From a virus, in the IMG/VR virus record IMGVR_UViG_3300042691_022450: 64,000 nucleotides of DNA, one strand, 5' to 3'. Positions within the stretch are counted from its first letter, which is position 1; the number at the start of each line of letters is the position of its first letter. Below are positions 1 to 64,000 of the stretch, piece by piece. The translations under genes and the position numbers were made by a program. The notes under the pieces were generated by a model. That model searched no databases and was not told the DNA's origin. It worked only from the letters and a program-made list of their open reading frames with translations.

Positions 1-2
1 CA

Positions 3-563
3 GGTACAGGTACTCAAGGTACTCAGGGAACTCAAGGTACTCAGGGAACTCAAGGAGCAACAGGTACAGGCACTCAGGGACTTCAAGGATTACAAGGTCC
101 TGCTGCCGCAGGAGGTGGTGGTGGTTCATTAACAGTCGTTGATAATACAACTACAAATGCAACTTGGTATGTTGGAGTTCTCTCTGTTACGGCAGGAACT
201 GCTTCAACTATTCACACATCGTCCACAAAACTTAATTTTAATCCAAGCACTGGAACTTTATCAGCAACTGTCTTTACATCTCTATCTGACCAAACACAAA
301 AAACAAATGTAAGAAAAATTGAAAATGCTTTAGAGACAGTTAAAAAAATTGAAGGTGTAAAATATGAATGGATAGATAATCACAATCAACCTTCAATTGG
401 TGTAATTGCTCAAGAAATTGAAAAGGTACTTCCAGAAGTAGTTACTACAAATGAGAGGGGACTAAAAACAGTATCTTATGGAAATATTGTTGCTGTATTA
501 ATTGAAGCAATTAAGGAGCAGCAAGTACAAATTGAAAGATTGGAAAGAAAAATAAATGCCTAA
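3..563 (+). CDS. Tail fibre C-terminus (5'-partial): collagen-like GTQ repeats plus peptidase S74 intramolecular chaperone
   Basis: Manual translation of frame 3: GTGTQGTQGTQG...SLSDQTQKTNVRKIENALETVKKIEGVKYEW...GVIAQEIEKVLPEVV...VSYGNIVAVLIEAIKEQQVQIERL*; SD-x-x-x-K and GVIAQE motifs of S74. Confidence 0.85.
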   Translation, partial: GTGTQGTQGTQGTQGTQGATGTGTQGLQGLQGPAAAGGGGGSLTVVDNTTTNATWYVGVLSVTAGTASTIHTSSTKLNFNPSTGTLSATVFTSLSDQTQKTNVRKIENALETVKKIEGVKYEWIDNHNQPSIGVIAQEIEKVLPEVVTTNERGLKTVSYGNIVAVLIEAIKEQQVQIERLERKINA

Positions 564-1761
564 TCAATTCTTATCACTAGAAGGAGACTTAGAGAATTAT
601 TTTGTAAGTGAGTATTGGTTAATTGACCAGTGGATTGGTGATGAATTATGGACTTGGGGGTTTAATAATGTAGGACAATTGGGTGACAATACAACAACCC
701 AAAGAAACACTCCATCCACAACATTTGCTGGAGGAACTAATTGGTCACAAATAAGTGCTGGAAACAATCATTCATTAGCACTCAAAACTGATGGAACTCT
801 ATGGACTTGGGGGAATAATGCCAATGGGCAATTGGGAGACAATACAATAACTAATAAACTTACTCCAATCACAACATTTGCAGGAGGAACTAACTGGAAA
901 CAAGTTTCTTGCGGAAGAGGTCATTCATCAGCAATTAAAACTGATGGTACTCTATGGATTTGGGGAAATAATTCTCAAGCACAATTGGGAATTAATGAAG
1001 GAGGAACAACGACAAATAGAACTACTCCAGTGACAACATTTGCTGGAGGAACTAATTGGAAACAAGTTTCTTGTGGAACTTTTTATACTGGAGCAATCAA
1101 AACTGATGGTACTTTATGGACTTGGGGTCGCAATGACATTGGTCAACTTGGAATTAATAGCACATTAAATGCATCTACTCCAGTCACCACATTTGCTGGG
1201 GGAACTAATTGGAATGAAGTTTCTTGTGGATATGCTTTTGCATCAGCAATTAAAACTGATGGTACTCTATGGATTTGGGGATCAAATCTTAGAGCACATC
1301 TTGGAATTAATGATACAATAGATAGACTCACTCCAGTGACAACATTTGCTGGAGGGACTAATTGGAAACAAGTTTCTTGTGGTGCTGAATTTCCTGCAGC
1401 AATTAAAACTGATGGAACTCTATGGATTTGGGGATATAATTCTGTTGGGCAATTGGGAATCAATGATTCTGGTGCAGCAGCAAGTAATAGATCTACTCCC
1501 GTCACTACATTTGCAGGTGGAACTAACTGGAAACGAGTTAATTGTTCATATGGAAGTGTTGTATCGGCAATCAAAACTGATGGTACTTTATGGGTCTGGG
1601 GAAACAATGTTGTTGGAATGTTAGGAGTCAACGATACAACCAATAGACTTACTCCAGTGACAACATCAGCAGGAGGAACTAATTGGAAACAATCTTCCGG
1701 TGGATTTCCATTTGTTGCAGCAGTAACTTCAGGAATTCCAGCAGACCTACCCCTCTCATAA
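556..1761 (+). CDS. RCC1/BLIP-II repeat beta-propeller protein (probable tail-associated)
   Basis: About 7 repeats of AIKTDGTLWxWGxNxxGQLG...TPVTTFAGGTNWKQVSCG. Confidence 0.85.
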   Translation: MPNQFLSLEGDLENYFVSEYWLIDQWIGDELWTWGFNNVGQLGDNTTTQRNTPSTTFAGGTNWSQISAGNNHSLALKTDGTLWTWGNNANGQLGDNTITNKLTPITTFAGGTNWKQVSCGRGHSSAIKTDGTLWIWGNNSQAQLGINEGGTTTNRTTPVTTFAGGTNWKQVSCGTFYTGAIKTDGTLWTWGRNDIGQLGINSTLNASTPVTTFAGGTNWNEVSCGYAFASAIKTDGTLWIWGSNLRAHLGINDTIDRLTPVTTFAGGTNWKQVSCGAEFPAAIKTDGTLWIWGYNSVGQLGINDSGAAASNRSTPVTTFAGGTNWKRVNCSYGSVVSAIKTDGTLWVWGNNVVGMLGVNDTTNRLTPVTTSAGGTNWKQSSGGFPFVAAVTSGIPADLPLS

Positions 1762-1776
1762 ATACTTAAAAAACTT

Positions 1777-2433
1777 ATGATGGAAATTGCATTAATTCAT
1801 AATAATTCATTAATACTTGGACCGATGGGTTTTAATGTCCGAATGATTAATTCGGAATTGGAAGACCTTGAATTGGAAGATAGAATAACAACACAGAGTT
1901 ACACCAACATACCAATTCATTTTTCTGATGAATTAACGCACCTTCTTTTAATAGAAAAAGAAATTCCTGGATACGATCCAAATTATTATAATCTTGGAAA
2001 TTTTAATTGGGAAATTATTGAAGAAGATAATGTCCCAATTAAAGTCAAACTAACTTATCCATTAGTTGAAAAAACAATAGAAGAAGTTAAATATTCAAGA
2101 AAGCAAGAAGTAACTGCAGAAAGAAAACAAAAAGAAAATAAAATTATTAGTCTTACAATTAATGAAACAGAAATTAAAATTGCAACTTCAAGAGAAGAAA
2201 GATTGATATTGGCATCAAAACTTTCAGCATCACCTGGATTACATAATTATAAGTTCTCAAATACTTGGTTGGAAATTACAACAGAAAATCTTCAATATAT
2301 TATTACTGAAATTGATAGAGTTGTTCAATCTGCTTATGATTGGGAGTTATCAAAACTTCAAGAAATTGATGCTTGCCAAACTCTTGATGAAATTTATAAT
2401 GTAATCGTTAAAGAAGAAGTAGCAATCGGATGA
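1777..2433 (+). CDS. Tail-fibre-associated protein (DUF4376-like C-terminus)
   Basis: Lies between RCC1 genes; C-terminal VQSAYDWELSKLQEIDACQTLDEI resembles tail assembly chaperones. Confidence 0.5.
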   Translation: MMEIALIHNNSLILGPMGFNVRMINSELEDLELEDRITTQSYTNIPIHFSDELTHLLLIEKEIPGYDPNYYNLGNFNWEIIEEDNVPIKVKLTYPLVEKTIEEVKYSRKQEVTAERKQKENKIISLTINETEIKIATSREERLILASKLSASPGLHNYKFSNTWLEITTENLQYIITEIDRVVQSAYDWELSKLQEIDACQTLDEIYNVIVKEEVAIG

Positions 2434-2440
2434 AATAAAA

Positions 2441-5400
2441 ATGTCACTAGAAGTTACTACTAATTTTAGGGATAGTAATGGAGTTGATTTGGGGACAAAA
2501 TTAGTCACCAAAGACTACTTAATAAGTGTTTATTCTTCTATTGCACAGCAAATTGGACTTACTCCAGAATTATGGGTTTGGGGTAATAATAGTGCTGGTC
2601 AACTTGGAATTGATAATACTACTGATAAATCCACTCCAGTTACAACATCTGTTGGTAGTTCTACTTGGAAACAAATTAGTTGTGGAGGTAGACATACCGC
2701 AGCAATCAAAAATGATGGGACACTATGGACTTGGGGTTATGGTGGAAATGGGAGACTTGGTAATGCTTTTCCATCAAGTTCAAATACCCCAATAACTACA
2801 TTTGCTGGAGGGACTAATTGGAAACAAGTTTCTTGTGGTTCTGATTATACAGCAGCAGTTAAAACCGATGGAACTTTATGGACTTGGGGTTATGGTATGA
2901 CAGGTGGTCTTGGAGTTTTGGAGAATTTATTAACAAGATCAATAACACCAATCACGACATTCTCTGGTGGAACTAATTGGTCGGATACTGCAACTGGAGT
3001 TGCTGAGGAACTTTATACCATAAGTGGTGGTTATAAAATGAGTTCGGCAATCAAGACCGATGGAACTTTATGGACTTGGGGTTATCGGTTGACTGGAAAT
3101 GCTAATGGTGGTACATTTGATACTCCAGTTACCACATTTGCCGGAGGAACTACATGGAAACAAGTTTCTAGTGGAAATAATCAAGTAGCATCGATTAAAA
3201 CTGATGGAACTTTATGGATTTGGGGACGTAATACAGGAGGAGGATTAGGAATATCAGATACACAATCTGTTAGTTTTTTTGCTTCAACTCCGATCACAAC
3301 AATTTCTGGAGGAACTAATTGGAAACAAGTTTCTTGTGGGTATAATTACTCTGCAGCAGTTAAAACTGATGGAACTTTATGGACTTGGGGTAGTAGTGGA
3401 ACCTTATTGACAAATATTCTTGCTAGAATTTTTGGAACCAGTATTCTACTGCCTATGATTATAAGTAAAGATTGGGCAGATACTGCAACTGGAGTTGCTG
3501 AAGAACTTTACACATTTGCTGGGGGAAAAACTCATAGTGCAGGAATAAAAACTGATGGAACTTTATGGACTTGGGGAAATAATGCATATGGTATTACTGC
3601 TTCTGGGCAATTAGGAATTGGTGCAGGTACAACCGAAAGATCAACACCAACCACAACATTTGCTGGAGGGAGCACATGGAAACAAGTGAGTGTTGGTTAT
3701 TATCATACAGCAGCAATCAAGACTGATGGAACTTTATGGACTTGGGGAAATGGGGGTTCGGGAAGACTCGGAAATAATTTTATATCCAATAGATCAACTC
3801 CAGTCACCACATTTTCAGGAGGAAATACTTGGAAACAAGTTTCCTGTGGATCTTTTCATACGGCAGCAATTAAAACTGATGGTTCTTTATGGACTTGGGG
3901 ACAAGGATCATATGGAGCACTTGGTGACGCAAGTATTATTTCTAAAAGTAGACCAGTCACAACATTTGCTGGAGGATTTTCTTGGAAGAGCGTTTCTGCT
4001 GGTAATAATGCTACGGCAGCAATTAAAACTGATGGAACTTTATGGACTTGGGGATCAAATTTAAACGGTGAAGCTGGTATCAATATCTCTGCTGGGAGTA
4101 CCAGAAGTACTCCAGTCACAACATTTGCTGGAGGAACTAATTGGAGTCAAGTAAGTTGTGGTGGTTTATATAAATCAGCAATTAAAACAGATGGAACTTT
4201 ATGGACTTGGGGCTCTACTCTGAATGGGATACTTGGTAATGGAATTATAACTGGAAATAGATCTACTCCGGTCACCACATTTGCTGGAGGAACTAATTGG
4301 AAACAAGTAATGTCTGGAACTTCTCATACAGTAGCAATCAAGACTGATGGAACTTTATGGACTTGGGGCAGTGGAAGTAACGGAAGACTTGGAAATAATT
4401 CTACCAGTTCTACATCTACTCCGGTTACCACATTTGCCGGTGGAACAACTTGGAAACAAGTGGCTGCTGGTGATACTCATACCATAGCATTGCGTGATGA
4501 TGGTACAACTAAAGAGTTATTTTCTTTTGGTAATAATATTAGAGGGCAACTTGGATCTTCAGTTGCTAATAATGTACCCGGTCAGGTATTTTCATATACA
4601 AATAACTGGAAACAAGTTTCTTGTTCTTCATCAGGTAGTCATATAGGAGCAATCAAAACTGATGGAACTCTATGGACTTGGGGTAATGGTGCCAATGGAC
4701 GACTTGGAAATGCAATTATAACTGGAACTATATCTACTCCAGTCACAACATTTTCTGGAGGAACAACTTGGTCACAAGTTTCTTGTGGAGATGGTCATAC
4801 AGCAGCAATAAAAACTGATGGCACATTATGGACTTGGGGTCGTAATACTGTTGTACAATTAGGAAACAACACAGTAACAAATGCATCTACTCCAATTACA
4901 ACATTTGCTGGGGGGACCAACTGGAAACAAGTTTCTTGTGGGTATCATACTGCGGCAGTCAAAACTGACGGAACTTTATGGGCATGGGGTGCTAATACCT
5001 CTGGGCAACTAGGTATTAACAATCTAAGCAATAGATCAACTCCAGTTACCACATTTGCTGGAGGAACAACTTGGAAACAAGTTTCCTGTGGACAAGTCCA
5101 CACATTAGCATTGAGTGATGACACTATTAATAAAAGATTATTTGTTTTTGGAAGTAATTCTGACGGGAGACTTGGAACCAGAATATCTATATTTAATCCC
5201 GTAACTACATTTGCAGGAGGAACCAACTGGAAACAAGTTTCTTGTGGGTATCATACTGCGGCAGTCAAAACTGACGGAACTTTATGGGCATGGGGCAATA
5301 ATACTAATGGGCAAATTGGAATCAATGATACTATTACCATCAAAACCACTCCAGTAACAACATTTGCTGGAGGAACAACTTGGAAACAAGTTTCTTGTGG

Positions 5401-5920
5401 ATCTTTTCATACGGCAGCAATCAAAACTGATGGAACTTTATGGGTATGGGGCAGTAATTCCGATCGTCAAGTGGGAAACAATTCAATCACCACATCCATA
5501 TCCGCACCTGTGACTACATTTTCTGGGGGAACTAATTGGAAACAAGTTTCCTGTGGACCTAATTTTACTGCAGCAATCAAAACTGATGGGACTTTATGGG
5601 CATGGGGAAACAATACTACTCGTCAAATAGGAAATAATTCAACAACTACATATATATCTACACCTGTAACTACATTCACAGGAGGAAACAATTGGAAACA
5701 AGTTTCTTGTGGAGGTGGCATTAATATTGGAATGGTGGCAGCAATTAAAACTGATGGAACTTTATGGACTTGGGGCAATAATTATAGAGGAGCATTGGGA
5801 ATTAATAGCAGTCAAACTACAGCATCTACTCCAGTGACTACATTTGCGGGAGGAGGAAATTGGAAACAAATCTCCGTAGCAGTCCATATGTCAGCAATCA
5901 AATCTACAGATATAATATAA
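2441..5920 (+). CDS. Large RCC1 repeat protein (about three propellers)
   Basis: About 20 repeats of the same unit; duplicated linker W(S/A)DTATGVAEELYT. Confidence 0.85.
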   Translation: MSLEVTTNFRDSNGVDLGTKLVTKDYLISVYSSIAQQIGLTPELWVWGNNSAGQLGIDNTTDKSTPVTTSVGSSTWKQISCGGRHTAAIKNDGTLWTWGYGGNGRLGNAFPSSSNTPITTFAGGTNWKQVSCGSDYTAAVKTDGTLWTWGYGMTGGLGVLENLLTRSITPITTFSGGTNWSDTATGVAEELYTISGGYKMSSAIKTDGTLWTWGYRLTGNANGGTFDTPVTTFAGGTTWKQVSSGNNQVASIKTDGTLWIWGRNTGGGLGISDTQSVSFFASTPITTISGGTNWKQVSCGYNYSAAVKTDGTLWTWGSSGTLLTNILARIFGTSILLPMIISKDWADTATGVAEELYTFAGGKTHSAGIKTDGTLWTWGNNAYGITASGQLGIGAGTTERSTPTTTFAGGSTWKQVSVGYYHTAAIKTDGTLWTWGNGGSGRLGNNFISNRSTPVTTFSGGNTWKQVSCGSFHTAAIKTDGSLWTWGQGSYGALGDASIISKSRPVTTFAGGFSWKSVSAGNNATAAIKTDGTLWTWGSNLNGEAGINISAGSTRSTPVTTFAGGTNWSQVSCGGLYKSAIKTDGTLWTWGSTLNGILGNGIITGNRSTPVTTFAGGTNWKQVMSGTSHTVAIKTDGTLWTWGSGSNGRLGNNSTSSTSTPVTTFAGGTTWKQVAAGDTHTIALRDDGTTKELFSFGNNIRGQLGSSVANNVPGQVFSYTNNWKQVSCSSSGSHIGAIKTDGTLWTWGNGANGRLGNAIITGTISTPVTTFSGGTTWSQVSCGDGHTAAIKTDGTLWTWGRNTVVQLGNNTVTNASTPITTFAGGTNWKQVSCGYHTAAVKTDGTLWAWGANTSGQLGINNLSNRSTPVTTFAGGTTWKQVSCGQVHTLALSDDTINKRLFVFGSNSDGRLGTRISIFNPVTTFAGGTNWKQVSCGYHTAAVKTDGTLWAWGNNTNGQIGINDTITIKTTPVTTFAGGTTWKQVSCGSFHTAAIKTDGTLWVWGSNSDRQVGNNSITTSISAPVTTFSGGTNWKQVSCGPNFTAAIKTDGTLWAWGNNTTRQIGNNSTTTYISTPVTTFTGGNNWKQVSCGGGINIGMVAAIKTDGTLWTWGNNYRGALGINSSQTTASTPVTTFAGGGNWKQISVAVHMSAIKSTDII

Positions 5921-5944
5921 ATATTTTAAATCAATAGACTTATA

Positions 5945-7291
5945 ATGAATCCACTTGAATTGGTCGTAAAGACTTTACATTCGTTTGACGAAAAAGAACT
6001 TACTAAACAAGTTCTCCAAGCATTTGGCAAGAGAGCAGAAACATTCAAACAATATGATGATGTAGCAAAGATTTTTTTTGAAATCAAAGACTTCACAAAT
6101 GCTATAGTTTATGGAGAAAAGGCATTACAATTAGCACAATCTTCACAAGAAAAATATATAACATCTAAAAATTTGATTAATGCTTATAATCAAAATAATT
6201 ATCCCGAAAAAGCAATTACTCAAATTTCAAAAATTAAATCACAAAATCCTCAAGATGCCGAATTGCTACTTGAAGAGACTTTTTCGTATTCTGCAATCAA
6301 TCAAAAAGACAAAGCAGAAAAACTTCTTTCCAATTTAATTAAATATAAACTCCCAGAAGAAATAGAAAGAAAGGCATATCATAATCTTTCTGGGCATTAT
6401 TTCCGAAAAGATGATTTGCAGACAGGACTTCAACATTTCCTTAAGGCAGGAGAAGTAGAGGCATATAAGAACAGACAAGTTCCACCATTTCCAAAATGGA
6501 ACGGAAAAGTTACTCCTGGTAAAACTATAGTAATTGATAGTCAGTGTGGTGCTGGTGATGAAATAATTCATGTAAGATTCATGAAGCACATCAAAGAACT
6601 TGGAATGAATCCAATCTGGACAACTACAAGAAAACACATTCAAGATATTTTTAACTATAACGGATTTCAAACAGAATTAGTTTGGGATAAACCAAAATTT
6701 CCAGAAGATTCGGAATGGGTTTATGCTCTTGCACTTCCTTATTATCTCAATCTTTCTGTAAATGATTTGGGAAAAGAACCTTACCTCAAACCGTTACCAG
6801 AAAAAGAAAAAAAATATTCATACTTAAAAAATGATGACAAATATAAAATTGGAATCTTTTGGAACTCAGGTTCTGGATTTGAACAAGCACACTTTAGAAG
6901 TATGGATTTTTTTGATTTGTGGAATGCTATTTGCAAACCAGAATATTCACTTTATTCACTTCAAATGAGTGACACTCCAGTTCCTGATTCTTGCAAAAAT
7001 CACATTAAAGAATTTCATTCCAAAGACAGAGAGTTTTCCGATACTTTCTCTATTATAAATCAAATGGACTTGGTGATTACTTCTTGCACCTCTGTAGCAC
7101 ATATTGCTGCGTCTATGGGTAAAGAAGTATGTGTCTTTGTTCCAATTATGGAATATTATGTTTGGGCAAGTTCTACTGGAAAATCTTGGTGGTATGGTGA
7201 TAATGTTCATCTCTTTAGGCAAAAGAAACCAAGAACTTGGAATGAACCTTTAATTGAATTGAAGGAGTTTCTAAATGATAGAGGAGTATAA
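5945..7291 (+). CDS. TPR plus glycosyltransferase family 9-like protein
   Basis: N-terminal helical repeats; QCGAGDEIIHVRF and MDLVITSCTSVAHIAASMGK motifs. Confidence 0.75.
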   Translation: MNPLELVVKTLHSFDEKELTKQVLQAFGKRAETFKQYDDVAKIFFEIKDFTNAIVYGEKALQLAQSSQEKYITSKNLINAYNQNNYPEKAITQISKIKSQNPQDAELLLEETFSYSAINQKDKAEKLLSNLIKYKLPEEIERKAYHNLSGHYFRKDDLQTGLQHFLKAGEVEAYKNRQVPPFPKWNGKVTPGKTIVIDSQCGAGDEIIHVRFMKHIKELGMNPIWTTTRKHIQDIFNYNGFQTELVWDKPKFPEDSEWVYALALPYYLNLSVNDLGKEPYLKPLPEKEKKYSYLKNDDKYKIGIFWNSGSGFEQAHFRSMDFFDLWNAICKPEYSLYSLQMSDTPVPDSCKNHIKEFHSKDREFSDTFSIINQMDLVITSCTSVAHIAASMGKEVCVFVPIMEYYVWASSTGKSWWYGDNVHLFRQKKPRTWNEPLIELKEFLNDRGV

Positions 7292-7757
7292 TTTATCTTA
7301 TCTTAATCTTGAATACTTAAAAAATACACTTTTACACACAAAAACAAGTTCGCACGGACTTGTAACGAAAGGTACTTCCACTTATAATCACGGAATGCCA
7401 ATCCTAATGTATCCAGAACTGACTGGATTGAGAAATATTCTCAAACAATATGTTAGACTGTATTGCAATAAGTATGATATTTTACCTCTAAAGTTTATTA
7501 ATAGTTGGTTTAATATTTCACAATCAGGAAATAAACTTAAGGCACATAAGCATGAAGAAAGTATTATTAGTGGAGCATTTTATATTTCTGGAAAAACTCC
7601 ATTAATTTTTTCAGATACATCCGTCAAACCTTATTCTGGATTGTTAGTCATCTTCTCAAGTGATTTGATTCACTATACGGAAGAAGAAACAGAAGAAAGA
7701 ATAGTTATCAGTTTCAATACCGATTATGAAGAAAGCACTCGTTACACTGGACATTAA
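7275..7757 (+). CDS. 2OG-Fe(II) oxygenase
   Basis: SWFN...HKH...SGAFY...IFSSDLIHY...RIVISFN pattern. Confidence 0.75.
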   Translation: MIEEYNLSYLNLEYLKNTLLHTKTSSHGLVTKGTSTYNHGMPILMYPELTGLRNILKQYVRLYCNKYDILPLKFINSWFNISQSGNKLKAHKHEESIISGAFYISGKTPLIFSDTSVKPYSGLLVIFSSDLIHYTEEETEERIVISFNTDYEESTRYTGH

Positions 7758-8448
7758 TTACAACAAAGACATCACAAATCTTACATATCCTTATATGAGG
7801 AAGTATGCTGAGAGAATTGGTGCTGATTTTGTAATTATGAATGAGAGAAAATTTCCACATCTCTCAGCAAATATGGAAAAGTTTCAATTATATGAAATTG
7901 GAGCAAACTATGATTGGACTATTTTTCTTGATGCGGATGCTTTAATTCATCCAAATTGTCCAGACATTACTGAAATTTATGATAAGAATTGTGTAATCTT
8001 TAACAGACACGATTATTATCCGTTCAGATTCAAACACAATAATTATGTAAGAAGGGATGGAAGAAATATTGCTGCTTGTACTTGGTTATGTGTTTTTAGT
8101 GACTGGACTCGTCATGCTTGGAAACCACACAAAAATCCAGAGCAGTTCATAGACCAAATCAATCCTATGGATTTGGAAAAAAACTTTGGATATGAACCTC
8201 ATCATATTTTAGATGATTACTTGGTGAGTCGTAATATCGCAAAGTATGGATTAAAAGTTGAAACATTATATCAATTAGTTCCAAAAGATGCTAAGATGAA
8301 CTATTGGTTCAATCACGACTTTTGCATCACTGAAGATGATAAAATTAACCTTCTTAAAATGTGGATAGATAAGATTGAAAAAGGTTCTTATCGTGAAGAA
8401 AACAAGATTGAAGAAGAACTATGGGGATGGAAAAGAGGTTTAGTATGA
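7726..8448 (+). CDS. Glycosyltransferase-like protein (GT-A, DxD)
   Basis: KYAERIGADF...EKFQL...YDWTIFLDADALI. Confidence 0.6.
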   Translation: MKKALVTLDINYNKDITNLTYPYMRKYAERIGADFVIMNERKFPHLSANMEKFQLYEIGANYDWTIFLDADALIHPNCPDITEIYDKNCVIFNRHDYYPFRFKHNNYVRRDGRNIAACTWLCVFSDWTRHAWKPHKNPEQFIDQINPMDLEKNFGYEPHHILDDYLVSRNIAKYGLKVETLYQLVPKDAKMNYWFNHDFCITEDDKINLLKMWIDKIEKGSYREENKIEEELWGWKRGLV

Positions 8449-9233
8449 AGTTTTTATTTTTAGTCGGGTCTGCACTTAAACATTTTCAAGAAGAACATTT
8501 TAGTGCATATGATGAGGAGCAAAGGTTTAATCAAACACTAGACACAATTGAGTGCATAAGAAATAAAGTTCCAGATTCTTATGTTGTTTTATTTGAGTGT
8601 TCGTCTAAACCAATTAATCAAAAACAAAGGGATATACTTGAAGAAAAATGTGACTTGTTTTTAGAGTTTTATTCGGAACCAGTCATTCAGCAAATTTATG
8701 AAAACATTGAAAAAAGACCAGAATTGATTACCTATGGAAAATCATTATTGGAAACTAGAGGTTTATTGAATGCACTTTATGAAATTAAAGAGCACAATCT
8801 CTTCAATGATAGTCAAAGAGTTTTCAAATTAACTGGAAGATATTTACTAAATGGTGATTTCAATATTGAAGATTATCAAAGTAAATTTTTAGAAGGTCAT
8901 TATGTAATTAAGAAATATGATTATCTTTCAGAAGAAGAACAGAATTTGAATGAAAAAAGTCTTGAGAATGTCTATGCATATCTTTATGGTGCTAAAGGTA
9001 TGATGATTACAGGTTTATGGTCTTTTGATAGAATTTTATTTAATGAAGCAGTGGAAGCACTTGAGAAAGCATTTTTTTATATGGAAAAAATGATACAATA
9101 TACTGCTGGTACTGATGTGGAGCATTCACTTTATCGTTTTATCAATAAAAAAAATATCATTAGTATTCCCAATCTTGGTCTGACTTTAATCAAAGGAATG
9201 AGTGGTGAAAATGGGGGAACATATCATACGTGA
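8445..9233 (+). CDS. Hypothetical protein (glycosylation island)
   Basis: ATGA overlap with previous stop; RVFKLTGRY motif seen in phage GT-like proteins. Confidence 0.55.
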   Translation: MKFLFLVGSALKHFQEEHFSAYDEEQRFNQTLDTIECIRNKVPDSYVVLFECSSKPINQKQRDILEEKCDLFLEFYSEPVIQQIYENIEKRPELITYGKSLLETRGLLNALYEIKEHNLFNDSQRVFKLTGRYLLNGDFNIEDYQSKFLEGHYVIKKYDYLSEEEQNLNEKSLENVYAYLYGAKGMMITGLWSFDRILFNEAVEALEKAFFYMEKMIQYTAGTDVEHSLYRFINKKNIISIPNLGLTLIKGMSGENGGTYHT

Positions 9234-9910
9234 AAATAGCAATTTTTTATCACATAGGACAAACAGGTTTAGGTGCTTTTATCTATCAACAACAGGTTCA
9301 TAGATTATATGCTTCTGGTCTTATGAATGTGGCAAGTCATATTCATTTTGGAGTCAATGGAGACCAAGAGTTGTTTAATGTTTCTGAAAAAGTAAAAGTA
9401 ACTTACAATCCAAAGGAACATTGGACAACAGAAAAGCAAACACTACTTGACTTAAAAAAATTCTGTAAGGAAAATCAAGACTATAAAGTTCTTTATTTTC
9501 ATACTAAAGGAGCAACAAAAAATGAACTCTGCGTTCAATCTTGGAGACTGATGATGGAATATTTTGTGATTGATAAATGGAAGGAATGTGTAAAATATCT
9601 TGATCAATATACTTGTGTCGGATGTCATTTAGGGACGATTGGACCAAGTATTTGTGCAGATGGTTCTTTGATAGAAAATGATAAGACTTATGCATATATG
9701 GGGAACTTTTGGTGGGCAAATGCTTCCTATATAAACACAATCAAATCAAGATATATGGATTCTGATTGTAGAATGGAAAAAGAAAGATGGATTGGTGATA
9801 GTGATACTTGCTATCCAAAAACACTATACAATAATTCAGAATTTGATTCCGATCCTTTTAACTTTAATAATTATTCTTACTATTTCAAGGAGGATGATTA
9901 TGTTTCGTGA
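9230..9910 (+). CDS. Hypothetical protein, GT-like (YFHTKG...GNFWWA)
   Basis: GTG start overlapping previous stop; motif pattern. Confidence 0.55.
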   Translation: MKIAIFYHIGQTGLGAFIYQQQVHRLYASGLMNVASHIHFGVNGDQELFNVSEKVKVTYNPKEHWTTEKQTLLDLKKFCKENQDYKVLYFHTKGATKNELCVQSWRLMMEYFVIDKWKECVKYLDQYTCVGCHLGTIGPSICADGSLIENDKTYAYMGNFWWANASYINTIKSRYMDSDCRMEKERWIGDSDTCYPKTLYNNSEFDSDPFNFNNYSYYFKEDDYVS

Positions 9911-10256
9911 ATGTGGTGAATGTACTGCTTGCTGTTCTTGGTTAATTGGTGATGCTTTTGCTTGGGAATTTGGTGCAGGAAAGTCTTGTAAGTTTTTGGA
10001 ATGTGATGGATGTGGAGTTCATAAGGCACGACCAGAACCTTGTAGGAACTATCAATGTGCTTGGAGTCAGCATTTACTTCCAGAAGAAATGAGACCAGAT
10101 AAATGTAATGTATTAGTTTCTGTTGAAAAAAATCAAAATGGACAATATCTCCGAATTTTACCAATAAATACTAAAGAATTAAATAATGAAGTTAAGAAAT
10201 ATCTTATAAATTGGAGTGAAAAAATGAACACTCCAATCATTTTTGTAGAACTTTAG
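9900..10256 (+). CDS. CxxCxxCC (YkgJ-like) zinc/iron-chelating protein
   Basis: CGECTACC...C...CGVHKARPEPCRNYQC. Confidence 0.75.
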   Translation: MFRECGECTACCSWLIGDAFAWEFGAGKSCKFLECDGCGVHKARPEPCRNYQCAWSQHLLPEEMRPDKCNVLVSVEKNQNGQYLRILPINTKELNNEVKKYLINWSEKMNTPIIFVEL

Positions 10257-10267
10257 CACTCCTAAAA

Positions 10268-11443
10268 ATGCCAACATTTTATAACTTTACAGAAAATGGA
10301 GTAGCATATTCTTTTGATGATGTTTTTATTCCTGCTGATTTTTTTAGGGAAGGAAATTTGTTTGTTTGGGGGTCAAATGCTAATGCTCAACTAGGAACTA
10401 ATGATATTATCAATAAATCTACTCCAGTTACCACACTTACTGGAGGAGCAAATTGGAAACAAATAAGTTCTCGAAGTGGAAATACGGCAGCAATAAAAAC
10501 TGATGGTACTCTATGGATTTGGGGAAATAATGCTACAGCACAATTGGGAACTAATAGTACAACAAATGCATCCACTCCAGTCACCACATTTGTAGGAGGA
10601 ACTGACTGGAAACAAGTAAGTACGGGATATAGTCATTGTGCGGCAATTAAAACTGATGGGACTTTATGGGTATGGGGAAACAATGCTCTGGTGCAACTCG
10701 GGATTAACGCAACAACTAATAGATCTACACCAGTTACAACATTTGCTGGTGGAACAAATTGGAAACAAGTTTCTTGTGGCGCTAATTACACTGCAGCAAT
10801 TAAAACTGATGGAACTTTATGGTCTTGGGGTGCTGCTGATAATAGTGGAAGGATTGGAACTAATGATTTGATTAATAAATCCACTCCAGTTACAACATTT
10901 GCAGGAGGAACTAACTGGAAACAAGTAAGTGTCCGTGCTACTCATACAGCAGCAGTAAAAACTGATGGAACTTTATGGTCTTGGGGATATAATACTTTTG
11001 GAAGATTGGGAAATAACACAACAACTCAAAGTCTTACTCCCGTTACAACATTTGCAGGAGGAACTAACTGGAAACAAGTGGATGTTGGCCATGTATATTG
11101 TACAGCAGTTAAAACTGATGGAACTTTATGGGGATGGGGTCCTAATACTTTTGGAGAATTGGGAAATAACACAACAACTCAAAGTCTTACTCCCGTTACA
11201 ACATTTGCAGGAGGAACTAACTGGAAACAAGTTGCTTGCGGTGGTGCTTTTAATGCAGCAATCAAAACTGATGGAACTTTATGGACTTGGGGCAGCAATA
11301 CCTCGGGGGCACAACTCGGAGTAAATGATACGACTAATAGATTAACTCCAGTCACAACATTTGCTGGAGGAACAATCTGGAAAGAGGTATCTTGTGGATA
11401 TTCAAACACAAGAGCAACAACATACATAGATTCTGTGATATAA
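10268..11443 (+). CDS. RCC1 repeat protein
   Basis: About 7 repeats, same unit as 556..1761. Confidence 0.85.
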   Translation: MPTFYNFTENGVAYSFDDVFIPADFFREGNLFVWGSNANAQLGTNDIINKSTPVTTLTGGANWKQISSRSGNTAAIKTDGTLWIWGNNATAQLGTNSTTNASTPVTTFVGGTDWKQVSTGYSHCAAIKTDGTLWVWGNNALVQLGINATTNRSTPVTTFAGGTNWKQVSCGANYTAAIKTDGTLWSWGAADNSGRIGTNDLINKSTPVTTFAGGTNWKQVSVRATHTAAVKTDGTLWSWGYNTFGRLGNNTTTQSLTPVTTFAGGTNWKQVDVGHVYCTAVKTDGTLWGWGPNTFGELGNNTTTQSLTPVTTFAGGTNWKQVACGGAFNAAIKTDGTLWTWGSNTSGAQLGVNDTTNRLTPVTTFAGGTIWKEVSCGYSNTRATTYIDSVI

Positions 11444-11467
11444 TACATAATAAGAAAGCAATAAACT

Positions 11468-12250
11468 ATGAAGACATTGTATTTTCTTGGAGGACTTCCA
11501 AGAAGTGGTTCTACATTACTTGGGTCACTTCTTAATCAACATCCAGAGATTTATGTATCTCCCACTTCTCCATTGGGTGATGTAGTTTCTGGTATTGAAA
11601 AAATATTCAACGAAGTAGATATTCAATTTACATTTGACCGAAAAGAAGTATCTTACAATGTTTATTCATCAGTTCTTGCTAACTTTTACAATCATATTCC
11701 AAAACCTATTATTTTAGATAAACATAGATTTTGGGGAAAGAATCTTGATACGGTTCAAATGTTTCTTTCCAACAAACCTAAAATTATAGCAACATATCGT
11801 TCTATTCCAGAAGTTCTCACATCTTACATTTCTCTAATAGAAAGGTCAAAGCATCATAATAATTTTATTGATGAACATTTAAGAAAAGACAATCTTCCAA
11901 TCACAAACAATAATCGTGCTGAATATATTTGGAGATATTATGTTGCCCCTTCATACGAATCTATGATTTATGGCATCACTAAATATCCAGAGTGGGTTCA
12001 TTTAGTAGAATATAATAATCTTGTAGAAAATCCAGAAGAAGAACTTAATAAAGTTTATGAGTTCTTAGAAATTCCATCTCATACAAATACTTTTCATAAT
12101 ATTGAAAATGCTTGTGGAGAACAAAAAGATGAAGAATGGGGTCTTAAAGGTCTTCACGATATTCGTCCAAATCTTTCTAAAATCTCACAAAATCCTATTG
12201 ATATAATAGGGAAAGAAAATGTAAAAATTTATTCCAAATTTGATTTATGA
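11468..12250 (+). CDS. Sulfotransferase
   Basis: 5'-PSB motif GLPRSGSTLL, plus LDK, YR and VEYNNLVENP. Confidence 0.85.
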   Translation: MKTLYFLGGLPRSGSTLLGSLLNQHPEIYVSPTSPLGDVVSGIEKIFNEVDIQFTFDRKEVSYNVYSSVLANFYNHIPKPIILDKHRFWGKNLDTVQMFLSNKPKIIATYRSIPEVLTSYISLIERSKHHNNFIDEHLRKDNLPITNNNRAEYIWRYYVAPSYESMIYGITKYPEWVHLVEYNNLVENPEEELNKVYEFLEIPSHTNTFHNIENACGEQKDEEWGLKGLHDIRPNLSKISQNPIDIIGKENVKIYSKFDL

Positions 12251-12942
12251 AGAAACAAATTGAAGTATTTCTAAGACATTGCTACACATCCAAAGTTAAT
12301 CTTTCGGGAGAAAATCGTCCAGACTGGTGGGACAAAGAAAAGGTATTCCAAAACTTTAAGAATACTCTGAATCCAGAAACTACTAATTGTACAATCATCT
12401 TTGATGAATGTTATGGAAAGCAAGAAGATACTTTTCTCAAAGATGAGAGTGTAGTAAAGATTAATTGTGGAAAGGAAAGTTCTAGTTTTTGTAAGACACT
12501 AGAGTATATTCTTTCACAAGACTTTGATGATAACACAATCATCTATTTTCTTGAGGATGACTATGTACATCGTCCAGAATGGGATATTGCTCTCATAGAT
12601 GGATTTACTCTTCCTGTTCAGTATGTGACCTTGTATGACCACGGAGACAAGTATCAGGAGATGTATATGGACTTTATGACCAAAGTTCTTGCGACGAAAT
12701 ACTCTCATTGGATGCCCACTCCTTCTACTACAAATACCTTTGCAGTTAAGTTTAAGACTCTCAAAGAAGACAAAGAGATCCATAAACATTTCTCAACTGG
12801 TTTTGAACCTTCTGCAGATCACGGTAAATTTTTAGAACTACATAAGAGAGGAAGAAATTTAATCTCAAGTATTCCTGGTTATTCTACACATTGTCATTCT
12901 GAATTTTTATCACCTTGTATTGATTGGGAAAATTATCTATGA
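12247..12942 (+). CDS. Glycosyltransferase family 2-like protein
   Basis: IIYFLEDDYVH motif. Confidence 0.6.
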   Translation: MKKQIEVFLRHCYTSKVNLSGENRPDWWDKEKVFQNFKNTLNPETTNCTIIFDECYGKQEDTFLKDESVVKINCGKESSSFCKTLEYILSQDFDDNTIIYFLEDDYVHRPEWDIALIDGFTLPVQYVTLYDHGDKYQEMYMDFMTKVLATKYSHWMPTPSTTNTFAVKFKTLKEDKEIHKHFSTGFEPSADHGKFLELHKRGRNLISSIPGYSTHCHSEFLSPCIDWENYL

Positions 12943-13511
12943 AAGTGATTCAGATTGGATCAAATAAAGGTGATGATGATTTATCAGATTATCTTAAAAA
13001 AAATCATAAGGAATTGGAATTTGGTCTTTTCGTGGAAGCAAACCCACTTCATATTGGCAATCTAAAGAATTGTTATTCTCAATATAAAAATGTTATAACA
13101 GAAAATATTGCAATCAAAATTCCTTCATATCAAGAGAATACATTAAAACTTTATTATCATCAAAATGATGGTCCCATGTACCATGTTGCCTCTTGTAATA
13201 AATCTCATATTGAAATTTACTATCCAACTGAAGGAATTAAATATTTTGAAGTTCCTTGTGTAACTTTAGATGATTTATTTGAAAGATATCAAATCAAAGA
13301 TTTGGATTGGTTATTGTTAGATATTGAAGGAATTGATTCTGAAATTTTATTAACTACAGAATGGGATAAGTATAATATTCAAAGAATTGAATATGAAAAA
13401 TTACATTTAGGAAATAATAAAGATGAAATAGAAAGTATATTTAAAAATCTTGGATATAAAAAAACAAATTCTTTACACAATTATGACGATGCTTGGGAGA
13501 AAGTAAAATGA
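12939..13511 (+). CDS. FkbM-family methyltransferase
   Basis: IQIGSNKG, VEANP, LLLDIEGID. Confidence 0.8.
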   Translation: MKVIQIGSNKGDDDLSDYLKKNHKELEFGLFVEANPLHIGNLKNCYSQYKNVITENIAIKIPSYQENTLKLYYHQNDGPMYHVASCNKSHIEIYYPTEGIKYFEVPCVTLDDLFERYQIKDLDWLLLDIEGIDSEILLTTEWDKYNIQRIEYEKLHLGNNKDEIESIFKNLGYKKTNSLHNYDDAWEKVK

Positions 13512-15040
13512 AAGTTACACTATACGCAATTGCAAAGAACGAAGAAAAAAATGTTTCAAAATTTATTGAAACTTCAAAGAAATTTGATGATGTAGTTGTA
13601 GTTGATACTGGAAGCACAGACAATACAATCCAACTACTCAAAGATGCTGGCATTAAAGTCTATGAGCATCCACAAACAAGAGATGAGTTTGATTTTTCAG
13701 TTGCAAGAAATCAAGCATTATCTTATGTGGAAACTGATTGGGCATTTTCTCTTGACTTCAATGAAGACTTGGATGAATACTTTTCAGAAGGTCTTCATGT
13801 AATCTCTGGAGAATTTACATCATTTAAGCATCAAAGATATGATAAAGTAGAAGACCAAGAACCAACTTTGGGACAAGTATCTCATGTTAGATTTCATAGA
13901 ACTAAAAATTATACTTGGACTAATGCTGTTCATGAAACACCTATGTTTCTCCCAACAGAAGATTTTTTAAATGAGTCAAGTGTAGATACTACAATAAAAA
14001 TCATAAAAAATATCCAACCAAGTATAGACAAGCAACTTTTTTATCTTTCAATTTGTGAAAGAGAATATCAAAAAAATCTAGAAAATACTTATTATCTTTG
14101 GTTTATTTTTAAGCATTATTTTGAAGTTAAAAATTTCCAAAAAGCACTAGAACTTGGTCAAGAATATCTTAATATTTCTAAAGCATACTTTGATCCTATG
14201 AGGATTGATGTGTTTATTATGACTAGTGTTGCTTTACTTCAATTAAAAAATATAACAATGGCATCAAATTATGCATTTCATGCAGTAAGTGAAGCAATGA
14301 ATATTGGTGGAAATTATATGGGTAAAGCATTTACTCATCTTCTTGAAATTGGAAACCTTGTAAGAAATCCAAATATTATTGTTTTTGCCTCTGCATTTGC
14401 TGAAGAGACAAAATCACTTAAAGAAAGAACTGATGCAATTGATAGACTTTTTCTTACTAATCTTGATGACATCCCAGCAACTGCTTGGGCAGGACATAGA
14501 AATTTTGCGGAATGGTTGGTGAGATTCTTAAATCCAAAGGTTGTTGTTGATCTTGGTGTTGATTATGGATATTCCACATTCTCATTTGCACTTCCAAGAA
14601 TTGGTCATGTTTATGGAATTGATAATTTTGTTGGAGATGACTATATTGGAATTGATGACCAAAGATTGAAGTATAATTTTGTTACTATGAAGAGAGAAAA
14701 ACTCCATCTTCAAGATTATATGACTTTCATTGAAGGAACTTTTGATGAAATAGCAAAAACTTGGGATAAAAAAATTGATATTCTTCACATTGATGGAAGT
14801 CACCATTACGAAGATGTTAAAAATGATTTTGAAACTTGGAGTAAGTTTGTTTCTGATGATGGAATTATTTTACTTCACGATACTTGTATAGAAAATGCTT
14901 TTGGTAATGAATATGGTGTTAAAAAGTTTTTTGATGAAGTAGACTTACCCAAATTCACATTTACTCATTGTTATGGTCTTGGAGTGGTTTGTAAAAATCC
15001 AGTTATCTTAGAACAAATCAAAAATAATTTTTCACTATGA
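13508..15040 (+). CDS. GT2 glycosyltransferase / TPR / class I SAM methyltransferase fusion
   Basis: IAKNEE...VVVDTGSTD...FSVARN; C-terminal VDLGVDYGYS...LHIDGSHHYEDV...LLHD. Confidence 0.8.
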   Translation: MKVTLYAIAKNEEKNVSKFIETSKKFDDVVVVDTGSTDNTIQLLKDAGIKVYEHPQTRDEFDFSVARNQALSYVETDWAFSLDFNEDLDEYFSEGLHVISGEFTSFKHQRYDKVEDQEPTLGQVSHVRFHRTKNYTWTNAVHETPMFLPTEDFLNESSVDTTIKIIKNIQPSIDKQLFYLSICEREYQKNLENTYYLWFIFKHYFEVKNFQKALELGQEYLNISKAYFDPMRIDVFIMTSVALLQLKNITMASNYAFHAVSEAMNIGGNYMGKAFTHLLEIGNLVRNPNIIVFASAFAEETKSLKERTDAIDRLFLTNLDDIPATAWAGHRNFAEWLVRFLNPKVVVDLGVDYGYSTFSFALPRIGHVYGIDNFVGDDYIGIDDQRLKYNFVTMKREKLHLQDYMTFIEGTFDEIAKTWDKKIDILHIDGSHHYEDVKNDFETWSKFVSDDGIILLHDTCIENAFGNEYGVKKFFDEVDLPKFTFTHCYGLGVVCKNPVILEQIKNNFSL

Positions 15041-15393
15041 AAATAATGATTCCCGTTTCTGTGGGGGAACTAATTGATAAGATTACTATTCTTGAGATTA
15101 AGTCATTATTTACAAATGATAAGTATGTAAGTAAAGAGTTGAATGAATTGAATCAAATTAAATCAACTCTCACACAATATACTTTAGATTATGAAGTTCA
15201 ATTAAAAAAAGTAAATGAAAAACTTTGGAAAATTGAAGATAAGATAAGAGAAAAAGAAAAACTTCAGGAGTTTGATGATGAATTTATTGAACTTGCGAGA
15301 GGTGTATATATAAAGAATGATGAACGAGCAAGAATTAAAAGAGAAATTAATATTCTTTGCAATTCTGATTATCAAGAAGTAAAAATTTATTGA
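15037..15393 (+). CDS. Conserved protein (DUF6165-like)
   Basis: VSVGELIDKITILEIK...LWKIED...NDERARIKREIN. Confidence 0.65.
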   Translation: MKIMIPVSVGELIDKITILEIKSLFTNDKYVSKELNELNQIKSTLTQYTLDYEVQLKKVNEKLWKIEDKIREKEKLQEFDDEFIELARGVYIKNDERARIKREINILCNSDYQEVKIY

Positions 15394-15398
15394 ATTTT

Positions 15399-16373
15399 AT
15401 GAATAACTTTGTTAAACTCGCACTAGAAAATGGTGGGATAATAAAACCTTTAATATTTGATTCAAAGGATTTTACTGGTCCTTCTTTAAATAATCCTTCT
15501 ATTTTAATTTTAAATGAAAAAATAATAGTTAATATTAGAAATGTTAATTATACTTTATATCATTCGGAATTGGATAGGTTTGAGCATATCTGGGGTCCCT
15601 TAACATATGTTCACCCTGAAGATGATATGCATCTTAGAACTTGGAATTATATTGCACAACTAGATGATGATTTAAATGTAGAATACTATTCAAAAGTAGA
15701 TACTTCCAAATTTCCAGATCAAGAACTTTGGGAATTTGTTGGTCTTGAAGATGGTCGTTTGGTAAATTGGGAAGATAAAATTTACTTATGTGGTGTCAGA
15801 AGAGACACAACACCTAATGGTGTTGGGAGAATGGAAATGTGCGAACTTGAATTTGATGATGAATCTGTAAGGGAGGTATCAAGATACCGAATTCCAGGAC
15901 CACCACCAGACGATGAATATTGTATGAAAAATTGCACTCCAATAGAAGGAAAACCATTTCATTTAATTAAGTGGACGAATCCAACTTGTATTATGAAATT
16001 TGACCCAAATGGAGGTGAAACAATAGTCCAAGAAACTACTTCTTATGTTCCTGGATATAATGATATGAGAGGTGGTTCTCAAGTTATTAAATACAAAGAT
16101 GGATATTTAACGATAATTCACGAAACTGATTTATATGATTCGGTTCAAGGTAGGAAGAACGGAACATATAGGCATAGATTTGTATATTGGAATCATGATT
16201 TTACAGAACAAAAATTTTCTAAATTATTTTCTTTCTTAAACATGAAAATAGAATTTTGCTGTGGTTTGACAAAATATAAAAATGATTACCTAATTACATT
16301 TGGTGCATCAGATAATGCTGCATATATTTTAAAAATTTCTGAGTCTTTTCTGGAGGATTTTATCAATGAATGA
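15399..16373 (+). CDS. Beta-propeller glycosidase/phosphorylase-like protein
   Basis: NPSI, GLEDGRL, KN, RGGS, IEFCCGL motifs. Confidence 0.6.
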   Translation: MNNFVKLALENGGIIKPLIFDSKDFTGPSLNNPSILILNEKIIVNIRNVNYTLYHSELDRFEHIWGPLTYVHPEDDMHLRTWNYIAQLDDDLNVEYYSKVDTSKFPDQELWEFVGLEDGRLVNWEDKIYLCGVRRDTTPNGVGRMEMCELEFDDESVREVSRYRIPGPPPDDEYCMKNCTPIEGKPFHLIKWTNPTCIMKFDPNGGETIVQETTSYVPGYNDMRGGSQVIKYKDGYLTIIHETDLYDSVQGRKNGTYRHRFVYWNHDFTEQKFSKLFSFLNMKIEFCCGLTKYKNDYLITFGASDNAAYILKISESFLEDFINE

Positions 16374-18252
16374 ACTAATTGATTTTTGTTTGGATACAGA
16401 AAATCCTGAAAAAAATTATAAACTAGCTCAGTGGTATGAGAAGCAAAATCATACCGCATCAGCACACGTTTATTATTTTAGAGCAGCAGAAAGGACAGAG
16501 AATAAAAATTTTGCATATACTTCACTTCTTCGTTCTTCCGTTTGCTATAAAAGTCAAGGAAAACGAGATGCAACTGAAAAATTATTAATTCATGCTGCTT
16601 TATCTTTTCTGACAGAAAGACCAGAGGCATACTATTTTCTTTCTTTGTTTTATGAAAGAAAAGAAGAATGGGACCAATGTTATTTGTATGCAGACTTTGG
16701 ATTGAAATGTTATGAAAATGAGGTTGAATCAATAGATTTGCCAGAATATCAAGGAAAGTACGCACTTATTTACCAAAAAGCACTTGCCTCCTGGTGGTGG
16801 GGAAGAGGTGAAGAAAGTAAAAAACTTTTTCAGTTACTTAAAGATGAATATTGGAATGTGATGAACAGTGATTATAAAAATCTTGTTAATGAAAAATTAT
16901 TTACTTTTTTTAAGCAAGAAAGTGCAAAATACTCCAAGGAAGTAATAAACGTTGATAATGCAATTTTAGAAAAATATACTCTTGAAAATAAAGATTTGAA
17001 GGTCAGTAATAATGAAGAAGTCGTGGAACCAAATACAATAAGAAAAAAAATAGGTTTTGATGTTGGAGCATGTGTTGGTGAAACAATCTCTAAATTTGAT
17101 GGGTTTGATAAAATCTATGCATTTGAACCAGCTCCTCATGTATTTAATATTCTTGTTGAAAATCATAAAAATGATCCAAGAATTGAATTTTATGAGATGG
17201 CAATATCTGATGAAGATGGAGTAAAATCTCTAAAGTATCATGACAATTATGGTTATTCTTCATTTTTAGAAATTGATAAAGAAGGAGAATTTGCAAAAAA
17301 ATGTCAAGAGTTTGATCCAGGTTTTGATAATATCGTATCAATAATTGATGTCCAAACGAAAAGGATTGATACTTTTATGCAAGAAAATTGCATTGAACAT
17401 ATAGATTTTCTCAAAATAGATACACAAGGAAATGATTTAAATGTAATTAAATCTCTTGGTAAAATGATTGATAAAGTTGATACTATAGAGTTGGAAGTTC
17501 AGATTAAACCTTTGTATAAAAATTCAAGTTCTAAAGAAGAAATTGTAGATTTTATGCAAAAGAATAATTTTAATCTCATATCAGAAGAAGCAAATAATTT
17601 TTTACTAAAAGATTATGAAGAACGACTAACTTTTAAACAAAAAAAAGATAAATCTTGTTTTTCTATTAATGAATATAAAAAATCAACTTCTTGGATTGTA
17701 GATAATTTTTATAATAACCCTGATGAGATTCGTAAATTTGCTTTGGAACAAGAATTTGGAGATGAAAGTGTAATTACTGGATTTGTTGGAAGAAGAACAT
17801 TTAATCAATTTTTATTTCCCGGATTAAAAGAAGCATTTGAATCTGTGATGGGTAAAAAAATCACAAAGTGGGAAGAACACGGAATGAATGGAAGATTCCA
17901 AATCTGTTGGTCTGGGGAAAGATTAGTCTATCACTGTGATAGTCAAAGATGGGGAGGTATGATTTATCTCACACCCAATGCTCCATTTCAATGTGGAACT
18001 ACATTATATGCTGATAAGAAAAATAGAGCAAGAACTTATTATGACCAAGGATGGGATGAATATTGGGCTAATACCCCAGGAGATTGTCATTTAGACAGAA
18101 CACCATTTGAACCTGTAGATGTATTTGGAAATGTATATAATCGTCTTGTAATTTTTGATGCAAGTTGCATTCATTCTGCCTCAGAATACTTTGGAACTAA
18201 TAAAGAAAACGCAAGACTATGGCAAATGTTTTTCTTTGATACGGAGGATTGA
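16366..18252 (+). CDS. TPR + FkbM methyltransferase + 2OG-oxygenase-like (DUF6445-like) fusion
   Basis: DVGACVG/AFEP/KIDTQG; C-terminal IVDNFYNNPD...HCD...NRLVIFD...HS...RLWQMFFFD. Confidence 0.7.
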   Translation: MNELIDFCLDTENPEKNYKLAQWYEKQNHTASAHVYYFRAAERTENKNFAYTSLLRSSVCYKSQGKRDATEKLLIHAALSFLTERPEAYYFLSLFYERKEEWDQCYLYADFGLKCYENEVESIDLPEYQGKYALIYQKALASWWWGRGEESKKLFQLLKDEYWNVMNSDYKNLVNEKLFTFFKQESAKYSKEVINVDNAILEKYTLENKDLKVSNNEEVVEPNTIRKKIGFDVGACVGETISKFDGFDKIYAFEPAPHVFNILVENHKNDPRIEFYEMAISDEDGVKSLKYHDNYGYSSFLEIDKEGEFAKKCQEFDPGFDNIVSIIDVQTKRIDTFMQENCIEHIDFLKIDTQGNDLNVIKSLGKMIDKVDTIELEVQIKPLYKNSSSKEEIVDFMQKNNFNLISEEANNFLLKDYEERLTFKQKKDKSCFSINEYKKSTSWIVDNFYNNPDEIRKFALEQEFGDESVITGFVGRRTFNQFLFPGLKEAFESVMGKKITKWEEHGMNGRFQICWSGERLVYHCDSQRWGGMIYLTPNAPFQCGTTLYADKKNRARTYYDQGWDEYWANTPGDCHLDRTPFEPVDVFGNVYNRLVIFDASCIHSASEYFGTNKENARLWQMFFFDTED

Positions 18253-18254
18253 TA

Positions 18255-19025
18255 ATGAACGAAAAATTAATAAATTTCCCCCCAGTTTATTATGTTTCTT
18301 TAAGTGATTCTACCGATAGACAACAATCATTTGAAAATCAATTTATTTTAAATGGAATTGAAAATGTAAAAATGATTGAAGCATATGATGGTAGGAAAGA
18401 AGATTATAGGAATAAACCCGATATTGTTGATGGTCTTCATTTTGAGTCTATGGATTCTGGTGCAATTGCTGCTACAATTTCCCATTTAAAAGCAATATCA
18501 GAGTGGTATTATAATTCAGATTCTGATTATGCAATCTTTTTTGAAGATGATATGGCAATAGAATCTATAAATTATTGGAATTTCAATTGGCAAGAATTTG
18601 CTAAAGAATTACCAAAAGATTGGAATGTAATTCAATTATCATTAATTAAATCAGAGATTCAAGAAAGTGATATGAAATTGAATCATAGAAATTGGGATAT
18701 AAATTGGTCTGCAGGAAGTTATTTAATTAAAAAAACTTATGCTAAAAAATTAATAGATTTATATTTTAATAATGAAAAATATTTTTTAAAAGTTGAATAT
18801 AATGAGGAAACAATTCCTTATATAGAAACTATTTTGTTTTCTCCTGCAGTTAAAAATGCATATACAATTCCCTTATTTTATGAAAATATAAATTTTGCTT
18901 CAACTTTTTACCCACATTTTATTCAATCAACTCATAAAGGAACTCAAATTGACTCTTCAAATTATGTTCGTTATTGGTGGAAAATAAAAGGGAAAGAATT
19001 ATCTTTAAATGATTTAAAGTTATAA
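18255..19025 (+). CDS. Glycosyltransferase family 25
   Basis: YYVSL...DR...AYDG...SHLKAI...IFFEDD. Confidence 0.8.
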   Translation: MNEKLINFPPVYYVSLSDSTDRQQSFENQFILNGIENVKMIEAYDGRKEDYRNKPDIVDGLHFESMDSGAIAATISHLKAISEWYYNSDSDYAIFFEDDMAIESINYWNFNWQEFAKELPKDWNVIQLSLIKSEIQESDMKLNHRNWDINWSAGSYLIKKTYAKKLIDLYFNNEKYFLKVEYNEETIPYIETILFSPAVKNAYTIPLFYENINFASTFYPHFIQSTHKGTQIDSSNYVRYWWKIKGKELSLNDLKL

Positions 19026-19245
19026 TTTATCTTCAAACCTAACAGAGTGATTTTAGTTAGATTTTTATGTCTTGTCAACACTTGACACTCAAAAGTTGTT
19101 GATGTATGATAAAAAGGTCTTCGCAACTTTGTATCTTTGAGTTGCAAGACCCGTCCTGTGGTGGGGACGGATTTCAAGGTGGAACAACGGGGGTCTCTGA
19201 CCCCTTTTTTTCTGTTATGATGAACGGAGTTCAAAAGCAAACCAG

Positions 19246-21435
19246 ATGCCCGTAAACCTAGAAGTCAAAGGTTCTCTTGCCAAATGTCTGGCAACTGAGA
19301 ACCTCATTATTGAACATAAGAAAGTTTCTACTGCAATGTTTGATGTGGACCGTCGTGTCCTAACTCTCCCCACTTGGGATAAAGCATCTGCGACTGTCTA
19401 TGACCTTCTGGTTGGTCACGAAGTGGGGCACGCATTGTTTACAGATAATATTGACTGGACTGTAGAATATCCTGAAGTTCCTAAGGATTTTGTGAACGTT
19501 CTTGAGGATGTTCGTGTGGAACGTCTGATGAAGAAAAAGTATCCTGGTCTTTCTCGCACCTTTTATAATGGTTATAATGAACTGAATTCTGATGACTTCT
19601 TTTCTACCAAGGAAGAGAACCTGGATGAACTAACTTTCATTGACCGAATCAATCTTTACTTCAAGATTGGTGCATTTCACAACATTGCTTTCTCTGATGA
19701 AGAGAATGAGTTTCTGACTCGTGCAATTCAGACCGAAACGTTTGATGAAGTGCTGCAACTTGCTCGTGAAATCACGGAGTTTGTTCAATACAAACGTCAA
19801 AAGGTGGACTCTATGCCTACTCAAGGTGGTGGAGATGAAATGTCTGGTCCTGGTGGTGAAGAAGTAGAAACTCCTCAACAAAACTCTTCTTCTGAGGATG
19901 GAGAGAATGAGGATGGTCAGAATAAAACTAATCTTCAGCAAGACTCACAGGGTCAATCTCAAAGTGATGAAGAATCTCTTGGTGATGAGATGAGTAAGTC
20001 TATGGAAGCACCAGATGGTGGTGGTCTTGGTCAAGAAGCAAGTAATGAGCACAATAAAAATAATCAAGATGAACTGAAGTCCAAGACATCTCGTTCTTTT
20101 GATGAAAAGTCTCAAGACCTTGTGGACAAATATGCCCAGGAGACTCATTATGTGGAACTTCCCAAGATGAATCTTGAGACAATGGTAATTCCTAATGAAT
20201 TCATTCACCGCAAGGCAAAGGAATACTATGAGATGAAAGGAACTTACGTTGCAGAATCATTCAAGGTTGCTTGTAATGAATACAATACCTACAAGAAATC
20301 AGCAGAAAAAGAAGTTTCTTATCTGGTAAAGGAGTTTGAGTGCAAGAAGTCTGCTGACCAGTATGCTCGTTCTAGTGTTGCTAGAACTGGTGTTCTTGAT
20401 ACGCAGAAACTTCATACTTACAAGTTTAACGAAGACCTGTTTAAGAAAGTTTCTGTAGTCCCTGATGGTAAGAATCACGGTCTTATCTTCATTCTTGACT
20501 GGTCTGGTTCAATGGGTGAATTCATTCTGGATGCATACAAGCAACTTCTAAATCTCATTTGGTTCTGCCGTAAGGTGAATATTCCTTTTGAGGTTTATGC
20601 TTTTACTCTTGATTGTCATTCTTATGCAGAACTTCAACCAAATCATCCTCCTGTCTATGAAAGGGTTGCAAATGTTCTATCACCTGAGAATTCTTTCCGT
20701 TTGATGAACTTCTTCACCAGCAAAACAAATAGTCGTGTTCTTGAAGAACAACTCAAGAATATTTGGGTTGCTTGTTACTTCTTTCAAAAGAAAATGGGTT
20801 CTGTTCCTCGTCATCTTGACCTTTCTGGTTCTCCTATTGGTGAATCTCTGATGGCACTACACTCTTTGATTCCTGATTTCCAGGCAAAGAATAAACTACA
20901 GAAGGTAAATGTCATCTTTCTGACTGATGGTGAGGGGTATCAGAATTCAGTGACAACTGAAAGAAAACTTGGAGATGGTACAACCAGAATTGGTCATACC
21001 AAACACTCTCGGACTTCAATTCGTGACCGTAAGACTGGTAGAATCTATCAACCTTTGAATTACGATAACTTCCCTTTGTATGCCAAAGTTCTTCTTCAGA
21101 CAGTCAAAGATAAGTTCCCTATGGTGAATGTGATTAACTTCCGTATCACCCCTAGTCGTGATTTTTCAAACTGTTATCGTTGGTATGGTGGGGGTCAGTC
21201 TTCGGAATACGAAAAAATCAAAACTGATTATCGTAAGGAAGGTTGTGTTCAATTCAAGAACACTGGGTTTGACCAATTCAATGTGATTGCTTCTACTTCT
21301 TTGTCTCAAGATGAAGAGTTCTCTGTTCCTGAAGATGCTTCCAAAGCACAAATCAAAACAGCATTTGTGAAGATGTTGGGTAAGAAAAAGACTAACAAAA
21401 AACTTTTGAGTTCTTTTATTGGTCTTATTGCCTGA
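19246..21435 (+). CDS. Metallopeptidase-like / vWA (CobT-like) protein, partner of MoxR ATPase
   Basis: HEVGH zincin motif, acidic linker, MIDAS DWSGS and FLTDGEG. Confidence 0.8.
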   Translation: MPVNLEVKGSLAKCLATENLIIEHKKVSTAMFDVDRRVLTLPTWDKASATVYDLLVGHEVGHALFTDNIDWTVEYPEVPKDFVNVLEDVRVERLMKKKYPGLSRTFYNGYNELNSDDFFSTKEENLDELTFIDRINLYFKIGAFHNIAFSDEENEFLTRAIQTETFDEVLQLAREITEFVQYKRQKVDSMPTQGGGDEMSGPGGEEVETPQQNSSSEDGENEDGQNKTNLQQDSQGQSQSDEESLGDEMSKSMEAPDGGGLGQEASNEHNKNNQDELKSKTSRSFDEKSQDLVDKYAQETHYVELPKMNLETMVIPNEFIHRKAKEYYEMKGTYVAESFKVACNEYNTYKKSAEKEVSYLVKEFECKKSADQYARSSVARTGVLDTQKLHTYKFNEDLFKKVSVVPDGKNHGLIFILDWSGSMGEFILDAYKQLLNLIWFCRKVNIPFEVYAFTLDCHSYAELQPNHPPVYERVANVLSPENSFRLMNFFTSKTNSRVLEEQLKNIWVACYFFQKKMGSVPRHLDLSGSPIGESLMALHSLIPDFQAKNKLQKVNVIFLTDGEGYQNSVTTERKLGDGTTRIGHTKHSRTSIRDRKTGRIYQPLNYDNFPLYAKVLLQTVKDKFPMVNVINFRITPSRDFSNCYRWYGGGQSSEYEKIKTDYRKEGCVQFKNTGFDQFNVIASTSLSQDEEFSVPEDASKAQIKTAFVKMLGKKKTNKKLLSSFIGLIA

Positions 21436-21442
21436 CCACCTG

Positions 21443-21467
21443 GGGGAGTATTTATTGCTCCCCTTTT
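21443..21467 (+). terminator. Intrinsic terminator abutting late promoter TATAAATA (21467-21474)
   Basis: GGGGAGTA-tttat-TGCTCCCC-TTTT. Confidence 0.7.
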
Positions 21468-21493
21468 ATAAATAACTAAAAAGGATTCGCAAG

Positions 21494-21937
21494 ATGGACG
21501 CACAAGATTTTCGTAGTCTTCAAGAAGCATATTTGGAAGTCGTTAGTAATAATAATGAGTTGAGTGAAATGTCTTATAAAAAACTTCCTGTCGGCAAAAT
21601 GATGAGAAAAGTTGAATATAGGGCAGAAAGAGAAGCAGATACGAGAGCAGATGCAGAAACAGCAGACACAACTGCTTTTATGAGTCATAATCGGGCATTA
21701 AGAGCGCACAAACGCGCAGAAAGAAATAAAGAAAGAAGCAATAGAATGATAAATGTTGCTGATACTCATAGTAAGAAAGCAGCAAAGGCAAAATCAAAAC
21801 TTAAAAAAGAACAAGTAGACATCTACGACATCATCCTCTCACACTTACTTGATGAAGGATATGCTGAAACACCAGAAGCAGCAGAACGTATTATGGTTCA
21901 TATGAGTGAAGAGTGGAGAGAAGGTATTGTTGGTTGA
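21494..21937 (+). CDS. Basic putative internal head protein (LLDEGYA family)
   Basis: Late promoter; MDAQDFRSLQEAY N-cap; conserved C-domain DIYDIILSHLLDEGYA..MSEEW. Confidence 0.55.
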   Translation: MDAQDFRSLQEAYLEVVSNNNELSEMSYKKLPVGKMMRKVEYRAEREADTRADAETADTTAFMSHNRALRAHKRAERNKERSNRMINVADTHSKKAAKAKSKLKKEQVDIYDIILSHLLDEGYAETPEAAERIMVHMSEEWREGIVG

Positions 21938-22041
21938 ATAAATAATGATGCTTATGTGTGTCGCAACCATAGCAAAGATTAGGTGCTTTCGGGCACCTTT
22001 TCTTTTATAAATACTATTGCGACACAACATAAAGCAGAACT
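21937..22041 (+). promoter_or_regulatory. Endonuclease leader cassette 1 (AATAAATA, antisense segment, terminator hairpin, TATAAATA, target)
   Basis: GCTTATGTGTGTCGCAA (21950-66) complementary with two bulges to TTGCGACACAACATAAAGC (22017-35); hairpin AGGTGC-TTTCGG-GCACCT-TTT. Confidence 0.75.
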
Positions 22042-22749
22042 ATGACTTCACAAAGTCCAAGGATTTATACGTATAAAATTACCTTTGAAGAAGTTCCATA
22101 TTACTATTATGGAGTTCATAAGGAAAAATATTTTAATGAAGAGTATTGGGGTTCACCGAAAACAAATAAATGGTGTTGGGAACTGTATACTCCAAAGAAA
22201 CAAATATTAGAGATATTTGAGTTTAGTGATAATGGGTGGATAGTGGCAAATTTAGTTGAAGATAGATTAATTAAATTATTTTATAATGCAGATAAATGGT
22301 GTCTTAATGAAAGTTGTGGTCCAAGAGTATCTTTAAGAGTAAACAGAGAAACTGGAAGGAAATCTGGATTAAAGAATAAAAAGAATGGAGTTGGTATACA
22401 CGGAAGGACAAAGGATAAAATAATTGAGGATGGTAAAAAAGGTGGAATAAAACTAAGAGAGTTGGGGAAAGGAATACACGGATTAACCGACAAAGAGAAG
22501 AGTGAAATTAATAAATTAAATGGGAAAAGAGGTGGAGAGAGTGTTAAAAGAAATAAACTAGGGATTTTTTCTTTAACAAAAGAAAATCTTAGTGAAAATG
22601 GTAAAGTCGGTGGTAAAATGTCTTGCTCACAGAAATGGAAATGTATGGAAACGGGATTCATTTCTAATCCAGGAAATTTAACAAAATATCAAAGAGCAAG
22701 AGGAATAGATACTTCAAAAAGGATTAGGATATTTGAGGACACTCTATGA
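22042..22749 (+). CDS. Free-standing GIY-YIG-like (Seg-type) homing endonuclease
   Basis: RIYTYKITF..YYYYGVH..YWGS..E..CLNE; GIHG repeats; paralog of 60857..61642. Confidence 0.65.
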   Translation: MTSQSPRIYTYKITFEEVPYYYYGVHKEKYFNEEYWGSPKTNKWCWELYTPKKQILEIFEFSDNGWIVANLVEDRLIKLFYNADKWCLNESCGPRVSLRVNRETGRKSGLKNKKNGVGIHGRTKDKIIEDGKKGGIKLRELGKGIHGLTDKEKSEINKLNGKRGGESVKRNKLGIFSLTKENLSENGKVGGKMSCSQKWKCMETGFISNPGNLTKYQRARGIDTSKRIRIFEDTL

Positions 22750-22823
22750 ACCGTCCACAGACACGAGACGGGAGACCGAAAATGCCCTATACTGTAAGGG
22801 TAGTCAAGACAGACCAACTTATT

Positions 22824-23924
22824 ATGGAAACCGCAATCGAACTGCTGAAGTCAAAATACGGCACAGAATTTGGAGCAGAAGCAGTTCGTGCTGTTGCTGA
22901 TGAACTTGAGATCAGTTATGCAACTCTTTCCAAGAAACTTACTGACTTTAAAGTTTCTAGGGGGAAGTGGAATCTTGAAATTACTCAAGAAAAAATTGAT
23001 GAACTTGAAGAAACTTACAAAGCACCATCTGTGAATCCAATTTCTACCGTGGAAAGTGTAAAGCAAAACCTTATTCCAGAAAAGGACAATACTTTTGTAT
23101 CTTTTGGCAACTTTACTGATGTTAAAAAAGTTGTTCAATCTGGGATTTTTTATCCTGTGTTCATCACTGGTCTCTCTGGTAATGGTAAAACTTTTAGCAT
23201 TGAGCAATCTTGTGCTCAACTGAAAAGAGAACTCATTCGTGTTAATATCACGATTGAGACTGACTCTGATGATTTGCTTGGTGGTTTCCGTCTGGTGAAT
23301 GGAGAAACTGTATGGCATAATGGCCCTGTGGTAGAAGCAATGGAACGTGGTGCTATTCTACTCTTGGATGAGATTGACTTGGCATCTAACAAGATTATGT
23401 GCCTGCAATCGGTGCTTGAGGGTAAAGGTGTATTCCTTAAGAAAATTGGTAAGCACGTTTCTCCCAAGGCAGGTTTCAATGTGATTGCAACTGCAAACAC
23501 TAAAGGTAAGGGTAGTGATGACGGTCGTTTCATTGGCACGAATGTTCTTAACGAGGCATTCCTGGAACGATTCCCAATTACCTTTGAGCAAGAGTATCCT
23601 ACCATTACTATTGAGACTAAAATCTTGACGAAAGTGGCAGAGTCTCTTAATATTCCTATGATTGGTGAGCACACTGATTTCGTTAAGCACCTTTGCACTT
23701 GGTCTGAGATTATTCGTAAGACCTTCAATGATGGTGGTATTGATGAAGTCATCAGCACTCGTCGTCTGGTTCATATCATCAAGGCATATTCTATCTTCGG
23801 TAAGAAAGACAAGGCACTTAAGGTTTGTCTGAATCGTTTTGATGATGAAACCAAATCCACTTTTGTAGAACTCTACGACAAAATTGACGCAGAGTTTCAA
23901 CAAAACAACACAGAAGAGGGATGA
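22824..23924 (+). CDS. MoxR/CobS-like AAA+ ATPase
   Basis: Walker A GLSGNGKT, Walker B LLLDEID, ATANTKG, NEAFLERF, STRRL; start moved downstream of promoter module. Confidence 0.9.
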   Translation: METAIELLKSKYGTEFGAEAVRAVADELEISYATLSKKLTDFKVSRGKWNLEITQEKIDELEETYKAPSVNPISTVESVKQNLIPEKDNTFVSFGNFTDVKKVVQSGIFYPVFITGLSGNGKTFSIEQSCAQLKRELIRVNITIETDSDDLLGGFRLVNGETVWHNGPVVEAMERGAILLLDEIDLASNKIMCLQSVLEGKGVFLKKIGKHVSPKAGFNVIATANTKGKGSDDGRFIGTNVLNEAFLERFPITFEQEYPTITIETKILTKVAESLNIPMIGEHTDFVKHLCTWSEIIRKTFNDGGIDEVISTRRLVHIIKAYSIFGKKDKALKVCLNRFDDETKSTFVELYDKIDAEFQQNNTEEG

Positions 23925-26472
23925 TTCCCTTTTCTGCGATATATAGAACAACCTTGCATTTTCTTTCCTATGACCCAACTTTTTCTGGATAAAAACGCAG
24001 ATATGATCTACGAAGATCTTCAAGAAAGTTATGATGAAGACAATCAAGAGGAAGAATATAGAGAAGATAGAATGGACCAAATGATTTCAAAATATGGTTA
24101 CTGATCACAGGAAAAAAATGATGCAAAACACTCAGGAACTCGTGGATTTTTATAAACGTGAAGACTTGGAAGAATTTGCAAAATACCTTGGGGTTGATTG
24201 TGAAGACTACATTGAGTATCTTCATCCAGATGTTGATTTTGATGACTGGTCCAGATGATGAATACTGACGGATACATCAGTGCTGATAGGATGTGGGCAG
24301 CAGTTCCGTATGGGAATAGATATATTTCCATATACAATGGTGAACAGATCTGTATGCACAATACATTAGAAACTGCAAAAAAATTCATTCAAAAAGAAAA
24401 TCGCAAAAGAAAATGATTAGTTTAATTGAAACTTTTCAACAGAACAAAAATTCTGTTTATGTTCGTGCTGTTTTAGAAGATATGGTTCAGGTTTATCCAT
24501 CCACTCTTTATGATCCACCAGAATATGGTCCTGCTCTTTGCGAATCATCTTTTATATTTGATGAAGATGAGATTCTTCCTGAGAATGAAGAGGAACTAAT
24601 TGATTATCTTGATGGACTTGATTTGGATTGGAAAATAGTAGACACTAGTGATTGTAGTTTTGGATTTGTAGATTAAATACCTATAGAATTAGGAGTATGA
24701 ATATGGTTGCTCTGGTGCTTTCAACAACCATTATATCTTGTTCGCAAGCAATTCAATTGGTTAATAATGTAATACAGGTAGTTGGTTTAAATAATCAACA
24801 AAAAGTAGAAATTATTGAAGAAATAAAAAAAATTGTTCCATCTTGCCCAGTCATTATAAAAGAAAACAAAAATGCCAAACCAATCAAAAAACCAAGCAAT
24901 TGATTTAATGCTTGAGGACCTTCATACAAAAAATGTTGAAGTTCGCACAACAGTAAAAAAACTTGGTTGTGAATATGAATTGGAAGAATTGAAGATAAAT
25001 CTTATAGAGTATCTTTATTCATTAAAGAAATGACTTCCTATTATTTTTGGTTTGGTATTTTTGTGTTTGTTGCATATTTGATTGTAATAGATAATAGTGT
25101 TGCATATGCAATTACATTAATTTCTAAGATACTGAAATTTCAATACGAAAAACAAAAATGGTGGTTGCTTCACAATCCACGCAATCCAATAGTAAAATGG
25201 TTTATGTATAGGAAATCAATGAAACTGGCAGAGGAACTTATGAAAGAGTTTGCAGAAAAAGAAACAATTCAGGAATACGAAACCAAATGAAAAAGAAACC
25301 AGAAACGATTGAGTTCCCTCACGCACAATTTCCTATTCTTGTTATACATAAAGATGGAAAGGAATTGAAGGACACTAAAAAGTGTTACTTTCAAAGTATG
25401 CATTATGCCGAAAAGTATATTGTTAAATCCAAGTTCAAAAAAACAGATTATCAACTATTCATTAAACCTGGAACAGATGTGGAGACTATGGTGCAAGGCA
25501 CTGGGAGAAAAAGTAGGAAAAAACAATAAGGAAGCAGATAAAGTTGCAATTATTAGAACAATTCTATTTGCAACTTATTTTATTACTAACATATTCATAT
25601 GTGCCAATGCGATTAGGCATTGGAACGATAATACTACAATTTATATTCAAATTGATGGAGTTAAAAGTGGGACAACTTTATGATGATTGCTTTTATGTTC
25701 AAGAAAAAAAATATGGACTCTGGTATTCTACCGACAAAGAAGGCAACGGACTTATCACATCTCTCACTGAAGAGCAATGTGTATCAGCAACCCGTTTTTA
25801 TCTTAAAGGACGGCAGGAAGGTTTCTCTGAATCCAAATTTTATGAAGGGGAAGTAAGTGGAAAACTCTAAAGATAAATTATATCTTTTATTTTCTTTGGG
25901 GTTTATGATTTTTCTTGACCTACTTGTAATTGGTGGGTTATTATATAAAGGACAAGCAAATTTTATTGAAGTTTATAAACATTTAAAAATATGACTAAAA
26001 GAACTTATACGCAAAAAAATGGAACAATCTGGGAATGGAACGAAACTGCAGAACTTTCTAAATTCATTAAACAACTATATACAAAAGAACCAATTCCCCC
26101 AACTAGACCCAACAACACCGTGGTTTGAATACAACAGTTACGTTGAATGTTGCAACAGTTTAGGGAGACCAGTAAGACTTGGTGGATTTATGAGATATCA
26201 AGCATATCTTAAGGAAATAGGAGTAATCTAATGTTTAGATGGATTGATGATTTTTTAAAACCTTATCAGATTCCAACAACTGATATGACACTTTTTGATA
26301 AAATTATTGATTTGGAAGAAAAGTATAATGCTCTTCTTCTTGATATCAAAAGATTGGAAGAAGAAAATGTAGAACTCACTAACTGTTTGTATGAAGTTGA
26401 AAACAGACTACAAGAAAAGATTGACAATATTCATCCCATAACTTACAATCTAAGCAATTATACTCTAGACAA

Positions 26473-26763
26473 ATGACTTTTAATGTAACTCTCCGTTCTG
26501 CTGACGGAACCGAACAAACTATTCAATGCCCCGAAGACCAATATATTCTTGATGCTGCTGAATATGCTGGCGTAGATCTTCCTTCCAGTTGCCGTGCTGG
26601 TGCTTGCTCTGCCTGCGTTGGTAAAGTTGTGGAAGGTGAAGTGGATAATTCCGAACAATCCTTCCTTGATGATGACCAAATGAATGAAGGTTTCTCTATG
26701 CTTTGTGTTGCATATCCTCTGAGTGATTGTGTGATTGAAACAGAGCAAGAGGAGAATCTCTGA
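26473..26763 (+). CDS. petF: Plant-type [2Fe-2S] ferredoxin
   Basis: [14 protein letters not shown]...QSFLDDDQ...[10 protein letters not shown]. Confidence 0.95.
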
Positions 26764-27110
26764 TGTACGAAACTCTAACTGAATTCGAAAGAGCACTTGC
26801 CCGATTTGGTGATAAGGTTGCTCTAATTGCTGGTCTTGAAATTAGTGATAAAATTTCACCAGAGGAAGCATATCAACAGATTAAAGACCTTTATAAAGAA
26901 CTTAAAACTCTTCGTAAATTTGAAAAGAAATCTTGGGAATCTGATATTCATATTGATATGTGATGGAAGATACTCTAAAAATCACTCAAAATGAAGATGG
27001 GTCTTATACTATGGACTGGGACAAGGAAGACCCCAAATGGTCTTGGATGAATTCCTTGACTTCAAAGGAGATTCAGGTTATTATGGAACAAGCAATCGAG
27101 GACTTTATTA

Positions 27111-27569
27111 ATGGACTTTAATTACAAAAAGTACTCACTTGAACAACTTGAAAACTGGGTACACGATTCTGTAAATGGTGATGCGTCACCACAAGAAATC
27201 TATGATGTCATCAAAGGTGTTGTAGATGAGCAATATCATTACCATAAACACCATACTGGTCGTTGCTATGAACTTCTTGCACTTCTGAATGGTAATGGTA
27301 AGGGTCATATTCAAGCATATGATGATTTTCTAAGCAAAGATCGCAATAGCAACTTTCCAGGTGAAAATACAATAAAAGATAAAGTAACCAAGTGGCAACT
27401 TCCCATTGAAGTTGATGGTCCAAGTGGTGAATACTTTGTTACTTTCCCTGATGATTTGTTGGAAGCAGCAAATCTAAAAGAAGGAGATCGAGTAGAGTGG
27501 GTAGATAATGGAGATGGTTCTTATACCATCTGTAAAGTGACTAAAGAAATTAAAATGGAGGATTGTTGA
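27111..27569 (+). CDS. Protein with C-terminal AbrB/MazE-like domain
   Basis: YFVTFPDDLLEAANLKEGDRVEWVDNGDGS. Confidence 0.6.
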   Translation: MDFNYKKYSLEQLENWVHDSVNGDASPQEIYDVIKGVVDEQYHYHKHHTGRCYELLALLNGNGKGHIQAYDDFLSKDRNSNFPGENTIKDKVTKWQLPIEVDGPSGEYFVTFPDDLLEAANLKEGDRVEWVDNGDGSYTICKVTKEIKMEDC

Positions 27570-28396
27570 TGGCATTGTCTGAATCTGTTGAAACTAATCT
27601 AAAAGAAGCAGAGGCATCCTTAAGGGCAGCATTAGCATATGCTGCTCGTCAAGAGCGACCTATGGTTTGTAGTGTAATTGCCGATATTATCAATCGTATT
27701 AATTCTCTCCAAAGTACTGATGCACTTCTTGATAAACTAGAAAATCGTAAACCAGGAAGTAGTGGTTTCTTTGGAACTATCTTTGGTGAATAATGACTAA
27801 ACCTAATGAATTTGGCAAAGCAATGCAAGAATGGTGGGATTCTGATGAATGTAAACAAATTCAAAAAGCAAATGAAGAAGCAAAGCAACGAGCAGTAGGA
27901 AAGTATTTTATGCTTTCTGAAGAAGATAAACTTGATATGGTTCAGGCAATCTGTTACATTATGTGTAAGGCAGAAGAAGAAGGAACCAGTCATCGTGGAC
28001 TTCAAGATGCACTTGGAATTTATCCTTCTGGTTTCTGGGTTGACCATTTAATGGATGTTCATAATTCCCTCTATGAATATTATGATAAAATAAGACAAAA
28101 AAACGAATTGGATAAAGATATTGAAACTTTACAAAAGTTCACAGAAACATAAAGAAATTCTTAAGAAAACTACATATTGATAGATAATGTGTTAGAATAC
28201 TAACACAAAAATAAGGAGCATTTAATGAGTTTAAGTAAAGAAGAATTTGAAGAAATGGATGTTTTGCGTAAGGCAATCTCGCAGAATCCAGCATACGTTC
28301 ATCCAGAAAAACAAGAACGATTTACTGAACTCTTTGTTAAGTCTCTTTCTTATGTTGATTCTCCTGCCTTTGATAAATAATCAAAGGTATTTTTGT

Positions 28397-29242
28397 ATGC
28401 AAATGCTTTCTGAAGGTAGAAAAAGAGATGCTGCAGCAAATGCAGTTTTGGCATTATCATTTGCTGCAAATGCTGCACAATCACCTCAATCATTAGTAAG
28501 ATCTGGACACGATGCTGCACCCAGTCTTCCTTTGATGGGAGAACTAATGAGAAAAAGAAAAGAAGCAAATAGAAATTTAGATAGTGCAAGAGTATCTGAA
28601 CCAGCACGTAATCGTAAGAAAAAGACTTTTAAAGAGTTTGTGGAAGAATTCTATATGAGTGAAGAAAGAAGGGACACTGGACTTAAAGGTTTGAAACACG
28701 GATTGGGAGATTCAAAATCTGATGCAGTTTCCAAAGGACTGAGATTTTTTAAAGGGTCTGATGGTAGAACTAGAGAGATTAGAAATTATGGATCACGATC
28801 AAAACCAGGTGGAAGAGTAGTTGATTATGAAAATGAAACAATAAGAAGAACAAAACGAAAGGCTAGAGTTCACGAAGTAACCCCATCAGAACACCAAGAC
28901 CATAAATCATTTGCTAAAAAATCACAACAAGCAACTAAAAAGGGAATGGATGTTCATCATATGACCCCAGTTGCCAAATCTGCAAAATTGAAAGCATCTA
29001 TGAGTGATGCTGCGTGGCAACAAAGATTAAAAGATGATGCCGCAAAGGGAATATATCACGGAAATCATCCACGTAATTTAGCACTTGCGAAAAGAATGGG
29101 AGAAAAAGGTTCTGGAATATCTCATCATCAAACAATTCATACTAGTAGAAGACAAAATTTGACTTGGAAAGAACTGAGTAATCTTGTTAAAAAATCTAGA
29201 CAAACATCAAGAAAAAGGAAACAACAAAAAGAAACAAGATAA
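28397..29242 (+). CDS. Basic putative internal head protein with C-terminal HNH-like motif
   Basis: Internal KTFKEFVEE; DVHHMTP...GNHPRNL...HHQTIH. Confidence 0.5.
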   Translation: MQMLSEGRKRDAAANAVLALSFAANAAQSPQSLVRSGHDAAPSLPLMGELMRKRKEANRNLDSARVSEPARNRKKKTFKEFVEEFYMSEERRDTGLKGLKHGLGDSKSDAVSKGLRFFKGSDGRTREIRNYGSRSKPGGRVVDYENETIRRTKRKARVHEVTPSEHQDHKSFAKKSQQATKKGMDVHHMTPVAKSAKLKASMSDAAWQQRLKDDAAKGIYHGNHPRNLALAKRMGEKGSGISHHQTIHTSRRQNLTWKELSNLVKKSRQTSRKRKQQKETR

Positions 29243-29269
29243 ATAAAAATAAAAATAAAAGTTAAAAAA

Positions 29270-29725
29270 ATGAAAACTTTCAGAGAGTTCCTAGAAGAAG
29301 CATACCTCGTTGAGATGCGTAAAGAGGATAAAGTAAAGGGAAAGAAGAAGACTCCTCTTTATGTAACTAAGACACAAAAAACTGTGCAAAAAGCACCAGA
29401 AGGTAGTGGTAAAAAGTGGGAAACAAGAACTATTGAGAAAAAGCAAATCAATCCTGTTGCTGACCTTGGAAGATACAGGCAAGGTAAAGTAGGTGGTGCT
29501 CCCGCAATTCAAGCAGGTGGAACCCATGGAGGACCTACAATGGGATTTAAACCACACGAGCACGGTGAAGGTGGTTCTGGAAGAGGAGTGAAGAAGGCAA
29601 GAGGAGCAAAGACTGCACCAAAACCAGGAACAACTGCAACTGATAGAGTTCAAGCAAAACGTAATGCAGAAAATTCTTGGAGAGGTAAGTATGGTGGTAG
29701 ATATTCTATCTGGGGTTCAAAATGA
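29270..29725 (+). CDS. Basic putative internal head protein
   Basis: MKTFREFLEEA N-terminus resembles the T4 capsid-targeting sequence. Confidence 0.6.
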   Translation: MKTFREFLEEAYLVEMRKEDKVKGKKKTPLYVTKTQKTVQKAPEGSGKKWETRTIEKKQINPVADLGRYRQGKVGGAPAIQAGGTHGGPTMGFKPHEHGEGGSGRGVKKARGAKTAPKPGTTATDRVQAKRNAENSWRGKYGGRYSIWGSK

Positions 29726-31026
29726 AGACTTATCAAGAATTTATTTCAGAAGCAAAGAAGTGTTGGCCTGGATATAAGAAGAAAGGCACACAAAAACTCT
29801 TTGGAAAGACTTATAATCGTTGTGTGAAAGAAGGTAAAGTAGAGTGGGATAATCCAAAGAGACCTTTATCGTCTGGATTGACTCCAAGAGAAAAGAACAG
29901 AGCAGTAAGAAAAAGATTAGGTATTGAAAACCCTGATACTGATAAACCATCATTCTTCAAAGATGGTCCTGGTGAAAAGGAGTATGAAAGATATGGAAAA
30001 CTAAAAGCAGCACATGATACTGAAAAAGATAAGGATGTCCCTGAAGATGAAAGACATAAGTTTAAGTCAGTAGCAAAAGGTCGTCTTGGTGGAGAATATA
30101 GTGCTGGTAGAATAAGAAGAATGGCTGGGGTCCATTCAGGAGCACAGACAGGCAAAAATGCTGAAAAAGGAAAAGGTAGATATGCTGTAATGTCTCAAAC
30201 ACAAGGTGCAGAAAAAGTAAGAGAAAAGCATAAAAAAAGATATGGTGATTATGCTGACTTAAATAGGTTGAAAGAACCAAAAGAAGAATTTGAGTATGAA
30301 CTTGAAGAAAGTTCAATGGGTGAAAGAAGTGGCAGAAGAACAAGAGGAAATGTCACACTCGCAAGAGGCAGAGGTGCTGACATGGATAGAAGTGAAAGAA
30401 CCACTGCTGCTATTGCAAAGAAAGCAGGACTTAAAGGAACTGGAAAATTTTCAACAAAAGATTTGAGAACAAAGTCCAAAGATTATACAACTTATGATAG
30501 TGAAGATGATTCGGATGATTATGGAAGCACCGAGCAAGACCACTACATTCGCACTCATTCATCACCAAGAAAAGCAGCAAAAGGTGAAAGATTAATTTCA
30601 AAAATGAAACCAGCAGGAAGAACTCCATCTGGAATGACTAAACTCAAAACTGCACCTTCAAGTGAAAGTGTAAGAAGAGTGAAAGACTTGAAAAAGCAAA
30701 TGACAAAGACAGGTGCAAATAAAACAGGAAAAGTTCATACCGTAGATATTATGCACCGAGATAGTGAAGTTGGAAAAGGTGATAAACATCAACAAATGGA
30801 AAGAGGAAGAAACTTTATTCAAGCACTTAAAGATACTCCAAAACATTTAAAGAGAGCAGGAGCACAGAAAGGTGATACTGTGATTGGAAAACCAACTGCT
30901 GTGATGTCTGGTGAAGATAAGAAAACTGGTGCAGAAAAGAGAGGAAAACTTTATAAGAAAGCATTCGGCAAAAGAAGCACTGAAAGGTCCGCAAAAACTG
31001 GATTGATGGTCGGAAAGGCAGACTGA
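29722..31026 (+). CDS. Basic putative internal head protein
   Basis: MKTYQEFISE vs T4 internal-protein CTS MKTYQEFIAE; K/R-rich with E-rich linkers. Confidence 0.65.
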   Translation: MKTYQEFISEAKKCWPGYKKKGTQKLFGKTYNRCVKEGKVEWDNPKRPLSSGLTPREKNRAVRKRLGIENPDTDKPSFFKDGPGEKEYERYGKLKAAHDTEKDKDVPEDERHKFKSVAKGRLGGEYSAGRIRRMAGVHSGAQTGKNAEKGKGRYAVMSQTQGAEKVREKHKKRYGDYADLNRLKEPKEEFEYELEESSMGERSGRRTRGNVTLARGRGADMDRSERTTAAIAKKAGLKGTGKFSTKDLRTKSKDYTTYDSEDDSDDYGSTEQDHYIRTHSSPRKAAKGERLISKMKPAGRTPSGMTKLKTAPSSESVRRVKDLKKQMTKTGANKTGKVHTVDIMHRDSEVGKGDKHQQMERGRNFIQALKDTPKHLKRAGAQKGDTVIGKPTAVMSGEDKKTGAEKRGKLYKKAFGKRSTERSAKTGLMVGKAD

Positions 31027-31061
31027 CAATATATATAAATAACTAAAAAGTATTTGTAAAA

Positions 31062-31694
31062 ATGGACGCACAAGAACTTCGCAATCTTCAAGAAGCATAT
31101 TTGGAAGTTTATGATGAAGCATATAAAAAATTTCCTTATAAGAAAGTAGAAGATAAAATTCACAAAAAGGAAGCAGATAATCCAACTGGTCGTGGAACAC
31201 CACAATCAGTAAATATGGGTAAAGTATTACGTCATTTTAAGGGTGAAGTTCGTAGAACTGAAAGAAGAGAAAATAGTCCTAAAATATCAAAAGCAAAAGA
31301 AGCAGAAAATAGAGAAAGAGGAACTCAAAAAGAACAAGTAGACCTCTACGACATCATCCTCTCATATCTTCTTGATGAAGGTTATGCTGATACTTTTGAA
31401 GCAGCAGAAGCAATTATGGTGAATATGAGTGAAGATTGGAGAGAAGATATTGTTGAAGAAAAGAAATCTCTTCCAGTTGCTAAAATGAAAAGAAAAGAAA
31501 CAAAACTTCTTGGTAGTGATGAAGAACACCTTGCAGCATTGAAGACACCTATGGGTTCTCCTGAAAGAAAAAAAGCAATGAAAAACCTTGAAAGATTTGA
31601 TAATATCAATACAGCAAGAACAAGTATTTCAAAAAGAGGTGGAAAAGAAACACATGCAATGCCAGAAGTAGGTAGATATAAACCAAAATATTAA
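31062..31694 (+). CDS. Basic putative internal head protein (LLDEGYA family)
   Basis: Late promoter 31034-41; MDAQELRNLQEAY; DLYDIILSYLLDEGYA. Confidence 0.55.
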   Translation: MDAQELRNLQEAYLEVYDEAYKKFPYKKVEDKIHKKEADNPTGRGTPQSVNMGKVLRHFKGEVRRTERRENSPKISKAKEAENRERGTQKEQVDLYDIILSYLLDEGYADTFEAAEAIMVNMSEDWREDIVEEKKSLPVAKMKRKETKLLGSDEEHLAALKTPMGSPERKKAMKNLERFDNINTARTSISKRGGKETHAMPEVGRYKPKY

Positions 31695-31778
31695 GATTGA
31701 AGGACACTTCCCAAACCGTCCCAAGGTGTCCCCGAGGCACCTTTTTTTGTGCTATACTACTTGAAACACAAGACTCTT

Positions 31779-32186
31779 ATGGAACTTACAGTTGTAGCAA
31801 TCAAACGAGACGACAATCTTTACCACTTCAATCATTCTCATAATGATACAGTTGAAGAACTTCTGATGAATGGAACTGAAGAAGCAATTGACGAACATTG
31901 CTACTTCAAGACTGGAAAGTATCCGATTGAAGGTGATGAAGTTGAGATTTCTCTCTTCCTCCAAGAACCTGATGATTATGATACTCTTCTTGTGAAAGAA
32001 GTATCTGATGAGGAAGGAACAACTTATACTGATACGACTATGTGTGTTCCCGTGTGGTTATGCAACTGGAACCAAGGATACTTTGGTTTTGTGCCCGAAG
32101 AAATTTACATTAAAGTTAGGCCAATTAACAAAGGACTTGAATCATTTGTGAAAGCAACTGGTATGAGGGGGTTTTTGAATAAATAA
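31779..32186 (+). CDS. Acidic conserved hypothetical protein
   Basis: ORF after promoter module; WLC...YFG..PE.IY motif. Confidence 0.6.
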   Translation: MELTVVAIKRDDNLYHFNHSHNDTVEELLMNGTEEAIDEHCYFKTGKYPIEGDEVEISLFLQEPDDYDTLLVKEVSDEEGTTYTDTTMCVPVWLCNWNQGYFGFVPEEIYIKVRPINKGLESFVKATGMRGFLNK

Positions 32187-32203
32187 AAGAAAAAAGTAGT
32201 CAG

Positions 32204-32362
32204 ATGAAACCAACACCAAGAGAATTGCAGGAAACCTATAAGATTCATTCACAACTTATAGAGCATCTCATCTCGGAGGGTTATGCAGATGACAATGAAT
32301 CTGCAAATAAAATCATTGAGGGTATGAGTGAGACTTGGTTCACTACAATTATTAAGGACTGA
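32204..32362 (+). CDS. 52-aa stand-alone LLDEGYA-family domain
   Basis: Not in the ORF track; MKPTPRELQETYKIHSQLIEHLISEGYADDNESANKIIEGMSETWFTTIIKD*. Confidence 0.6.
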   Translation: MKPTPRELQETYKIHSQLIEHLISEGYADDNESANKIIEGMSETWFTTIIKD

Positions 32363-32439
32363 CACTTTCCGAACCGTCCACTCCCCTTGCCACGCAGCAG
32401 CATCCGTGGTATGATTACTAGGTAATCAAGGGAAAACCG

Positions 32440-32658
32440 ATGGAAGTTCTTGAGTTCACTGATTCTTCTGCTATCGCAAAGATTCAGTTTGATTATGCTG
32501 AAAATCAGGTAGGTATTGCTTATACTTACAAACCAGAGCAAGTTTATGTCTTCAAGTGCAATGACTTGACTTTGGTGAAAGAACAGGTTAAAGTTGCTGA
32601 TAGTGTTGGGAAACTTATTTCTCAATTTCGTAAAGATGGGACTTTGATTTCTGTTTGA
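32440..32658 (+). CDS. KTSC-like small protein
   Basis: SSAIAKIQFD...Y...SVGK pattern. Confidence 0.5.
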   Translation: MEVLEFTDSSAIAKIQFDYAENQVGIAYTYKPEQVYVFKCNDLTLVKEQVKVADSVGKLISQFRKDGTLISV

Positions 32659-32692
32659 TTATCCTGCTATTCGTTATTTGCGAATAGCAAAT

Positions 32693-32765
32693 GCTGGTTT
32701 AGCAATCTGGCGAATGCAATCGACTCATAATCGATGGGAGGCGAGTTCGATCCTCGCAACCAGCA
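32693..32765 (+). tRNA. tRNA-Met/Ile2 (CAT)
   Basis: Cloverleaf; ATCGA-CTCATAA-TCGAT. Confidence 0.85.
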
Positions 32766-32805
32766 CTTGACAATCTAAGCACACTCTGCTATGATTGTCT
32801 TATAA

Positions 32806-32880
32806 GGGACTGTTGCTTATTGGTTAAAGCCCACTGCTTATAACGGTGTGAACAGAGTTCAATTCTCTGCAGTCCTACCA
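32806..32880 (+). tRNA. tRNA-Ile (TAT)
   Basis: CACTG-CTTATAA-CGGTG; encoded CCA; TTGACA-17-TATGAT promoter upstream. Confidence 0.85.
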
Positions 32881-32881
32881 A

Positions 32882-33224
32882 GCGAGTATGGTGGAATCGG
32901 TAGACACACCAGACTTATGAAAATTGAGCCTCATTTGGGAAACCTTATGAGTGTAATTCCTCAAATTCGGTGAAACCTGTAAAATGGCAATACCGAGCGA
33001 AGTTGCAAGACAGTTGGAAAGACAACGGCTACCCAATGTGCTTCTAGAGAGGGTTGGAATTATCTAGAAAATGCAAAACGTGTAGAGACTAGACGGGGAA
33101 CACCTAAACTGAAAGGTATGGTGAAGGTATAGTCCAGACCACAAACCGAAAGGGTAGTGAAAACTATAGTGGTAAGAAAATCTGTTGGGCATTGCCCGTG
33201 GGAGTTCAAGTCTCCCTACTCGCA
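32882..33224 (+). tRNA. trnL: tRNA-Leu (TAA) split by a group I intron
   Basis: Exon 1 32882-32916 (...CCAGACTT), exon 2 33177-33224 (AAAATCTG...TACTCGCA). Confidence 0.9.
32917..33176 (+). ncRNA. Group I intron (260 nt, cyanobacterial/plastid trnL type)
   Basis: AATTGAGCC, CAAATTCGGTGAAACC, GTAGAGACT, GGTATAGTCC core elements; terminal G; inserted after U34. Confidence 0.9.
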
Positions 33225-33268
33225 CTTGCCCGAAAGGGCAAACACACATTATTTCAGTTATTAGTATT

Positions 33269-33853
33269 ATGATTGAACAGTTTATTTCCGATTTGAAAAC
33301 TATTCCCTCTGAGGAATATAAAAAATTCTTCATTCAAGCAAATAAAGTTGCTGCGATGTATCCCCTAAATGAAGGGATTGATTGTTTTGCTAGGGGTGAA
33401 TCAATTGAATTTGGATTCATTGAAACCTTCTCAAAATATATTGATATTAAAGCATCAGAAAAGAAAGAAAAAAATGACCCAGATGGTCTTTATCGCACAA
33501 AACATCTTTGGGATGCAAAAACGAAAAAATTTGGTTTGGAACCCCAAGAAAAGAAATCTTGGTTGATCAAATCAAAAACTTGGGATTTCAAAAAAACTCA
33601 GTCGGGAGTTTCTGAGTTCAAAACTAGGTCCGAATGGTTTGTTTTGATTGATCCTTGGACTCACCGACTTGCCGTTCTTGACGCAAAACTTCTGTTTTCT
33701 AAAAACTTTACTGAAGGTAAATCGAGAATTACTTTCTCAGTTTCTCAGGAAGATATTACAATGATTTATGATGGCATAAATGATGTAGAAGAAGTTAATG
33801 TTGTACCTGAGAGCAAAACTCTGCTAAAATACATTTGGGAACAAGCACAATAG
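33269..33853 (+). CDS. Putative PD-(D/E)xK nuclease
   Basis: PDG...WDAK motif; directly upstream of the methyltransferase. Confidence 0.45.
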   Translation: MIEQFISDLKTIPSEEYKKFFIQANKVAAMYPLNEGIDCFARGESIEFGFIETFSKYIDIKASEKKEKNDPDGLYRTKHLWDAKTKKFGLEPQEKKSWLIKSKTWDFKKTQSGVSEFKTRSEWFVLIDPWTHRLAVLDAKLLFSKNFTEGKSRITFSVSQEDITMIYDGINDVEEVNVVPESKTLLKYIWEQAQ

Positions 33854-33858
33854 ACTAA

Positions 33859-34698
33859 ATGAAACAATTTCCATTAAAGACAATGCTCCGTTATCCTGGA
33901 GGAAAGAGTAAAGCACTTAAAACTCTTGCTCCTTGGTTTCCTAGTGATTTCAAGGAGTTTAGGGAACCATTCTTGGGTGGTGGAAGCATTTCTTTAATGG
34001 TTTCACAGAACTATCCAAAAGTTCCTATTTGGGTAAATGATAAGTATTTTTATCTTTATAACTTTTGGATTCAACTCCGTGATAATGGACAAGTTCTTAA
34101 AGACAAATTAAGAGCAATCAAAGAAGAAGTGAATGGAGATGATGAAGCACATAAAGACTTGTTCAATCAGTATCAGAGTGACATTGAAACTCTTGAACCA
34201 TTAGAACAAGCAGTTGCTTTCTTTATTCTGAATAAGTGTTCTTATTCTGGTTTGACTGAGAATTCTACTTTCTCAGTTCAAGCATCACGTTCCAACTTCT
34301 CTTTGGTTGGAATTGATAAACTTCCAAAGTATTCTTATATTATCAAGAACTGGAAGATTACTAATATTGATTATGCCGAGGTAATGAATGACCGTGGTGA
34401 GGAAGTATTTGTATTTCTTGACCCACCTTATGATATCAAGGATTTCCTTTATGGAACTGGAAGGAAACTTCATTCATCATTCTCACACGAAAGATTTGCT
34501 GATGATGTAGATAAGTGCCCTCATCGTTTTATGATTACATATAATCTAAATGATTGGTTGCTGAATCGTTATAAAGAGTACAATTTGAATGAATGGAAAC
34601 TCCGATATTCAATGGTTCATCGTGGGGAAAAAGGAACTCAGGACAACGTTAAAACAGAATTGTTAGTTACAAACTATGTTCTGGATTCAGTTTTATAA
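33859..34698 (+). CDS. dam: DNA adenine methyltransferase (D12/Dam class)
   Basis: RYPGGKSK, EPFLGGGS, FLDPPY. Confidence 0.9.
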   Translation: MKQFPLKTMLRYPGGKSKALKTLAPWFPSDFKEFREPFLGGGSISLMVSQNYPKVPIWVNDKYFYLYNFWIQLRDNGQVLKDKLRAIKEEVNGDDEAHKDLFNQYQSDIETLEPLEQAVAFFILNKCSYSGLTENSTFSVQASRSNFSLVGIDKLPKYSYIIKNWKITNIDYAEVMNDRGEEVFVFLDPPYDIKDFLYGTGRKLHSSFSHERFADDVDKCPHRFMITYNLNDWLLNRYKEYNLNEWKLRYSMVHRGEKGTQDNVKTELLVTNYVLDSVL

Positions 34699-34726
34699 AT
34701 AAATTATATAAAACTATAAAAAACCA

Positions 34727-35341
34727 ATGAACTATAAGGACCTTCAGAACATTTCTTATCTTTCGCATCAAATTCTTACAGAAGCTTCTTCTGAGGAGCA
34801 CAATGTAATGAATCGTTGGCCTTATGCTTCTCCTTATCTTCAAGAGGAAAGAGCACCTGGTGTAAAACCTTACAAACCTGGTGTACCACCTATGTCTTAT
34901 TCTAAAGCAAAACCACCTTCAGGTGAAAAGGGAGATGGAAGTGGATATGGTGCTGACAAGAAATTTACTCAAGATACTGACGCAAAGTCATTTAGACCTG
35001 GTGTAGATGTTCCAAAAGTAAAGAAATTTGGTAGAATTTCAAGAATCATTCCTCACGGTATTGGTGATCACGCAAATAGAACTCAGTCAAGAGTTTCTAC
35101 AATCGTTGGAAAGGACCCTGGAGCACCAAAATCGGAAAAAATGCCACAGGAAAAGAAAAAGCCAAGTCGTGAAATTATCCGTAAAGGTAAGCAAGAAGAA
35201 AGTTTTGACCTTTATGACTTAGTTCTCGCACATCTCCTTGATGAAGGTTATGCTGATACTCAAGAACAAGCAGAAGCAATTATGGTGAATATGAGTGAAG
35301 GATGGGTTGATGCCATCGTTGATTCTTATATTCAAGGATGA
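34727..35341 (+). CDS. Putative internal head protein (LLDEGYA family)
   Basis: Late promoter 34694-701; DLYDLVLAHLLDEGYA..MSEGW. Confidence 0.55.
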   Translation: MNYKDLQNISYLSHQILTEASSEEHNVMNRWPYASPYLQEERAPGVKPYKPGVPPMSYSKAKPPSGEKGDGSGYGADKKFTQDTDAKSFRPGVDVPKVKKFGRISRIIPHGIGDHANRTQSRVSTIVGKDPGAPKSEKMPQEKKKPSREIIRKGKQEESFDLYDLVLAHLLDEGYADTQEQAEAIMVNMSEGWVDAIVDSYIQG

Positions 35342-35414
35342 TAATTTGACAATTTTAAACTAATAGTTTAAAATTACATATATAAATAATAATTATTTTA
35401 TTTTTATAACAATT

Positions 35415-35612
35415 ATGTCTGATACTGTAAATCAAATTGCTTCTGTTTTTGAAACTTGGAAACAAGAAGATGAGAAGTTTGAAACTGGAAATAGTTCTGC
35501 TGGAACTAGAGCAAGGAAAGCTCTGCAAGAAATTGCAAAACTTGCAAAGACTCGTAGAGCAGAAATCTCCGAAGTAAAGAATGCTAAAAAAGCAGAAAAA
35601 GTTGCTTCTTGA
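35415..35612 (+). CDS. Histone H1-like (Hc1-family) protein
   Basis: KFETGNSSAGTRARKALQEIAKLAKTRRAEI; late promoter 35381. Confidence 0.75.
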   Translation: MSDTVNQIASVFETWKQEDEKFETGNSSAGTRARKALQEIAKLAKTRRAEISEVKNAKKAEKVAS

Positions 35613-35641
35613 CCTTATAAATAAAACAACGACTTAAAACA

Positions 35642-35740
35642 ATGACTAACCTTCATACACAACCTAAGAGTGATTATCCGATGAACTGCTGGTTTATTGG
35701 AGAGACCCTCTTGGTTGCGAATATGGTAAGTCAAAGTTAA
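35642..35740 (+). CDS. Putative attenuator leader peptide (32 aa, 19 different amino acids)
   Basis: MTNLHTQPKSDYPMNCWFIGETLLVANMVSQS*; late promoter TATAAATA 35616-23; overlaps an antiterminator stem. Confidence 0.6.
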   Translation: MTNLHTQPKSDYPMNCWFIGETLLVANMVSQS

Positions 35741-35763
35741 AAGAACAAACCATAAAAGCAATG

Positions 35764-35798
35764 AAGAGGGAGAATCCAAAAGATTCTCCCTCTTTTTT
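35764..35798 (+). terminator. Intrinsic terminator (attenuator) upstream of tRNA operon
   Basis: AAGAGGGAGAATC-caaaa-GATTCTCCCTCTT-TTTT. Confidence 0.85.
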
Positions 35799-35962
35799 AT
35801 GCCTTGTGCCAGTTGAGCAACTGGTCGTATGATTTGCCACCAGGGTCCAAACTCTGGTATATTACTTGAGTCGGTGGGGGAACGAGACCCCAAATGCCTG
35901 GGACCACTTCTGGAACTGGCACAACCCACTTGCCCCGCAACGGGTTCTGTGGTATTCTTAAA

Positions 35963-36001
35963 GGGTGGTTGAGAGACCACCAGCACCTTGACAACTGAAT
36001 A
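35963..36001 (+). promoter_or_regulatory. boxB/boxA-like antitermination leader
   Basis: GGTGGT-tgagag-ACCACC hairpin followed by GCACCTTGACAACTGAATA, similar to cyanobacterial rrn boxA. Confidence 0.45.
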
Positions 36002-36015
36002 ATTACCACATTATT

Positions 36016-36087
36016 GGGACATTAACTCAGCGGAAGAGTATCCGGCTTTTAACCGGTTAGTCCTCGGTTCGAATCCGAGATGTCCCA
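36016..36087 (+). tRNA. tRNA-Lys (TTT)
   Basis: CCGG-CTTTTAA-CCGG cloverleaf. Confidence 0.9.
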
Positions 36088-36091
36088 TCGT

Positions 36092-36182
36092 GGGAGAGTG
36101 GCTACTGTTGGCAATATGTGTAGCGGAAGTCTGTAAAACTTTTACATCGGAACCATCGGGGGTTCAATTCCCTCCTCTCTCA
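36092..36182 (+). tRNA. tRNA-Tyr (GTA)
   Basis: GAAGT-CTGTAAA-ACTTT; long D-loop. Confidence 0.8.
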
Positions 36183-36186
36183 CCTT

Positions 36187-36258
36187 GGCCCTATAGTGAA
36201 GTGGTTATCACGCATCTCTGTCCAAGATGTATCACGAGTTCAAATCTCGTTAGGGTCG
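36187..36258 (+). tRNA. tRNA-Asp (GTC)
   Basis: CATCT-CTGTCCA-AGATG. Confidence 0.9.
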
Positions 36259-36261
36259 CCT

Positions 36262-36333
36262 GGTCTCGTCGTCTAATGGTTAGGACGTTGCTCTTTCACA
36301 GCAAAAACGAGGGTTCAAATCCCTTCGAGACTA
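36262..36333 (+). tRNA. tRNA-Glu (TTC)
   Basis: TTGCT-CTTTCAC-AGCAA. Confidence 0.9.
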
Positions 36334-36337
36334 CCTT

Positions 36338-36411
36338 GGGAACATAGCTCCAATTGGTAGAGCACAGGATTGAAGATCTTGGTGTTGTCGGTTCAAATCC
36401 GACTGTTCCCG
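36338..36411 (+). tRNA. tRNA-Phe (GAA)
   Basis: CAGGA-TTGAAGA-TCTTG. Confidence 0.9.
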
Positions 36412-36414
36412 CTT

Positions 36415-36569
36415 GCCCTTGCCGTTGGGACGGTGAAATAGGGTTCAATTTGACAAAGTAGTTTTAGATAGGTGTGCTGAACCCACACTGATAAGATTCC
36501 CCTCGTAAGGGTACTTCTTGTACGAAACCTCAAGTCTATTGAGAGTGGGATCATTCCCCACCAAGGGCA
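36415..36569 (+). ncRNA. 155-nt structured RNA with tRNA-like ends
   Basis: Acceptor-like GCCCTTG/CAAGGGC-A; T-arm-like GTGGG-ATCATTC-CCCAC; internal GGGTTCA/TGAACCC pairing. Confidence 0.6.
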
Positions 36570-36574
36570 CATAA

Positions 36575-36646
36575 TGGAATATAACTCAGTGGTAGAGTGC
36601 TGTGCTGATAACGCAGAAGTCGTGAGTTCAAATCTCACTATTCCAA
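36575..36646 (+). tRNA. tRNA-Ile (GAT)
   Basis: CTGTG-CTGATAA-CGCAG. Confidence 0.9.
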
Positions 36647-36697
36647 TTGTTGCCTTCGGGCAACATAAAACCCTTATGGGTTGCTTCAAGACAACAT

Positions 36698-36785
36698 AGA
36701 AAGGTGACCGAGAGGCTTAAGGTAGAAGTTTGCTAAACTTCCGAGGGAGAATATCCCTCCGAGGGTTCGAATCCCTCCCTTTCTG
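36698..36785 (+). tRNA. tRNA-Ser (GCT)
   Basis: GAAGT-TTGCTAA-ACTTC, long variable arm. Confidence 0.9.
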
Positions 36786-36787
36786 CT

Positions 36788-36859
36788 GGCAGTATAGCTG
36801 AGTGGTAAAGCACATCATTCATACCGATGCGACCGTGGGTTCAATTCCCACTACTGCCT
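36788..36859 (+). tRNA. tRNA-Met (CAT)
   Basis: CATCA-TTCATAC-CGATG. Confidence 0.8.
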
Positions 36860-36860
36860 T

Positions 36861-36932
36861 GTGTCATTATCCTAGTGGTTAAGGAACCAGTTTGTGAAAC
36901 TGGGTAGATGAGTTCAAATCTCATATGGCACC
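36861..36932 (+). tRNA. tRNA-His (GTG)
   Basis: CCAGT-TTGTGAA-ACTGG, C73. Confidence 0.85.
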
Positions 36933-36934
36933 CC

Positions 36935-37006
36935 GCCCTTATAGCTCAGTGGTAGAGCAACTCACTAGTAATGAGTAGGTCGTTGGTTCAAATCCGACTG
37001 AGGGCT
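36935..37006 (+). tRNA. tRNA-Thr (AGT)
   Basis: ACTCA-CTAGTAA-TGAGT. Confidence 0.85.
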
Positions 37007-37039
37007 CTTAACTATCTGGAATTTCCAGATAGTTCAAAT

Positions 37040-37110
37040 GTGTCTGTCGCCAAGTGGTAAGGCAGGAGTCTGCAAAACTCTTATCGTCAGTTCGATTCTG
37101 ACCAGACACT
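37040..37110 (+). tRNA. tRNA-Cys (GCA)
   Basis: GGAGT-CTGCAAA-ACTCT, U73. Confidence 0.9.
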
Positions 37111-37115
37111 CCTAC

Positions 37116-37187
37116 TCCAGAATCGACTAACAGGCAGGTCAACACACTTTGAATGTGTTTGTCTAGGTTCGAATCCTAGTTCTGGAA
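37116..37187 (+). tRNA. tRNA-Gln (TTG)
   Basis: ACACA-CTTTGAA-TGTGT. Confidence 0.85.
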
Positions 37188-37190
37188 CTT

Positions 37191-37263
37191 GTCCGTGTAG
37201 CCCAACGGAAGAGGCACTATCTTGAGGGGGTAGGTGTTGGAGGTTCAAATCCTCTCACGGACA
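37191..37263 (+). tRNA. tRNA-Leu (GAG)
   Basis: CTATC-TTGAGGG-GGTAG; short variable loop. Confidence 0.8.
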
Positions 37264-37266
37264 TAT

Positions 37267-37344
37267 GCTGGTGTAGCCCAATCGGCAGGAGGCAGCAGAT
37301 TCAAAATCTGAACAGTGTGGGTTCAAATCCCTCCACCAGTACCA
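37267..37344 (+). tRNA. tRNA-Leu (CAA)
   Basis: CAGA-TTCAAAA-TCTG; CCA encoded. Confidence 0.85.
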
Positions 37345-37345
37345 T

Positions 37346-37418
37346 ATCAGAGTAGCTCAATTGGTAGAGCAGTGGTCTCCAAAACTAAAGGTTGCGGGTT
37401 CAAGTCCTGTCTCTGATG
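37346..37418 (+). tRNA. tRNA-Trp (CCA)
   Basis: TGGT-CTCCAAA-ACTA, G73. Confidence 0.85.
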
Positions 37419-37422
37419 CCTT

Positions 37423-37457
37423 GTCCTCTTAACTCAGTGGAATAGAGTAAAGGACGC
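37423..37457 (+). pseudogene. tRNA remnant (acceptor and D arm only; probably Arg)
   Basis: GTCCTCT-TA-ACTC-AGTGGAATA-GAGT fused directly to AAAGGAC-G; anticodon and T arms missing. Confidence 0.6.
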
Positions 37458-37572
37458 TTGACATTCAATTGAATGTCATATATACTATTGATAGAGGTTA
37501 AGTCCCTGTTATATCCTTATGAGATATATCACACTTAATCCATCAAACACACAAACACACAGGAGTAAAAGA

Positions 37573-37776
37573 ATGTCACCTTACGAACTACGATTTGAGA
37601 TTTTTAAGCAAGCATATGCATTTGCTAACGATAAGTTTAGCATTGAGTATGATACTGCCCGTTGTTGGAATGAAAATTCTATGAATACGGTTAAGATGGA
37701 TTATCCAGATTTTCCTACATATGAGTATATTGAGCAACTTGCAGAGAAAATCAATAACTTTGTAAGTTCTAAATGA
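37573..37776 (+). CDS. Conserved small phage protein
   Basis: AGGAG RBS; MSPYELRFEIFKQA...AEKINNFVSSK. Confidence 0.7.
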   Translation: MSPYELRFEIFKQAYAFANDKFSIEYDTARCWNENSMNTVKMDYPDFPTYEYIEQLAEKINNFVSSK

Positions 37777-37815
37777 TAAAATAGGGTGATAACACCCTTT
37801 AAAGATAGATTATAA

Positions 37816-37902
37816 GGAAGGTCAATCCGATTGGTGACGGAACCGCTCTTGAAAAGCGTTGAGGTGTTAAAGCCCTTGGGAGTTCGACTCTCCCACCTTC
37901 CG
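37816..37902 (+). tRNA. tRNA-Ser (TGA)
   Basis: CGCT-CTTGAAA-AGCG, long variable arm. Confidence 0.9.
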
Positions 37903-37923
37903 TTGCTTCTTATGAAGCATAAT

Positions 37924-37995
37924 GCCCTTGTAGCTCAGTGGTAGAGCAATGGTTTTGTAAACCATTGGTCGCAAGTTCAAATCTTGTCGGGGGCT
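37924..37995 (+). tRNA. tRNA-Thr (TGT)
   Basis: ATGGT-TTTGTAA-ACCAT. Confidence 0.9.
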
Positions 37996-38031
37996 TGACA
38001 GAATTTCGATTCTGTCTTACAATCAAATAAT

Positions 38032-38106
38032 GCGAAATTAATTCAGCGGTAGAATGTCTGCCTTCCAAGCAGAACGTCAGGAGTTCGAATCTCCTATTTC
38101 GCTCCA
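38032..38106 (+). tRNA. tRNA-Gly (TCC)
   Basis: TCTGC-CTTCCAA-GCAGA; TCCA end. Confidence 0.9.
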
Positions 38107-38181
38107 GGGTGATTAACTCAGTGGTAGAGTTTCTCGTTTACACCGAGACAGTCGGGGGTTCGAATCCCTCATCACCCACCA
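38107..38181 (+). tRNA. tRNA-Val (TAC)
   Basis: TCTCG-TTTACAC-CGAGA; ACCA end. Confidence 0.9.
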
Positions 38182-38255
38182 CGGGATGTAGCTCAACTTG
38201 GTAGAGTGCTTGATTTGGGTTCAAGATGTTGCAGGTTCAAATCCTGTCATCCCGA
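38182..38255 (+). tRNA. tRNA-Pro (TGG)
   Basis: CTTGA-TTTGGGT-TCAAG; C1:G72. Confidence 0.9.
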
Positions 38256-38611
38256 CTTGGAGAATCTAAATACCTCCAAACACTACAAAATCATTATGTC
38301 ACTGATTTCACAAAAAGACAGAACGATTGCCATTGAGGCACTAGACTTTTATCTATTCAATAAGAAATTTGATCTTACTGAAGAAAAAAGAATGGAACTT
38401 AATGCACTTCTGAATTGGATTAAAATCGAATACAATAAACATGAAAATTAATCTTTGGCACTGTAAAGAAATGAATCAATGGAGATGGACTTTATGTGAA
38501 GATTCTCGTCCAATTGTTAAACAAGAATCAGGTCAAAGAGAAAATTTACGAGATGCTATGAATGACGTAGTAAATACAGTTGAGTATTTAATGAATACTT
38601 GACATTCTTAT

Positions 38612-38684
38612 TCCAGATGACCGAGCAAGCGAACGGGCCCGACTGTTAATCGGAGATTGGTAGGGGCAGTACCTACATCTGGAG
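38612..38684 (+). tRNA. tRNA-Asn (GTT)
   Basis: CCGA-CTGTTAA-TCGG; atypical T-loop GGCAGTA. Confidence 0.75.
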
Positions 38685-38685
38685 T

Positions 38686-38733
38686 TTCTAACCTCTAAAA
38701 TATTATAAATAATAATAAAGTTGGAGGTTAGAA
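38686..38733 (+). promoter_or_regulatory. RBS-sequestering hairpin with late promoter in its loop
   Basis: TTCTAACCTCTAA...TATAAATA(38704-11)...TTGGAGGTTAGAA-TG. Confidence 0.75.
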
Positions 38734-39278
38734 TGTCTGGTAAATCAGTTGTTGAATTTCGTCAAAGAAGAAAAAGATGGGCAGTTGAAGCATTTGGTGG
38801 AAAATGTGGTATTTGTGGTTATGATAAGTGTGTTGAAGCATTAGATTTTCACCACATAGACCCAAATGAAAAAGATTTTTCTATAACTGCATCTGTAGCA
38901 AACAGACAAGTATTTGTTGAAGAACTTAAAAAGTGTGTTTGTTTATGTTCTAACTGCCATCGTGAAGTTCATTCTGGAATTACAAAAATCCCAGATAATG
39001 TTCTAAAATTTGATGAAAGTTTTTCCAATAAACCTGTTCCAGAAAAACCAAAGCACCCTTGTAAAGAGTGTGGGAAACTAACAATCATTACTCAAACTTT
39101 TTGTTCAGTAAAATGTTCTCATAAAAGCAGAGAAGTTGTTGATTGGCCAACTAATCAAGAATTACAAAAATTAGTTCTTGAGAATGGTTATCGTTCTACT
39201 GGAAGAATGTTTGGAGTTAGTGATAATGCTGTTAGAAAAAGGTTAAATAAATTATCCAAATATCGTGGGGAAGTGTAA
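38733..39278 (+). CDS. HNH homing endonuclease
   Basis: CGICGY..LDFHHIDP..KCVCLCSNCHREVH; zinc ribbon; C-terminal HTH; 3' end overlaps tRNA-fMet. Confidence 0.85.
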   Translation: MSGKSVVEFRQRRKRWAVEAFGGKCGICGYDKCVEALDFHHIDPNEKDFSITASVANRQVFVEELKKCVCLCSNCHREVHSGITKIPDNVLKFDESFSNKPVPEKPKHPCKECGKLTIITQTFCSVKCSHKSREVVDWPTNQELQKLVLENGYRSTGRMFGVSDNAVRKRLNKLSKYRGEV

Positions 39279-39338
39279 AGGTTGCACAGAAGTCTCATAA
39301 GCTTCAGGTTGGTGGTTCGATTCCACCCCCCGCCACCA
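39264..39338 (+). tRNA. tRNA-fMet (CAT)
   Basis: C1 mismatch; GAAGT-CTCATAA-GCTTC; ACCA end. Confidence 0.8.
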
Positions 39339-39341
39339 AAT

Positions 39342-39415
39342 GCCCATATACTCCAACTGGCAGAGAGGGTGGACTTAGAATCCATACAGTGTAGGTTCGA
39401 CTCCTATTATGGGCA
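39342..39415 (+). tRNA. tRNA-Leu (TAG)
   Basis: GTGGA-CTTAGAA-TCCAT. Confidence 0.85.
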
Positions 39416-39419
39416 CCTA

Positions 39420-39492
39420 GGGGTCTTAGCTCAATTGGTAGAGCATTTGCTTTGCAAGCAAGAGGTTAGGGGTTCGAGTCCCCTAGATTCCA
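39420..39492 (+). tRNA. tRNA-Ala (TGC)
   Basis: G3:U70; TTGC-TTTGCAA-GCAA. Confidence 0.9.
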
Positions 39493-39494
39493 TT

Positions 39495-39740
39495 GTCCAA
39501 GAGGATAAGAAGTCTGATGTTTCGGACGGGGTTTCGATTACCCCCATCTCCATTACTTGGGGGTGCCAGGTTTCGACGGGGCATAAAGGTCTTATCTGTT
39601 GACGGGACAAGAAAACAAACGCAAACAAAATTGTTGCTTTCTCTCGTCAAACCGCATTGGTTTGAACTAAACGAGTGAGGGGGTTATAAGTTTCCTTCTT
39701 ACCCAAAACTTACAAGGAGGTGTAATGCCTCCTATTTTTG
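39495..39740 (+). ncRNA. ssrA: Permuted two-piece tmRNA (cyanobacterial type); outer ends approximate
   Basis: 3' module GACGGGGTTTCGATTACCCCCATCTCCA precedes 5' module GGGGGTGCCAGGTTTCGACGGGG; G3:U70; tag ANKIVAFSRQTALV* at 39621-39665. Confidence 0.85.
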
Positions 39741-39821
39741 TGCCTTGTGCCAATATAAGGACTGGCACAAGGCACTTGACATTCCGTCAAAACTTTGTTA
39801 TGATGAATAAGTACTCGATAA

Positions 39822-39880
39822 AAGATCAGGCAGCAATACAATACATTTTCCTTTCAAGAAAACCCATAAAAACTGATCTT
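39822..39880 (+). ncRNA. CAGCAA stem-loop RNA 1 (Glu anticodon-arm mimic)
   Basis: AAGATCAG-g-CAGCAA...TTTTC-CTTTCAA-GAAAA...CTGATCTT; TTGACA-17-TATGAT promoter at 39776-39804. Confidence 0.7.
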
Positions 39881-39886
39881 GTATTA

Positions 39887-39940
39887 AAGTTAATTCAGCA
39901 ACACAACTTTGAATCTGTAAACTCAAAACAACATTAACTT
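39887..39940 (+). ncRNA. CAGCAA stem-loop RNA 2 (Tyr anticodon-loop mimic)
   Basis: AAGTTAAT-t-CAGCAA...TTTGA-at-CTGTAAA-c-TCAAA...ATTAACTT. Confidence 0.7.
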
Positions 39941-39952
39941 GGAGAAAAAATT

Positions 39953-41419
39953 ATGACTTTCCTGACCGCACTTGAAACTGAACTGAACACCACTGAAACT
40001 CTCAATGGTGCCAAAGCATATAAATCTACTCTCAACAAATGTGTAGACCTGTTCGGTAAAATCTCTGCCTGTCGTAATGACATTCCACAGGCACGGAAAC
40101 TATTTGCTCACGCATATATGGAAGACCCTGAGACTGCGACTCGTATTCTCTTCAATGCCCGTGATATTCGTGGTGGGCAAGGAGAACGTGAAGTCTTCCG
40201 TAATCTATTCAAAGACCTTGTGAATGGGAATAGTGAAATTGCAACTAAACTTATTGAACTCATTCCTGTCTATGGTCGTTGGGATGACCTTCTAATTCTT
40301 GAAGGCACTGCTATCTGGGATAATGTTGTGGATGTTATCATCACGCAACTTGGTAAAGATGATGTTGCTCTGACCGCAGGGGAGAATGTTTCTCTGCTTG
40401 GTAAGTGGATGCCTTCTATCAATGCTTCTAGTGCTGATAGCAAACGTCTTGGTCGTGTGTTCGCAAAACGTCTTGAACTGAACGAACGTCAGTATCGTAA
40501 GTTCCTGACTGCTCTTCGTTTTCAAATTAAAATTGTGGAACAGAAGATGTGTTCCAAAGAATGGTCTGAGATTGACTACGAACATCTTCCTTCTCGTGCT
40601 GGATTTATGTATCGTAAGGCATTCGCAAAGCAGGATGCTACTCGTTACGCAGAATATTTGAGTGCCGTGGAGAAAGGTGATAAGAAAATCAATGCTGGAA
40701 CCATCTATCCTTATGAGATTGTAGATAAGTATCTCTACAAAGGTGGCAGTCAAGATAAGACTATTGACCTGATGTGGGAGGCACTGCCTAACTATATGGA
40801 AGGTCAAGAACTCAATGGTCTTGTGGTTGCCGATGTTTCTGGTAGTATGATGGGAACTCCAATGGCAGTTTCTATCTCTCTTGCGATGTATATTGCCGAA
40901 CGCAATACTGGTATTTGGAAAGATAAGTTCATCACTTTCTCTGAATCTCCTGAACTTCAATCCATCGTCGGTAATACTATCGGTGACCGTATTCGCAATC
41001 TTGCCAGTTCTTCTTGGGGATTCAATACTGACCTCAAAGCAGTATTTGAAAGTGTTCTGAATGCAGGAATCAAGAATAATGTTCCTGACGCAGAAATGCC
41101 TAAGAAACTTATCATTGTTTCTGATATGCAGTTTGACCAAGCGTGTAGTTCTAACAAACGCACCAACTTTGAGCAAATTCAGAAGATGTATCATAAGGCA
41201 GGATATGAGATGCCTGAACTTGTTTTCTGGAATGTGAATGCGATTGGGGGCAATGTTCCTATAACTATCCACGATACTGGAACTTGTCTGGTTTCAGGAT
41301 GTTCTCCTTCCATTCTGAAAAGTGTTCTGGGTGGTAAAACTATCACTCCTGTTGACGTGATGAAGGATGCGGTGTATGATGAACGTTATGCTCCTATCGG
41401 TGAGGCATTCAGTTCCTGA
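39953..41419 (+). CDS. DUF2828-family protein (Ro60/TROVE-like helical domain plus vWA)
   Basis: ARDIRGGQGERE, YGRWDDL, KWMPS, VADVSGSM (MIDAS), SDMQFD, FWNV, LVSGCSP. Confidence 0.8.
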   Translation: MTFLTALETELNTTETLNGAKAYKSTLNKCVDLFGKISACRNDIPQARKLFAHAYMEDPETATRILFNARDIRGGQGEREVFRNLFKDLVNGNSEIATKLIELIPVYGRWDDLLILEGTAIWDNVVDVIITQLGKDDVALTAGENVSLLGKWMPSINASSADSKRLGRVFAKRLELNERQYRKFLTALRFQIKIVEQKMCSKEWSEIDYEHLPSRAGFMYRKAFAKQDATRYAEYLSAVEKGDKKINAGTIYPYEIVDKYLYKGGSQDKTIDLMWEALPNYMEGQELNGLVVADVSGSMMGTPMAVSISLAMYIAERNTGIWKDKFITFSESPELQSIVGNTIGDRIRNLASSSWGFNTDLKAVFESVLNAGIKNNVPDAEMPKKLIIVSDMQFDQACSSNKRTNFEQIQKMYHKAGYEMPELVFWNVNAIGGNVPITIHDTGTCLVSGCSPSILKSVLGGKTITPVDVMKDAVYDERYAPIGEAFSS

Positions 41420-41614
41420 ACTGACACAAGGGGGGGGGGAGGTTGACAAAACTCCCCAACCTGTAATATAATAATTTTATAGATGGTTCAGCAATTTTAC
41501 CCATTTTATAGGAAAAACAACCATCTAGCAAACAAAGGTCTCTCAGCATTTCAATTTTCTCCAAACTCAAATCTGAGACTCTGAAAAACCTCAGTGAGAC
41601 CTTGAAAAAACAAA

Positions 41615-41734
41615 GGGAACGTGGTGTAACGGTAGCATTAACAAAATCGGTAATCTTGTATAAGATTCGGACAGCAATTTCTATTACTTTTTCTGTAAAA
41701 AAAAAAGGTTCAGGTTCGAGTCCTGACGTTTCCA
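41615..41734 (+). ncRNA. tRNA-like RNA with CAGCAA insert, GTA anticodon loop
   Basis: GGGAACG/CGTTTCC acceptor, D arm, insert with AATCTT-gtat-AAGATT, TTTTT-CTGTAAA-AAAAA, TCAGG-TTCGAGT-CCTGA. Confidence 0.7.
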
Positions 41735-41789
41735 TTAGATGATTCAGCAATTTACTGCTTGGTTATGCAAACAAAATCATCTAGTTTAA

Positions 41790-41902
41790 AGGAAGGTAGC
41801 TCAGTTGGTAGAGCAACGTAAAATATATCTTGCCAAAGATATTCACAGCAATTAAACTGCATTGGGGGCCGTTGGTCGCAAGTTCGAATCTTGCCCTTCC
41901 TA
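41790..41902 (+). ncRNA. tRNA-like RNA (TGG anticodon) with 40-nt insert in anticodon stem
   Basis: Removing 41819-41858 yields ACGGC-ATTGGGG-GCCGT and a full cloverleaf. Confidence 0.75.
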
Positions 41903-42050
41903 CTTATAGATAGTTCAGCAATTTACCCATTTTATAGGAAAAACAACTATCTAGAACAAATAAGAGATTATTCAGCAACTCCAAAGGATAACGGTTTATC
42001 AATAGGTAAACTTAGAGAGAATCGAATCTCTCAAATAATCTCGAAAATAC

Positions 42051-42164
42051 GGGGATGTAGCTCAGTTGGTAGAGCAACGTAAAATATATCTTGTCAAAGG
42101 ATATTCACAGCAATTAAATCGCATTCTAAGCCGTAAGTTACAGGTTCAAGTCCTGTCATCCCCT
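42051..42164 (+). ncRNA. tRNA-like RNA (TCT anticodon) with 41-nt insert in anticodon stem
   Basis: Removing 42080-42120 yields ACGGC-ATTCTAA-GCCGT and a full cloverleaf. Confidence 0.75.
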
Positions 42165-42166
42165 TC

Positions 42167-42284
42167 GAGAATGTAGCCCAAATGGCAGAGGCACCGTTTA
42201 TAAAAAAGTCATCTTGTTGTTAAGATGCGTCAGCATTAAATAAAAAGGCACGATCCAGTGTAGGTTCGAATCCTACCATTCTCA
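42167..42284 (+). ncRNA. Leu-type tRNA scaffold with CAGCAT module, no clear anticodon arm
   Basis: GAGAATG/CATTCTC acceptor, GTAGG-TTCGAAT-CCTAC T arm, CATCTT-gttgtt-AAGATG-cgt-CAGCAT. Confidence 0.65.
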
Positions 42285-42372
42285 TACACAAAGACCAGTT
42301 TTTAAACTGGTACATAATACTTCCAATGCTCCTTCAGACCTGCTATAATACACAGGTAATCAACGAAATCCA

Positions 42373-42552
42373 ATGAAACTTGTCGGTCTTGCTTTTGGTG
42401 TAATTGTCCTTGCTGTTGCTGGACTATTCTTTGAGGCATGGTTGCTTGGAGTGATTCTGTCTTGGTTTGGTGTGACACTGACATTCTGGCAGAACTTTGC
42501 CATTATCTTCCTTGCTAATGCTATTTTCAAATCTAACGTATCTTCCAAGTGA
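42373..42552 (+). CDS. Small membrane protein (59 aa)
   Basis: Hydrophobic ORF after promoter module, overlapping next start. Confidence 0.6.
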   Translation: MKLVGLAFGVIVLAVAGLFFEAWLLGVILSWFGVTLTFWQNFAIIFLANAIFKSNVSSK

Positions 42553-42854
42553 AACCTATTCTTGCTATTGTTGGTGGTGTTGCTCTTCTTTGGGGTATTG
42601 CCTACCACCAACTTATCTTCACTGCATTCTTCGGTCCTAAGTTTGAGAATGTTCGTAGGAATACCTTTGAGCAATCAAAGTCCTTCCGAACTGGTGCTGT
42701 TCAAGAACTGCAAAATATGCAGTTTGAATACATTAAAGCATCTCCTGAACACAAGAAAGCACTCGCAGATATTATTCGGCACCGTGCTGTAGAAGTTCCT
42801 GCTGATGCCATGCCTACCGACCTCCAATCATTCATCTCCAATCTTCCTAACTGA
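42549..42854 (+). CDS. Membrane-anchored hypothetical protein
   Basis: N-terminal TM; ENVRRNTFEQSKSF. Confidence 0.6.
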   Translation: MKPILAIVGGVALLWGIAYHQLIFTAFFGPKFENVRRNTFEQSKSFRTGAVQELQNMQFEYIKASPEHKKALADIIRHRAVEVPADAMPTDLQSFISNLPN

Positions 42855-42859
42855 TTATA

Positions 42860-43399
42860 ATGACCGAAAACTACCCCGAGTTCGTTCCTTTTCCTAAGAT
42901 TCCCCGTCTTCATAAAGAATGTGTAGTTACTGAAAAGATTGATGGAACTAATGGTATTATCTACATCACTGACGATGGAGATATGTTTATCGGAAGTCGC
43001 AATCGTTGGTTGAGTGCAGAGTCTGACAATTTTGGGTTTCATCGTTGGGCATCTGAAAATCAAGATGAACTGATGAAACTTGGTGCTGGTCGTCATCACG
43101 GAGAATGGTGGGGTAGTGGTATTCAACGAGGTTATAATCTACCCAAAGGTGAGAAAAGGTTCTCCTTGTTTAATGTGAGTATCTGGAATTATGAAAACAA
43201 ACCAGAGTGTTGCTATGTTGTTCCTACTCTTTATACTGGAGAGTTTAGCACTAATGAACTTGATGATGCGATGGATAAACTTTGGGATTATGGTTCTGTT
43301 GCCTCTCCAGGGTTTATGAATCCAGAAGGTGTGATGATTTTCCATTCTGCTGCGAATCATTATTTCAAGGCACCTTTTGATAAAAATCATAAGGGTTGA
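42860..43399 (+). CDS. RNA ligase (Rnl2-like nucleotidyltransferase domain)
   Basis: Motif I TEKIDGTNG, GSRNR, GEWWG, FSLFN, PEGVMI, FK. Confidence 0.8.
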   Translation: MTENYPEFVPFPKIPRLHKECVVTEKIDGTNGIIYITDDGDMFIGSRNRWLSAESDNFGFHRWASENQDELMKLGAGRHHGEWWGSGIQRGYNLPKGEKRFSLFNVSIWNYENKPECCYVVPTLYTGEFSTNELDDAMDKLWDYGSVASPGFMNPEGVMIFHSAANHYFKAPFDKNHKG

Positions 43400-43400
43400 G

Positions 43401-43457
43401 GACACCTGACGAACTGGCACAAAGGCACTTCCCCAGTGCCCTGTGATGCCCTATAAT
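43401..43457 (+). promoter_or_regulatory. Early promoter module GACACTT-N4-5-AACTGGCACA ... TATAAT
   Basis: Repeat family; -10 box 51 bp after GACAC. Confidence 0.75.
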
Positions 43458-43782
43458 GACTTCATACACAACCAAATCCCTGATGAACTACACTCCCGAA
43501 CAAATCGCAGAAATCGTCCTTAAAGTTCTTAAGGAAGTAAATGAACCTGATGTTCTCACACTTTCTTTTGATGAAAAATATAAACTAGCAAAAAATCCAA
43601 ACACACCTGTAGAAACTCTAAAGGTTCTTGCGACCGATAAGGATTGTAGTGTTCGTTGGGTGGTTGGACAAAATCCAAACTATAAGACTCAAACTCTTGA
43701 ACTGACTCAAGTTCAATATGATGCTCTTAAGGTTCTTCTGAAATCAAGTCAAGATGAGACTCTTAAGACCCTGACACTCTGA
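43456..43782 (+). CDS. Leucine-rich-repeat-variant (LRV) protein
   Basis: LAKNPNTPVETLKVLATDKDCSVRWVVGQNPN. Confidence 0.6.
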   Translation: MTSYTTKSLMNYTPEQIAEIVLKVLKEVNEPDVLTLSFDEKYKLAKNPNTPVETLKVLATDKDCSVRWVVGQNPNYKTQTLELTQVQYDALKVLLKSSQDETLKTLTL

Positions 43783-43849
43783 CAACTGGCACAAGACCCC
43801 TCCCATTCCCCTCAATCCCTGCTATAATTACAAAGTAATCAACAAAACC

Positions 43850-44335
43850 ATGAAACCTTTTATTGCTCTTGCTTCAATCGCACTTCTGAGTGTAACTCTT
43901 GTTGGTTGTGAAGAATATGGAGATTCTGATGATAAGCAACGTGCTCAACAAGAACGTATTCTGAAAGAAGGTACGGCACAAACTGGTATGCCTGCCATCA
44001 AGAACTTCCGTGAACGTAAATTGCTGAAGCAGATTATTGAAATGCGTGACCAGGATGGTCTGGTGACTTATACTTACACTGTTCCTGAAACTACTGGTCG
44101 TCCAGTGTTTCTGTGTAACTCTATTGGTTATGCCATTCCTGCTGCCACACAATATACCAATCCTGAGAAGTATGAATACACTGGCACAACTCTTCCACAG
44201 GCAGAACCGAATGGTCTGTACTCTCCTTCCAGTGCCGAAGGATCTTGGGTGATGTGTACTGACCCCAATGGTTCTGGAAAGACCGGACCTATGTACATTG
44301 AACCTCGTGTGATTGTATCCCTATTCAAACTGTGA
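43850..44335 (+). CDS. Putative lipoprotein
   Basis: Lipobox LVGC; SIGYAIP..TQYTNP, PQAEPNGLY. Confidence 0.65.
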   Translation: MKPFIALASIALLSVTLVGCEEYGDSDDKQRAQQERILKEGTAQTGMPAIKNFRERKLLKQIIEMRDQDGLVTYTYTVPETTGRPVFLCNSIGYAIPAATQYTNPEKYEYTGTTLPQAEPNGLYSPSSAEGSWVMCTDPNGSGKTGPMYIEPRVIVSLFKL

Positions 44336-44529
44336 TGAACTCCAAAGGATTTACTCTTATTGAGTTGCTGATTGTTGTTGCTATTGCTGGTATTGGATGT
44401 GCTGCTTTGTTTAGTATTGCCACAGGCAACTCTATTGTTCCATCCAAACAATCCTGTATTGCTGCTGGAGGCAAATGGTCTGAAGGCATTCAATACGGTC
44501 GTATCACTCAACTCTGTACTTATAACTGA
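44332..44529 (+). CDS. Small type IV pilin-like protein
   Basis: Prepilin peptidase motif KG|FTLIELLIVVAI; C-terminal Cys pair. Confidence 0.75.
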   Translation: MMNSKGFTLIELLIVVAIAGIGCAALFSIATGNSIVPSKQSCIAAGGKWSEGIQYGRITQLCTYN

Positions 44530-44982
44530 TTATGACTAAAGTAGTATATAACGCCAATTTTGGTGGGTTCAATCTGTCCCGTGAAGCATGTAATCGTTAC
44601 TGGGAACTTCAAGGCAAAGAAGTTTGGATTGAACAAGACAAACAATTCAAATCTTTTGACATGTTCACTGTTTGGTTAGTTCCACCTGAAGAACGTGCTG
44701 TAAAACCAGAACCCTGGTATTCTGTACCAATTGAAGAACGAATTGCTTACAACAAAAAGCATTCCGAACAAACTTGGTATTATGGAAATGTTGACCGTCA
44801 CGATCCTATTCTGGTTCAGGTTGTAGAAGAACTGGGTGACAAAGCAAACGGAATGTGTGCTAAACTTGCTATTGATGAGGTCTCTGGTCCTTATCGTATT
44901 GATGAATATGATGGGTATGAGACTGTTAAAGAACCTGATGGTTATGATTGGATTACTCCCTGAACTTTATTTGAGGTAAATT

Positions 44983-45390
44983 ATGACTCGTTACGATGAT
45001 CCCAACACTCCTGTTGCTATTGTTTTTGGTGTTGGGTTTGTAGTTGTTATTGCTCTGCTGTTTATTGGTGGACCAATGTATAATGTGTGGCAACAATCTC
45101 TTGCTGGTAAAGCAGAACTGCAAAAGGCAGAATACACTCGTCAGGTTGCGGTTCTGGAAGCACAAGCAAAGAAAGATAGTGCTCAACAACTTGCTGATGC
45201 TGAAATCATCCGTGCTTCTGGTGTTGCCAAGGCAAACCAAATCATCGGTGATAGTCTGAAGGACAATCGTGAGTATCTTCAGTATCTTTATATCACTGGT
45301 ATCGAAGATGGCAGTAAGAATGGTAATGTAACCATCTATGTGCCTACTGAAGGTGGTATGCCTGTTCCTACTCTCCAAATGAATAAGTGA
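44983..45390 (+). CDS. Membrane protein with SPFH/band-7-like coiled coil
   Basis: TM then AEIIRASGVAKANQIIGDSL..YLQYL..IYVPTEGGMP. Confidence 0.6.
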   Translation: MTRYDDPNTPVAIVFGVGFVVVIALLFIGGPMYNVWQQSLAGKAELQKAEYTRQVAVLEAQAKKDSAQQLADAEIIRASGVAKANQIIGDSLKDNREYLQYLYITGIEDGSKNGNVTIYVPTEGGMPVPTLQMNK

Positions 45391-47004
45391 TTATGGCAAC
45401 TGCAACTAAACGTAAATTTGTTTGTGTAGAACCTGTGTCAAATCTGGCAAAAGTCAGGTTTGATGTAGAGATGGATAATCTACATAGTTGCTATGTAGAT
45501 GATGAAAAAGATGGAACTATGTTCCTGACATCAGTGAATGGAAAATACAAATTCACTCTAAACAAAGCACAAGATTTTAACTGGCAAATTGTTAAATGAT
45601 TATGAAAAGCATTCTTCTTCTTTCTTCTCTTTTTCTGACTTCTCCTGTATTTGCACAAGAACAGAAAACTCATCGATCGTTTACCTACGAAACTTCGTGT
45701 GCAGTAGAAACACCGACCCAATTTATAACAGATGTATGTAAAGTAGTTGAAACTCGTGAGAAAGGTGGAGCACTTCGCACACGCAACATTTACTCAAATC
45801 GTTTTAGTTTGACAATTAAATCACGATTTGATAAAGAAAAAGGATTCGTAACTTGGGATAGTCATAATAAGTACGAGTATAAATGGGATTACAAACCTTC
45901 TAGCACTGGTTTGACTTATGTGATGCCAGGTTTCCTTGTTCAAAACGTTTCTTGGGATTGAAATTATGTTTATTAAATCTATCATTGCTTATCCAGTTCT
46001 GATTCTAACTGCAATTGCTGGATTTGCTATTGGTGGTGCAACTTCTGTAAATACAATTACTAATAATGCACTTAAAATGTGTAATCAGAAACCACTTGAA
46101 TGTAAGTTCAAGTATGATATTCTGATGTATAATGAAACTGGTAGAATCCCTTATACTCAACCAAAACCTCAAACTGAAGAAAAGAAAAATAAAAAATGAA
46201 TGAAAGAGCAAAAGAGTTTATGAGTGCTGTGTGGGAGCAGAGAACTAATCAAGGTGCTGATACTGAAGAAAAGTTAGTTGCTGCTATTCTTTCACTTGCT
46301 AGTAACTATGTGATATCTTATACGGCACAAAACGATTTGATTGTTCTAGATAAGAACGATATGTTGCAACTTGCTGAGGAACTGAAACAATGAAATTTTT
46401 TCAAGTTGCTAAATGGTCTCATCGTGAAGACTTTGGGCACGAATGGTACGTTCAATTCCTCTTTACAGACCGTTGGACACTTCTTCAAACATCTGTAAGT
46501 TGGAATGATTTTCCTTCTTGGCCCTACATTCAAATCACTTCTGGTAGTAATGGTCTGCTGAGTATTTTGTTCTGGATATATAAGTTCGGATTTGATATTG
46601 GATTTATTGAACGCACTTGGAATTGGGAACGACTGGAGAAATTAAATGAAGACGAAACTGAATTGGTTTGAATATTACTTCGGTCATTGTTTCCAGACTG
46701 GTTGGAGAGAAATCTGGAACAACTTCAAGATGTGGAGAGACCTTATCAGTGGAAACTATGACAACTATGCTCTTCTGAAAACTGATGACCCCTATCAAGA
46801 ATGTTATGATTGGTTCTGGACTTCTATCAATCTTGATGAAACATATCCCAAAGAGTTTCTTGAATACCTGATGGAAATGTGTGATAGAATTGATAGAGGT
46901 GAAGAGAAACTGATTCCATTCACCAAAGAAATGTTTGATGACCTTGATGACCTTGTAGGTAATTTGATTGATGATTTGAAACTTGATGAGGAGTTGGACG
47001 AAGA

Positions 47005-47316
47005 ATGATTGGATTGATTGCTGGACTGACTTGTGGAATTGCAACTTACTATGGAGTAGGTGATGGTTTTGATGGTCAGAGAACTGCATCAGGAAAAAGA
47101 TTTGATGCTTATGCCCATACCGTAGCCCATCCTTATCTTAAGTTTGGAACACGACTTCGGATTACAAATCAAGACAATAGGAAACAAGTTTATGTGACCG
47201 TGACTGATAGAGGTCCATATTCTCACGCTGATATGGATATGAGTTATGGAGCATTTCGTAAGATTGCAAATGTTAATAATGGAAATGCAACTGTTTGTTG
47301 GAGAGTAGTTGGATGA
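47005..47316 (+). CDS. RlpA-like double-psi beta-barrel protein
   Basis: ATYY..GQRTASG.RFD..AH..L.FGT..VTDRGP..DMS. Confidence 0.85.
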   Translation: MIGLIAGLTCGIATYYGVGDGFDGQRTASGKRFDAYAHTVAHPYLKFGTRLRITNQDNRKQVYVTVTDRGPYSHADMDMSYGAFRKIANVNNGNATVCWRVVG

Positions 47317-48003
47317 TGAAGAAACTACCTGATAAAAAAGAACTTGATATAATTTGGACTGTTGCCACCAGTTCCGCAATTGAAAGTGGCACAAGGCCCC
47401 ACCTAATTTTTGCCCGACTGCTGTATGATGAGTTGTCGGACGAAGAGTTCCCTTACAAACTTGCTGACTAATTATGAGCTTTTCTAAAACAATTTCAGTC
47501 TTTGCTGCTCTTGCAAGTATCTTTGCTGCTGGTGCCACTGGTTGGAAACTGGCAGATTCACAAAAAGAAGTTCCTTTGACTCCATTGGACCAAAAGGTAA
47601 TGGAACTGGAAAAGAAACTTGACCAAGCACAACAACCACAAGTTGCTCCAGAACCAGTCAAACTTCCACCACCTACAGTTCAAACAGTAGCACCACAACC
47701 TGCTATACTGCCACCACCTCCACCACCAGTAACTACTACTGAGGTAACACAATGAAAACTGAAATGAATAAGGACGAATACTACAACTGGATTGCCGAAA
47801 ATGATTCATATCCAGAACATTCTCATAAGTGGATAGTGGGACTTTATAACAAATATGAAGGTGTAGAAGCACTTCACCGATACTTTGGAGTTTTTGAAAC
47901 TCAAAATGAAGCACGAATTTTTGCTTCAAACTATAAGGACAAATATACAAAACCAGGATTTATTTCCAAAACCAAAATCTTCCCACTCTGTGAGGTAGTA
48001 AAG

Positions 48004-48059
48004 GACACTTGAAGAACTGGCACAGGGCATCTCCACAGGTGCCCTTTTTGGTCTATAAT
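48004..48059 (+). promoter_or_regulatory. Early promoter module
   Basis: GACACTTGAAGAACTGGCACA...TATAAT at +50. Confidence 0.8.
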
Positions 48060-51033
48060 GACTTCATACACATAGAAACCTTATGATTGACTTTACAAAA
48101 CTTACAGACGAAGAGTTACTTCAACATCGAAATGATATTAATGATTATATTCAAAATATAAAAATAAAAGAACCCAATTTTCATCTACACAAATCAATTC
48201 AAATTGAACATACTTCCTGTGTAAATTCGGATACTCTTATTCCAAATCTTGAGTTTAAGATTTCTGTAAATAAAGAAGATGTGGAACACTTTAGACATTT
48301 GTGGGAAGAATATTACAATAAACAAAATCAATTTTATAGATATCATCGTTCACTTCCACCAGAAAAACAAGTAACAGTTGATATTAAACACGAAATAGAA
48401 AGACAATTTGTGGATTATCTCGATTCCTTATTTCCTGTTGTTCATTATGGGTGATGACACTTGACGAACTGGTACAAGACCCCACCAATCCCCCTGTGGA
48501 TGCCTTATAATACTCTCATACACACAAAGGACTGATGACTGAATTTATTTTTGGATTTGAAAACTTTTTGATTTCTGTGGAAAACTGGAGTCTTATTCTA
48601 AAAACTTCTGTTCATCCCAATCATTTTTGGAATGTGCTAAATTTGGGGTGGAAAGATATGTATGACCTACTTTGATTTCTTATAATACTCTCATACACAC
48701 AAAGGACTGATGACTGACCAACGACTAATGGAACTCTGGGGAGATGGAACTGAGTTTGGTATGTCTCCTGATATGATTGCTACTACCAATAACGAATTTA
48801 TTACTATCCGTGATGTTGCTATGAGGTTTGCTGCTAAGGTTATGGAAATTGAGTATCGAGAAGGTTATGATGATGGTTGGAAGGATGGTGTTGATAGTGT
48901 ATTGACTGGTGCTATTGGAGGTTGAAATGACTGAAAGAGCAAAAAGGATTATGAAAGCATATCAAAGAGCAAAAGAAAAATCTGTTTACTATGATGAAGA
49001 ATGTGTTTCTGCTGCTATTCGTGAGATTGCTAATTGTTTTGAATGGGATAGTTATGGTCTTGCCGAATTGAATGCTGACGATTTTATTGAACTTGCTGAT
49101 GAATTGGAGGCACTATGACTGAACGAGCACAAAGGATTAGGGAAGCATTTTATCTCACTTTCGCAGATAAAAGACAAGATTTTATTATTGAAAAACTTAA
49201 TGATGATGCGATTGCTAATGTTCTCCGTGAAGTCATCAACCAACTCCAACAAAGTCCTGGTGTGATTATGTGTGCTGATGTGTTAGAATTGTGTGAAGAA
49301 CTTGAAGAGAAACTGAAATGACGTATAAAGGTAATGATGAATATTCTAAGTATTTGATTTGTGTAGAACCTATACCTTTGCGTGAGGAAATTAATCTAAA
49401 ATCTACAGTAATTAAATTACTCAAAAAGTGTTGGAATGTAATTAGTAGGAGCAAACTGAAATGACTACCAGAGCACAAAAAATCGTAGATGCTACGATGG
49501 AACTTACACTACGACCACAACAAGGAGACAGAGCAAAAGTGATTGCTGCTGCTATTCGTGAGATTGTGAATGAACATCAATACTATCAGTTTTGTGACGA
49601 ATCGGGTGTAGAAGATATGGTAGTTGATGCTCGGTTGCTTTATGAACTTGCTGATGAACTGGAGGCACTCAAATGATTTTAAATGAAGAAATCATCAAAC
49701 TTGCTAACACCTATGGGTTTGATAGACACATAAGTAAAGCAACAAACGACATTTACTGGGAATGTGATGAAGAAGACCTTCTGAAGTTTGCTCTAATAAT
49801 TCACGAAATGGGTTATAATGAAGGTAGTTATGATACTTCAATCGTAATGGGAGATTAAAATGTATGAAAAACTTTGAAGAAATTGATTGGGCAGTTTTGT
49901 CTGTATTCTTTATTATAATCGTTGCTGCTACTTCTATCACTTATAGTGAGCAACAACAACGAGCACTCTTTCAACAAACATACAATAAGAACTTGGAGTG
50001 TCGTCAAGCACTCAAAGACCAAACAGTGGGACGAATTACTGATATTTGTGGAACTGTTCCCGTCATTGGTGATTTTGTGAAATGAACGATGATTTTCCTA
50101 TTGGAGCATTATGTTTTGGTATTCTCGCAACCGTTGCTGTTGTATTTCTTTTAGGTTCTCGGTTTGGTTTTGATGATGGTATGGTGAAAGGAAAGAACGA
50201 AGGTATTGTGTATTGCGTAGAGAAACCCAAAGAGTGTAAGATTTCTTATGAATACATAAAATTACAGGAGAACCAGAAATGATTGAAAACAAACAACTCA
50301 CAGAATATCTCAAAGAAGTTCTCAATCCTCCTGATAATGTAGAACTCTCTGTTTATGATGAAGATAATAATGAAAAGGATTTGTCTAATGGTATTGTGAA
50401 TGTATGGATAGAGGAGAACCACAAATGAAACTCAAAATTGAAAGAAAAAGATTTGAAAGTGGTTCGCATTACTACTTGATTTATGAATGGTTCTGGTTCC
50501 ACTGGGTTCGTCGTAGCGGACTTTTTGATACTCTGGACGAAGCAGAGAAAAATGCTGTAAGTATTCTGGAAGACGAAAGAGAGCAAAGAAAAATCAAAAA
50601 AGAAAACCCCGTGTATTATCAACTGGATGGTGATAAAATTACATATAAGAAGGGTGATGGAAATGAAAGAGTTCTTATGGGAGAACCACCACTCAAATTA
50701 AAAAAAACGGAGAACCAAAAATGAAATACCCCGACAAAGAAGAACGACGTAGAATTTATGAAAGTATGAAAAAAGAAATGGAGCAACCATGCAAATATAG
50801 TTGGATTCTTATTGATTTTAATGATAACTGGATTAAACATTATAAAAAATTAAAAGAAGAATTTGGAGAATATTATGATTGAAATGAGAGTTGTTGATAA
50901 TGGACCGATGTGCCGTCCAGAAATCCAGTATCGTTTTATGTTGTTTTCTATTGGTCAGGGTGGTTATTTGTGCCCACCAAATGAGGATATGAAATGGTCT
51001 GAATGGAGAACTGCACCTTATGTAAAAGCAGAG

Positions 51034-51089
51034 GACACTTGAAGAACTGGCACAGTAGGCATCCAGAGTGGTCTGTGATGCCTTATAAT
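51034..51089 (+). promoter_or_regulatory. Early promoter module
   Basis: GACACTTGAAGAACTGGCACA...TATAAT at +50. Confidence 0.8.
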
Positions 51090-52757
51090 AGTAGGACAAA
51101 CAAAGGAACTCCAATGACTGAACAAGAACTAATGGAACTCTGGGGAGATGGAACAGAGTTTGGGATGAGTACTCTTGGTGCTGGTGTAATGACTGGTGCT
51201 ATGAATAATGCCTTTCGTGAGGTTGCTGTAAAGTTTGCTCAACGAGTTGCTGAAATTGAATATGAAAGAGGTTATACTGATGGTTGGGATAGAGAAAAAT
51301 ATTCTGGACTTGTAGGAGACCCACAATGACCCTTGTATCAATTCATTATCATCATTCTTACAATCTTCCTATTACTTTTATTTCAAGCAAAGAAAGTTTT
51401 ATCCGTGTTTGTGAAAAACTTCCAACTGACTGGGCACACCTTATAAATCAAGAAACTGGAGAAATCCTACACACTTGGAGGAAAGATACTCTTACTGTTT
51501 CTCAACCAACCTCCACTAAAATCTCACACAAACAATCTATCAACCGAGTAGAACGATGACTGAACAACGCAAACTATGCAAAGATTGTCTTTACTATGAG
51601 AAAAGTTGGTTAGGACATCTTTTTAGGGACAACTCATTTGATAGGTGTTACAATCCAATCATAACTGGTGATTTGGTGACTGGAGAAAAAACAAGTATAA
51701 GTTGTAAATTTGCCAGAAATATTACGATGTATTGTGGTAGAGATGGTAAGCATTTTGAGCAACTGTGGGGGGATAAAAAATGACTGCCAATTACAAACAA
51801 CTTGCTGAAGAACTTTACGATGTTCTAAAAAGATTGAAAAATTTGATGGATGATGCAAATGGTAGTCCTATCAATAGATATGGAGTTAGTATTTCTCTTG
51901 CTGATAAAGTCATTCAAAAATACGAACAAGAAACAACCAGAGGAGACAGAAAATGACTAAACTATCATATGATGAATGGGAAAAATGGTATAAGGACACC
52001 AAATGCATAGTCACAGAAGAAGAGATTGAAAGTTGGAAAACTCAATATTATGGTGGTCTGAATACTTATGAAGAATTTAAATCAATATTGAAGGATGAAT
52101 ATAAACGTTATTGTGAGGTAGAGGAATGACTGAAAGAAGAAATTCAAGGATGGTGATGATGCTGGTCAAATAATAAATGAAATGATAATTCTACAAGTTC
52201 TAAAAGATATTTTTGATAAAGACAAAACGAGGACACTTGGAGAACTGGCATAGGTGCCCTTGAAATCTGGTGCCCTTTGTCGTATAATAATCTTACAAAC
52301 ATAAAACGAATGAACCACGCACTTATTCTGCTTCTTGCTGATCTAACTTCTGTTGCCTGTGTGATTGGAGGAATCATTCTTGCTCTTCACGGGATTGCTG
52401 GTTGGGGATGGTTTCTCTTTATGTCTGGTTTGCTTTATACTTCTTATAGTTCTTCTAAAACTACTGATTGATTATGACTGAACCACCAGATTGTTTGGGT
52501 GTTGTTGGTAAATGCACCGATTGTGAAAATCCTGTGTTAGAATACCTGTGTAATCAATCTCTTTTGGAAGTGCGACCAGAAAGTAAAAACTTTGACTATT
52601 GGTTTTCTTGTAGTAATATTCTATGTAAAAATCATAGTGGTGGAGGTTCTTATGGATATTATTATGATGATTGGGTGGATGTGAAATGAAAAAACCTTAT
52701 TTACTAATTGCGGGAGACAACCTGTATCCTTCTGCTTATACTGATGAACAAAAGGTG

Positions 52758-52864
52758 AATAAATAAGAATGTCTATAAGAACCGCAATTCTCTACAGACA
52801 GATTAGGTGCTCTTTAGGGCACCTTTTCTATTATAAATACTAATGCGGTTTTTGTAGAATAGAA
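52758..52864 (+). promoter_or_regulatory. Endonuclease leader cassette 2
   Basis: TCTATAAGAACCGCA (52772-86) pairs with TGCGGTTTTTGTAGA (52844-58), 15 bp including 2 G:U; late promoter 52832-39. Confidence 0.8.
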
Positions 52865-53716
52865 ATGGTAAATCCTAACAGGTTTTATACCTATGCATAT
52901 TTGCGTAAGGACAGAACTCCTTATTACATAGGTAAAGGTCAAAAAATAAGAGCATATCAAGGTAGTGGAAAACCTTGTAGAGTTCCAAAAGATAAATCAA
53001 GAATAATCTTCCTCAAACAAAATCTAACAGAAGAGGAAGCATTTAGACACGAAATCTATATGATTGCCGTGTTTGGTAGAAAGGATAATGGAACTGGTAT
53101 TCTTCGTAATAAAACTAATGGTGGAGAAGGTCCTTCAGGTCTTATTCATAGTGATGAAACTAAAAGAAAATTGAGAGAAATTAATATAGGAAGAACTTTT
53201 TCTGAGGAACATATCAAAAAAATATCTGAAGGTTGTAAAGGGAAAAATAAAGGACCCAGAAAACCTCTTTCAGAAGAACATAAACTAAAAATAAGTAAAT
53301 TATGTAAAGGTAAAAAACATACAAATGAAGCAAAACTAAAAATAAGTCAAAGTAATAAAAATAGAATAGTTTCGGAAGAAACTAGAGAAAAAATGAGAGA
53401 AGCAAAGAAAAATATAACAGAAGAAACTAGAAGAAAACTAAGTGAAGCAAGGAGAAACATAACAGAAGAAACTAGAAGAAAAATGAGTGAAGCAAAGAAG
53501 GGTAAAAGTCGTTCTCAGGAAATTGTGAAAAAAATATCTGAAAAAAACAAAGGTAAAAAGCATTCAGAAGAAACTAAAAGAAAACAGAGTGAAGCAAAAA
53601 AAGGTAAAAACAAAGATAAAAAATGGTGGAATGATGGTTGTGGAAATACTAAATTTTGTTTTGAATGTCCTGGACCAAATTGGATTTCTGGTCGTGGAAA
53701 AATAAAAAAAGCATAA
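52865..53716 (+). CDS. GIY-YIG-like endonuclease with NUMOD3 repeats
   Basis: FYTYAYLR..PYYIGKG..R..E..NKTNGGEG; HSEETKRKxSE repeats. Confidence 0.8.
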   Translation: MVNPNRFYTYAYLRKDRTPYYIGKGQKIRAYQGSGKPCRVPKDKSRIIFLKQNLTEEEAFRHEIYMIAVFGRKDNGTGILRNKTNGGEGPSGLIHSDETKRKLREINIGRTFSEEHIKKISEGCKGKNKGPRKPLSEEHKLKISKLCKGKKHTNEAKLKISQSNKNRIVSEETREKMREAKKNITEETRRKLSEARRNITEETRRKMSEAKKGKSRSQEIVKKISEKNKGKKHSEETKRKQSEAKKGKNKDKKWWNDGCGNTKFCFECPGPNWISGRGKIKKA

Positions 53717-56576
53717 AGACACTTTTCAAACTGGCACATACCTACTTTACTCAACTCTTTATTTGGTGTATAATAAGAGCAAATATAAGACAATTAATGA
53801 TGGGGCACAAAAAATTCAACATTAACGAAACTGTCAAGATTCGTCTCACGAAGTTTGGCAAAGAACTTCATAAGAAACAGTGGGAAGATTTTTGGAACTC
53901 TCACGGTAAATTAGATAAGTTTCCTTATGAACCACCTAAAGAAGATGAAAATGGATACTGTGAGTTTATAATGTGGGACTTGATGAATAAGTTTGGTTCT
54001 TATTGTGTATTGGGATGTGAGTTGCCTTTTGAGACTGTGATTCTTATTGAAGATAAGGATTTGAAGGATGCCTGAGTTTCTTATGATTGTTTTGATTGTT
54101 TATATGGGAGGTTCTATGTTTTTGGGACTACTTGAATACTTTATGGATAGAAAGAAATGACTGAACCAGACTACAAAATTGAAGAACTGTACGACGTAGA
54201 AGAACTCAAAGTTTATTTTGTGGTTTATAGTATGAAACCATTAGTATTTGAGGTAAAAAGGAGATTTGATACTCTCGGAGAAGCAAGGCAAGTTGTTAGA
54301 ATGTTGAGAAAATATAAGGAGAGGATTTTTCATTATGTAGAGGATTGAAAATGAAATGTAAATACAATGATTGTGGTTGGTGTTATGCTCCTGATGATGT
54401 AAAACCTTCAACTTCGGCAACACCTCATAAACAATGTCTAAACCCAGATTGTTGCCTTAATCTAAAATCACAAATGACTGAAAAACAATCAAAAGAAAAT
54501 ACAACTTATATTACAACTGGATCTGGGCACCCAATTGATGATGATGTTGTAATTATCAATGGTGTGGAATATAGGAAAACTGTAAAACCTGATATCAAAC
54601 CAAAAGTCAGAACTCTTTATGATATTTGTGTTGAGTGGAACGATGATGATTATGACCCACCAGTTTCTGCTTTAATTTTTAAGATTGAAAAAGAATGGAC
54701 CCCTCTAAATCTCAATCAAAAAGAAAAGAGGGGATATACTGATGGTTATTCTATGGGGTTTGATGATGCTCTTGATTTGGTGAGGAAAACACTAAAATGA
54801 CTGACTACACTCTAATGGAACTGGAACTTATCTGTGAGGAAGTCGCAAAACTTCCAAGAACCACAGACACTTCCTATGTGCCCCCCGATGTGTTAGAATT
54901 GGTGGAACAACGGATTTGGGATTATTGCTACAAATGACTGAACTCCTTAAAACTCCAATAAAATATGTGGTAGATATTCAAAATAAAAAGATTTCTCTTC
55001 ATCAAGAAGAGGACTTTGAAGTATTATCTTTCAATACTATTGATGAGTTTATGTATGCTCTAACAGATATTCGCAAAACAAACAACATTATCTGGTATGT
55101 AATTCCACCAGGATTGATTGAGGGTCCTCACAAATGAACTCCAAACTCAAAGAAAACCTAACACTCATTCAAGATGTTGCGAATAAAGCACTTGAACTTC
55201 ATAAGAACTCCACAAAAAAATTTAATGGTGTAAATTATGCTGACTTGCGAGTGGTTGATGTATGGGTGAAGTATAGTATTCACGAAGAAGATTTAGAGTA
55301 TGGTGTGCTGATTGAAGAAGCATCACCAACTGCTTATGATTTGCAGGATTATATGCTAGAATACCTGAAAGATAATCTGACCAATAATTTGGGGTGGAGC
55401 ATTTATGTTGAATGTGAATGGTAAAGAAAAATGACTGAAAGACCTGAACCAAAAAAGTGGAGTGAGACTTACGATAAAGAACTCACACTTGAAGAACTAT
55501 TTCAACTGATTGGTGATGTTGAGTGGAACTTAAAGGATTATATTTGGGAACTCAAACAAGAAGTTGAAGAACTAAAAAAAATAGCACACTTTCACGACAT
55601 TATTGAAAGAGAAAAAAATGACTGAAAAAATAGGATACAAACTTAATCCAAAGAAACTCAAAAAAGCACCACAATATATTACTCCTTATTTGTTTCTTGG
55701 TGCCTTTTATTACACCGAAGATTATGAGTATTTTGATGTAATTAAACCTTATCTTGATATTCCAGAGAAACCTAAAACTCTGGAAGAAATCTCACAAGAA
55801 CTTGATGAGAAGATTGATGATTTGATTGAGAGAACAAAGAATAGTTTTTATAAGTCAAAGTATATTGCTGAAACTTTGTATGATACAAAGTTCAATAGAA
55901 TTATTGAGAACTTTGAGTATGCGAAGGAACACGGACAATTTCCATCTAAACTTACATATTCTAACCTTATTGCGACTGGTAGTAATATTACTTCCAGTCT
56001 TGTAATCAAATCAGGTGGTAAAGAAGTCGGTTATTATACATTCGGTAATGGGTATTTGAAGTATTATATGAATAAGAAACCGACTGCGATTGTTCGGTTC
56101 TTTATGAAAAATTGTCTTTCTATTAGATGGGTGGATGAGAAAAATGACTAAACCAACAGACGAAGAACTTGATAGTTTTATTCAAGGTTATTTGTGTGAT
56201 GGTGAAGATTGGTGGTATGATGAAGAAATCGTAAGAGGACTTGCCCGTGCTTTGCTTGAATGCTTTGGAGATGAGAAATGACTAAACTATCGGCAGCAGA
56301 CCTTATGGTAATCCATAATACTCTTTATAAAAGTTTGAGTGTCGTTGGAAATAGTATTTGGACACAAGAAACCAGAGAAAGAGTTATGGATAAGGTGTCT
56401 ATTATTATGGAGAATATGAACGCAGAAGTTGTCTGTGGTGATGTAGAACCTATTGTTGTAAGTGGAGATTTGGGTGGATGACTTACCCATCGTATTGTTG
56501 CCCTAAATGTGGAGCACAGATAGGATATATTGGAAGGTTTTTTCAGTTTCTTCGTATTCCATTACATCGGTGTAAG

Positions 56577-56632
56577 GACACTTGAAGAACTGGCACAAGA
56601 GCATCCCACAGGTGCTCCTTTTGCCTTATAAT
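56577..56632 (+). promoter_or_regulatory. Early promoter module
   Basis: GACACTTGAAGAACTGGCACA...TATAAT at +50. Confidence 0.8.
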
Positions 56633-57948
56633 ACTTTCATACCAAACGAGGTTTCCCAATGACTATTGAAATCACCAATCAAGTTCGTATTCAAGAACAT
56701 TCTGACTATTGGTACACTGCCGAAGACATTCATCTTGATGTTGGATGTGAGGGTTTTACTGTTTCTTATTGGGAGTTTAATAAAGAAAAAGGAGATAAAC
56801 GAATCCAACATATTTGTATGAATAAGGAAGAAGCACTTGCTATTGCTGATGCCATCTACAAACTCTTTAAGAACTGAAATGATTGACCTTACACAACTGA
56901 CCGAAGAACAACTCAACGAACTTGAACTTCAAATTCAAAAGCATAAGGAACAACAGAAGGTAAAGGATGCTTTGGAAAACCTAAAAGGTTATAAAGTAAC
57001 TTTTTATATTAGGTTTGACCCTGAAAAGCATAAGGATCACGATATGCTTACAAATAAAGGGAAACTTGACCCAGAAATTTTTGCTGATTATCTGTGCGAT
57101 AATCTTGTTACAGACCTGATTAGAAATTTTGAATTGTATGGTTATGAGGATGTAAATTATCCTACTGTGGAAGTAGCAACAAAACAAGAAATTGAAGAGA
57201 AATTTTGAGGAAACTGAAATGACTGAACGCATTTATGAACTTGAGTGTGGAATCAGAAAACTCAACGGAGAATATTGAAATGAACCAAGCAAACAAGAAC
57301 TCATTTTTCTTTTATGTCCTCAAAGAAGGTGGTGGAAAAATTGACCCAAGAAATATAGAGTTTATGATTGAAGCACTCAAAGAATGGTTGCCTAATACTA
57401 TTGGATATCCAGACACCGACTATTCTATGAATGCTTATAAGTTGGGGCAAAGAGAATACAAAGAATTCATTATGAGGAACCTCAAATGACTGAAAACATT
57501 CAAAAGTATCCAGAGGTAAATCGTGTTGAAGTCATCTCAAGTGAGGGTGAAGAGTTTTTTTGGGATGAATGGGATGAGTGTTCTAAAGTTCAGGTAAGTT
57601 TTCATAATGATGGGAAGACACTCAAAGTATTTCTCACGGGGAACATAAAATGACTAAACACGAGATTGGAGCAACAATTGGATTTTATATTGTTGTGGGA
57701 TTGATGGGTTGGGCACTTGTGTCTTTCTTTCCTCTTACTTGGGGACAGGCACTCATAATCTCTTGGATGTTTAACAAACTTATTGATGTATTAGAATGAC
57801 TATCAAACGCATCAAAGTCAAAGAAACTCAAAAATACTGGGGGGACTTTGATGGTTCTCTTGAAAGCATCATTGCTTCACTTCAACAAGATTTGAATGAT
57901 GGTTGGGAAGGTATTGAGATTGAATATGGGTATCATGGTGACCCAGAC

Positions 57949-58091
57949 GAATATTATCTCTACAAGCATCGTGAAGAAACCGACAAAGAGTATGAGAAAC
58001 GGATGAAGCAATTGGAGAAAGAAAAGGCAGAGAAAGTAAAAGCAAAGGAACGAAAACTCAAACAACTCAAGAAAGACCTTGCTTCCTTGAC
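57949..58091 (+). repeat. 143-bp exact direct repeat, copy 1 (in ORF 57796..58125)
   Basis: Identical to 58921..59063. Confidence 0.85.
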
Positions 58092-58920
58092 CGATGAAGA
58101 AAGGGAATTGTTGAAACTGAAATGACTGCCTTCACTTACAAAGGATACGGACGCATCTACACCAATCCAGAGAACATTCAAGATGTAAAAAACATTATTC
58201 AAGAACTTGATGAGTTTGAGTGGGAATATTATCCAGAAAGTCTTGTAGGTTTCTGGGATGATTATCCAATAGTTGTGTATGTTGGTAAGTTTGAATTGGA
58301 TGAAGAAAAGTTCAAACAAATCTGTAAAGAACGAAACATTCCTGTTTTTGTCTTTAATGCTTATGATGATGAGTATCCTCGTGGTTATGTCAAAACTTTG
58401 AATAGAGAAGAAATCAAAACACTTTCTTATGGAGAACTGAAATGACTATCAAAGCAACTGAACTTCTCAAACTCTTTTCCAAAGCAGAAAAACTTGATTT
58501 GAGTGTTGCGGTTCTTGAGGAAAAAGATGGGGATTATGTAATTCGTATCTTTGCAATGTTTTCACCCAAAAATTTTGATGAGTATGTAGTCATCACTCAA
58601 GAGGGTGAGAGTGATTGGAGTAAAGGATACCAAAGTTTTGATGCTGTGATGGATGTTCTTGATGAGAAACTGGAAGAACAAAAGCAAAAAGAAATCAAAG
58701 AACAAAAACGACAAGAACTGATTGCTCGTTTGACTGATGAAGAAAAAGAACTACTTAACCTGAAATGACTAACCAACCTAAAAAAATTCAAGTCAAAGAA
58801 ACTAAAGAATATTGGGGGAACTTTGTAGGTTCTTTTGAAGACATTATCTTTTCACTTCAAAAGTGTAAAGATATGGGTTGGGAAGGTCTTGAAATTCAAT
58901 ACGATATGGATTATGGGAAT

Positions 58921-59063
58921 GAATATTATCTCTACAAGCATCGTGAAGAAACCGACAAAGAGTATGAGAAACGGATGAAGCAATTGGAGAAAGAAAAGGC
59001 AGAGAAAGTAAAAGCAAAGGAACGAAAACTCAAACAACTCAAGAAAGACCTTGCTTCCTTGAC
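58921..59063 (+). repeat. 143-bp exact direct repeat, copy 2 (in ORF 58765..59097)
   Basis: Identical to 57949..58091. Confidence 0.85.
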
Positions 59064-59092
59064 TGATGAAGAAAAAGAACTTTTAAATCTAA

Positions 59093-59206
59093 ACTAAATA
59101 GAAATGTCTGTTTGGACGGCAATCTCTACGGACAGATTAGGTGCTTTCGGGCACCTTTTCTATTATAAACTCTTATAAATAGTAATGCCGTCCAAGTAGA
59201 ATAGAA
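59093..59206 (+). promoter_or_regulatory. Endonuclease leader cassette 3
   Basis: TCTGTTTGGACGGCA (59107-21) pairs with TGCCGTCCAAGTAGA (59186-200), 2 G:U; late promoter 59174-81. Confidence 0.8.
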
Positions 59207-60013
59207 ATGGTAAATCCTAACAGGTTTTATACTTACGCATATTTGCGGGAAGACAGAACACCTTATTACATAGGAAAGGGACAAGGTAATAGGGCATATA
59301 AAAAAAGAAAAGGTGAAGTAAAACCACCAAAAGATAAGTCAAGAATAATTTTCTTAAAACAAAACCTAACAGAAGAAGAAGAAGCATTCAAGCACGAAAT
59401 CTATATGATTGCTGTGTTCGGTAGAATAGATTTAGGAACTGGGATATTGAGAAATAAAACTGATGGTGGAGAAGGTTCATCTGGATGGGTTCCAAGTGAA
59501 GAATGTAAAAGAAAACAAAGTGAAATAAAAAGAGGTGAAAATAATCCTAATTATGGCAAATCACCTTCTGAAGAAACCAGAAGAAAATTAAGTGAGTCAA
59601 ATAAAGGAAAATCGCGTTCCCAAGAAACCAGAATAAAACAAAGCAAAGCAAAACAAAATAAAAAATATTGGAATGATGTGAATGGTAATCTTGTTCGTTC
59701 TGTAGAATGTCCTGGGAAAGATTGGTTTCCTGGAATGGGCAAAAGAAGTGAGGATTTAATACGAACCGGAAGAGAAAGTTCTTGTTATGGTAAGTTGTGG
59801 TGGAATGATGGAAATGGGAATCGTATTCTTTCAGTAGAATGCCCAGGAGAAAACTGGATTCTTGGTCTTGATGAAGAACATAAAGAAAAAATAGGTAAAG
59901 GAAATAAAAATAAACGATGGTGGAATGATGGAAATGGTAATACTAAATTTGCTGAAGAATGTCCTGGTGGAGGTTGGGATGCTGGTCGGGGAAAATTAAA
60001 AGAACATAAGTAA
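59207..60013 (+). CDS. GIY-YIG-like endonuclease, NUMOD3 and WWNDG-CPG repeats
   Basis: Paralog of 52865..53716. Confidence 0.8.
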   Translation: MVNPNRFYTYAYLREDRTPYYIGKGQGNRAYKKRKGEVKPPKDKSRIIFLKQNLTEEEEAFKHEIYMIAVFGRIDLGTGILRNKTDGGEGSSGWVPSEECKRKQSEIKRGENNPNYGKSPSEETRRKLSESNKGKSRSQETRIKQSKAKQNKKYWNDVNGNLVRSVECPGKDWFPGMGKRSEDLIRTGRESSCYGKLWWNDGNGNRILSVECPGENWILGLDEEHKEKIGKGNKNKRWWNDGNGNTKFAEECPGGGWDAGRGKLKEHK

Positions 60014-60752
60014 TATGAGGACACTTCTTAAACTGCACCACTTGCCCTTGCGGTGAGTGGGTTTTTGGTCTATAATACTTCCATACAAAAATCACAAAAT
60101 GCCTTTATCTGACGAAGAAAAACTCACACTTCTCCTCAAGGTTCTCAAAGAATTCGCAGAGGCAAAACACTGTTATGATATAGAAGGAGATGATTATACT
60201 CCAAGTGCTATTAGTTATGATGTTGCCTTTGACGATGGTATTGATTATGGTGAGATTACCTTTGCCCGCACACTATTAGAACAAATCGGTGAAACTTTTG
60301 AATACCCTTGTGTGAAAGAAAATGACTAACAAAGTAAAATTCACACAAGTATCACGGGTGATTGACCCTAAGACCCGTATTCATTATCTTGATGCGGTTG
60401 ATGAGTATGGGAACCATTGGATGGCACAGATGGAGCACAACACAGAGAAATGGTTGTGTTTTAGTAGAGTATGGTATGAAGACCCCCAACAACCTTTTGA
60501 TACACTATGACTAAACATCCTGCTAATGAGTATCTTGACCCCCAAGAAGATGCTCAACTTTCATTTAACAAGTGGTTTTATGAAGATTTTTATGGTAGAT
60601 TTACATATCGGTATGAATACTTTATGGACGACATAAAAATTGAGGATGAGAACCAAAGGAAACAAATTCTTATTAATTGGGTTGAAAGTGCATTTCTGTG
60701 TGGATACGAATATGCTCTTTATAAGCAACTGGAAGAAGAGGTAGAGAACGAT

Positions 60753-60856
60753 AATAAATAAAAATGTCTGTTGATACTGCAATCTCTACGGACAGATTAG
60801 GTGCTTTCGGGCACCTTTTCTATTATAAATAGTAATGCAGTATCAACAGAATAGAA
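60753..60856 (+). promoter_or_regulatory. Endonuclease leader cassette 4
   Basis: TCTGTTGATACTGCA (60767-81) is the exact reverse complement of TGCAGTATCAACAGA (60836-50); late promoter 60824-31. Confidence 0.8.
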
Positions 60857-61642
60857 ATGACTTACCAAAGTCCAAGAATATACTTGTATAAAATTACTTT
60901 TGAAGAAGTTCCATATTACTATTATGGAGTTCATAAGGAAAAATACTTCAACGAAGAATACTGGGGTTCTCCAATAACAAACAAATGGTGTTGGGAGATT
61001 TATACTCCAAAGAAACAAATACTTCAACTTTTTGATTTCACGGATGAAGGTTGGTTGAAAGCACAAGAAATTGAAGAAAGATTGATAAAACCATTTTTCA
61101 ATACTGATAAATGGTGTTTGAATGAAAGTTGTGGTGGTAAAATATCTCTAAAAGTTTTGCGTGAAAGTGGAAATAAATGCTATGAACTTGGTTTAGGAGT
61201 TCATTCATTAACCAAAGAGCAAAGAAGTGAAAATGGTAAAAGAACTGGTAAAATTTCTGGAAAAAAAGGAGGTGAAAGAGCATATGAACTTGGTGTTGGA
61301 GTTCACGGAAGAACAAAAGAACAGATGAGTGAAGATGGGAAACAAGGAGGAAAAAAATCATACAAACTTAAAATAGGAATACACGGAAGAACCAAAGAAC
61401 ATATGGTTGAAAATGGTAGAAAGTGTGGAAATAGGGCATATGAACTTGGGATTGGAATTCACGGACAAAGCAAAGAAAAAATGACGGAAAATGGAAGAAG
61501 AGGTGGAAAAATAGGAGGTAAAAAAACAAGTTCTCAAAGATGGATGTGTCTTGAAACTGGATTTATCACAAACGCAGGTGCTCTTTCAAATTATCAAAAG
61601 AAAAATGGAATAGACACCTCTAAACGAGTGAGAATAGTGTAA
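60857..61642 (+). CDS. Free-standing GIY-YIG-like (Seg-type) endonuclease
   Basis: Paralog of 22042..22749. Confidence 0.65.
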   Translation: MTYQSPRIYLYKITFEEVPYYYYGVHKEKYFNEEYWGSPITNKWCWEIYTPKKQILQLFDFTDEGWLKAQEIEERLIKPFFNTDKWCLNESCGGKISLKVLRESGNKCYELGLGVHSLTKEQRSENGKRTGKISGKKGGERAYELGVGVHGRTKEQMSEDGKQGGKKSYKLKIGIHGRTKEHMVENGRKCGNRAYELGIGIHGQSKEKMTENGRRGGKIGGKKTSSQRWMCLETGFITNAGALSNYQKKNGIDTSKRVRIV

Positions 61643-63492
61643 GGACACTTCTCAAACAGGCACAAGAGCACTTTACGGGTGCTCTTTTTTGATGTATAAT
61701 GACCTTATGAGTAATCACTTAAATGAATAACGATTGGAAACCAACTGAAATCAACGAAGGACAACCAACAAACTGGGAACCAAGGAAGCAACATCCCGAA
61801 GAAGTTGCTGAAGGATTGCGTAATGCTTTCAGACAAGCAATCAAAGATGGTGTGATGGATGCTACTCCTTACCTGAAACAAATGACACCTAAAATTGAAA
61901 TTGACCCTTCACTTATTCTCAAATCTGGTGATTGTATTTACTATCATGGAGTAAAGTATCAGAAAGTAGTAGAACCCAAGAGTTTTTATAATAAACTTTG
62001 GGACTTGCTAAAAACCAAATTGAATGATACTCTTGATTGTGATGAACTCACTGATGAAGTTATTGATTTGATTAGAGATACTATTCCAGAAACTATGGAG
62101 AATAAGTATCATTCTGATATTATTCAAGGTTATAATACGGCACTCAAAGAAGTAAAGGAGAGGTTCTGATGACTTTTAACACAGACATCGAAAAAACTGA
62201 AAAAGAAATTGCTGTCTTACAAAAGAAACTGGAACTCCTCAAAGAGATTGAAACACATAAATCTCAACCAAAAATGGAGTTTAGTTTTGGTGGTAAGTTT
62301 GAGGTCGTCTCTTATAATGATGAGGTTTATTATCGTCTTGAGTTTGATGATGAAAGTCATAGTTGGTATAAGAGAAAAGAGAAACTTGATGGTAATCTCC
62401 TGAAACAGATTACTGATGGTGAAACTCATCGTCTGCTTGAAGGTGTGTGGTTCAACGATGTCAAGCACGGAAAGTATGATGATGTAACGACAACAGAACC
62501 TTATAAAAATGTGAGAGCATATTGGGGTGAGAAGGATAATCCAAAACCTATGGATGAAGTAGTTGATAAGTTGATAAAAGAACAACAAGCACAAAAACTC
62601 TACAACAGACTGTATGATGAACTTGGTTTCGAGTTTGATACTTGTAATGATATTGTAGATATTGTTGAGGAGTGGATTTTAGATGAACAAAGTGCTTCTG
62701 GTTCCCAAAATGTAAATACTGAATTACTGGTAGAAGGTTTCAACGATTGTGTGCGGAAAATGAAGGAGATGTTGCGATGAGACACAATCCAGCAGATTGG
62801 GACACCTATTCTTCAAAGCAAAGAAAAGAATGGTATTATAAACCATATGAAGAACAACGAGAGATTATAAATCAATCATATCTCTCAATTATTACTGATG
62901 AGAATGGAAATCTTGATGCTTTGAAAATCCTTGAAATTATTATGGATTTACAAGACCGAGTAGAAGACCTTGAAACAGAATGTGTGAGGAAGGATTATTT
63001 CTAATGACTGACGAACAAATTAATACGATGCTCCAGATGCACCGACATCTTATTGTGAGTGAGATGACTGCTTGGTGTCATAAAATCAACAAAGATTACC
63101 GTGCTGCTGAACTCCAAACAGAAGTGAATGACGGACACTGGAATAACTTTGCTCTATGGTTGAGGAAGATTAGAGATGAATGAAGAACTTTATATTCTTT
63201 ATCTCAAACTTCGTGGTGGATATTGGAGAGTTAAGGAGGCATTTTCTATTTGGGGATTTTTGATGACCCATAGTTTGGAAAGATTAAATGAAAGATGTCA
63301 CGGTTTAAATTGTTTTGATGAGTTTTATGCTACAATTAATGGTGGTTGGAAATGACCGAACAATACGGGAATCTTCCTGATGGTTTCTTTCTTTCTGAAA
63401 AGGAGATTGAAGACTTGAGAAACTCTAAAAAGGAATTAACGGATTATGGTAGAGAGAAACTGAGAGAACTTATTGAAAAGCAGAAGAAAGAG

Positions 63493-63548
63493 GACACTTG
63501 ACGAACTGGCACAAGACCCCTCCACAGGGGCACCAGATGCCCTATAAT
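63493..63548 (+). promoter_or_regulatory. Early promoter module
   Basis: GACACTTGACGAACTGGCACA...TATAAT at +50. Confidence 0.8.
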
Positions 63549-64000
63549 AGTCTCATACACAAAGAAACTTTCTGATGTCTAATTTCTACACAAAACTTCC
63601 TGGTTGTGAAGTACTTCGCAGCAAGATTGATGTCTTCACGATGTCTGACCCTGATGATGAAAACATTTTTCAACGGGTAGAACTGACTGTAGATAATGAT
63701 GGTGTCTTCATTACTTCTTGCTCTGGTGGTGCTCGTGAGGATATGAGTATCGCACAGAAGGACTTGGCAATTGCTACTGCCCGTGCTATTCTGGAAGCAT
63801 ACGGAGTGGGTTGAATGACTTACAACCTCAACCAAGAAGCAAAAGCATTCTCTTACACTCGTGAAGAGTTGTTTAAGTGCATTGTAAAGATTGTTGCACA
63901 TCCTCATAAGACCATCACCGAGCACGACCAATCCCGTGCTCTCGCCATTATGGTGGTGTTTGATGATTATTTCTCCAATTACACAGAAAGTGATAATAAT

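Follow-up and report, generated by a model that had tools for sequence, protein, structure and literature searches.

Homing endonucleases need near-silence if they are to persist in phage genomes. How such genes may be held in check is the question raised by a T4-like cyanophage, IMG/VR record IMGVR_UViG_3300042691_022450, of which a stretch of 64,000 nt (hereafter, the window) was analysed. Here, each of four nuclease genes is preceded by a leader cassette of about 105 nt, in which an (A/C)TAAATA box is followed by a variable 5' arm that can alternatively fold locally as hairpin H1, a second, terminator-like hairpin (H2), the sequence TATAAATA and a 3' arm complementary to the 5' arm. The window contains exactly four such leaders, all on the + strand (21938-22044, 52759-52867, 59094-59209 and 60754-60859). 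A search with the hairpin pattern returned four + strand sites (21977, 52801, 59135 and 60795), with none expected from shuffles, and a covariance model built from 60 homologues and run with filters off recovered the same four leaders and no others. The anatomy given for these sites in a preliminary description, made from the sequence alone, was thus reproduced by pattern, covariance model, sequence and folding. The components are as follows:

21938-21944, + strand: copy 1, outer late-promoter-type box ATAAATA, right after the TGA of the upstream gene; predicted +1 G21950
21950-21973, + strand: copy 1, H1, with the 5' arm at 21950-21966; short-RNA fold; duplex of -22 to -24 kcal/mol
21981-21998, + strand: copy 1, H2, GC-rich and followed by a T run (terminator-like); pattern match and fold
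22006-22013, + strand: copy 1, inner late promoter TATAAATA; predicted +1 G22019
22017-22035, + strand: copy 1, 3' arm in the 5'UTR, ending 6 nt before the ATG at 22042; sequence, duplex and fold
22042-22749, + strand: nuclease 1, 235 aa, class A; phrog_314, E 3e-4 (weak); 54% identical to nuclease 4
52759-52765, + strand: copy 2, outer box ATAAATA; predicted +1 G52771
52771-52799, + strand: copy 2, H1, with the 5' arm at 52772-52786; duplex and fold
52805-52824, + strand: copy 2, H2, terminator-like; terminator scan
52832-52839, + strand: copy 2, inner late promoter TATAAATA; predicted +1 G52845
52844-52858, + strand: copy 2, 3' arm, 15 bp including two G:U, ending 6 nt before the ATG at 52865
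52865-53716, + strand: nuclease 2, 283 aa, class B, homing endonuclease with NUMOD3 motifs; Pfam NUMOD3, 7.7e-22; phrog_314, 5.8e-23
59094-59100, + strand: copy 3, outer box CTAAATA, which overlaps the upstream gene's TAA stop; predicted +1 G59106
59106-59133, + strand: copy 3, H1, with the 5' arm at 59107-59121; duplex and fold
59139-59156, + strand: copy 3, H2, terminator-like; terminator scan
59174-59181, + strand: copy 3, inner late promoter TATAAATA, with a degenerate duplicate upstream of it; predicted +1 G59187
59186-59200, + strand: copy 3, 3' arm, 15 bp including two G:U, ending 6 nt before the ATG at 59207
59207-60013, + strand: nuclease 3, 268 aa, class B with NUMOD3; profile matches; 48% identical to nuclease 2
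60754-60760, + strand: copy 4, outer box ATAAATA, which overlaps the upstream gene's TAA stop; predicted +1 G60766
60766-60793, + strand: copy 4, H1, with the 5' arm at 60767-60781; duplex and fold
60799-60816, + strand: copy 4, H2, terminator-like; terminator scan
60824-60831, + strand: copy 4, inner late promoter TATAAATA; predicted +1 G60837
60836-60850, + strand: copy 4, 3' arm, 15/15 pairs, ending 6 nt before the ATG at 60857
60857-61642, + strand: nuclease 4, 261 aa, class A; phrog_314, 8e-5 (weak); Atlas look-alikes

In every window copy, the outer box lies 5 nt upstream of the first H1 base and TATAAATA lies 4 nt upstream of the 3' arm. The two arms, some 75 nt apart and enclosing H2, form a long-range helix that is perfectly paired in copy 4 (15/15) and comprises 15 bp with two G:U pairs in each of copies 2 and 3, as judged by sequence and duplex folding; in copy 1, folding gave a longer helix with two single-base bulges. 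In all four copies, the helix stops 6 nt short of the ATG, such that both this gap and the pairing counts agree with those first reported. Counted from the AUG, the 15-bp helix occupies positions -21 to -7, both in the window and in almost every one of 60 unique homologous leaders. A search of the four leaders against Rfam 15 returned no family at or above the gathering score.

The genes that follow these leaders are of different kinds. Nucleases 2 and 3, on the one hand, and nucleases 1 and 4, on the other, form the two pairs of relatives listed above, while similarity between nucleases 3 and 4 is undetectable (E 0.47), yet their leaders are nearly identical, as had been noted. Neither class A protein (nucleases 1 and 4) matched a Pfam family, and a profile comparison of class A with a clear GIY-YIG protein by hhalign was negative. 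Look-alikes in the Atlas, falling in SegE/GIY-YIG clusters (0.93-0.95), were found for nuclease 4 and not for nuclease 1. Nuclease 4 had no match among PDB sequences, and its AlphaFold model (mean pLDDT 57, with the N-terminal part below 50) was too poor for use. Judging by sequence, nuclease 1 is probably a divergent GIY-YIG-type homing endonuclease. A single scaffold precedes nuclease families between which no similarity is detectable, namely GIY-YIG-like and HNH/Endo VII-like.

To place the leader among relatives, viral contigs were scanned with the pattern, yielding 126 matches, of which 41 were dropped as unrelated hairpins or a truncated copy; the relatives compared were those reached through their loci. 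About 80 homologous leaders were identified in IMG/VR viral contigs and in the Synechococcus phage S-SRM01, an isolate (host Synechococcus sp. KCZYC6) that carries six copies of the cassette, and these leaders precede at least five nuclease types. Because the canonical set was collected by exact H2 pattern, the invariance of H2 relative to the variable arms is in part an artefact; in divergent copies found by the covariance model, H2 is altered, with compensatory changes.

Across the 60 unique leaders, the long-range 15-bp helix is 96.7% paired, with 11 of its 15 pairs showing changes on both sides (161 compensated cells). Controls in which the arms were slid relative to one another were 29-45% paired, and none of 500 shuffles matched the observed values. 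The imbalance between mismatch types in the arms, with 54 G:U as compared to 4 A:C on the sense strand, means that the arms pair in sense-strand RNA, as the tolerance of G:U had originally been taken to indicate. H1, proposed earlier as an alternative local fold-back, is real: it is the minimum-energy fold of the short RNA and covaries independently of the long helix (94.4% paired; 4 of 6 pairs compensated), compensatory changes having preserved it even at one pair that lies outside the long helix. At one position, the long-helix pair was given up in 16 of the 60 leaders and the H1 pair was kept. Such covariation is unusually clean for two mutually exclusive folds, and the leader module is a well-supported candidate RNA family outside Rfam.

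The variable arm had been considered locus-specific. This view did not hold, since identical arm alleles recur in other contigs before different nuclease classes, with one allele preceding up to four named classes and one unclassed gene. The arms are, therefore, shuffled alleles that are neither locus- nor nuclease-specific. Individual loci are in keeping with a portable cassette: the homology of copy 4 to the 92%-identical G003 cassette begins at the outer box, and in a relative (G001), no cassette follows the homologous upstream gene. In the comparison with G003, the arms differ at 9 of 30 positions, as opposed to about 5 of 76 in the remainder of the leader. Diversifying selection on the arms is not claimed, given that one conversion tract from another leader explains these differences; a single tract suffices because the scaffold between the arms is shared. 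As to the idea that the variable segments have further phage targets, each arm in the window matched its own leader only, with no other site being convincing; the next-best sites carried 2-3 mismatches and resemble chance matches.

These observations are best explained by a translational mask of the T4 type, with a nested late promoter and a terminator, that is self-contained and travels with the nuclease gene, a reading to which a probability of roughly 0.7 is assigned. RNA originating upstream, whether in a co-oriented operon or at the outer late-type box of the cassette itself, would first fold H1 and then reach H2, where a fraction should end. RNA reading through H2 would hold both arms, and these would close the 15-bp helix, with H2 and the inner promoter sequence enclosed, so that at its position before the AUG the helix would block ribosome loading. 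RNA begun at the inner TATAAATA would instead start in the 3' arm and, being without the 5' arm, would leave the leader open. Nuclease synthesis would thus be confined to late infection and to transcripts of the gene's own promoter.

Folding is consistent with this scheme, in which we infer promoter activity, termination and the translational block. The read-through RNA of the window copies adopts the long helix together with H2 (-39 to -41 kcal/mol; z of -4.8 to -7.4), and the predicted inner-promoter RNA is unstructured. TATAAATA occurs 11 times on the + strand of the window and never on the - strand, 10-27 nt upstream of ORF starts. The 8-bp late-promoter box lies about one helical turn before the start site (PMC2988020); in the leaders, the predicted start of transcription falls on the second base of the 3' arm. 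The terminator scan, which covered copies 2-4, lists H2 as terminator-like, and reported no sigma70-like hexamer pair on the + strand inside these leaders. Every cassette with enough flank is co-oriented with the upstream gene (52/52), a requirement of a mask acting in cis. Much of the RNA entering from upstream may be stopped at H2. Against such a mask, the helix contains no clear Shine-Dalgarno sequence and the AUG itself is unpaired. Masking of read-through RNA in cis accounts for the core of the leader without a trans-acting RNA. It leaves two strongly conserved features unexplained, namely the outer (A/C)TAAATA box and H1, the latter competing with the mask helix.

The cassette may also be a two-promoter device, a possibility that we hold only tentatively and consider clearly less probable than the cis mask. 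Here, the outer box would drive, late, a putative stable hairpin RNA of about 56-60 nt comprising H1 and H2 and ending at the U run, and this RNA would, beside or instead of the mask, act in trans by pairing with the late nuclease mRNA of the inner promoter over its first 14-15 nt. Such pairing would limit translation or stability of the nuclease mRNA, with the variable arm selecting the mRNA recognised and the roughly 30 arm alleles serving as a specificity code. An RNA of about 56 nt acting in trans is plausible because no copy is without the outer box and the start predicted from the box coincides with the first base to pair in H1. Indeed, the search pattern omitted the box, yet all real leaders and all divergent copies have it, and in the alignment its column is conserved in 60/60 leaders at fixed spacing. 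The predicted +1 is always a purine (G in 43 and A in 17 of the 60), flush with the first H1 pair. Stable RNAs typically have such a flush hairpin at their 5' end. In the form NATAAATA or CTAAATA, the outer box also precedes other genes in the window, and of the ATAAATA sites there, 19 lie on the + strand and one on the - strand. When folded, the short RNA forms both H1 and H2 and presents the variable core in a loop, H1 covaries in its own right, and the late mRNA is left unpaired at its 5' end, the proposed target. Complementarity to the target start region extends over 14-15 nt, with cognate duplexes of -19 to -25 kcal/mol as compared to -3 to -16 kcal/mol for non-cognate pairs from the same genome. 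Finally, two contigs have kept the outer box, H1 and H2 after the nuclease gene and 3' arm were lost.

Other evidence speaks against the short RNA. The U run behind H2 is short, and termination may be partial. Loci and nuclease classes that are unrelated have arm alleles in common, for which leader swapping is the best explanation. No cassette opposes the direction of its neighbours (0/52), and none isolates the outer box as the sole source of the 5' arm. As to the orthogonality ascribed to the arms in the preliminary description, within genomes the arms are distinct, with none of 82 non-cognate pairs reaching -17 kcal/mol or below, but this is indistinguishable from chance (P about 0.2) when genome labels are permuted among the 24 leaders of six multi-copy genomes. 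An initial null drawing leaders from the whole pool (P 0.0035) was rejected, the pool being biased. Were the short RNA real, a same-strand tandem antisense RNA would be travelling with a mobile gene, nuclease cassettes within one phage or in co-infecting phages could be throttled independently, and the leaders would supply orthogonal RNA repressors ready for use, in a layout new to antisense control.

Three other explanations fared far worse. It is very improbable that the arms act at the DNA level as an inverted repeat, be it a nuclease binding site (an autorepressor operator), a cruciform or a recombination site. The arms do lie on either side of the inner promoter, and I-TevI binds an operator and represses its own late promoter (PMC2988022), a precedent counted in favour of this explanation. 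The excess of sense-strand G:T over A:C (54 to 4), however, fits RNA and not duplex DNA, and the arms are not enzyme-specific operators because the same allele precedes up to four classes. Equally improbable is a peptide-dependent attenuator in which a 21-24-codon uORF is translated. Such a uORF was correctly reported for all four window copies, starting just past the outer box and stopping within the inner promoter, but its ATG is present in only 31 of 60 homologous leaders, and these uORFs divide 15, 9 and 7 among the frames relative to H2, several of them stopping after 3-12 codons; a function is thus rejected. Least probable of all is that the short RNA guides the nuclease, with the scaffold as protein handle and the variable arm as targeting segment: a constant scaffold next to a variable segment gives a superficial guide-RNA look, but each window arm matches its own leader only, nucleases that are unrelated share scaffold and arm alleles, and GIY-YIG-like and HNH/Endo VII-like families recognise DNA via protein domains. 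In the interpretation initially offered, RNA pairing, the local hairpin and the T4 link were sound, the antitoxin RNA of about 60 nt is a tentative candidate, and the uORF and guide-RNA ideas are rejected.

How does the module compare with known systems? Type I toxin-antitoxin systems combine a small toxic peptide, in most cases hydrophobic, with an antitoxin RNA that is transcribed from the opposite strand or from a divergent gene. The leader does not belong here, as the targets are nucleases of 235-283 aa and the complementary segment lies upstream on the same strand. In IS10, the hairpin loop of RNA-OUT, transcribed from the opposite strand, blocks the start region of RNA-IN. Only if the short RNA exists would there be a likeness, with a loop pairing with the 5' end of the mRNA for a mobile-element enzyme; unlike in IS10, the complementary segment is a same-strand inverted repeat upstream of its target. 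The PeSL cassettes of T4-like phages combine an early sigma70-type promoter with a stem-loop (PMC2839356, PMC4122927). Like these, the leader joins a short, conserved and portable stem-loop to a promoter between variable-region genes and provides homology for module swapping. Both leader boxes are, however, of the late type, which sets the leader apart from the PeSL group, and the PeSL papers link these cassettes to neither nucleases nor a start-masking helix (PMC2839356, PMC4122927). Terminator-plus-sigma70-like elements of the PeSL kind do follow nucleases 3 and 4.

Closer are the hairpins reported by Dassa et al. (2009) in the 5'UTRs of free-standing endonucleases at 'fractured gene' loci in ocean metagenomes (PMC2677866). 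In the parts of that paper considered here, ten hairpins with TATAAATA are described, two conserved motifs being mutually complementary in the stem, and one hairpin was retained after loss of the endonuclease (PMC2677866). As here, these lie upstream of endonuclease start codons, with TATAAATA inside in ten cases; compared by description, those same parts include no terminator, outer promoter, local hairpin or allele diversity of the arms (PMC2677866).

Masks with nested late promoters are established for T4 I-TevI, I-TevII, I-TevIII, segB and gene e, and for mobE of Aeromonas phage Aeh1 (PMC2988022, PMC3014915). The link drawn at the outset to the hidden starts of T4 is correct. As in T4 and Aeh1, a helix is predicted to hide the translation start on RNA derived from upstream, the arms have a TATAAATA late promoter between them such that late RNA (with the start site predicted here) would be without the 5' arm, and the control is attached to homing endonuclease genes. 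Unlike in T4 and Aeh1, the arms enclose a separate terminator-like hairpin across their roughly 75 nt, a second, outer late-type box is joined by a covarying hairpin at its predicted start, and homologous copies of one cassette stand before nucleases of at least five types across many phages. The leader is probably a more elaborate form of the T4 hidden-start mask that is portable across nucleases. In T4-like cyanophages, the control of nucleases is itself a portable, conserved RNA module common to unrelated nuclease genes, rather than something evolved anew by each gene at its insertion site.

The window belongs to a T4-like cyanophage whose sole close public record is Synechococcus phage S-SRM01 (family Kyanoviridae). 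Its genes lie on the + strand throughout, as do all 11 copies of the late-promoter motif TATAAATA (0 on the - strand), which are found 10-27 nt 5' of ORF starts. The four leaders reported in the preliminary description are present in the sequence (hairpin pattern: 4 found vs. 0 expected), and a covariance model run with filters off returned these same four leaders in the window and none besides.

Leaders in the window
21938-22044, + strand, copy 1, preceding nuclease 1 (class A)
52759-52867, + strand, copy 2, preceding nuclease 2 (class B)
59094-59209, + strand, copy 3, preceding nuclease 3 (class B)
60754-60859, + strand, copy 4, preceding nuclease 4 (class A)

Parts of each leader, 5' to 3'
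Outer box, (A/C)TAAATA, on or immediately 3' of the upstream gene's stop codon
Five-base gap, from the outer box to the variable segment
Variable segment, serving both as the first strand of a local hairpin (H1) and as the 5' arm of a long-range helix
H2, a GC-rich hairpin followed by a T run
Inner promoter, TATAAATA, followed by four bases
Complementary 3' arm, followed by six bases and the ATG

Arm pairing was as originally described: all 15 pairs form in copy 4, copies 2 and 3 each contain two G:U pairs, and copy 1 has two bulges. Leaders 3 and 4 are indeed near-identical outside the arms, even though nucleases 3 and 4 share no detectable similarity.

The core of the leader most likely corresponds to the T4 arrangement, in which a long-range helix acts as a mask in cis. 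In RNA derived from upstream, the start region would be hidden in the helix, the late promoter between the arms would yield an open mRNA, and H2 would provide an added transcriptional stop ahead of the mask. When the window copies were folded, read-through RNA formed the long helix enclosing H2 (z -4.8 to -7.4), the proposed short RNA from the outer box formed H1 and H2, and the predicted inner-promoter transcript was open. Moreover, all 52 orientable cassettes are co-oriented with the upstream gene, as a mask in cis requires.

Relatives of the leader were gathered by scanning viral-contig loci for the H2 pattern, from which the outer box was absent. Of 126 matches, 85 presented the complete architecture, the remainder being unrelated hairpins or a truncated copy. 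Six copies were found in S-SRM01, five in the nearest relative of the window, four in a complete 236-kb IMG/VR genome, and three and two in two more large IMG/VR contigs. In divergent copies, the H2 stem is altered with compensation, and both promoter-type boxes and all spacings are retained. At least five kinds of gene stand behind the leader, these including two GIY-YIG-like classes, one classical GIY-YIG, an HNH class with NUMOD3, an Endo VII/HNH-like protein and a further class without a recognised fold. No Rfam family covers the leaders. Their standing as an RNA family is well supported.

Indeed, in an alignment of 60 unique leaders, 96.7% of the cells of the long-range helix are paired, with two-sided changes in 11 of 15 pairs (161 cells), as compared to just 29-45% paired in slid controls; no shuffle matched the observed covariation score, percentage of paired cells, or number of compensated pairs and cells. 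As proposed earlier on the basis of G:U tolerance, pairing occurs at the RNA level: wobble is strand-asymmetric (54 G:U vs. 4 A:C), and hence the long-range pairing is selected in sense-strand RNA and not in DNA. The alternative fold-back, H1, also held (94.4% paired, compensation in 4/6 pairs). The outermost H1 pair (G-C or A-U) is not part of the long helix and, in 16 leaders, the adjacent position loses its long-helix pair and retains its H1 pair; as such, H1 is under selection of its own.

A mask in cis requires neither the outer box nor H1. The outer box is found in every copy, despite its absence from the search pattern, and the form NATAAATA or CTAAATA also occurs 5' of other window genes. 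With the box at -13 to -6, as in T4 late promoters (PMC2988020), the predicted start from the outer box falls on the first base-paired position of H1, a purine in all leaders; the predicted start of the inner promoter is a G, at position 2 of the 3' arm. Such an organisation is consistent with a candidate late RNA of ~56 nt antisense to the 5' end of the late mRNA, as originally suggested. In six multi-copy genomes, 0 of 82 non-cognate arm pairs reached -17 kcal/mol or below, with label permutation giving only P ~0.2 for within-genome arm distinctness.

Three other readings were rejected. A DNA-level operator is unlikely, as both the wobble asymmetry and the arm alleles, which are not bound to one enzyme, speak against it. 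Against a role as guide RNA stand the single scaffold common to unrelated enzymes and a search of the window in which no other targets of the variable arms were found. The uORF noted previously was dismissed, with an ATG present in only 31/60 leaders and in variable frames.

The leader travels with its gene. The cassette ahead of nuclease 4 is 92% identical to one in contig G003, with homology starting at the outer box, and in relative G001, a 47%-identical homologue of the upstream gene adjoins a different gene, with neither leader nor nuclease gene; the whole leader, including the outer box, is thus part of the mobile unit. Terminator-plus-sigma70-like elements lie directly 3' of nucleases 3 and 4, such that each cassette appears to be insulated at both ends. 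Some 30 arm alleles are seen among the 60 leaders, recurring with different nucleases and differing between otherwise near-identical cassettes, both of which are explained by leader swapping via the common scaffold. In two contigs, orphan modules that retain H1, H2 and the outer box follow a lysozyme-like gene (L046, 2820-2950; L060, 1675-1800); the inner promoter has decayed, the 3' arm and nuclease gene are absent, and the arm allele is found with HNH-type nucleases in other contigs. The terminator-like hairpins that directly follow nucleases 3 and 4 lie at 60038-60060 and 61664-61700, respectively. The latter overlaps the sigma70-like promoter (TTTACG, 17 nt, TATAAT) of the next gene, resembles a PeSL cassette and differs from its G003 copy by compensatory changes in the stem.

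Nucleases 2 and 3, which are 48% identical to each other, are NUMOD3-containing homing endonucleases. Nucleases 1 and 4 (54% identity) contain no Pfam domain, match phrog_314 weakly and were assigned no fold by profile and structure attempts; language-model look-alikes of the N-terminal part of nuclease 4 sit in SegE/GIY-YIG clusters. Their class A family (window 22042-22749 and 60857-61642; 18 aligned members, without a Pfam domain) presents an invariant Tyr-rich N-terminal motif, a conserved Trp-Cys-Leu-Asn block, repeated helical modules and a small, confidently modelled C-terminal domain (pLDDT ~90).

Other features of the window
22746-23924, + strand, AAA_5 (dynein-related/MoxR-like) ATPase gene, its start overlapping the nuclease 1 stop codon
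32693-32877, 36016-39415 and 41790-42284, ~26 tRNA genes; three long 'tRNA' matches (113-118 nt) in 41790-42284 suggest inserts
32907-33158, group I intron (RF00028, 58.8 bits), directly 3' of the tRNA at 32806-32877
37816-37901, tRNA-Sec-like match, one of the ~26 tRNA genes
39480-39731, phage-encoded tmRNA gene, cyanobacterial-type (permuted; Rfam RF01851, 115 bits)
58067-58090 and 59039-59062, - strand, the same 24-nt hairpin-forming sequence, within adjacent small genes (57796-58125 and 58765-59097) that are probably paralogues

The link to T4 drawn in the preliminary description is borne out, with the same arrangement being documented for T4-type genes, including those encoding endonucleases. 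Such a mask is known for I-TevI, I-TevII, I-TevIII, segB, gene e and Aeh1 mobE (PMC2988022, PMC3014915). Moreover, Dassa et al. (2009) reported that metagenomic endonuclease loci contain hairpins that hold TATAAATA together with two conserved motifs complementary to each other (PMC2677866), and hence the basic idea is not new for cyanophage-like DNA.

Follow-up and report, generated by a model that had tools for sequence, protein, structure and literature searches.

The stretch of DNA analysed here (64 kb, hereafter the window) comes from a T4-like cyanomyovirus whose nearest cultured relatives by DNA comparison (blastn) are the Synechococcus phages S-SRM01 and S-PM2. Within the window, a Dam-type methyltransferase gene is followed by a gene for a histone-H1-like Hc1 protein (35415-35612) and then by a short leader ORF; no terminator was found in the interval from the Hc1 stop (35612) to the leader. 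The ORF (35642..35740, plus strand) runs from an ATG at 35642 through 32 codons to a TAA stop at 35738-35740. The motif TATAAATA, the T4-like late promoter consensus, is located 18 nt 5' of the ATG (35616..35623, plus strand), and no clear Shine-Dalgarno sequence was found for the leader of the window.

The RNA of this region comprises four segments that are predicted to pair in alternative ways. Segment 1 (35638..35670, plus strand) covers the start-codon region and codons 1-10, including conserved Gln-Pro-Lys codons, and in the folds it forms the 5' side of a protector (1:2), whose apex is a mid-ORF hairpin made of codons 12-20 (35677..35701, plus strand). Possibly, this hairpin might act as an RNA-polymerase pause hairpin. 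The antiterminator (2:3; 35706..35770, plus strand) is a nested hairpin whose 5' arm is formed by codons 22-29 and whose 3' end doubles as the 5' arm of the terminator. Its helices pair 35706-12 with 35764-70 (CCCTCTT/AAGAGGG), 35714-18 with 35758-62 (core TTGC at 35715-18 and GCAA at 35758-61), and 35722-27 with 35749-54 (TATGGT/ACCATA), and the leader stop codon lies inside its apical loop. The intrinsic terminator (3:4; 35763..35798, plus strand) has a stem of 13-14 bp (35763/4-35776 with 35782-35795), a CAAAA loop, and a U-tract that extends to 35798. As judged from the sequence and the folds, the antiterminator and terminator share 35764-70 and are thus mutually exclusive. The late promoter, the 32-codon ORF, the nested stems, and the U-tailed terminator are all found where the original prediction had placed them. 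Compared with dinucleotide shuffles, all three structures are unusually stable: -34.5 kcal/mol (z = -5.9) for the 1:2 fold, -26.1 kcal/mol (z = -7.0) for the antiterminator, and -22.0 kcal/mol (z = -5.4) for the terminator. Rfam covariance models applied to positions 32000-41000 (E <= 1) returned only tRNA, tmRNA, and a group I intron. A T-box riboswitch or another curated cis-regulatory RNA was rejected, because 35600-36010 had no Rfam match.

The interval between the terminator and the downstream tRNA genes contains several sigma-70-type promoter modules (35806..35981, plus strand), for example, TTGCCA-18-TATATT at 35834-63 and TTGCCC-17-TATTCT at 35930-58, the last of which is followed by the hairpin GGTGGTTGAGAGACCACC (35964-81, plus strand). 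This last module and its hairpin are conserved in relatives. A promoter of this kind (-35, 17 nt, TGnTATTCT) directly followed by GGTGGTTGAGAGACCACC was found at 82 places in viral contigs, in some contigs twice (window 35930-35981 and loci L088, L094, L098, L114, L145, L153, and L159, among others). A recognised TATAAATA leader element is lacking at 21 of the 82 places, although approximately six of these 21 have a leader with a variant promoter or are cut off. This combination resembles a general-purpose 5' module of early transcripts, in which the hairpin is possibly a stabilising 5' stem-loop.

The tRNA array that follows (36015..39492, plus strand) is headed by tRNA-Lys(UUU). It comprises 22 tRNAs identified by ARAGORN and a probable tRNA-Tyr (36090-36183), with ORF-bearing gaps in between. 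According to the original prediction, 24 tRNAs cover the same 19 amino acids as the leader and lack an intact tRNA-Arg. The latter point stands, but the count is lower and neither ARAGORN nor Rfam detected tRNA-Asn in the array, so that 18 amino acids are covered. In relatives, tRNA-Arg(ACG) directly follows tRNA-Trp. The window retains only a 5' remnant of this gene (the first ~30 bases, ~37422-37455), and the rest has given way to a TTGACA...TATATA promoter and an 85-aa ORF (37519-37776), so that the altered region spans 37422-37776. tRNA-Asn(GTT), which in relatives lies near the array end, is missing from the window. At the 3' end of the array, directly after its last tRNA, the window encodes a cyanobacterial-type permuted (two-piece) tmRNA (39480..39731, plus strand; Rfam RF01851, 115 bits; ARAGORN 39463-39756) with the tag peptide ANKIVAFSRQTALV (then stop). 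Upstream of the leader, at 32882-33225, there is a tRNA-Leu(UAA) gene with a group I intron in its anticodon loop (Rfam RF00028, 58.8 bits, 32907-33158). tRNA-Leu(UAA) with a group I intron is a classic cyanobacterial and plastid arrangement, which is here phage-borne, and tRNA-Leu(taa), either intact or intron-bearing, occupies the equivalent place in relatives.

The element is not confined to the window. From viral contigs, 160 loci were fetched by means of two anchors, namely the Hc1 protein and the hairpin past the terminator, and the element profile matches 111 places among them, which correspond to ~57 unique sequences. Homologous leader ORFs of 31-37 codons are present in the 57 unique relatives, and their peptides fall into three types, namely A (window-like), B (...DCRYWHIEGTPLFADMERHM), and C (...NMSDW...ESPSA...), together with divergent single members. 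An exact search of viral contigs with the terminator of the window gave no match, since relatives differ by single bases, and a viral-contig scan for TATTGGCATATCGCG yielded 25 loci, three of which carry the element, including one that was new. Among cultured phages, blastn with A-, B-, and C-type elements matched only the marine phage S-PM2, where the element is unannotated (NC_006820, 118333-118549, plus strand). The S-PM2 record annotates a 118-aa hypothetical protein, S-PM2p162, on the minus strand (118191-118547), antisense to the leader, whereas the leader ORF itself is not annotated; S-PM2p162 is probably a mis-annotation. In nearly all relatives, TATAAATA is found at the same distance from the ATG, and a few have CATAAATA or TTGACA-N17-TATATA instead. 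In many relatives (loci L010, L013, L024, L051, and others), the TATAAATA of the leader doubles as the -10 element of a sigma-70-type promoter, TTGACT-N17-TATAAAT, with a perfectly palindromic spacer (GACTTTTT...AAAAAGTC), so that these phages may transcribe the leader early as well as late. A tmRNA after the array was also observed in A-type relatives (L096, L142, and L110), and B- or C-type loci showed none. It is suggestive that an operon possibly gated by ribosome stalling should end with an RNA that rescues ribosomes.

The position of the element is constant with respect to what lies downstream. In all 46 loci whose sequence extends downstream, it is located 118-223 nt 5' of the tRNA-Lys that heads the array, and loci without the element have merely 0-9 tRNAs. 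The upstream neighbour, in turn, varies: in many relatives, the element begins ~24 nt after another tRNA gene (often tRNA-Arg) instead of after Hc1. The element is therefore tied to the downstream array rather than to the upstream gene.

An alignment of related cyanophages, which had been proposed along with the original prediction, indeed revealed both a conserved short ORF and stem covariation. A covariance model was built on the 3' half of the element, and 60 matches were realigned with it. In the resulting alignment (A2), the antiterminator is 89.9% paired, compared with 38-60% for slid partners; 14 of its 22 pairs have compensatory changes, and none of 500 shuffles reached the observed score. 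The outer helix of the antiterminator varies in step with the 5' arm of the terminator: type A has CCCTCTT/AAGAGGG, type B CTCCCCTGT/ACAGGGGAG, type C TCCCCTT/AAGGGGA, and locus L094 TTT/AAA. The terminator is 94.8% paired and is kept in all relatives. The protector (1:2) is 84% paired in alignment A3, compared with 28-45% for slid partners, with changes on both sides in 10 of 34 pairs and a covariation score of 0.178 versus at most 0.068. For example, TCTTTCC of codons 2-4 lies opposite GGAAAGA, and in locus L024 the corresponding sequences are ACTTACC and GGTAGGT (on the side of codons 29-31). The mid-ORF hairpin (helix 4 of A3) is 89% paired, and in B-type leaders and S-PM2 the equivalent hairpin is the most conserved stretch, with variation in the loop alone. 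Thus, the protector, antiterminator, and terminator are all conserved with compensatory changes. The conserved protector, which joins segment 1 to segment 2, differs from that initially envisaged, in which the CWFIG codons (35687-35700) pair with 35750-60; the latter pairing occurs in no predicted fold, and no counterpart could be recognised by eye in B-type sequences.

The reading frame of the leader is conserved as well. Among the 57 sequences, the leader frame contains no stops, whereas the other two frames contain 60 and 164. Insertions and deletions within the ORF are of 3, 3, 3, and 6 nt, in contrast to 1-5 nt past the stop. The stop codon itself (TAA, TAG, or TGA) always falls in the apical loop. 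At the same time, the three codon positions have similar numbers of variable columns (18/21/22 of 32), so that the leader peptide does not exhibit the excess of third-position changes that would be a sign of purifying selection, nor does it belong to a recognised family, as the ORF has no Pfam or PHROG match. A kept frame, even variation over codon positions, and the lack of a protein family match together indicate a regulatory leader ORF. On this sequence basis, it seems to be the act of translation that matters, rather than the peptide product.

The element is probably a transcription attenuator of the ribosome-mediated (leader-peptide) kind, which controls read-through into the phage tRNA array. 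It possesses a frame-conserved ORF, an intrinsic terminator, an overlapping and mutually exclusive antiterminator, and a 1:2 anti-antiterminator, as do attenuators of the trp/his type; the tandem or clustered regulatory codons of such attenuators are absent, as the leader has no codon run. The trp/his-type logic proposed for this site before the tRNA array has thus been borne out by the conserved ORF and frame, by compensatory changes in the 1:2, 2:3, and 3:4 pairings, and by the constant position before large arrays. From this conserved anatomy, covariation, and frame we infer that the leader is translated, that ribosomes may stall on it, and that stalling would affect read-through.

The switch would gate read-through into the tRNA array of transcripts that come from the upstream late promoter and the Hc1 gene. 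In the proposed mechanism, the protector would pair segment 1 (start codon to ~codon 10) with segment 2 (codons 22-31), which would bury the AUG too; the antiterminator would pair segment 2 with segment 3 (35749-35770), with the stop codon in the loop; and the terminator would pair segment 3 with segment 4. If no ribosome is loaded, 1:2 would form first and 3:4 next, and transcription would stop. It would likewise stop if a ribosome runs smoothly to the stop codon, since segment 2 would then be occupied and 3:4 could form. However, a ribosome delayed between codon 2 and ~18 would hold segment 1 open and leave segment 2 free for pairing with segment 3. Once 2:3 has formed, RNA polymerase would continue via the promoter region into tRNA-Lys and the remaining array.

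Stepwise folding is consistent with this scheme. A transcript that ends at the stop codon of the ORF folds into 1:2; when segment 3 has been made, 2:3 is predicted in 10 of 12 representatives; and the full-length RNA folds into 1:2 plus the terminator. When the ribosome was modelled as a block and only the RNA downstream of it was folded (thermodynamic folding), the antiterminator had a probability of 0.7-1.0 with the A site at codons 2-18 and of 0 from ~codon 20 to the stop, and this was the case for every type. In equilibrium folds that include no ribosome, most representatives favour the antiterminator (P 0.66-1.0), and only two disfavour it (0.04-0.05). Because 2:3 thus outcompetes 1:2 at equilibrium in most members, termination by default would rest on folding order and not on stability. 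It should be noted that the array is also preceded by a sigma-70-type promoter located past the terminator; the attenuator would therefore not be the sole switch, and its conditional read-through could only supplement a constitutive supply.

Since the leader contains no run of one codon, the signal that it reads would most likely be slow decoding in general or the severe depletion of a single tRNA specificity among the ~14 for which the sensing stretch has codons. It had initially been suggested that the leader may sense the whole tRNA pool, on the grounds that its first 26 codons include 19 amino-acid types, with Arg as the only one missing; a codon count confirmed this composition. The probability of at least 19 types in 26 residues, which had also been proposed for calculation, is 8e-4 (independent draws with the composition of the window), but the cut at 26 was picked after the fact. 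The corresponding value for all 32 residues is 0.012; 19 types are reached by 0.85% of 1055 unrelated small ORFs, and because the window has 72 ORFs of leader size, ~0.6 ORFs with 19 types are expected by chance. Amino-acid diversity alone is thus unusual and not decisive. Codons 2-18 of the leader in the window contain 14 types (P(>=14) = 0.034). The sensing stretch (codons 2-~18) includes no codons for Gly, Glu, Val, or Ala, and Ile (codon 19) is borderline. Freshwater relatives have 17-20 types in 31-37 residues, and S-PM2 has 15 in 34. Given the residues common between types, diversity exceeds expectation in types A and C (p 0.003-0.04) and not in type B (p ~0.2) or S-PM2. The idea of pool sensing is thus favoured by the A- and C-type leaders, which are more diverse than expected, but the B type and S-PM2, which are ordinary in this respect, speak against it, and only codons 2-~18 would sense.

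The correspondence between leader residues and array tRNAs was considered as well. The absence of Arg from the leader, which had been pointed out together with that of an intact tRNA-Arg, is not shared by the family: close relatives have leader Arg codons (CGC or CGT), and the window has TGC where they have CGC. The window has neither an Arg codon nor a tRNA-Arg (apart from the remnant), and locus L001 has both; locus L002 has the codon without an intact tRNA-Arg(ACG) after tRNA-Trp. The match in the window would fit the pool idea, albeit anecdotally. On the other hand, the leader of the window contains three Asn codons and its array lacks tRNA-Asn, and tRNAs for Ala, Phe, Cys, or Trp are often missing from B-type arrays whose leaders contain those residues. 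A leader residue set that mirrors the tRNA set of the array was rejected, as no consistent match emerged over 26 loci with complete arrays.

Taken together, it is possible, though we would advance it only tentatively, that the leader audits most of the tRNA pool. A more elaborate and rather doubtful version is a decoding audit with one codon for each of ~14 amino acids, in which the catastrophic loss of any such tRNA would stall the ribosome and direct late transcription towards replacement tRNAs and, in this lineage, the tmRNA, as a self-regulating counter-defence loop. Possible triggers would include a host anticodon nuclease and the breakdown of host tRNAs late in infection. A point against the attenuator reading itself comes from attenuator kinetics, as single, non-repeated codons respond weakly to mild starvation.

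Alternatively, the same attenuator might be tuned to a specific signal, namely the decoding of Lys/Gln codons in segment 1 or ribosome arrest by the nascent peptide. A Lys codon next to a Gln codon is found within codons 4-11 of each of the 48 distinct leader peptides, with both AAA/AAG and CAA/CAG in use, and the first downstream gene is always tRNA-Lys. Moreover, tRNA-Lys(UUU) and tRNA-Gln(UUG) are classical targets of anticodon nucleases, so that reading Lys/Gln codons would report their loss. The bases opposite these codons change along with them (AAA:UUU in B types, AAG:CUU in S-PM2), and RNA pairing alone therefore does not require Lys/Gln codons. Nonetheless, the codons lie within the conserved 1:2 helix, where RNA constraints may account for much of their conservation, and the segment 1 stretch contains no more than a single codon for Lys and one or two for Gln. 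For peptide arrest, no arrest motif was recognised in the leader, and the equal variability of the three codon positions speaks against a conserved functional peptide. Tuning to such a specific signal thus appears unlikely.

The attenuator reading must also be weighed against the view that the ORF is an ordinary small late gene for a functional 32-aa peptide, with RNA structures that stabilise the mRNA or limit its translation and with the adjacency to the tRNA array being inherited synteny. Small phage peptides with tRNA-related roles, such as T4 Stp, do exist, and the conserved ORF, its own promoter and terminator, and some residues common across types would suit such a gene. However, no more than 7-12 residues are identical between peptide types, many of the seemingly conserved residues are encoded by base-paired RNA that covaries, and variability is equal over the codon positions. 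Furthermore, no protein family matches, and an ordinary gene would have no need of an antiterminator that overlaps the terminator stem by 6-7 nt and changes together with it. We consider this explanation very unlikely. Least probable of all is that the element is an insulating terminator or 3'-end module of the Hc1 late transcript, whose structures act on RNA stability or re-initiation while the tRNAs are transcribed only from the downstream sigma-70-type promoter: the lack of a terminator between Hc1 and the leader, the plain terminator at the same place in locus L098, and the occurrence elsewhere of the promoter and 5' hairpin module without a leader would agree with it, but most relatives have a tRNA gene ~24 nt upstream in place of Hc1 and are still always followed by a large array, and the conserved frame and covarying antiterminator would be left unexplained.

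If the element is indeed an attenuator, then the phage probably tunes its own tRNA output to the decoding performance of the ribosome. Phage tRNA arrays are usually discussed as static aids to codon usage or as substitutes for destroyed host tRNAs, and, to our knowledge, little has been established about the control of their expression. A phage of this kind would instead measure decoding performance and feed the result back onto tRNA supply. Because S-PM2 carries the element, this hypothesis can be tested directly with an established phage and host. In S-PM2d, small ORFs 'within a tRNA operon' were found by RNA-seq to be up-regulated under phosphate stress (PMC10976474); these are irrelevant to the leader element, because they are located at 155 kb, in another tRNA cluster. 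Literature searches returned no description of leader-peptide attenuation of tRNA genes, nor is it mentioned in a large survey of structured RNAs in phages. Thus, the element would be the first case found of ribosome-mediated attenuation controlling tRNA genes.

Among known systems, the E. coli/Salmonella trpL, hisL, leuL, and pheL leaders of amino-acid operons are close in design, and the nearest parallels in logic are the multivalent ilv and thr leaders, the pheST leader, and attenuators that respond to ribosome stalling in general. The trp-type leaders likewise have a short leader ORF (whose translation we infer in the phage), 1:2/2:3/3:4 segments, a ribosome whose position decides between the structures, and a full-length fold that leads to termination. 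In these leaders, however, the codons of one amino acid occur in runs, whereas the phage leader has 19 amino-acid types in 32 codons. Trp-type leaders have the stop codon between segments 1 and 2, whereas that of the phage leader lies in the 2:3 loop. Moreover, trp-type attenuators precede genes for biosynthetic enzymes, whereas the phage element precedes tRNA genes and a tmRNA, and, unlike them, it is located behind a late promoter and has a second promoter past the terminator. The pheST leader (phenylalanyl-tRNA synthetase operon) and the T-box leaders of aminoacyl-tRNA synthetase genes resemble it in that a decoding component is attenuated according to the supply of charged tRNA. Nonetheless, the pheST leader is specific for Phe, T-box leaders bind uncharged tRNA directly and are untranslated, and neither controls tRNA genes. 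The B. subtilis bmrB-bmrCD and vmlR leaders and macrolide-type mef/msr leaders are similar in lacking amino-acid-specific codon runs and in that a slowed ribosome leads to the antiterminator; unlike the phage element, they respond to antibiotics and precede resistance genes, and several of them involve specific arrest peptides. The element of the window would thus present an attenuator design without codon repeats. A single leader that reports several amino acids or tRNAs has precedents in the ilvGMEDA leader (Ile/Leu/Val) and the thr leader (Thr/Ile), which contain several codons each for two to three amino acids, whereas the stall-sensitive stretch of the phage leader contains codons for ~14 amino acids, most of them only once.

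What the first reader, a model, noticed from the sequence alone, without database searches (positions are those of the whole stretch)
41615..42284. tRNA genes carrying the CAGCAA module as a circularly permuted insert in or beside the anticodon stem
Seen: deleting 41819-41858 (40 nt) or 42080-42120 (41 nt) restores complete cloverleafs with stem ACG|GC...GCCGT and anticodons TGG and TCT, so both inserts sit at position 29/30. Two further scaffolds (41615, 42167) carry a related insert. Each insert is A-rich linker, ATCTT-loop-AAG(G)AT, 3-4 nt, CAGCA. This is the stand-alone hairpin with its strands swapped and capped by a short loop, keeping the geometry relative to the anticodon loop. Identity elements do not fit the anticodons (A1:U72 on the TGG body, U73 on the TCT body, A32 in both). 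Inference: these are either tRNA-mimic RNAs with a protein handle, or a new protein-spliced tRNA intron type. The TCT one would be the only source of tRNA-Arg in the window.
Basis: partly seen in the sequence, partly recalled or inferred. Interest (0 to 1): 0.85.

Follow-up and report, generated by a model that had tools for sequence, protein, structure and literature searches.

The report
tRNA-shaped partner RNAs of Ro60-like protein
Four tRNA-shaped RNA genes in this cyanophage carry a conserved folded "handle" in the anticodon arm and are most likely partner RNAs (Y-RNA analogues) of the neighbouring Ro60-like DUF2828 protein, not tRNAs with a new kind of intron.

Summary
Four tRNA-like genes lie at 41615-41734, 41790-41902, 42051-42164 and 42167-42284. 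Each has a roughly 40-nt module in the anticodon arm: an A-rich linker, a 6-8 bp covarying hairpin, a 3-4 nt spacer, then CAGCAAU. Virtual excision of 41819-41858 or 42080-42120 yields ARAGORN-callable tRNA-Pro(UGG) and tRNA-Arg(UCU).

I read them as tRNA mimics, not intron-bearing tRNAs.
- The upstream DUF2828/DUF7788 protein folds as Ro60 (Z 23.7, 413 residues aligned).
- The same helix-plus-CAGCAA handle flanks DUF2828 genes in cyanophages, T4-like Aeromonas phage, a Felixounavirus, a Listeria phage and a mycobacteriophage. It occurs as stand-alone hairpins, as permuted YrlA-style tRNA mimics, and here as unpermuted tRNA scaffolds.
- Between near-identical phages the handle is invariant while the tRNA body or the "anticodon" changes.
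- Some members have no anticodon loop.
- No splicing endonuclease was found.

Protein-RNA binding is inferred, not shown. The handle closely matches the conserved motif of Dictyostelium Class I RNAs. I found the family neither in Rfam above threshold nor in the papers searched. This scan has flagged the same DUF2828/CAGCAA pairing before on other DNA (277 notes). What is new here is the unpermuted, anticodon-displaying tRNA form.

The parts
39776..39804 (+). Sigma-70-type promoter-like site ahead of the two leader RNA modules and the DUF2828 gene
   Evidence: TTGACA-17-TATGAT with TG, 11 of 12 matches
39822..39880 (+). Stand-alone handle RNA: 8-bp closing stem, with CAGCAAU at 39831 just 3' of the 5' strand
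   Evidence: The same position upstream of the gene recurs in relatives at about 3880 of L005-L015.
39887..39940 (+). Stand-alone handle RNA; CAGCAA at 39896
39953..41419 (+). DUF2828/DUF7788 protein, 488 aa: Ro60-fold ring plus vWA domain with a MIDAS motif
   Evidence: Pfam PF11443 and PF25043. AF2 model pLDDT 92.6. Ro60 1yvr Z 23.7, 413 residues aligned, rmsd 3.7. Foldseek E 1e-7. D294-x-S296-x-S298 and D391 invariant, T359 at least 90% conserved.
41443..41472 (+). Consensus sigma-70-type promoter ahead of the RNA array
   Evidence: TTGACA-18-TATAAT, 12 of 12 matches
41480..41527 (+). Stand-alone handle RNA; CAGCAAU at 41489
41535..41603 (+). Stand-alone handle RNA; CAGCAU at 41544
41615..41734 (+). 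tRNA-like RNA 1 (body class B). Handle hairpin 41652-41667, CAGCAAU 41672-41678. An intact anticodon-like hairpin follows: UUUUU 41688-41692, CUGUAAA 41693-41699, AAAAA 41700-41704.
   Evidence: Rfam tRNA 37.1 bits; R1 36.2 bits
41736..41785 (+). Stand-alone handle RNA; CAGCAAU at 41745
41790..41902 (+). tRNA-like RNA 2 (body class A, A1:U72). Insert 41819-41858 at position 29/30. Hairpin 41825-41842, CAGCAAU 41846-41852, anticodon-like loop AUUGGGG 41861-41867.
   Evidence: Rfam tRNA 52.4 bits; R1 127.7 bits; tRNA-Pro(tgg) after virtual excision
41907..41953 (+). Stand-alone handle RNA; CAGCAAU at 41916
41964..42042 (+). Larger stand-alone handle RNA with three internal hairpins; CAGCAA at 41973
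42051..42164 (+). tRNA-like RNA 3 (body class A, U73). Insert 42080-42120 at position 29/30. Hairpin 42086-42104, CAGCAAU 42108-42114, anticodon-like loop AUUCUAA 42123-42129.
   Evidence: Rfam tRNA 53.3 bits; R1 130.5 bits; tRNA-Arg(tct) after virtual excision
42167..42284 (+). tRNA-like RNA 4 (body class C). Handle hairpin 42210-42227, CAGCAUU 42231-42237. No anticodon-like 7-nt loop remains.
   Evidence: Rfam tRNA 35.7 bits; R1 41.1 bits. The module is identical in L006:7604 on a different tRNA body.

Best explanation
The four genes encode stable tRNA-shaped non-coding RNAs that act as Y-RNA analogues. Each is a tRNA scaffold (acceptor, D and T arms with their tertiary-contact nucleotides) whose anticodon arm carries a protein-binding handle. 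The handle is a 6-8 bp helix followed, about 10 nt from the start of the helix strand, by single-stranded CAGCAAU.

The handle is the proposed docking site for the Ro60-fold ring protein encoded just upstream (DUF2828/DUF7788, 39953-41419). Seven stand-alone hairpin RNAs around that gene carry the same handle with the helix strands connected the other way round. The array is transcribed from host-type promoters at 39776 and 41443. The tRNA-like units are presumably cut out by RNase P and the tRNA 3'-end processing enzymes, because their ends lie in a normal acceptor stem.

By analogy with Ro60/Rsr and Y RNAs, the RNAs would gate or tether the ring protein to other factors. The tRNA body and the retained anticodon-like loop (U33, R37) would supply contacts with tRNA-recognising proteins.

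Shown: the RNA anatomy and covariation, the protein fold, and the genomic association. Inferred: binding, processing, and any role in RNA surveillance, repair or tRNA-centred phage-host conflict.
For: 1. Protein fold. The AF2 model (pLDDT 92.6) matches Ro60 over its full length. The best match is 1yvr at Z 23.7 with 413 residues aligned. Phage phiLo Ro60 gives Z 13-14. The next rows, isolated vWA domains, reach Z 10-11. Foldseek gives E 1e-7. The MIDAS residues are invariant or nearly so.

2. Protein to RNA. A covariance model finds about 40 insert-bearing tRNA-likes directly beside the DUF2828 gene, same strand, in 19 of about 30 distinct viral loci.

3. Genome-level co-occurrence. All four phage genomes with a blastn-detectable homologue (B3, BUCT-ZZ01, Aeromonas Ahp1, huge phage LR756501) encode DUF2828. 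In LR756501 the two genes are 133 kb apart.

4. RNA to protein. A 15-mer from the RNA's 5' half gave 27 tRNA-context hits in IMG/VR. 12 of these lie in loci that also encode DUF2828. Of 5 further contigs searched whole, 4 have it elsewhere on the contig. Only 709 of 50,697 phage records have the protein at all.

5. The handle outside tRNA. Helix + N2-4 + CAGCAA RNAs lie next to DUF2828 genes in mycobacteriophage Itos, Felixounavirus VpaE1, Listeria phage LMTA-148 and others. These include permuted YrlA-style tRNA mimics. CAGCAA occurs at 1.54 per kb on the gene strand within 1.3 kb of the gene, against 0.39-0.65 per kb elsewhere.

6. Structure. All 6 hairpin pairs covary and 94% of cells pair. 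There are 21 distinct stems among 34 sequences. The distance from helix-strand start to CAGCAA is 9-10 nt in both topologies.

7. The handle is the constrained part. Between the window and L006 (95% protein identity), the module of 42167 is identical apart from one lost A in the linker. Its tRNA body meanwhile changes class. The 'anticodon' of 41790 changes UGG to UGU, and that of 41615 changes GUA to CCA, on otherwise near-identical RNAs.

8. Precedent. Bacterial and phage Ro60 proteins bind adjacent tRNA-like Y RNAs (PMC4201824, PMC12135203).
Against: No experiment or computation here shows that the protein binds these RNAs, or that the RNAs are stable.

The protein has no sequence-level TROVE match.

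The YrlA recognition motif GNCGAAN0-1G is absent from the RNAs. Rfam YrlA scores only 25 bits against a threshold of 69, and that hit spans two adjacent tRNA-likes, which is a known dimeric-tRNA artefact (PMC4201824).

Class-A members give a flawless cloverleaf with U33 and R37 after excision. That is what an intron model predicts, and the window has no other tRNA-Arg.

Several more distant DUF2828 loci (L025-L028, L030, L036) showed no handle in their flanks.
Confidence: 0.65

Rival explanations
1. Intron-containing tRNA genes. The 40-41 nt module is cut out by a protein (the DUF2828 protein or a host enzyme) and the halves are sealed by an RNA ligase. This would give decoding tRNA-Pro(UGG) and tRNA-Arg(UCU), and the handle would only mark the intron.
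For: Exact excision restores canonical cloverleafs with a 5-bp anticodon stem, U33 and R37. All 13 class-A members keep GC-N7-GC plus GCCGU. The window has no other tRNA-Arg or tRNA-Asn. An RNA-ligase-family gene lies 600 bp downstream.
Against: The module is more conserved than the 'exons'. It also occurs in stand-alone hairpins and in permuted tRNA mimics that have no exons to join.

Its position differs between body classes, and 42167-type members have no anticodon loop to restore.

The anticodon switches Pro to Thr and Tyr to Trp between near-identical orthologues without any change of body. A1:U72 and U73 do not fit Pro or Arg identity.

The UGG and GUU copies are redundant with canonical tRNA-Pro in the window and tRNA-Asn in Ahp1.

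Four complete genomes have no EndA-type endonuclease. The ligase is not found within the about 4-kb flanks of the relatives' DUF2828 genes.
Confidence: 0.1
2. Anticodon-loop decoys or baits. This is a specific version of the RNP model. The tRNA-shaped RNAs display authentic-looking anticodon loops to host tRNA-targeting enzymes (anticodon nucleases of defence systems, or modification enzymes). The Ro60-like ring holds, shields or hands the RNAs on for repair, which protects the phage's translation.
For: The anticodon-like loops keep U33 and R37 while the triplet changes quickly between close relatives: UGG/UGU, GUA/CCA. Across the family the triplets include UCU, UCG, GUU, UUU, CAU and GCC.

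The locus sits inside a large phage tRNA array. In Listeria phage LMTA-148 the DUF2828 gene lies near RtcB and a phosphohydrolase.

Phage tRNAs are known counter-measures to tRNA-cleaving defences (PMC11464382, PMC11555353).
Against: This is entirely inferential. Some members lack any anticodon-like loop. In class A the loop is closed by only 2 bp next to a three-way junction, so its mimicry of a real anticodon arm is uncertain. No nuclease target is identified.
Confidence: 0.15
3. Decayed tRNA pseudogenes. A repeated hairpin element (the stand-alone CAGCAA unit) has inserted into tRNA genes, and the products have no function.
For: GenBank annotators call the homologues 'tRNA-Pseudo'. The same unit is repeated 11 times in 2.5 kb.
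Against: Homologues persist in cyanophages, an Aeromonas T4-like phage and a 735-kb phage. They keep intact acceptor, D and T arms, compensatory changes in every helix, and the same insertion point. The array has its own consensus promoter.
Confidence: 0.05

Closest known systems
Bacterial and phage Ro60 (Rsr) with YrlA-type Y RNAs (Chen et al. 2014, PMC4201824; Rfam RF02553; Thermus phage phiLo Ro60 with Yrl1/Yrl2, PMC12135203)
   Same: A ring-shaped Ro60-fold protein with a vWA domain is encoded next to, and on the same strand as, several small RNAs. At least one RNA per locus mimics tRNA through its D and T arms and tertiary-contact nucleotides. A helix with an adjacent conserved single-stranded motif is the presumed protein-binding site.
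   Different: The protein belongs to DUF2828/DUF7788 and has no sequence-level TROVE match. The conserved RNA motif is CAGCAAU, not GNCGAAN0-1G. The tRNA mimic here is not permuted: its ends lie in an open acceptor stem, the handle helix is capped by a small loop, and an anticodon-like loop is often retained. The Rfam YrlA score is 25 bits against a threshold of 69.
Dictyostelium Class I RNAs (Rfam RF01414; Kjellin et al. 2021, PMC7919456)
   Same: A short covarying stem is followed directly by a conserved unpaired motif, then a variable region. The Rfam consensus CUUACAGCAAUUAAA matches ACAGCAAUUAAA of 42106-42117 letter for letter. The stand-alone units of the window have the same overall plan.
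   Different: These are eukaryotic RNAs thought to be unique to dictyostelids, and the known binder is an RRM protein. Scores here are below threshold: 21.8 and 13.2 bits against 41.5. In the tRNA-embedded form the stem does not join the RNA's ends. Whether the resemblance reflects homology was not tested here.
Protein-spliced tRNA introns of archaea and eukaryotes, including non-canonical positions such as 29/30
   Same: An insert in the anticodon stem whose exact removal restores a canonical cloverleaf.
   Different: No splicing endonuclease gene was found in four phage genomes. The insert sequence is conserved more strongly than the tRNA body. The insert exists outside tRNA contexts. No bulge-helix-bulge appeared in the folds.

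Membership tests
tRNA (Rfam RF00005) | Cloverleaf with acceptor, D and T arms, scoring above the family's gathering score | tested here: met
   52.4, 53.3, 37.1 and 35.7 bits against a threshold of 29
tRNA (Rfam RF00005) | Contiguous 5-bp anticodon stem with a 7-nt loop in the gene as encoded | tested here: not met
   A 51-61 nt insertion lies in the anticodon arm. ARAGORN calls none of the four natively, and calls two only after virtual excision. 42167 has no 7-nt-loop hairpin.
tRNA (Rfam RF00005) | Body and identity elements match the anticodon and are stable between orthologues | tested here: not met
   A1:U72 goes with UGG and U73 with UCU. UGG changes to UGU, and GUA to CCA, between near-identical orthologues.
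tRNA (Rfam RF00005) | Aminoacylation and use in decoding | not testable with these tools
   Needs acid-urea northern blots or tRNA-seq
YrlA / bacterial Y RNA (Rfam RF02553) | Reaches the Rfam gathering score | tested here: not met
   25 bits against 69. The hit spans the 3' half of one tRNA-like and the 5' half of the next.
YrlA / bacterial Y RNA (Rfam RF02553) | Encoded beside a Ro60-type protein gene, on the same strand | tested here: met
   The array starts 60 nt after a Ro60-fold gene. The arrangement recurs in 19 loci.
YrlA / bacterial Y RNA (Rfam RF02553) | tRNA-like D and T arms | tested here: met
YrlA / bacterial Y RNA (Rfam RF02553) | Termini in the protein-binding stem with a closed 'acceptor' stem-loop (permuted order) | tested here: not met
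   The order is that of a normal tRNA with an open acceptor stem. The permuted form does occur beside DUF2828 in Felixounavirus VpaE1 and mycobacteriophage Itos.
YrlA / bacterial Y RNA (Rfam RF02553) | GNCGAAN0-1G motif near the 5' end | tested here: not met
   The only occurrence in 39700-42400 lies inside the protein-coding gene, at 40895.
Ro60 / TROVE proteins | HEAT-repeat ring followed by a vWA domain (overall fold) | tested here: met
   Z 23.7, rmsd 3.7 and 413 of 488 residues aligned to 1yvr. Six Ro60 entries score Z 18-24, and the unrelated rows reach 11 or less.
Ro60 / TROVE proteins | MIDAS motif in the vWA domain | tested here: met
   D294, S296, S298 and D391 are invariant and T359 is at least 90% conserved in 74 sequences.
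Ro60 / TROVE proteins | Sequence match to Pfam TROVE or to solved Ro60 chains | tested here: not met
   Only PF11443 and PF25043 match at E up to 10. phmmer and a profile search of PDB sequences find no Ro60.
Ro60 / TROVE proteins | Binds Y RNA on the outer ring surface | not testable with these tools
   No RNA-protein prediction was available; needs EMSA, CLIP or cryo-EM
Dictyostelium Class I RNA (Rfam RF01414) | Reaches the Rfam gathering score | tested here: not met
   21.8 bits (42099-42155) and 13.2 bits (41489-41523) against 41.5
Dictyostelium Class I RNA (Rfam RF01414) | Conserved 11-nt motif directly 3' of a short covarying stem strand | tested here: met
   ACAGCAAUUAAA is identical to the consensus. 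The stem covaries.
Dictyostelium Class I RNA (Rfam RF01414) | The stem joins the 5' and 3' ends of a ~60-nt RNA | tested here: not met
   In the four tRNA-likes the stem is a local capped hairpin. The seven stand-alone units of the window do have this plan.
Protein-spliced tRNA intron (bulge-helix-bulge type) | A splicing endonuclease (EndA family) is available | tested here: not met
   PF01974 is absent from four complete phage genomes that carry such RNAs, while the archaeal controls were positive. Host genomes were not searched.
Protein-spliced tRNA intron (bulge-helix-bulge type) | Bulge-helix-bulge at the exon-intron junctions | tested here: inconclusive
   The A-rich segments at both junctions are unpaired in MFE folds. 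No dedicated BHB search was run.

The most novel reading that the evidence does not exclude
DUF2828 proteins and helix-CAGCAAU RNAs form a second, undescribed branch of the Ro60/Y-RNA world that spans phages of cyanobacteria, proteobacteria, firmicutes and actinobacteria, and possibly the Class I RNAs of social amoebae. Within it, these cyanophage RNAs would be full-length tRNA mimics that present fast-evolving anticodon loops on a Ro60-like ring, as decoys, sensors or repair substrates in the conflict over tRNA cleavage between phage and host.
Probability: 0.3. Interest if true: 0.85.

Novelty: new variant of a known kind. Interest (0 to 1): 0.7.

Why it matters
Ro60 and its Y RNAs are a conserved but poorly understood RNA-surveillance particle. 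Bacterial Y RNAs that mimic tRNA are its best mechanistic clue.

This locus shows a sequence-divergent Ro60-fold family, present in 709 of 50,697 phage records. It has its own RNA handle and three interchangeable RNA topologies. One of these is a complete, unpermuted tRNA shape that keeps an anticodon-like loop.

That gives a defined, short and mutable binding element (helix plus CAGCAAU) to test. It would explain a class of 'tRNA-Pseudo' annotations in large phage genomes. It also links the particle physically to phage tRNA arrays, where current work on anti-defence tRNAs is concentrated. The near-identity of the handle to the Dictyostelium Class I RNA motif offers a testable lead to the unknown function of those RNAs.

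Tried and rejected
1. The YrlA hit at 42112-42221 (25 bits) is rejected as evidence of membership. It joins the 3' half of one tRNA-like to the 5' half of the next, an artefact that Chen et al. describe for dimeric tRNAs.

2. A link to the RNA ligase at 42860-43399 was tested by tblastn against the relatives' loci (about 4 kb either side of the DUF2828 gene). No homologue was found, so it is dropped as a conserved partner.

3. Sequence-level homology of the protein to Ro60/TROVE was sought with Pfam at E up to 10 and with phmmer and a profile search of PDB sequences. None was found; only the fold matches.

4. Conserved pairing between the two A-rich linkers (a pseudoknot or a BHB-like helix) was not found by inspection of six homologues or in the folds.

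5. The whole genome of the window is not held, so the full tRNA repertoire could not be checked.

6. The 15-mer scan of IMG/VR returned mostly coding matches. Only the 27 with a D-arm context were used.

7. An automatic search for 7-nt-loop hairpins mis-picked alternative hairpins in several class-A members. Class-A loops were therefore read from the alignment.

8. The Atlas look-up gave only DUF2828 clusters from viruses and added nothing on eukaryotic relatives.

9. Literature searches for DUF2828, Ro-like phage proteins, YrlA in phages and cyanophage Ro60 found no description of these RNAs.
Full report
**What is there.** The window is part of a T4-like cyanophage genome. It holds 24 ARAGORN-called tRNAs, a cyanobacterial-type permuted tmRNA and a group I intron. 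In 41615-42284, Rfam's tRNA model matches four stretches of 113-120 nt: 41615-41734, 41790-41902, 42051-42164 and 42167-42284. Scores are 35.7-53.3 bits against a threshold of 29. Acceptor, D and T arms align fully, and 51-61 nt are looped out of the anticodon arm. ARAGORN does not call them as they stand.

The anticodon stem is then ACG|GC / GCCGU. The inserts have the stated plan: UAAAAU, a 7-bp hairpin, UCA, then CAGCAAUUAAA.

One qualification applies. The 29/30 position holds only for these two 'class A' bodies. In 41615 the module lies between the D arm and a complete anticodon-like hairpin (UUUUU-CUGUAAA-AAAAA). In 42167 the module fills the loop of the anticodon stem and no anticodon-like loop is left.

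**It is a conserved, structured RNA family.** blastn found homologues that include the insert in Synechococcus phages B3/B23 and BUCT-ZZ01, in Aeromonas phage Ahp1 (Straboviridae) and in a 735-kb uncultured phage. Where annotated, they are labelled 'tRNA-Pseudo'. A covariance model built from five of them found about 40 insert-bearing tRNA-likes of 110-123 nt in 19 viral loci. Nearly all lie directly downstream of one particular gene, on the same strand.

In the model-based alignment, all six pairs of the insert hairpin show changes on both sides and 94% of cells pair. The acceptor, D, T and split anticodon helices covary too. A per-sequence search found 21 different stem sequences among 34 RNAs. 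The spacer adjusts so that CAGCAA starts 10 ± 1 nt after the first base of the 3' helix strand. The invariant letters are C-N-G-C-A within (A/U)C(A/U)GCAA(U).

**The neighbouring gene is a Ro60-fold protein.** ORF 39953-41419 matches only Pfam DUF2828 and DUF7788 and has no sequence match in the PDB. An AlphaFold model from a 74-sequence alignment has pLDDT 92.6. Its best structural matches, over the whole length, are all Ro60:
- Xenopus Ro60 1yvr: Z 23.7, 413 residues aligned, rmsd 3.7.
- Human Ro60 complexes: Z 18-21.
- Thermus phage phiLo Ro60: Z 13-14.
- Next best, isolated vWA domains: Z 10-11.

The vWA MIDAS residues D-x-S-x-S and D are invariant, and the MIDAS T is at least 90% conserved. 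Some phage records already annotate homologues as 'Ro-like RNA binding protein'. So the fold assignment is not new, but no partner RNA is described in the papers I could search.

**The handle travels with the protein.**
- *Protein to RNA.* Besides the 19 loci above, the flanks of DUF2828 genes in distant phages hold RNAs with a 7-9 bp closing helix followed by UAA/UA and CAGCAA(U). Mycobacteriophage Itos has three downstream. Felixounavirus VpaE1 has four downstream. Listeria phage LMTA-148 has three upstream. IMG/VR loci L033 and L035 have them too.
- *Motif density.* Across 28 loci, CAGCAA occurs at 1.54 per kb on the gene strand within 1.3 kb of the gene. Elsewhere or on the other strand it occurs at 0.39-0.65 per kb.
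- *Genome-level co-occurrence.* All four phage genomes with the tRNA-like RNA encode the protein. In LR756501 the two are 133 kb apart, so the association does not depend on adjacency.
- *RNA to protein.* A 15-mer from the 5' half gave 27 IMG/VR hits in a D-arm context. 12 of these lie in loci that also encode DUF2828. Of five further contigs searched whole, four had it elsewhere.
- *Background.* 709 of 50,697 phage records have the protein.

**Three topologies of one design.** In the window, seven stand-alone units flank the gene: 39822-39880, 39887-39940, 41480-41527, 41535-41603, 41736-41785, 41907-41953 and 41964-42042. In these, CAGCAA follows the 5' strand of a helix whose 3' strand closes the RNA.

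In VpaE1 (L042 4859-4983) and Itos (L041 3979-4100) the same closing helix and ACAGCAA(U) enclose a fuller structure. In order it holds an anticodon-like hairpin, a T arm, a closed acceptor stem-loop and a D arm. This is the permuted order of YrlA-type Y RNAs.

The cyanophage tRNA-likes are the circular permutation of that RNA. The acceptor stem is open, and the handle helix is capped by a 3-5 nt loop. Connectivity and spacing are preserved: D arm, A-rich linker, one helix strand; then the other helix strand, spacer, CAGCAA, anticodon-like hairpin, T arm. The distance from helix-strand start to CAGCAA is 9 nt in the stand-alone units and 10 nt in the embedded ones.

**Why not an intron.**
1. 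Comparison with the closest relative, L006 (95% protein identity), shows the opposite of intron behaviour. The module of 42167 is identical in L006:7604 apart from one lost A in the linker. Meanwhile the flanking tRNA body has changed class, with different acceptor, D and T stems.
2. Between 41790 and its orthologues in L006 and L007, three adjacent changes turn the loop AUUGGGG into AUUGUAA on the same A1:U72 body. The orthologue of 41615 has CUCCAAA instead of CUGUAAA. A decoding tRNA would not switch Pro to Thr, or Tyr to Trp, without changing its identity elements.
3. Several members have no anticodon-like loop at all.
4. The handle exists without exons in the stand-alone and permuted forms.
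5. The UGG copy is redundant with the canonical tRNA-Pro(UGG) at 38182-38256. Ahp1's GUU copy is redundant with an annotated tRNA-Asn.
6. EndA-type endonuclease (PF01974) is absent from four complete genomes with such RNAs. The ligase at 42860 has no homologue in the flanks of the relatives' DUF2828 genes.

What still speaks for the intron model is the perfect cloverleaf after excision in class A. U33 and R37 are kept in all 13 class-A loops, and the window lacks tRNA-Arg. I put that model at about 0.1.

**Most likely mechanism.**
- *Shown:* the anatomy, the covariation, the protein fold and the association.
- *Inferred by analogy with Ro60/Rsr and Y RNAs (PMC4201824, PMC12135203):* the ring protein binds the helix-plus-CAGCAAU handle. 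The RNAs gate or tether the ring. The tRNA body makes the RNA a substrate or ligand for tRNA-recognising proteins.
- *Transcription:* consensus host-type promoters at 39776-39804 and 41443-41472 suggest early transcription of the gene and the array.
- *Processing:* because the ends lie in a normal acceptor stem, and units 3 and 4 are 2 nt apart, release by RNase P and tRNA 3'-end enzymes is the natural expectation. This is inferred.
- *Anticodon-like loops:* their canonical format combined with rapid triplet turnover suggests the loop itself is presented to something, such as anticodon nucleases, modification enzymes or synthetases. This decoy or bait idea is speculative and is scored separately.

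**Comparison with known families.** As a system it works like Ro60/Y RNA. It fails YrlA membership on score (25 against 69 bits), on the GNCGAAN0-1G motif and on topology. The protein fails TROVE membership at the sequence level.

The handle is nearly identical to the conserved motif of Dictyostelium Class I RNAs. The Rfam consensus is CUUACAGCAAUUAAA and the window has ACAGCAAUUAAA. The scores of 21.8 and 13.2 bits are below the 41.5 threshold. PMC7919456 describes those RNAs as a 6-bp terminal stem plus an 11-nt unpaired motif, thought unique to dictyostelids. I took this lead from earlier notes of this scan and checked only the motif match, not homology.

**Novelty and standing.** Nothing in Rfam 15 reaches threshold on these RNAs except tRNA. 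I found no paper describing RNAs associated with DUF2828. This scan has already reported the DUF2828/CAGCAA pairing on other DNA (277 notes, several followed up), so the RNP family itself is a repeat finding within the scan.

This locus adds three things:
- the unpermuted, acceptor-open tRNA form, with the handle set in the anticodon arm;
- its relation by circular permutation to YrlA-style mimics;
- orthologue comparisons showing that the handle is constrained while the scaffold and 'anticodon' turn over.

I class it as a new variant of a known kind, with interest 0.7.

Noticed in passing
window 32882-33225: A phage-encoded tRNA-Leu(UAA) gene is split in the anticodon loop by a group I intron (Rfam Intron_gpI 32907-33158, 58.8 bits). 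The exon halves are readable on either side. This is the classic cyanobacterial arrangement, here in a phage.
   Followed up: partly
window 39480-39731: A phage-encoded permuted (two-piece) cyanobacterial-type tmRNA (RF01851, 115 bits) lies directly upstream of the DUF2828 locus. ARAGORN gives the tag as ANKIVAFSRQTALV.
   Followed up: no
window 36092-36182: A probable tRNA-Tyr(GUA) with a long variable arm. ARAGORN missed it and Rfam did not report it at its gathering score. My model R1 gave 20 bits.
   Followed up: partly
window 42860-43399: A 179-aa RNA-ligase-family protein (PF09414, E 1.4e-12) lies 600 bp after the RNA array. No homologue lies within the about 4-kb flanks of the relatives' DUF2828 genes, so a functional link is unsupported.
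   Followed up: partly
L044 (Listeria phage LMTA-148) 912-1463 and 4560-6449: A ROOL RNA match (90 bits, just under the 99.1 threshold) lies upstream of the DUF2828 gene. A metal-dependent phosphohydrolase and two RtcB ('tRNA splicing ligase') genes lie downstream, an Rsr-RtcB-like neighbourhood.
   Followed up: no
L055 3716-3850, L081, L107, L098 (IMG/VR contigs): A tRNA 5' half identical to class A (acceptor, D arm, ACG, UAAAA) is followed not by a handle and a 3' half but by a promoter-like TTGACA...TATAAT sequence. These may be split or truncated relatives of the tRNA-like RNAs.
   Followed up: no
L095 2627-2760, L101, L103 (IMG/VR contigs): These are further variants beside DUF2828 genes. 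A class-A 5' half and handle are followed by a full 5-bp anticodon-like hairpin (for example UUCGA-CUGCUAA-UCGAA), but no obvious T arm comes directly after it.
   Followed up: no
window 37816-37901: An Rfam tRNA-Sec match (49.4 bits against a threshold of 47) coincides with ARAGORN's tRNA-Ser(UGA). It is most likely a long-arm tRNA-Ser, not tRNA-Sec.
   Followed up: no
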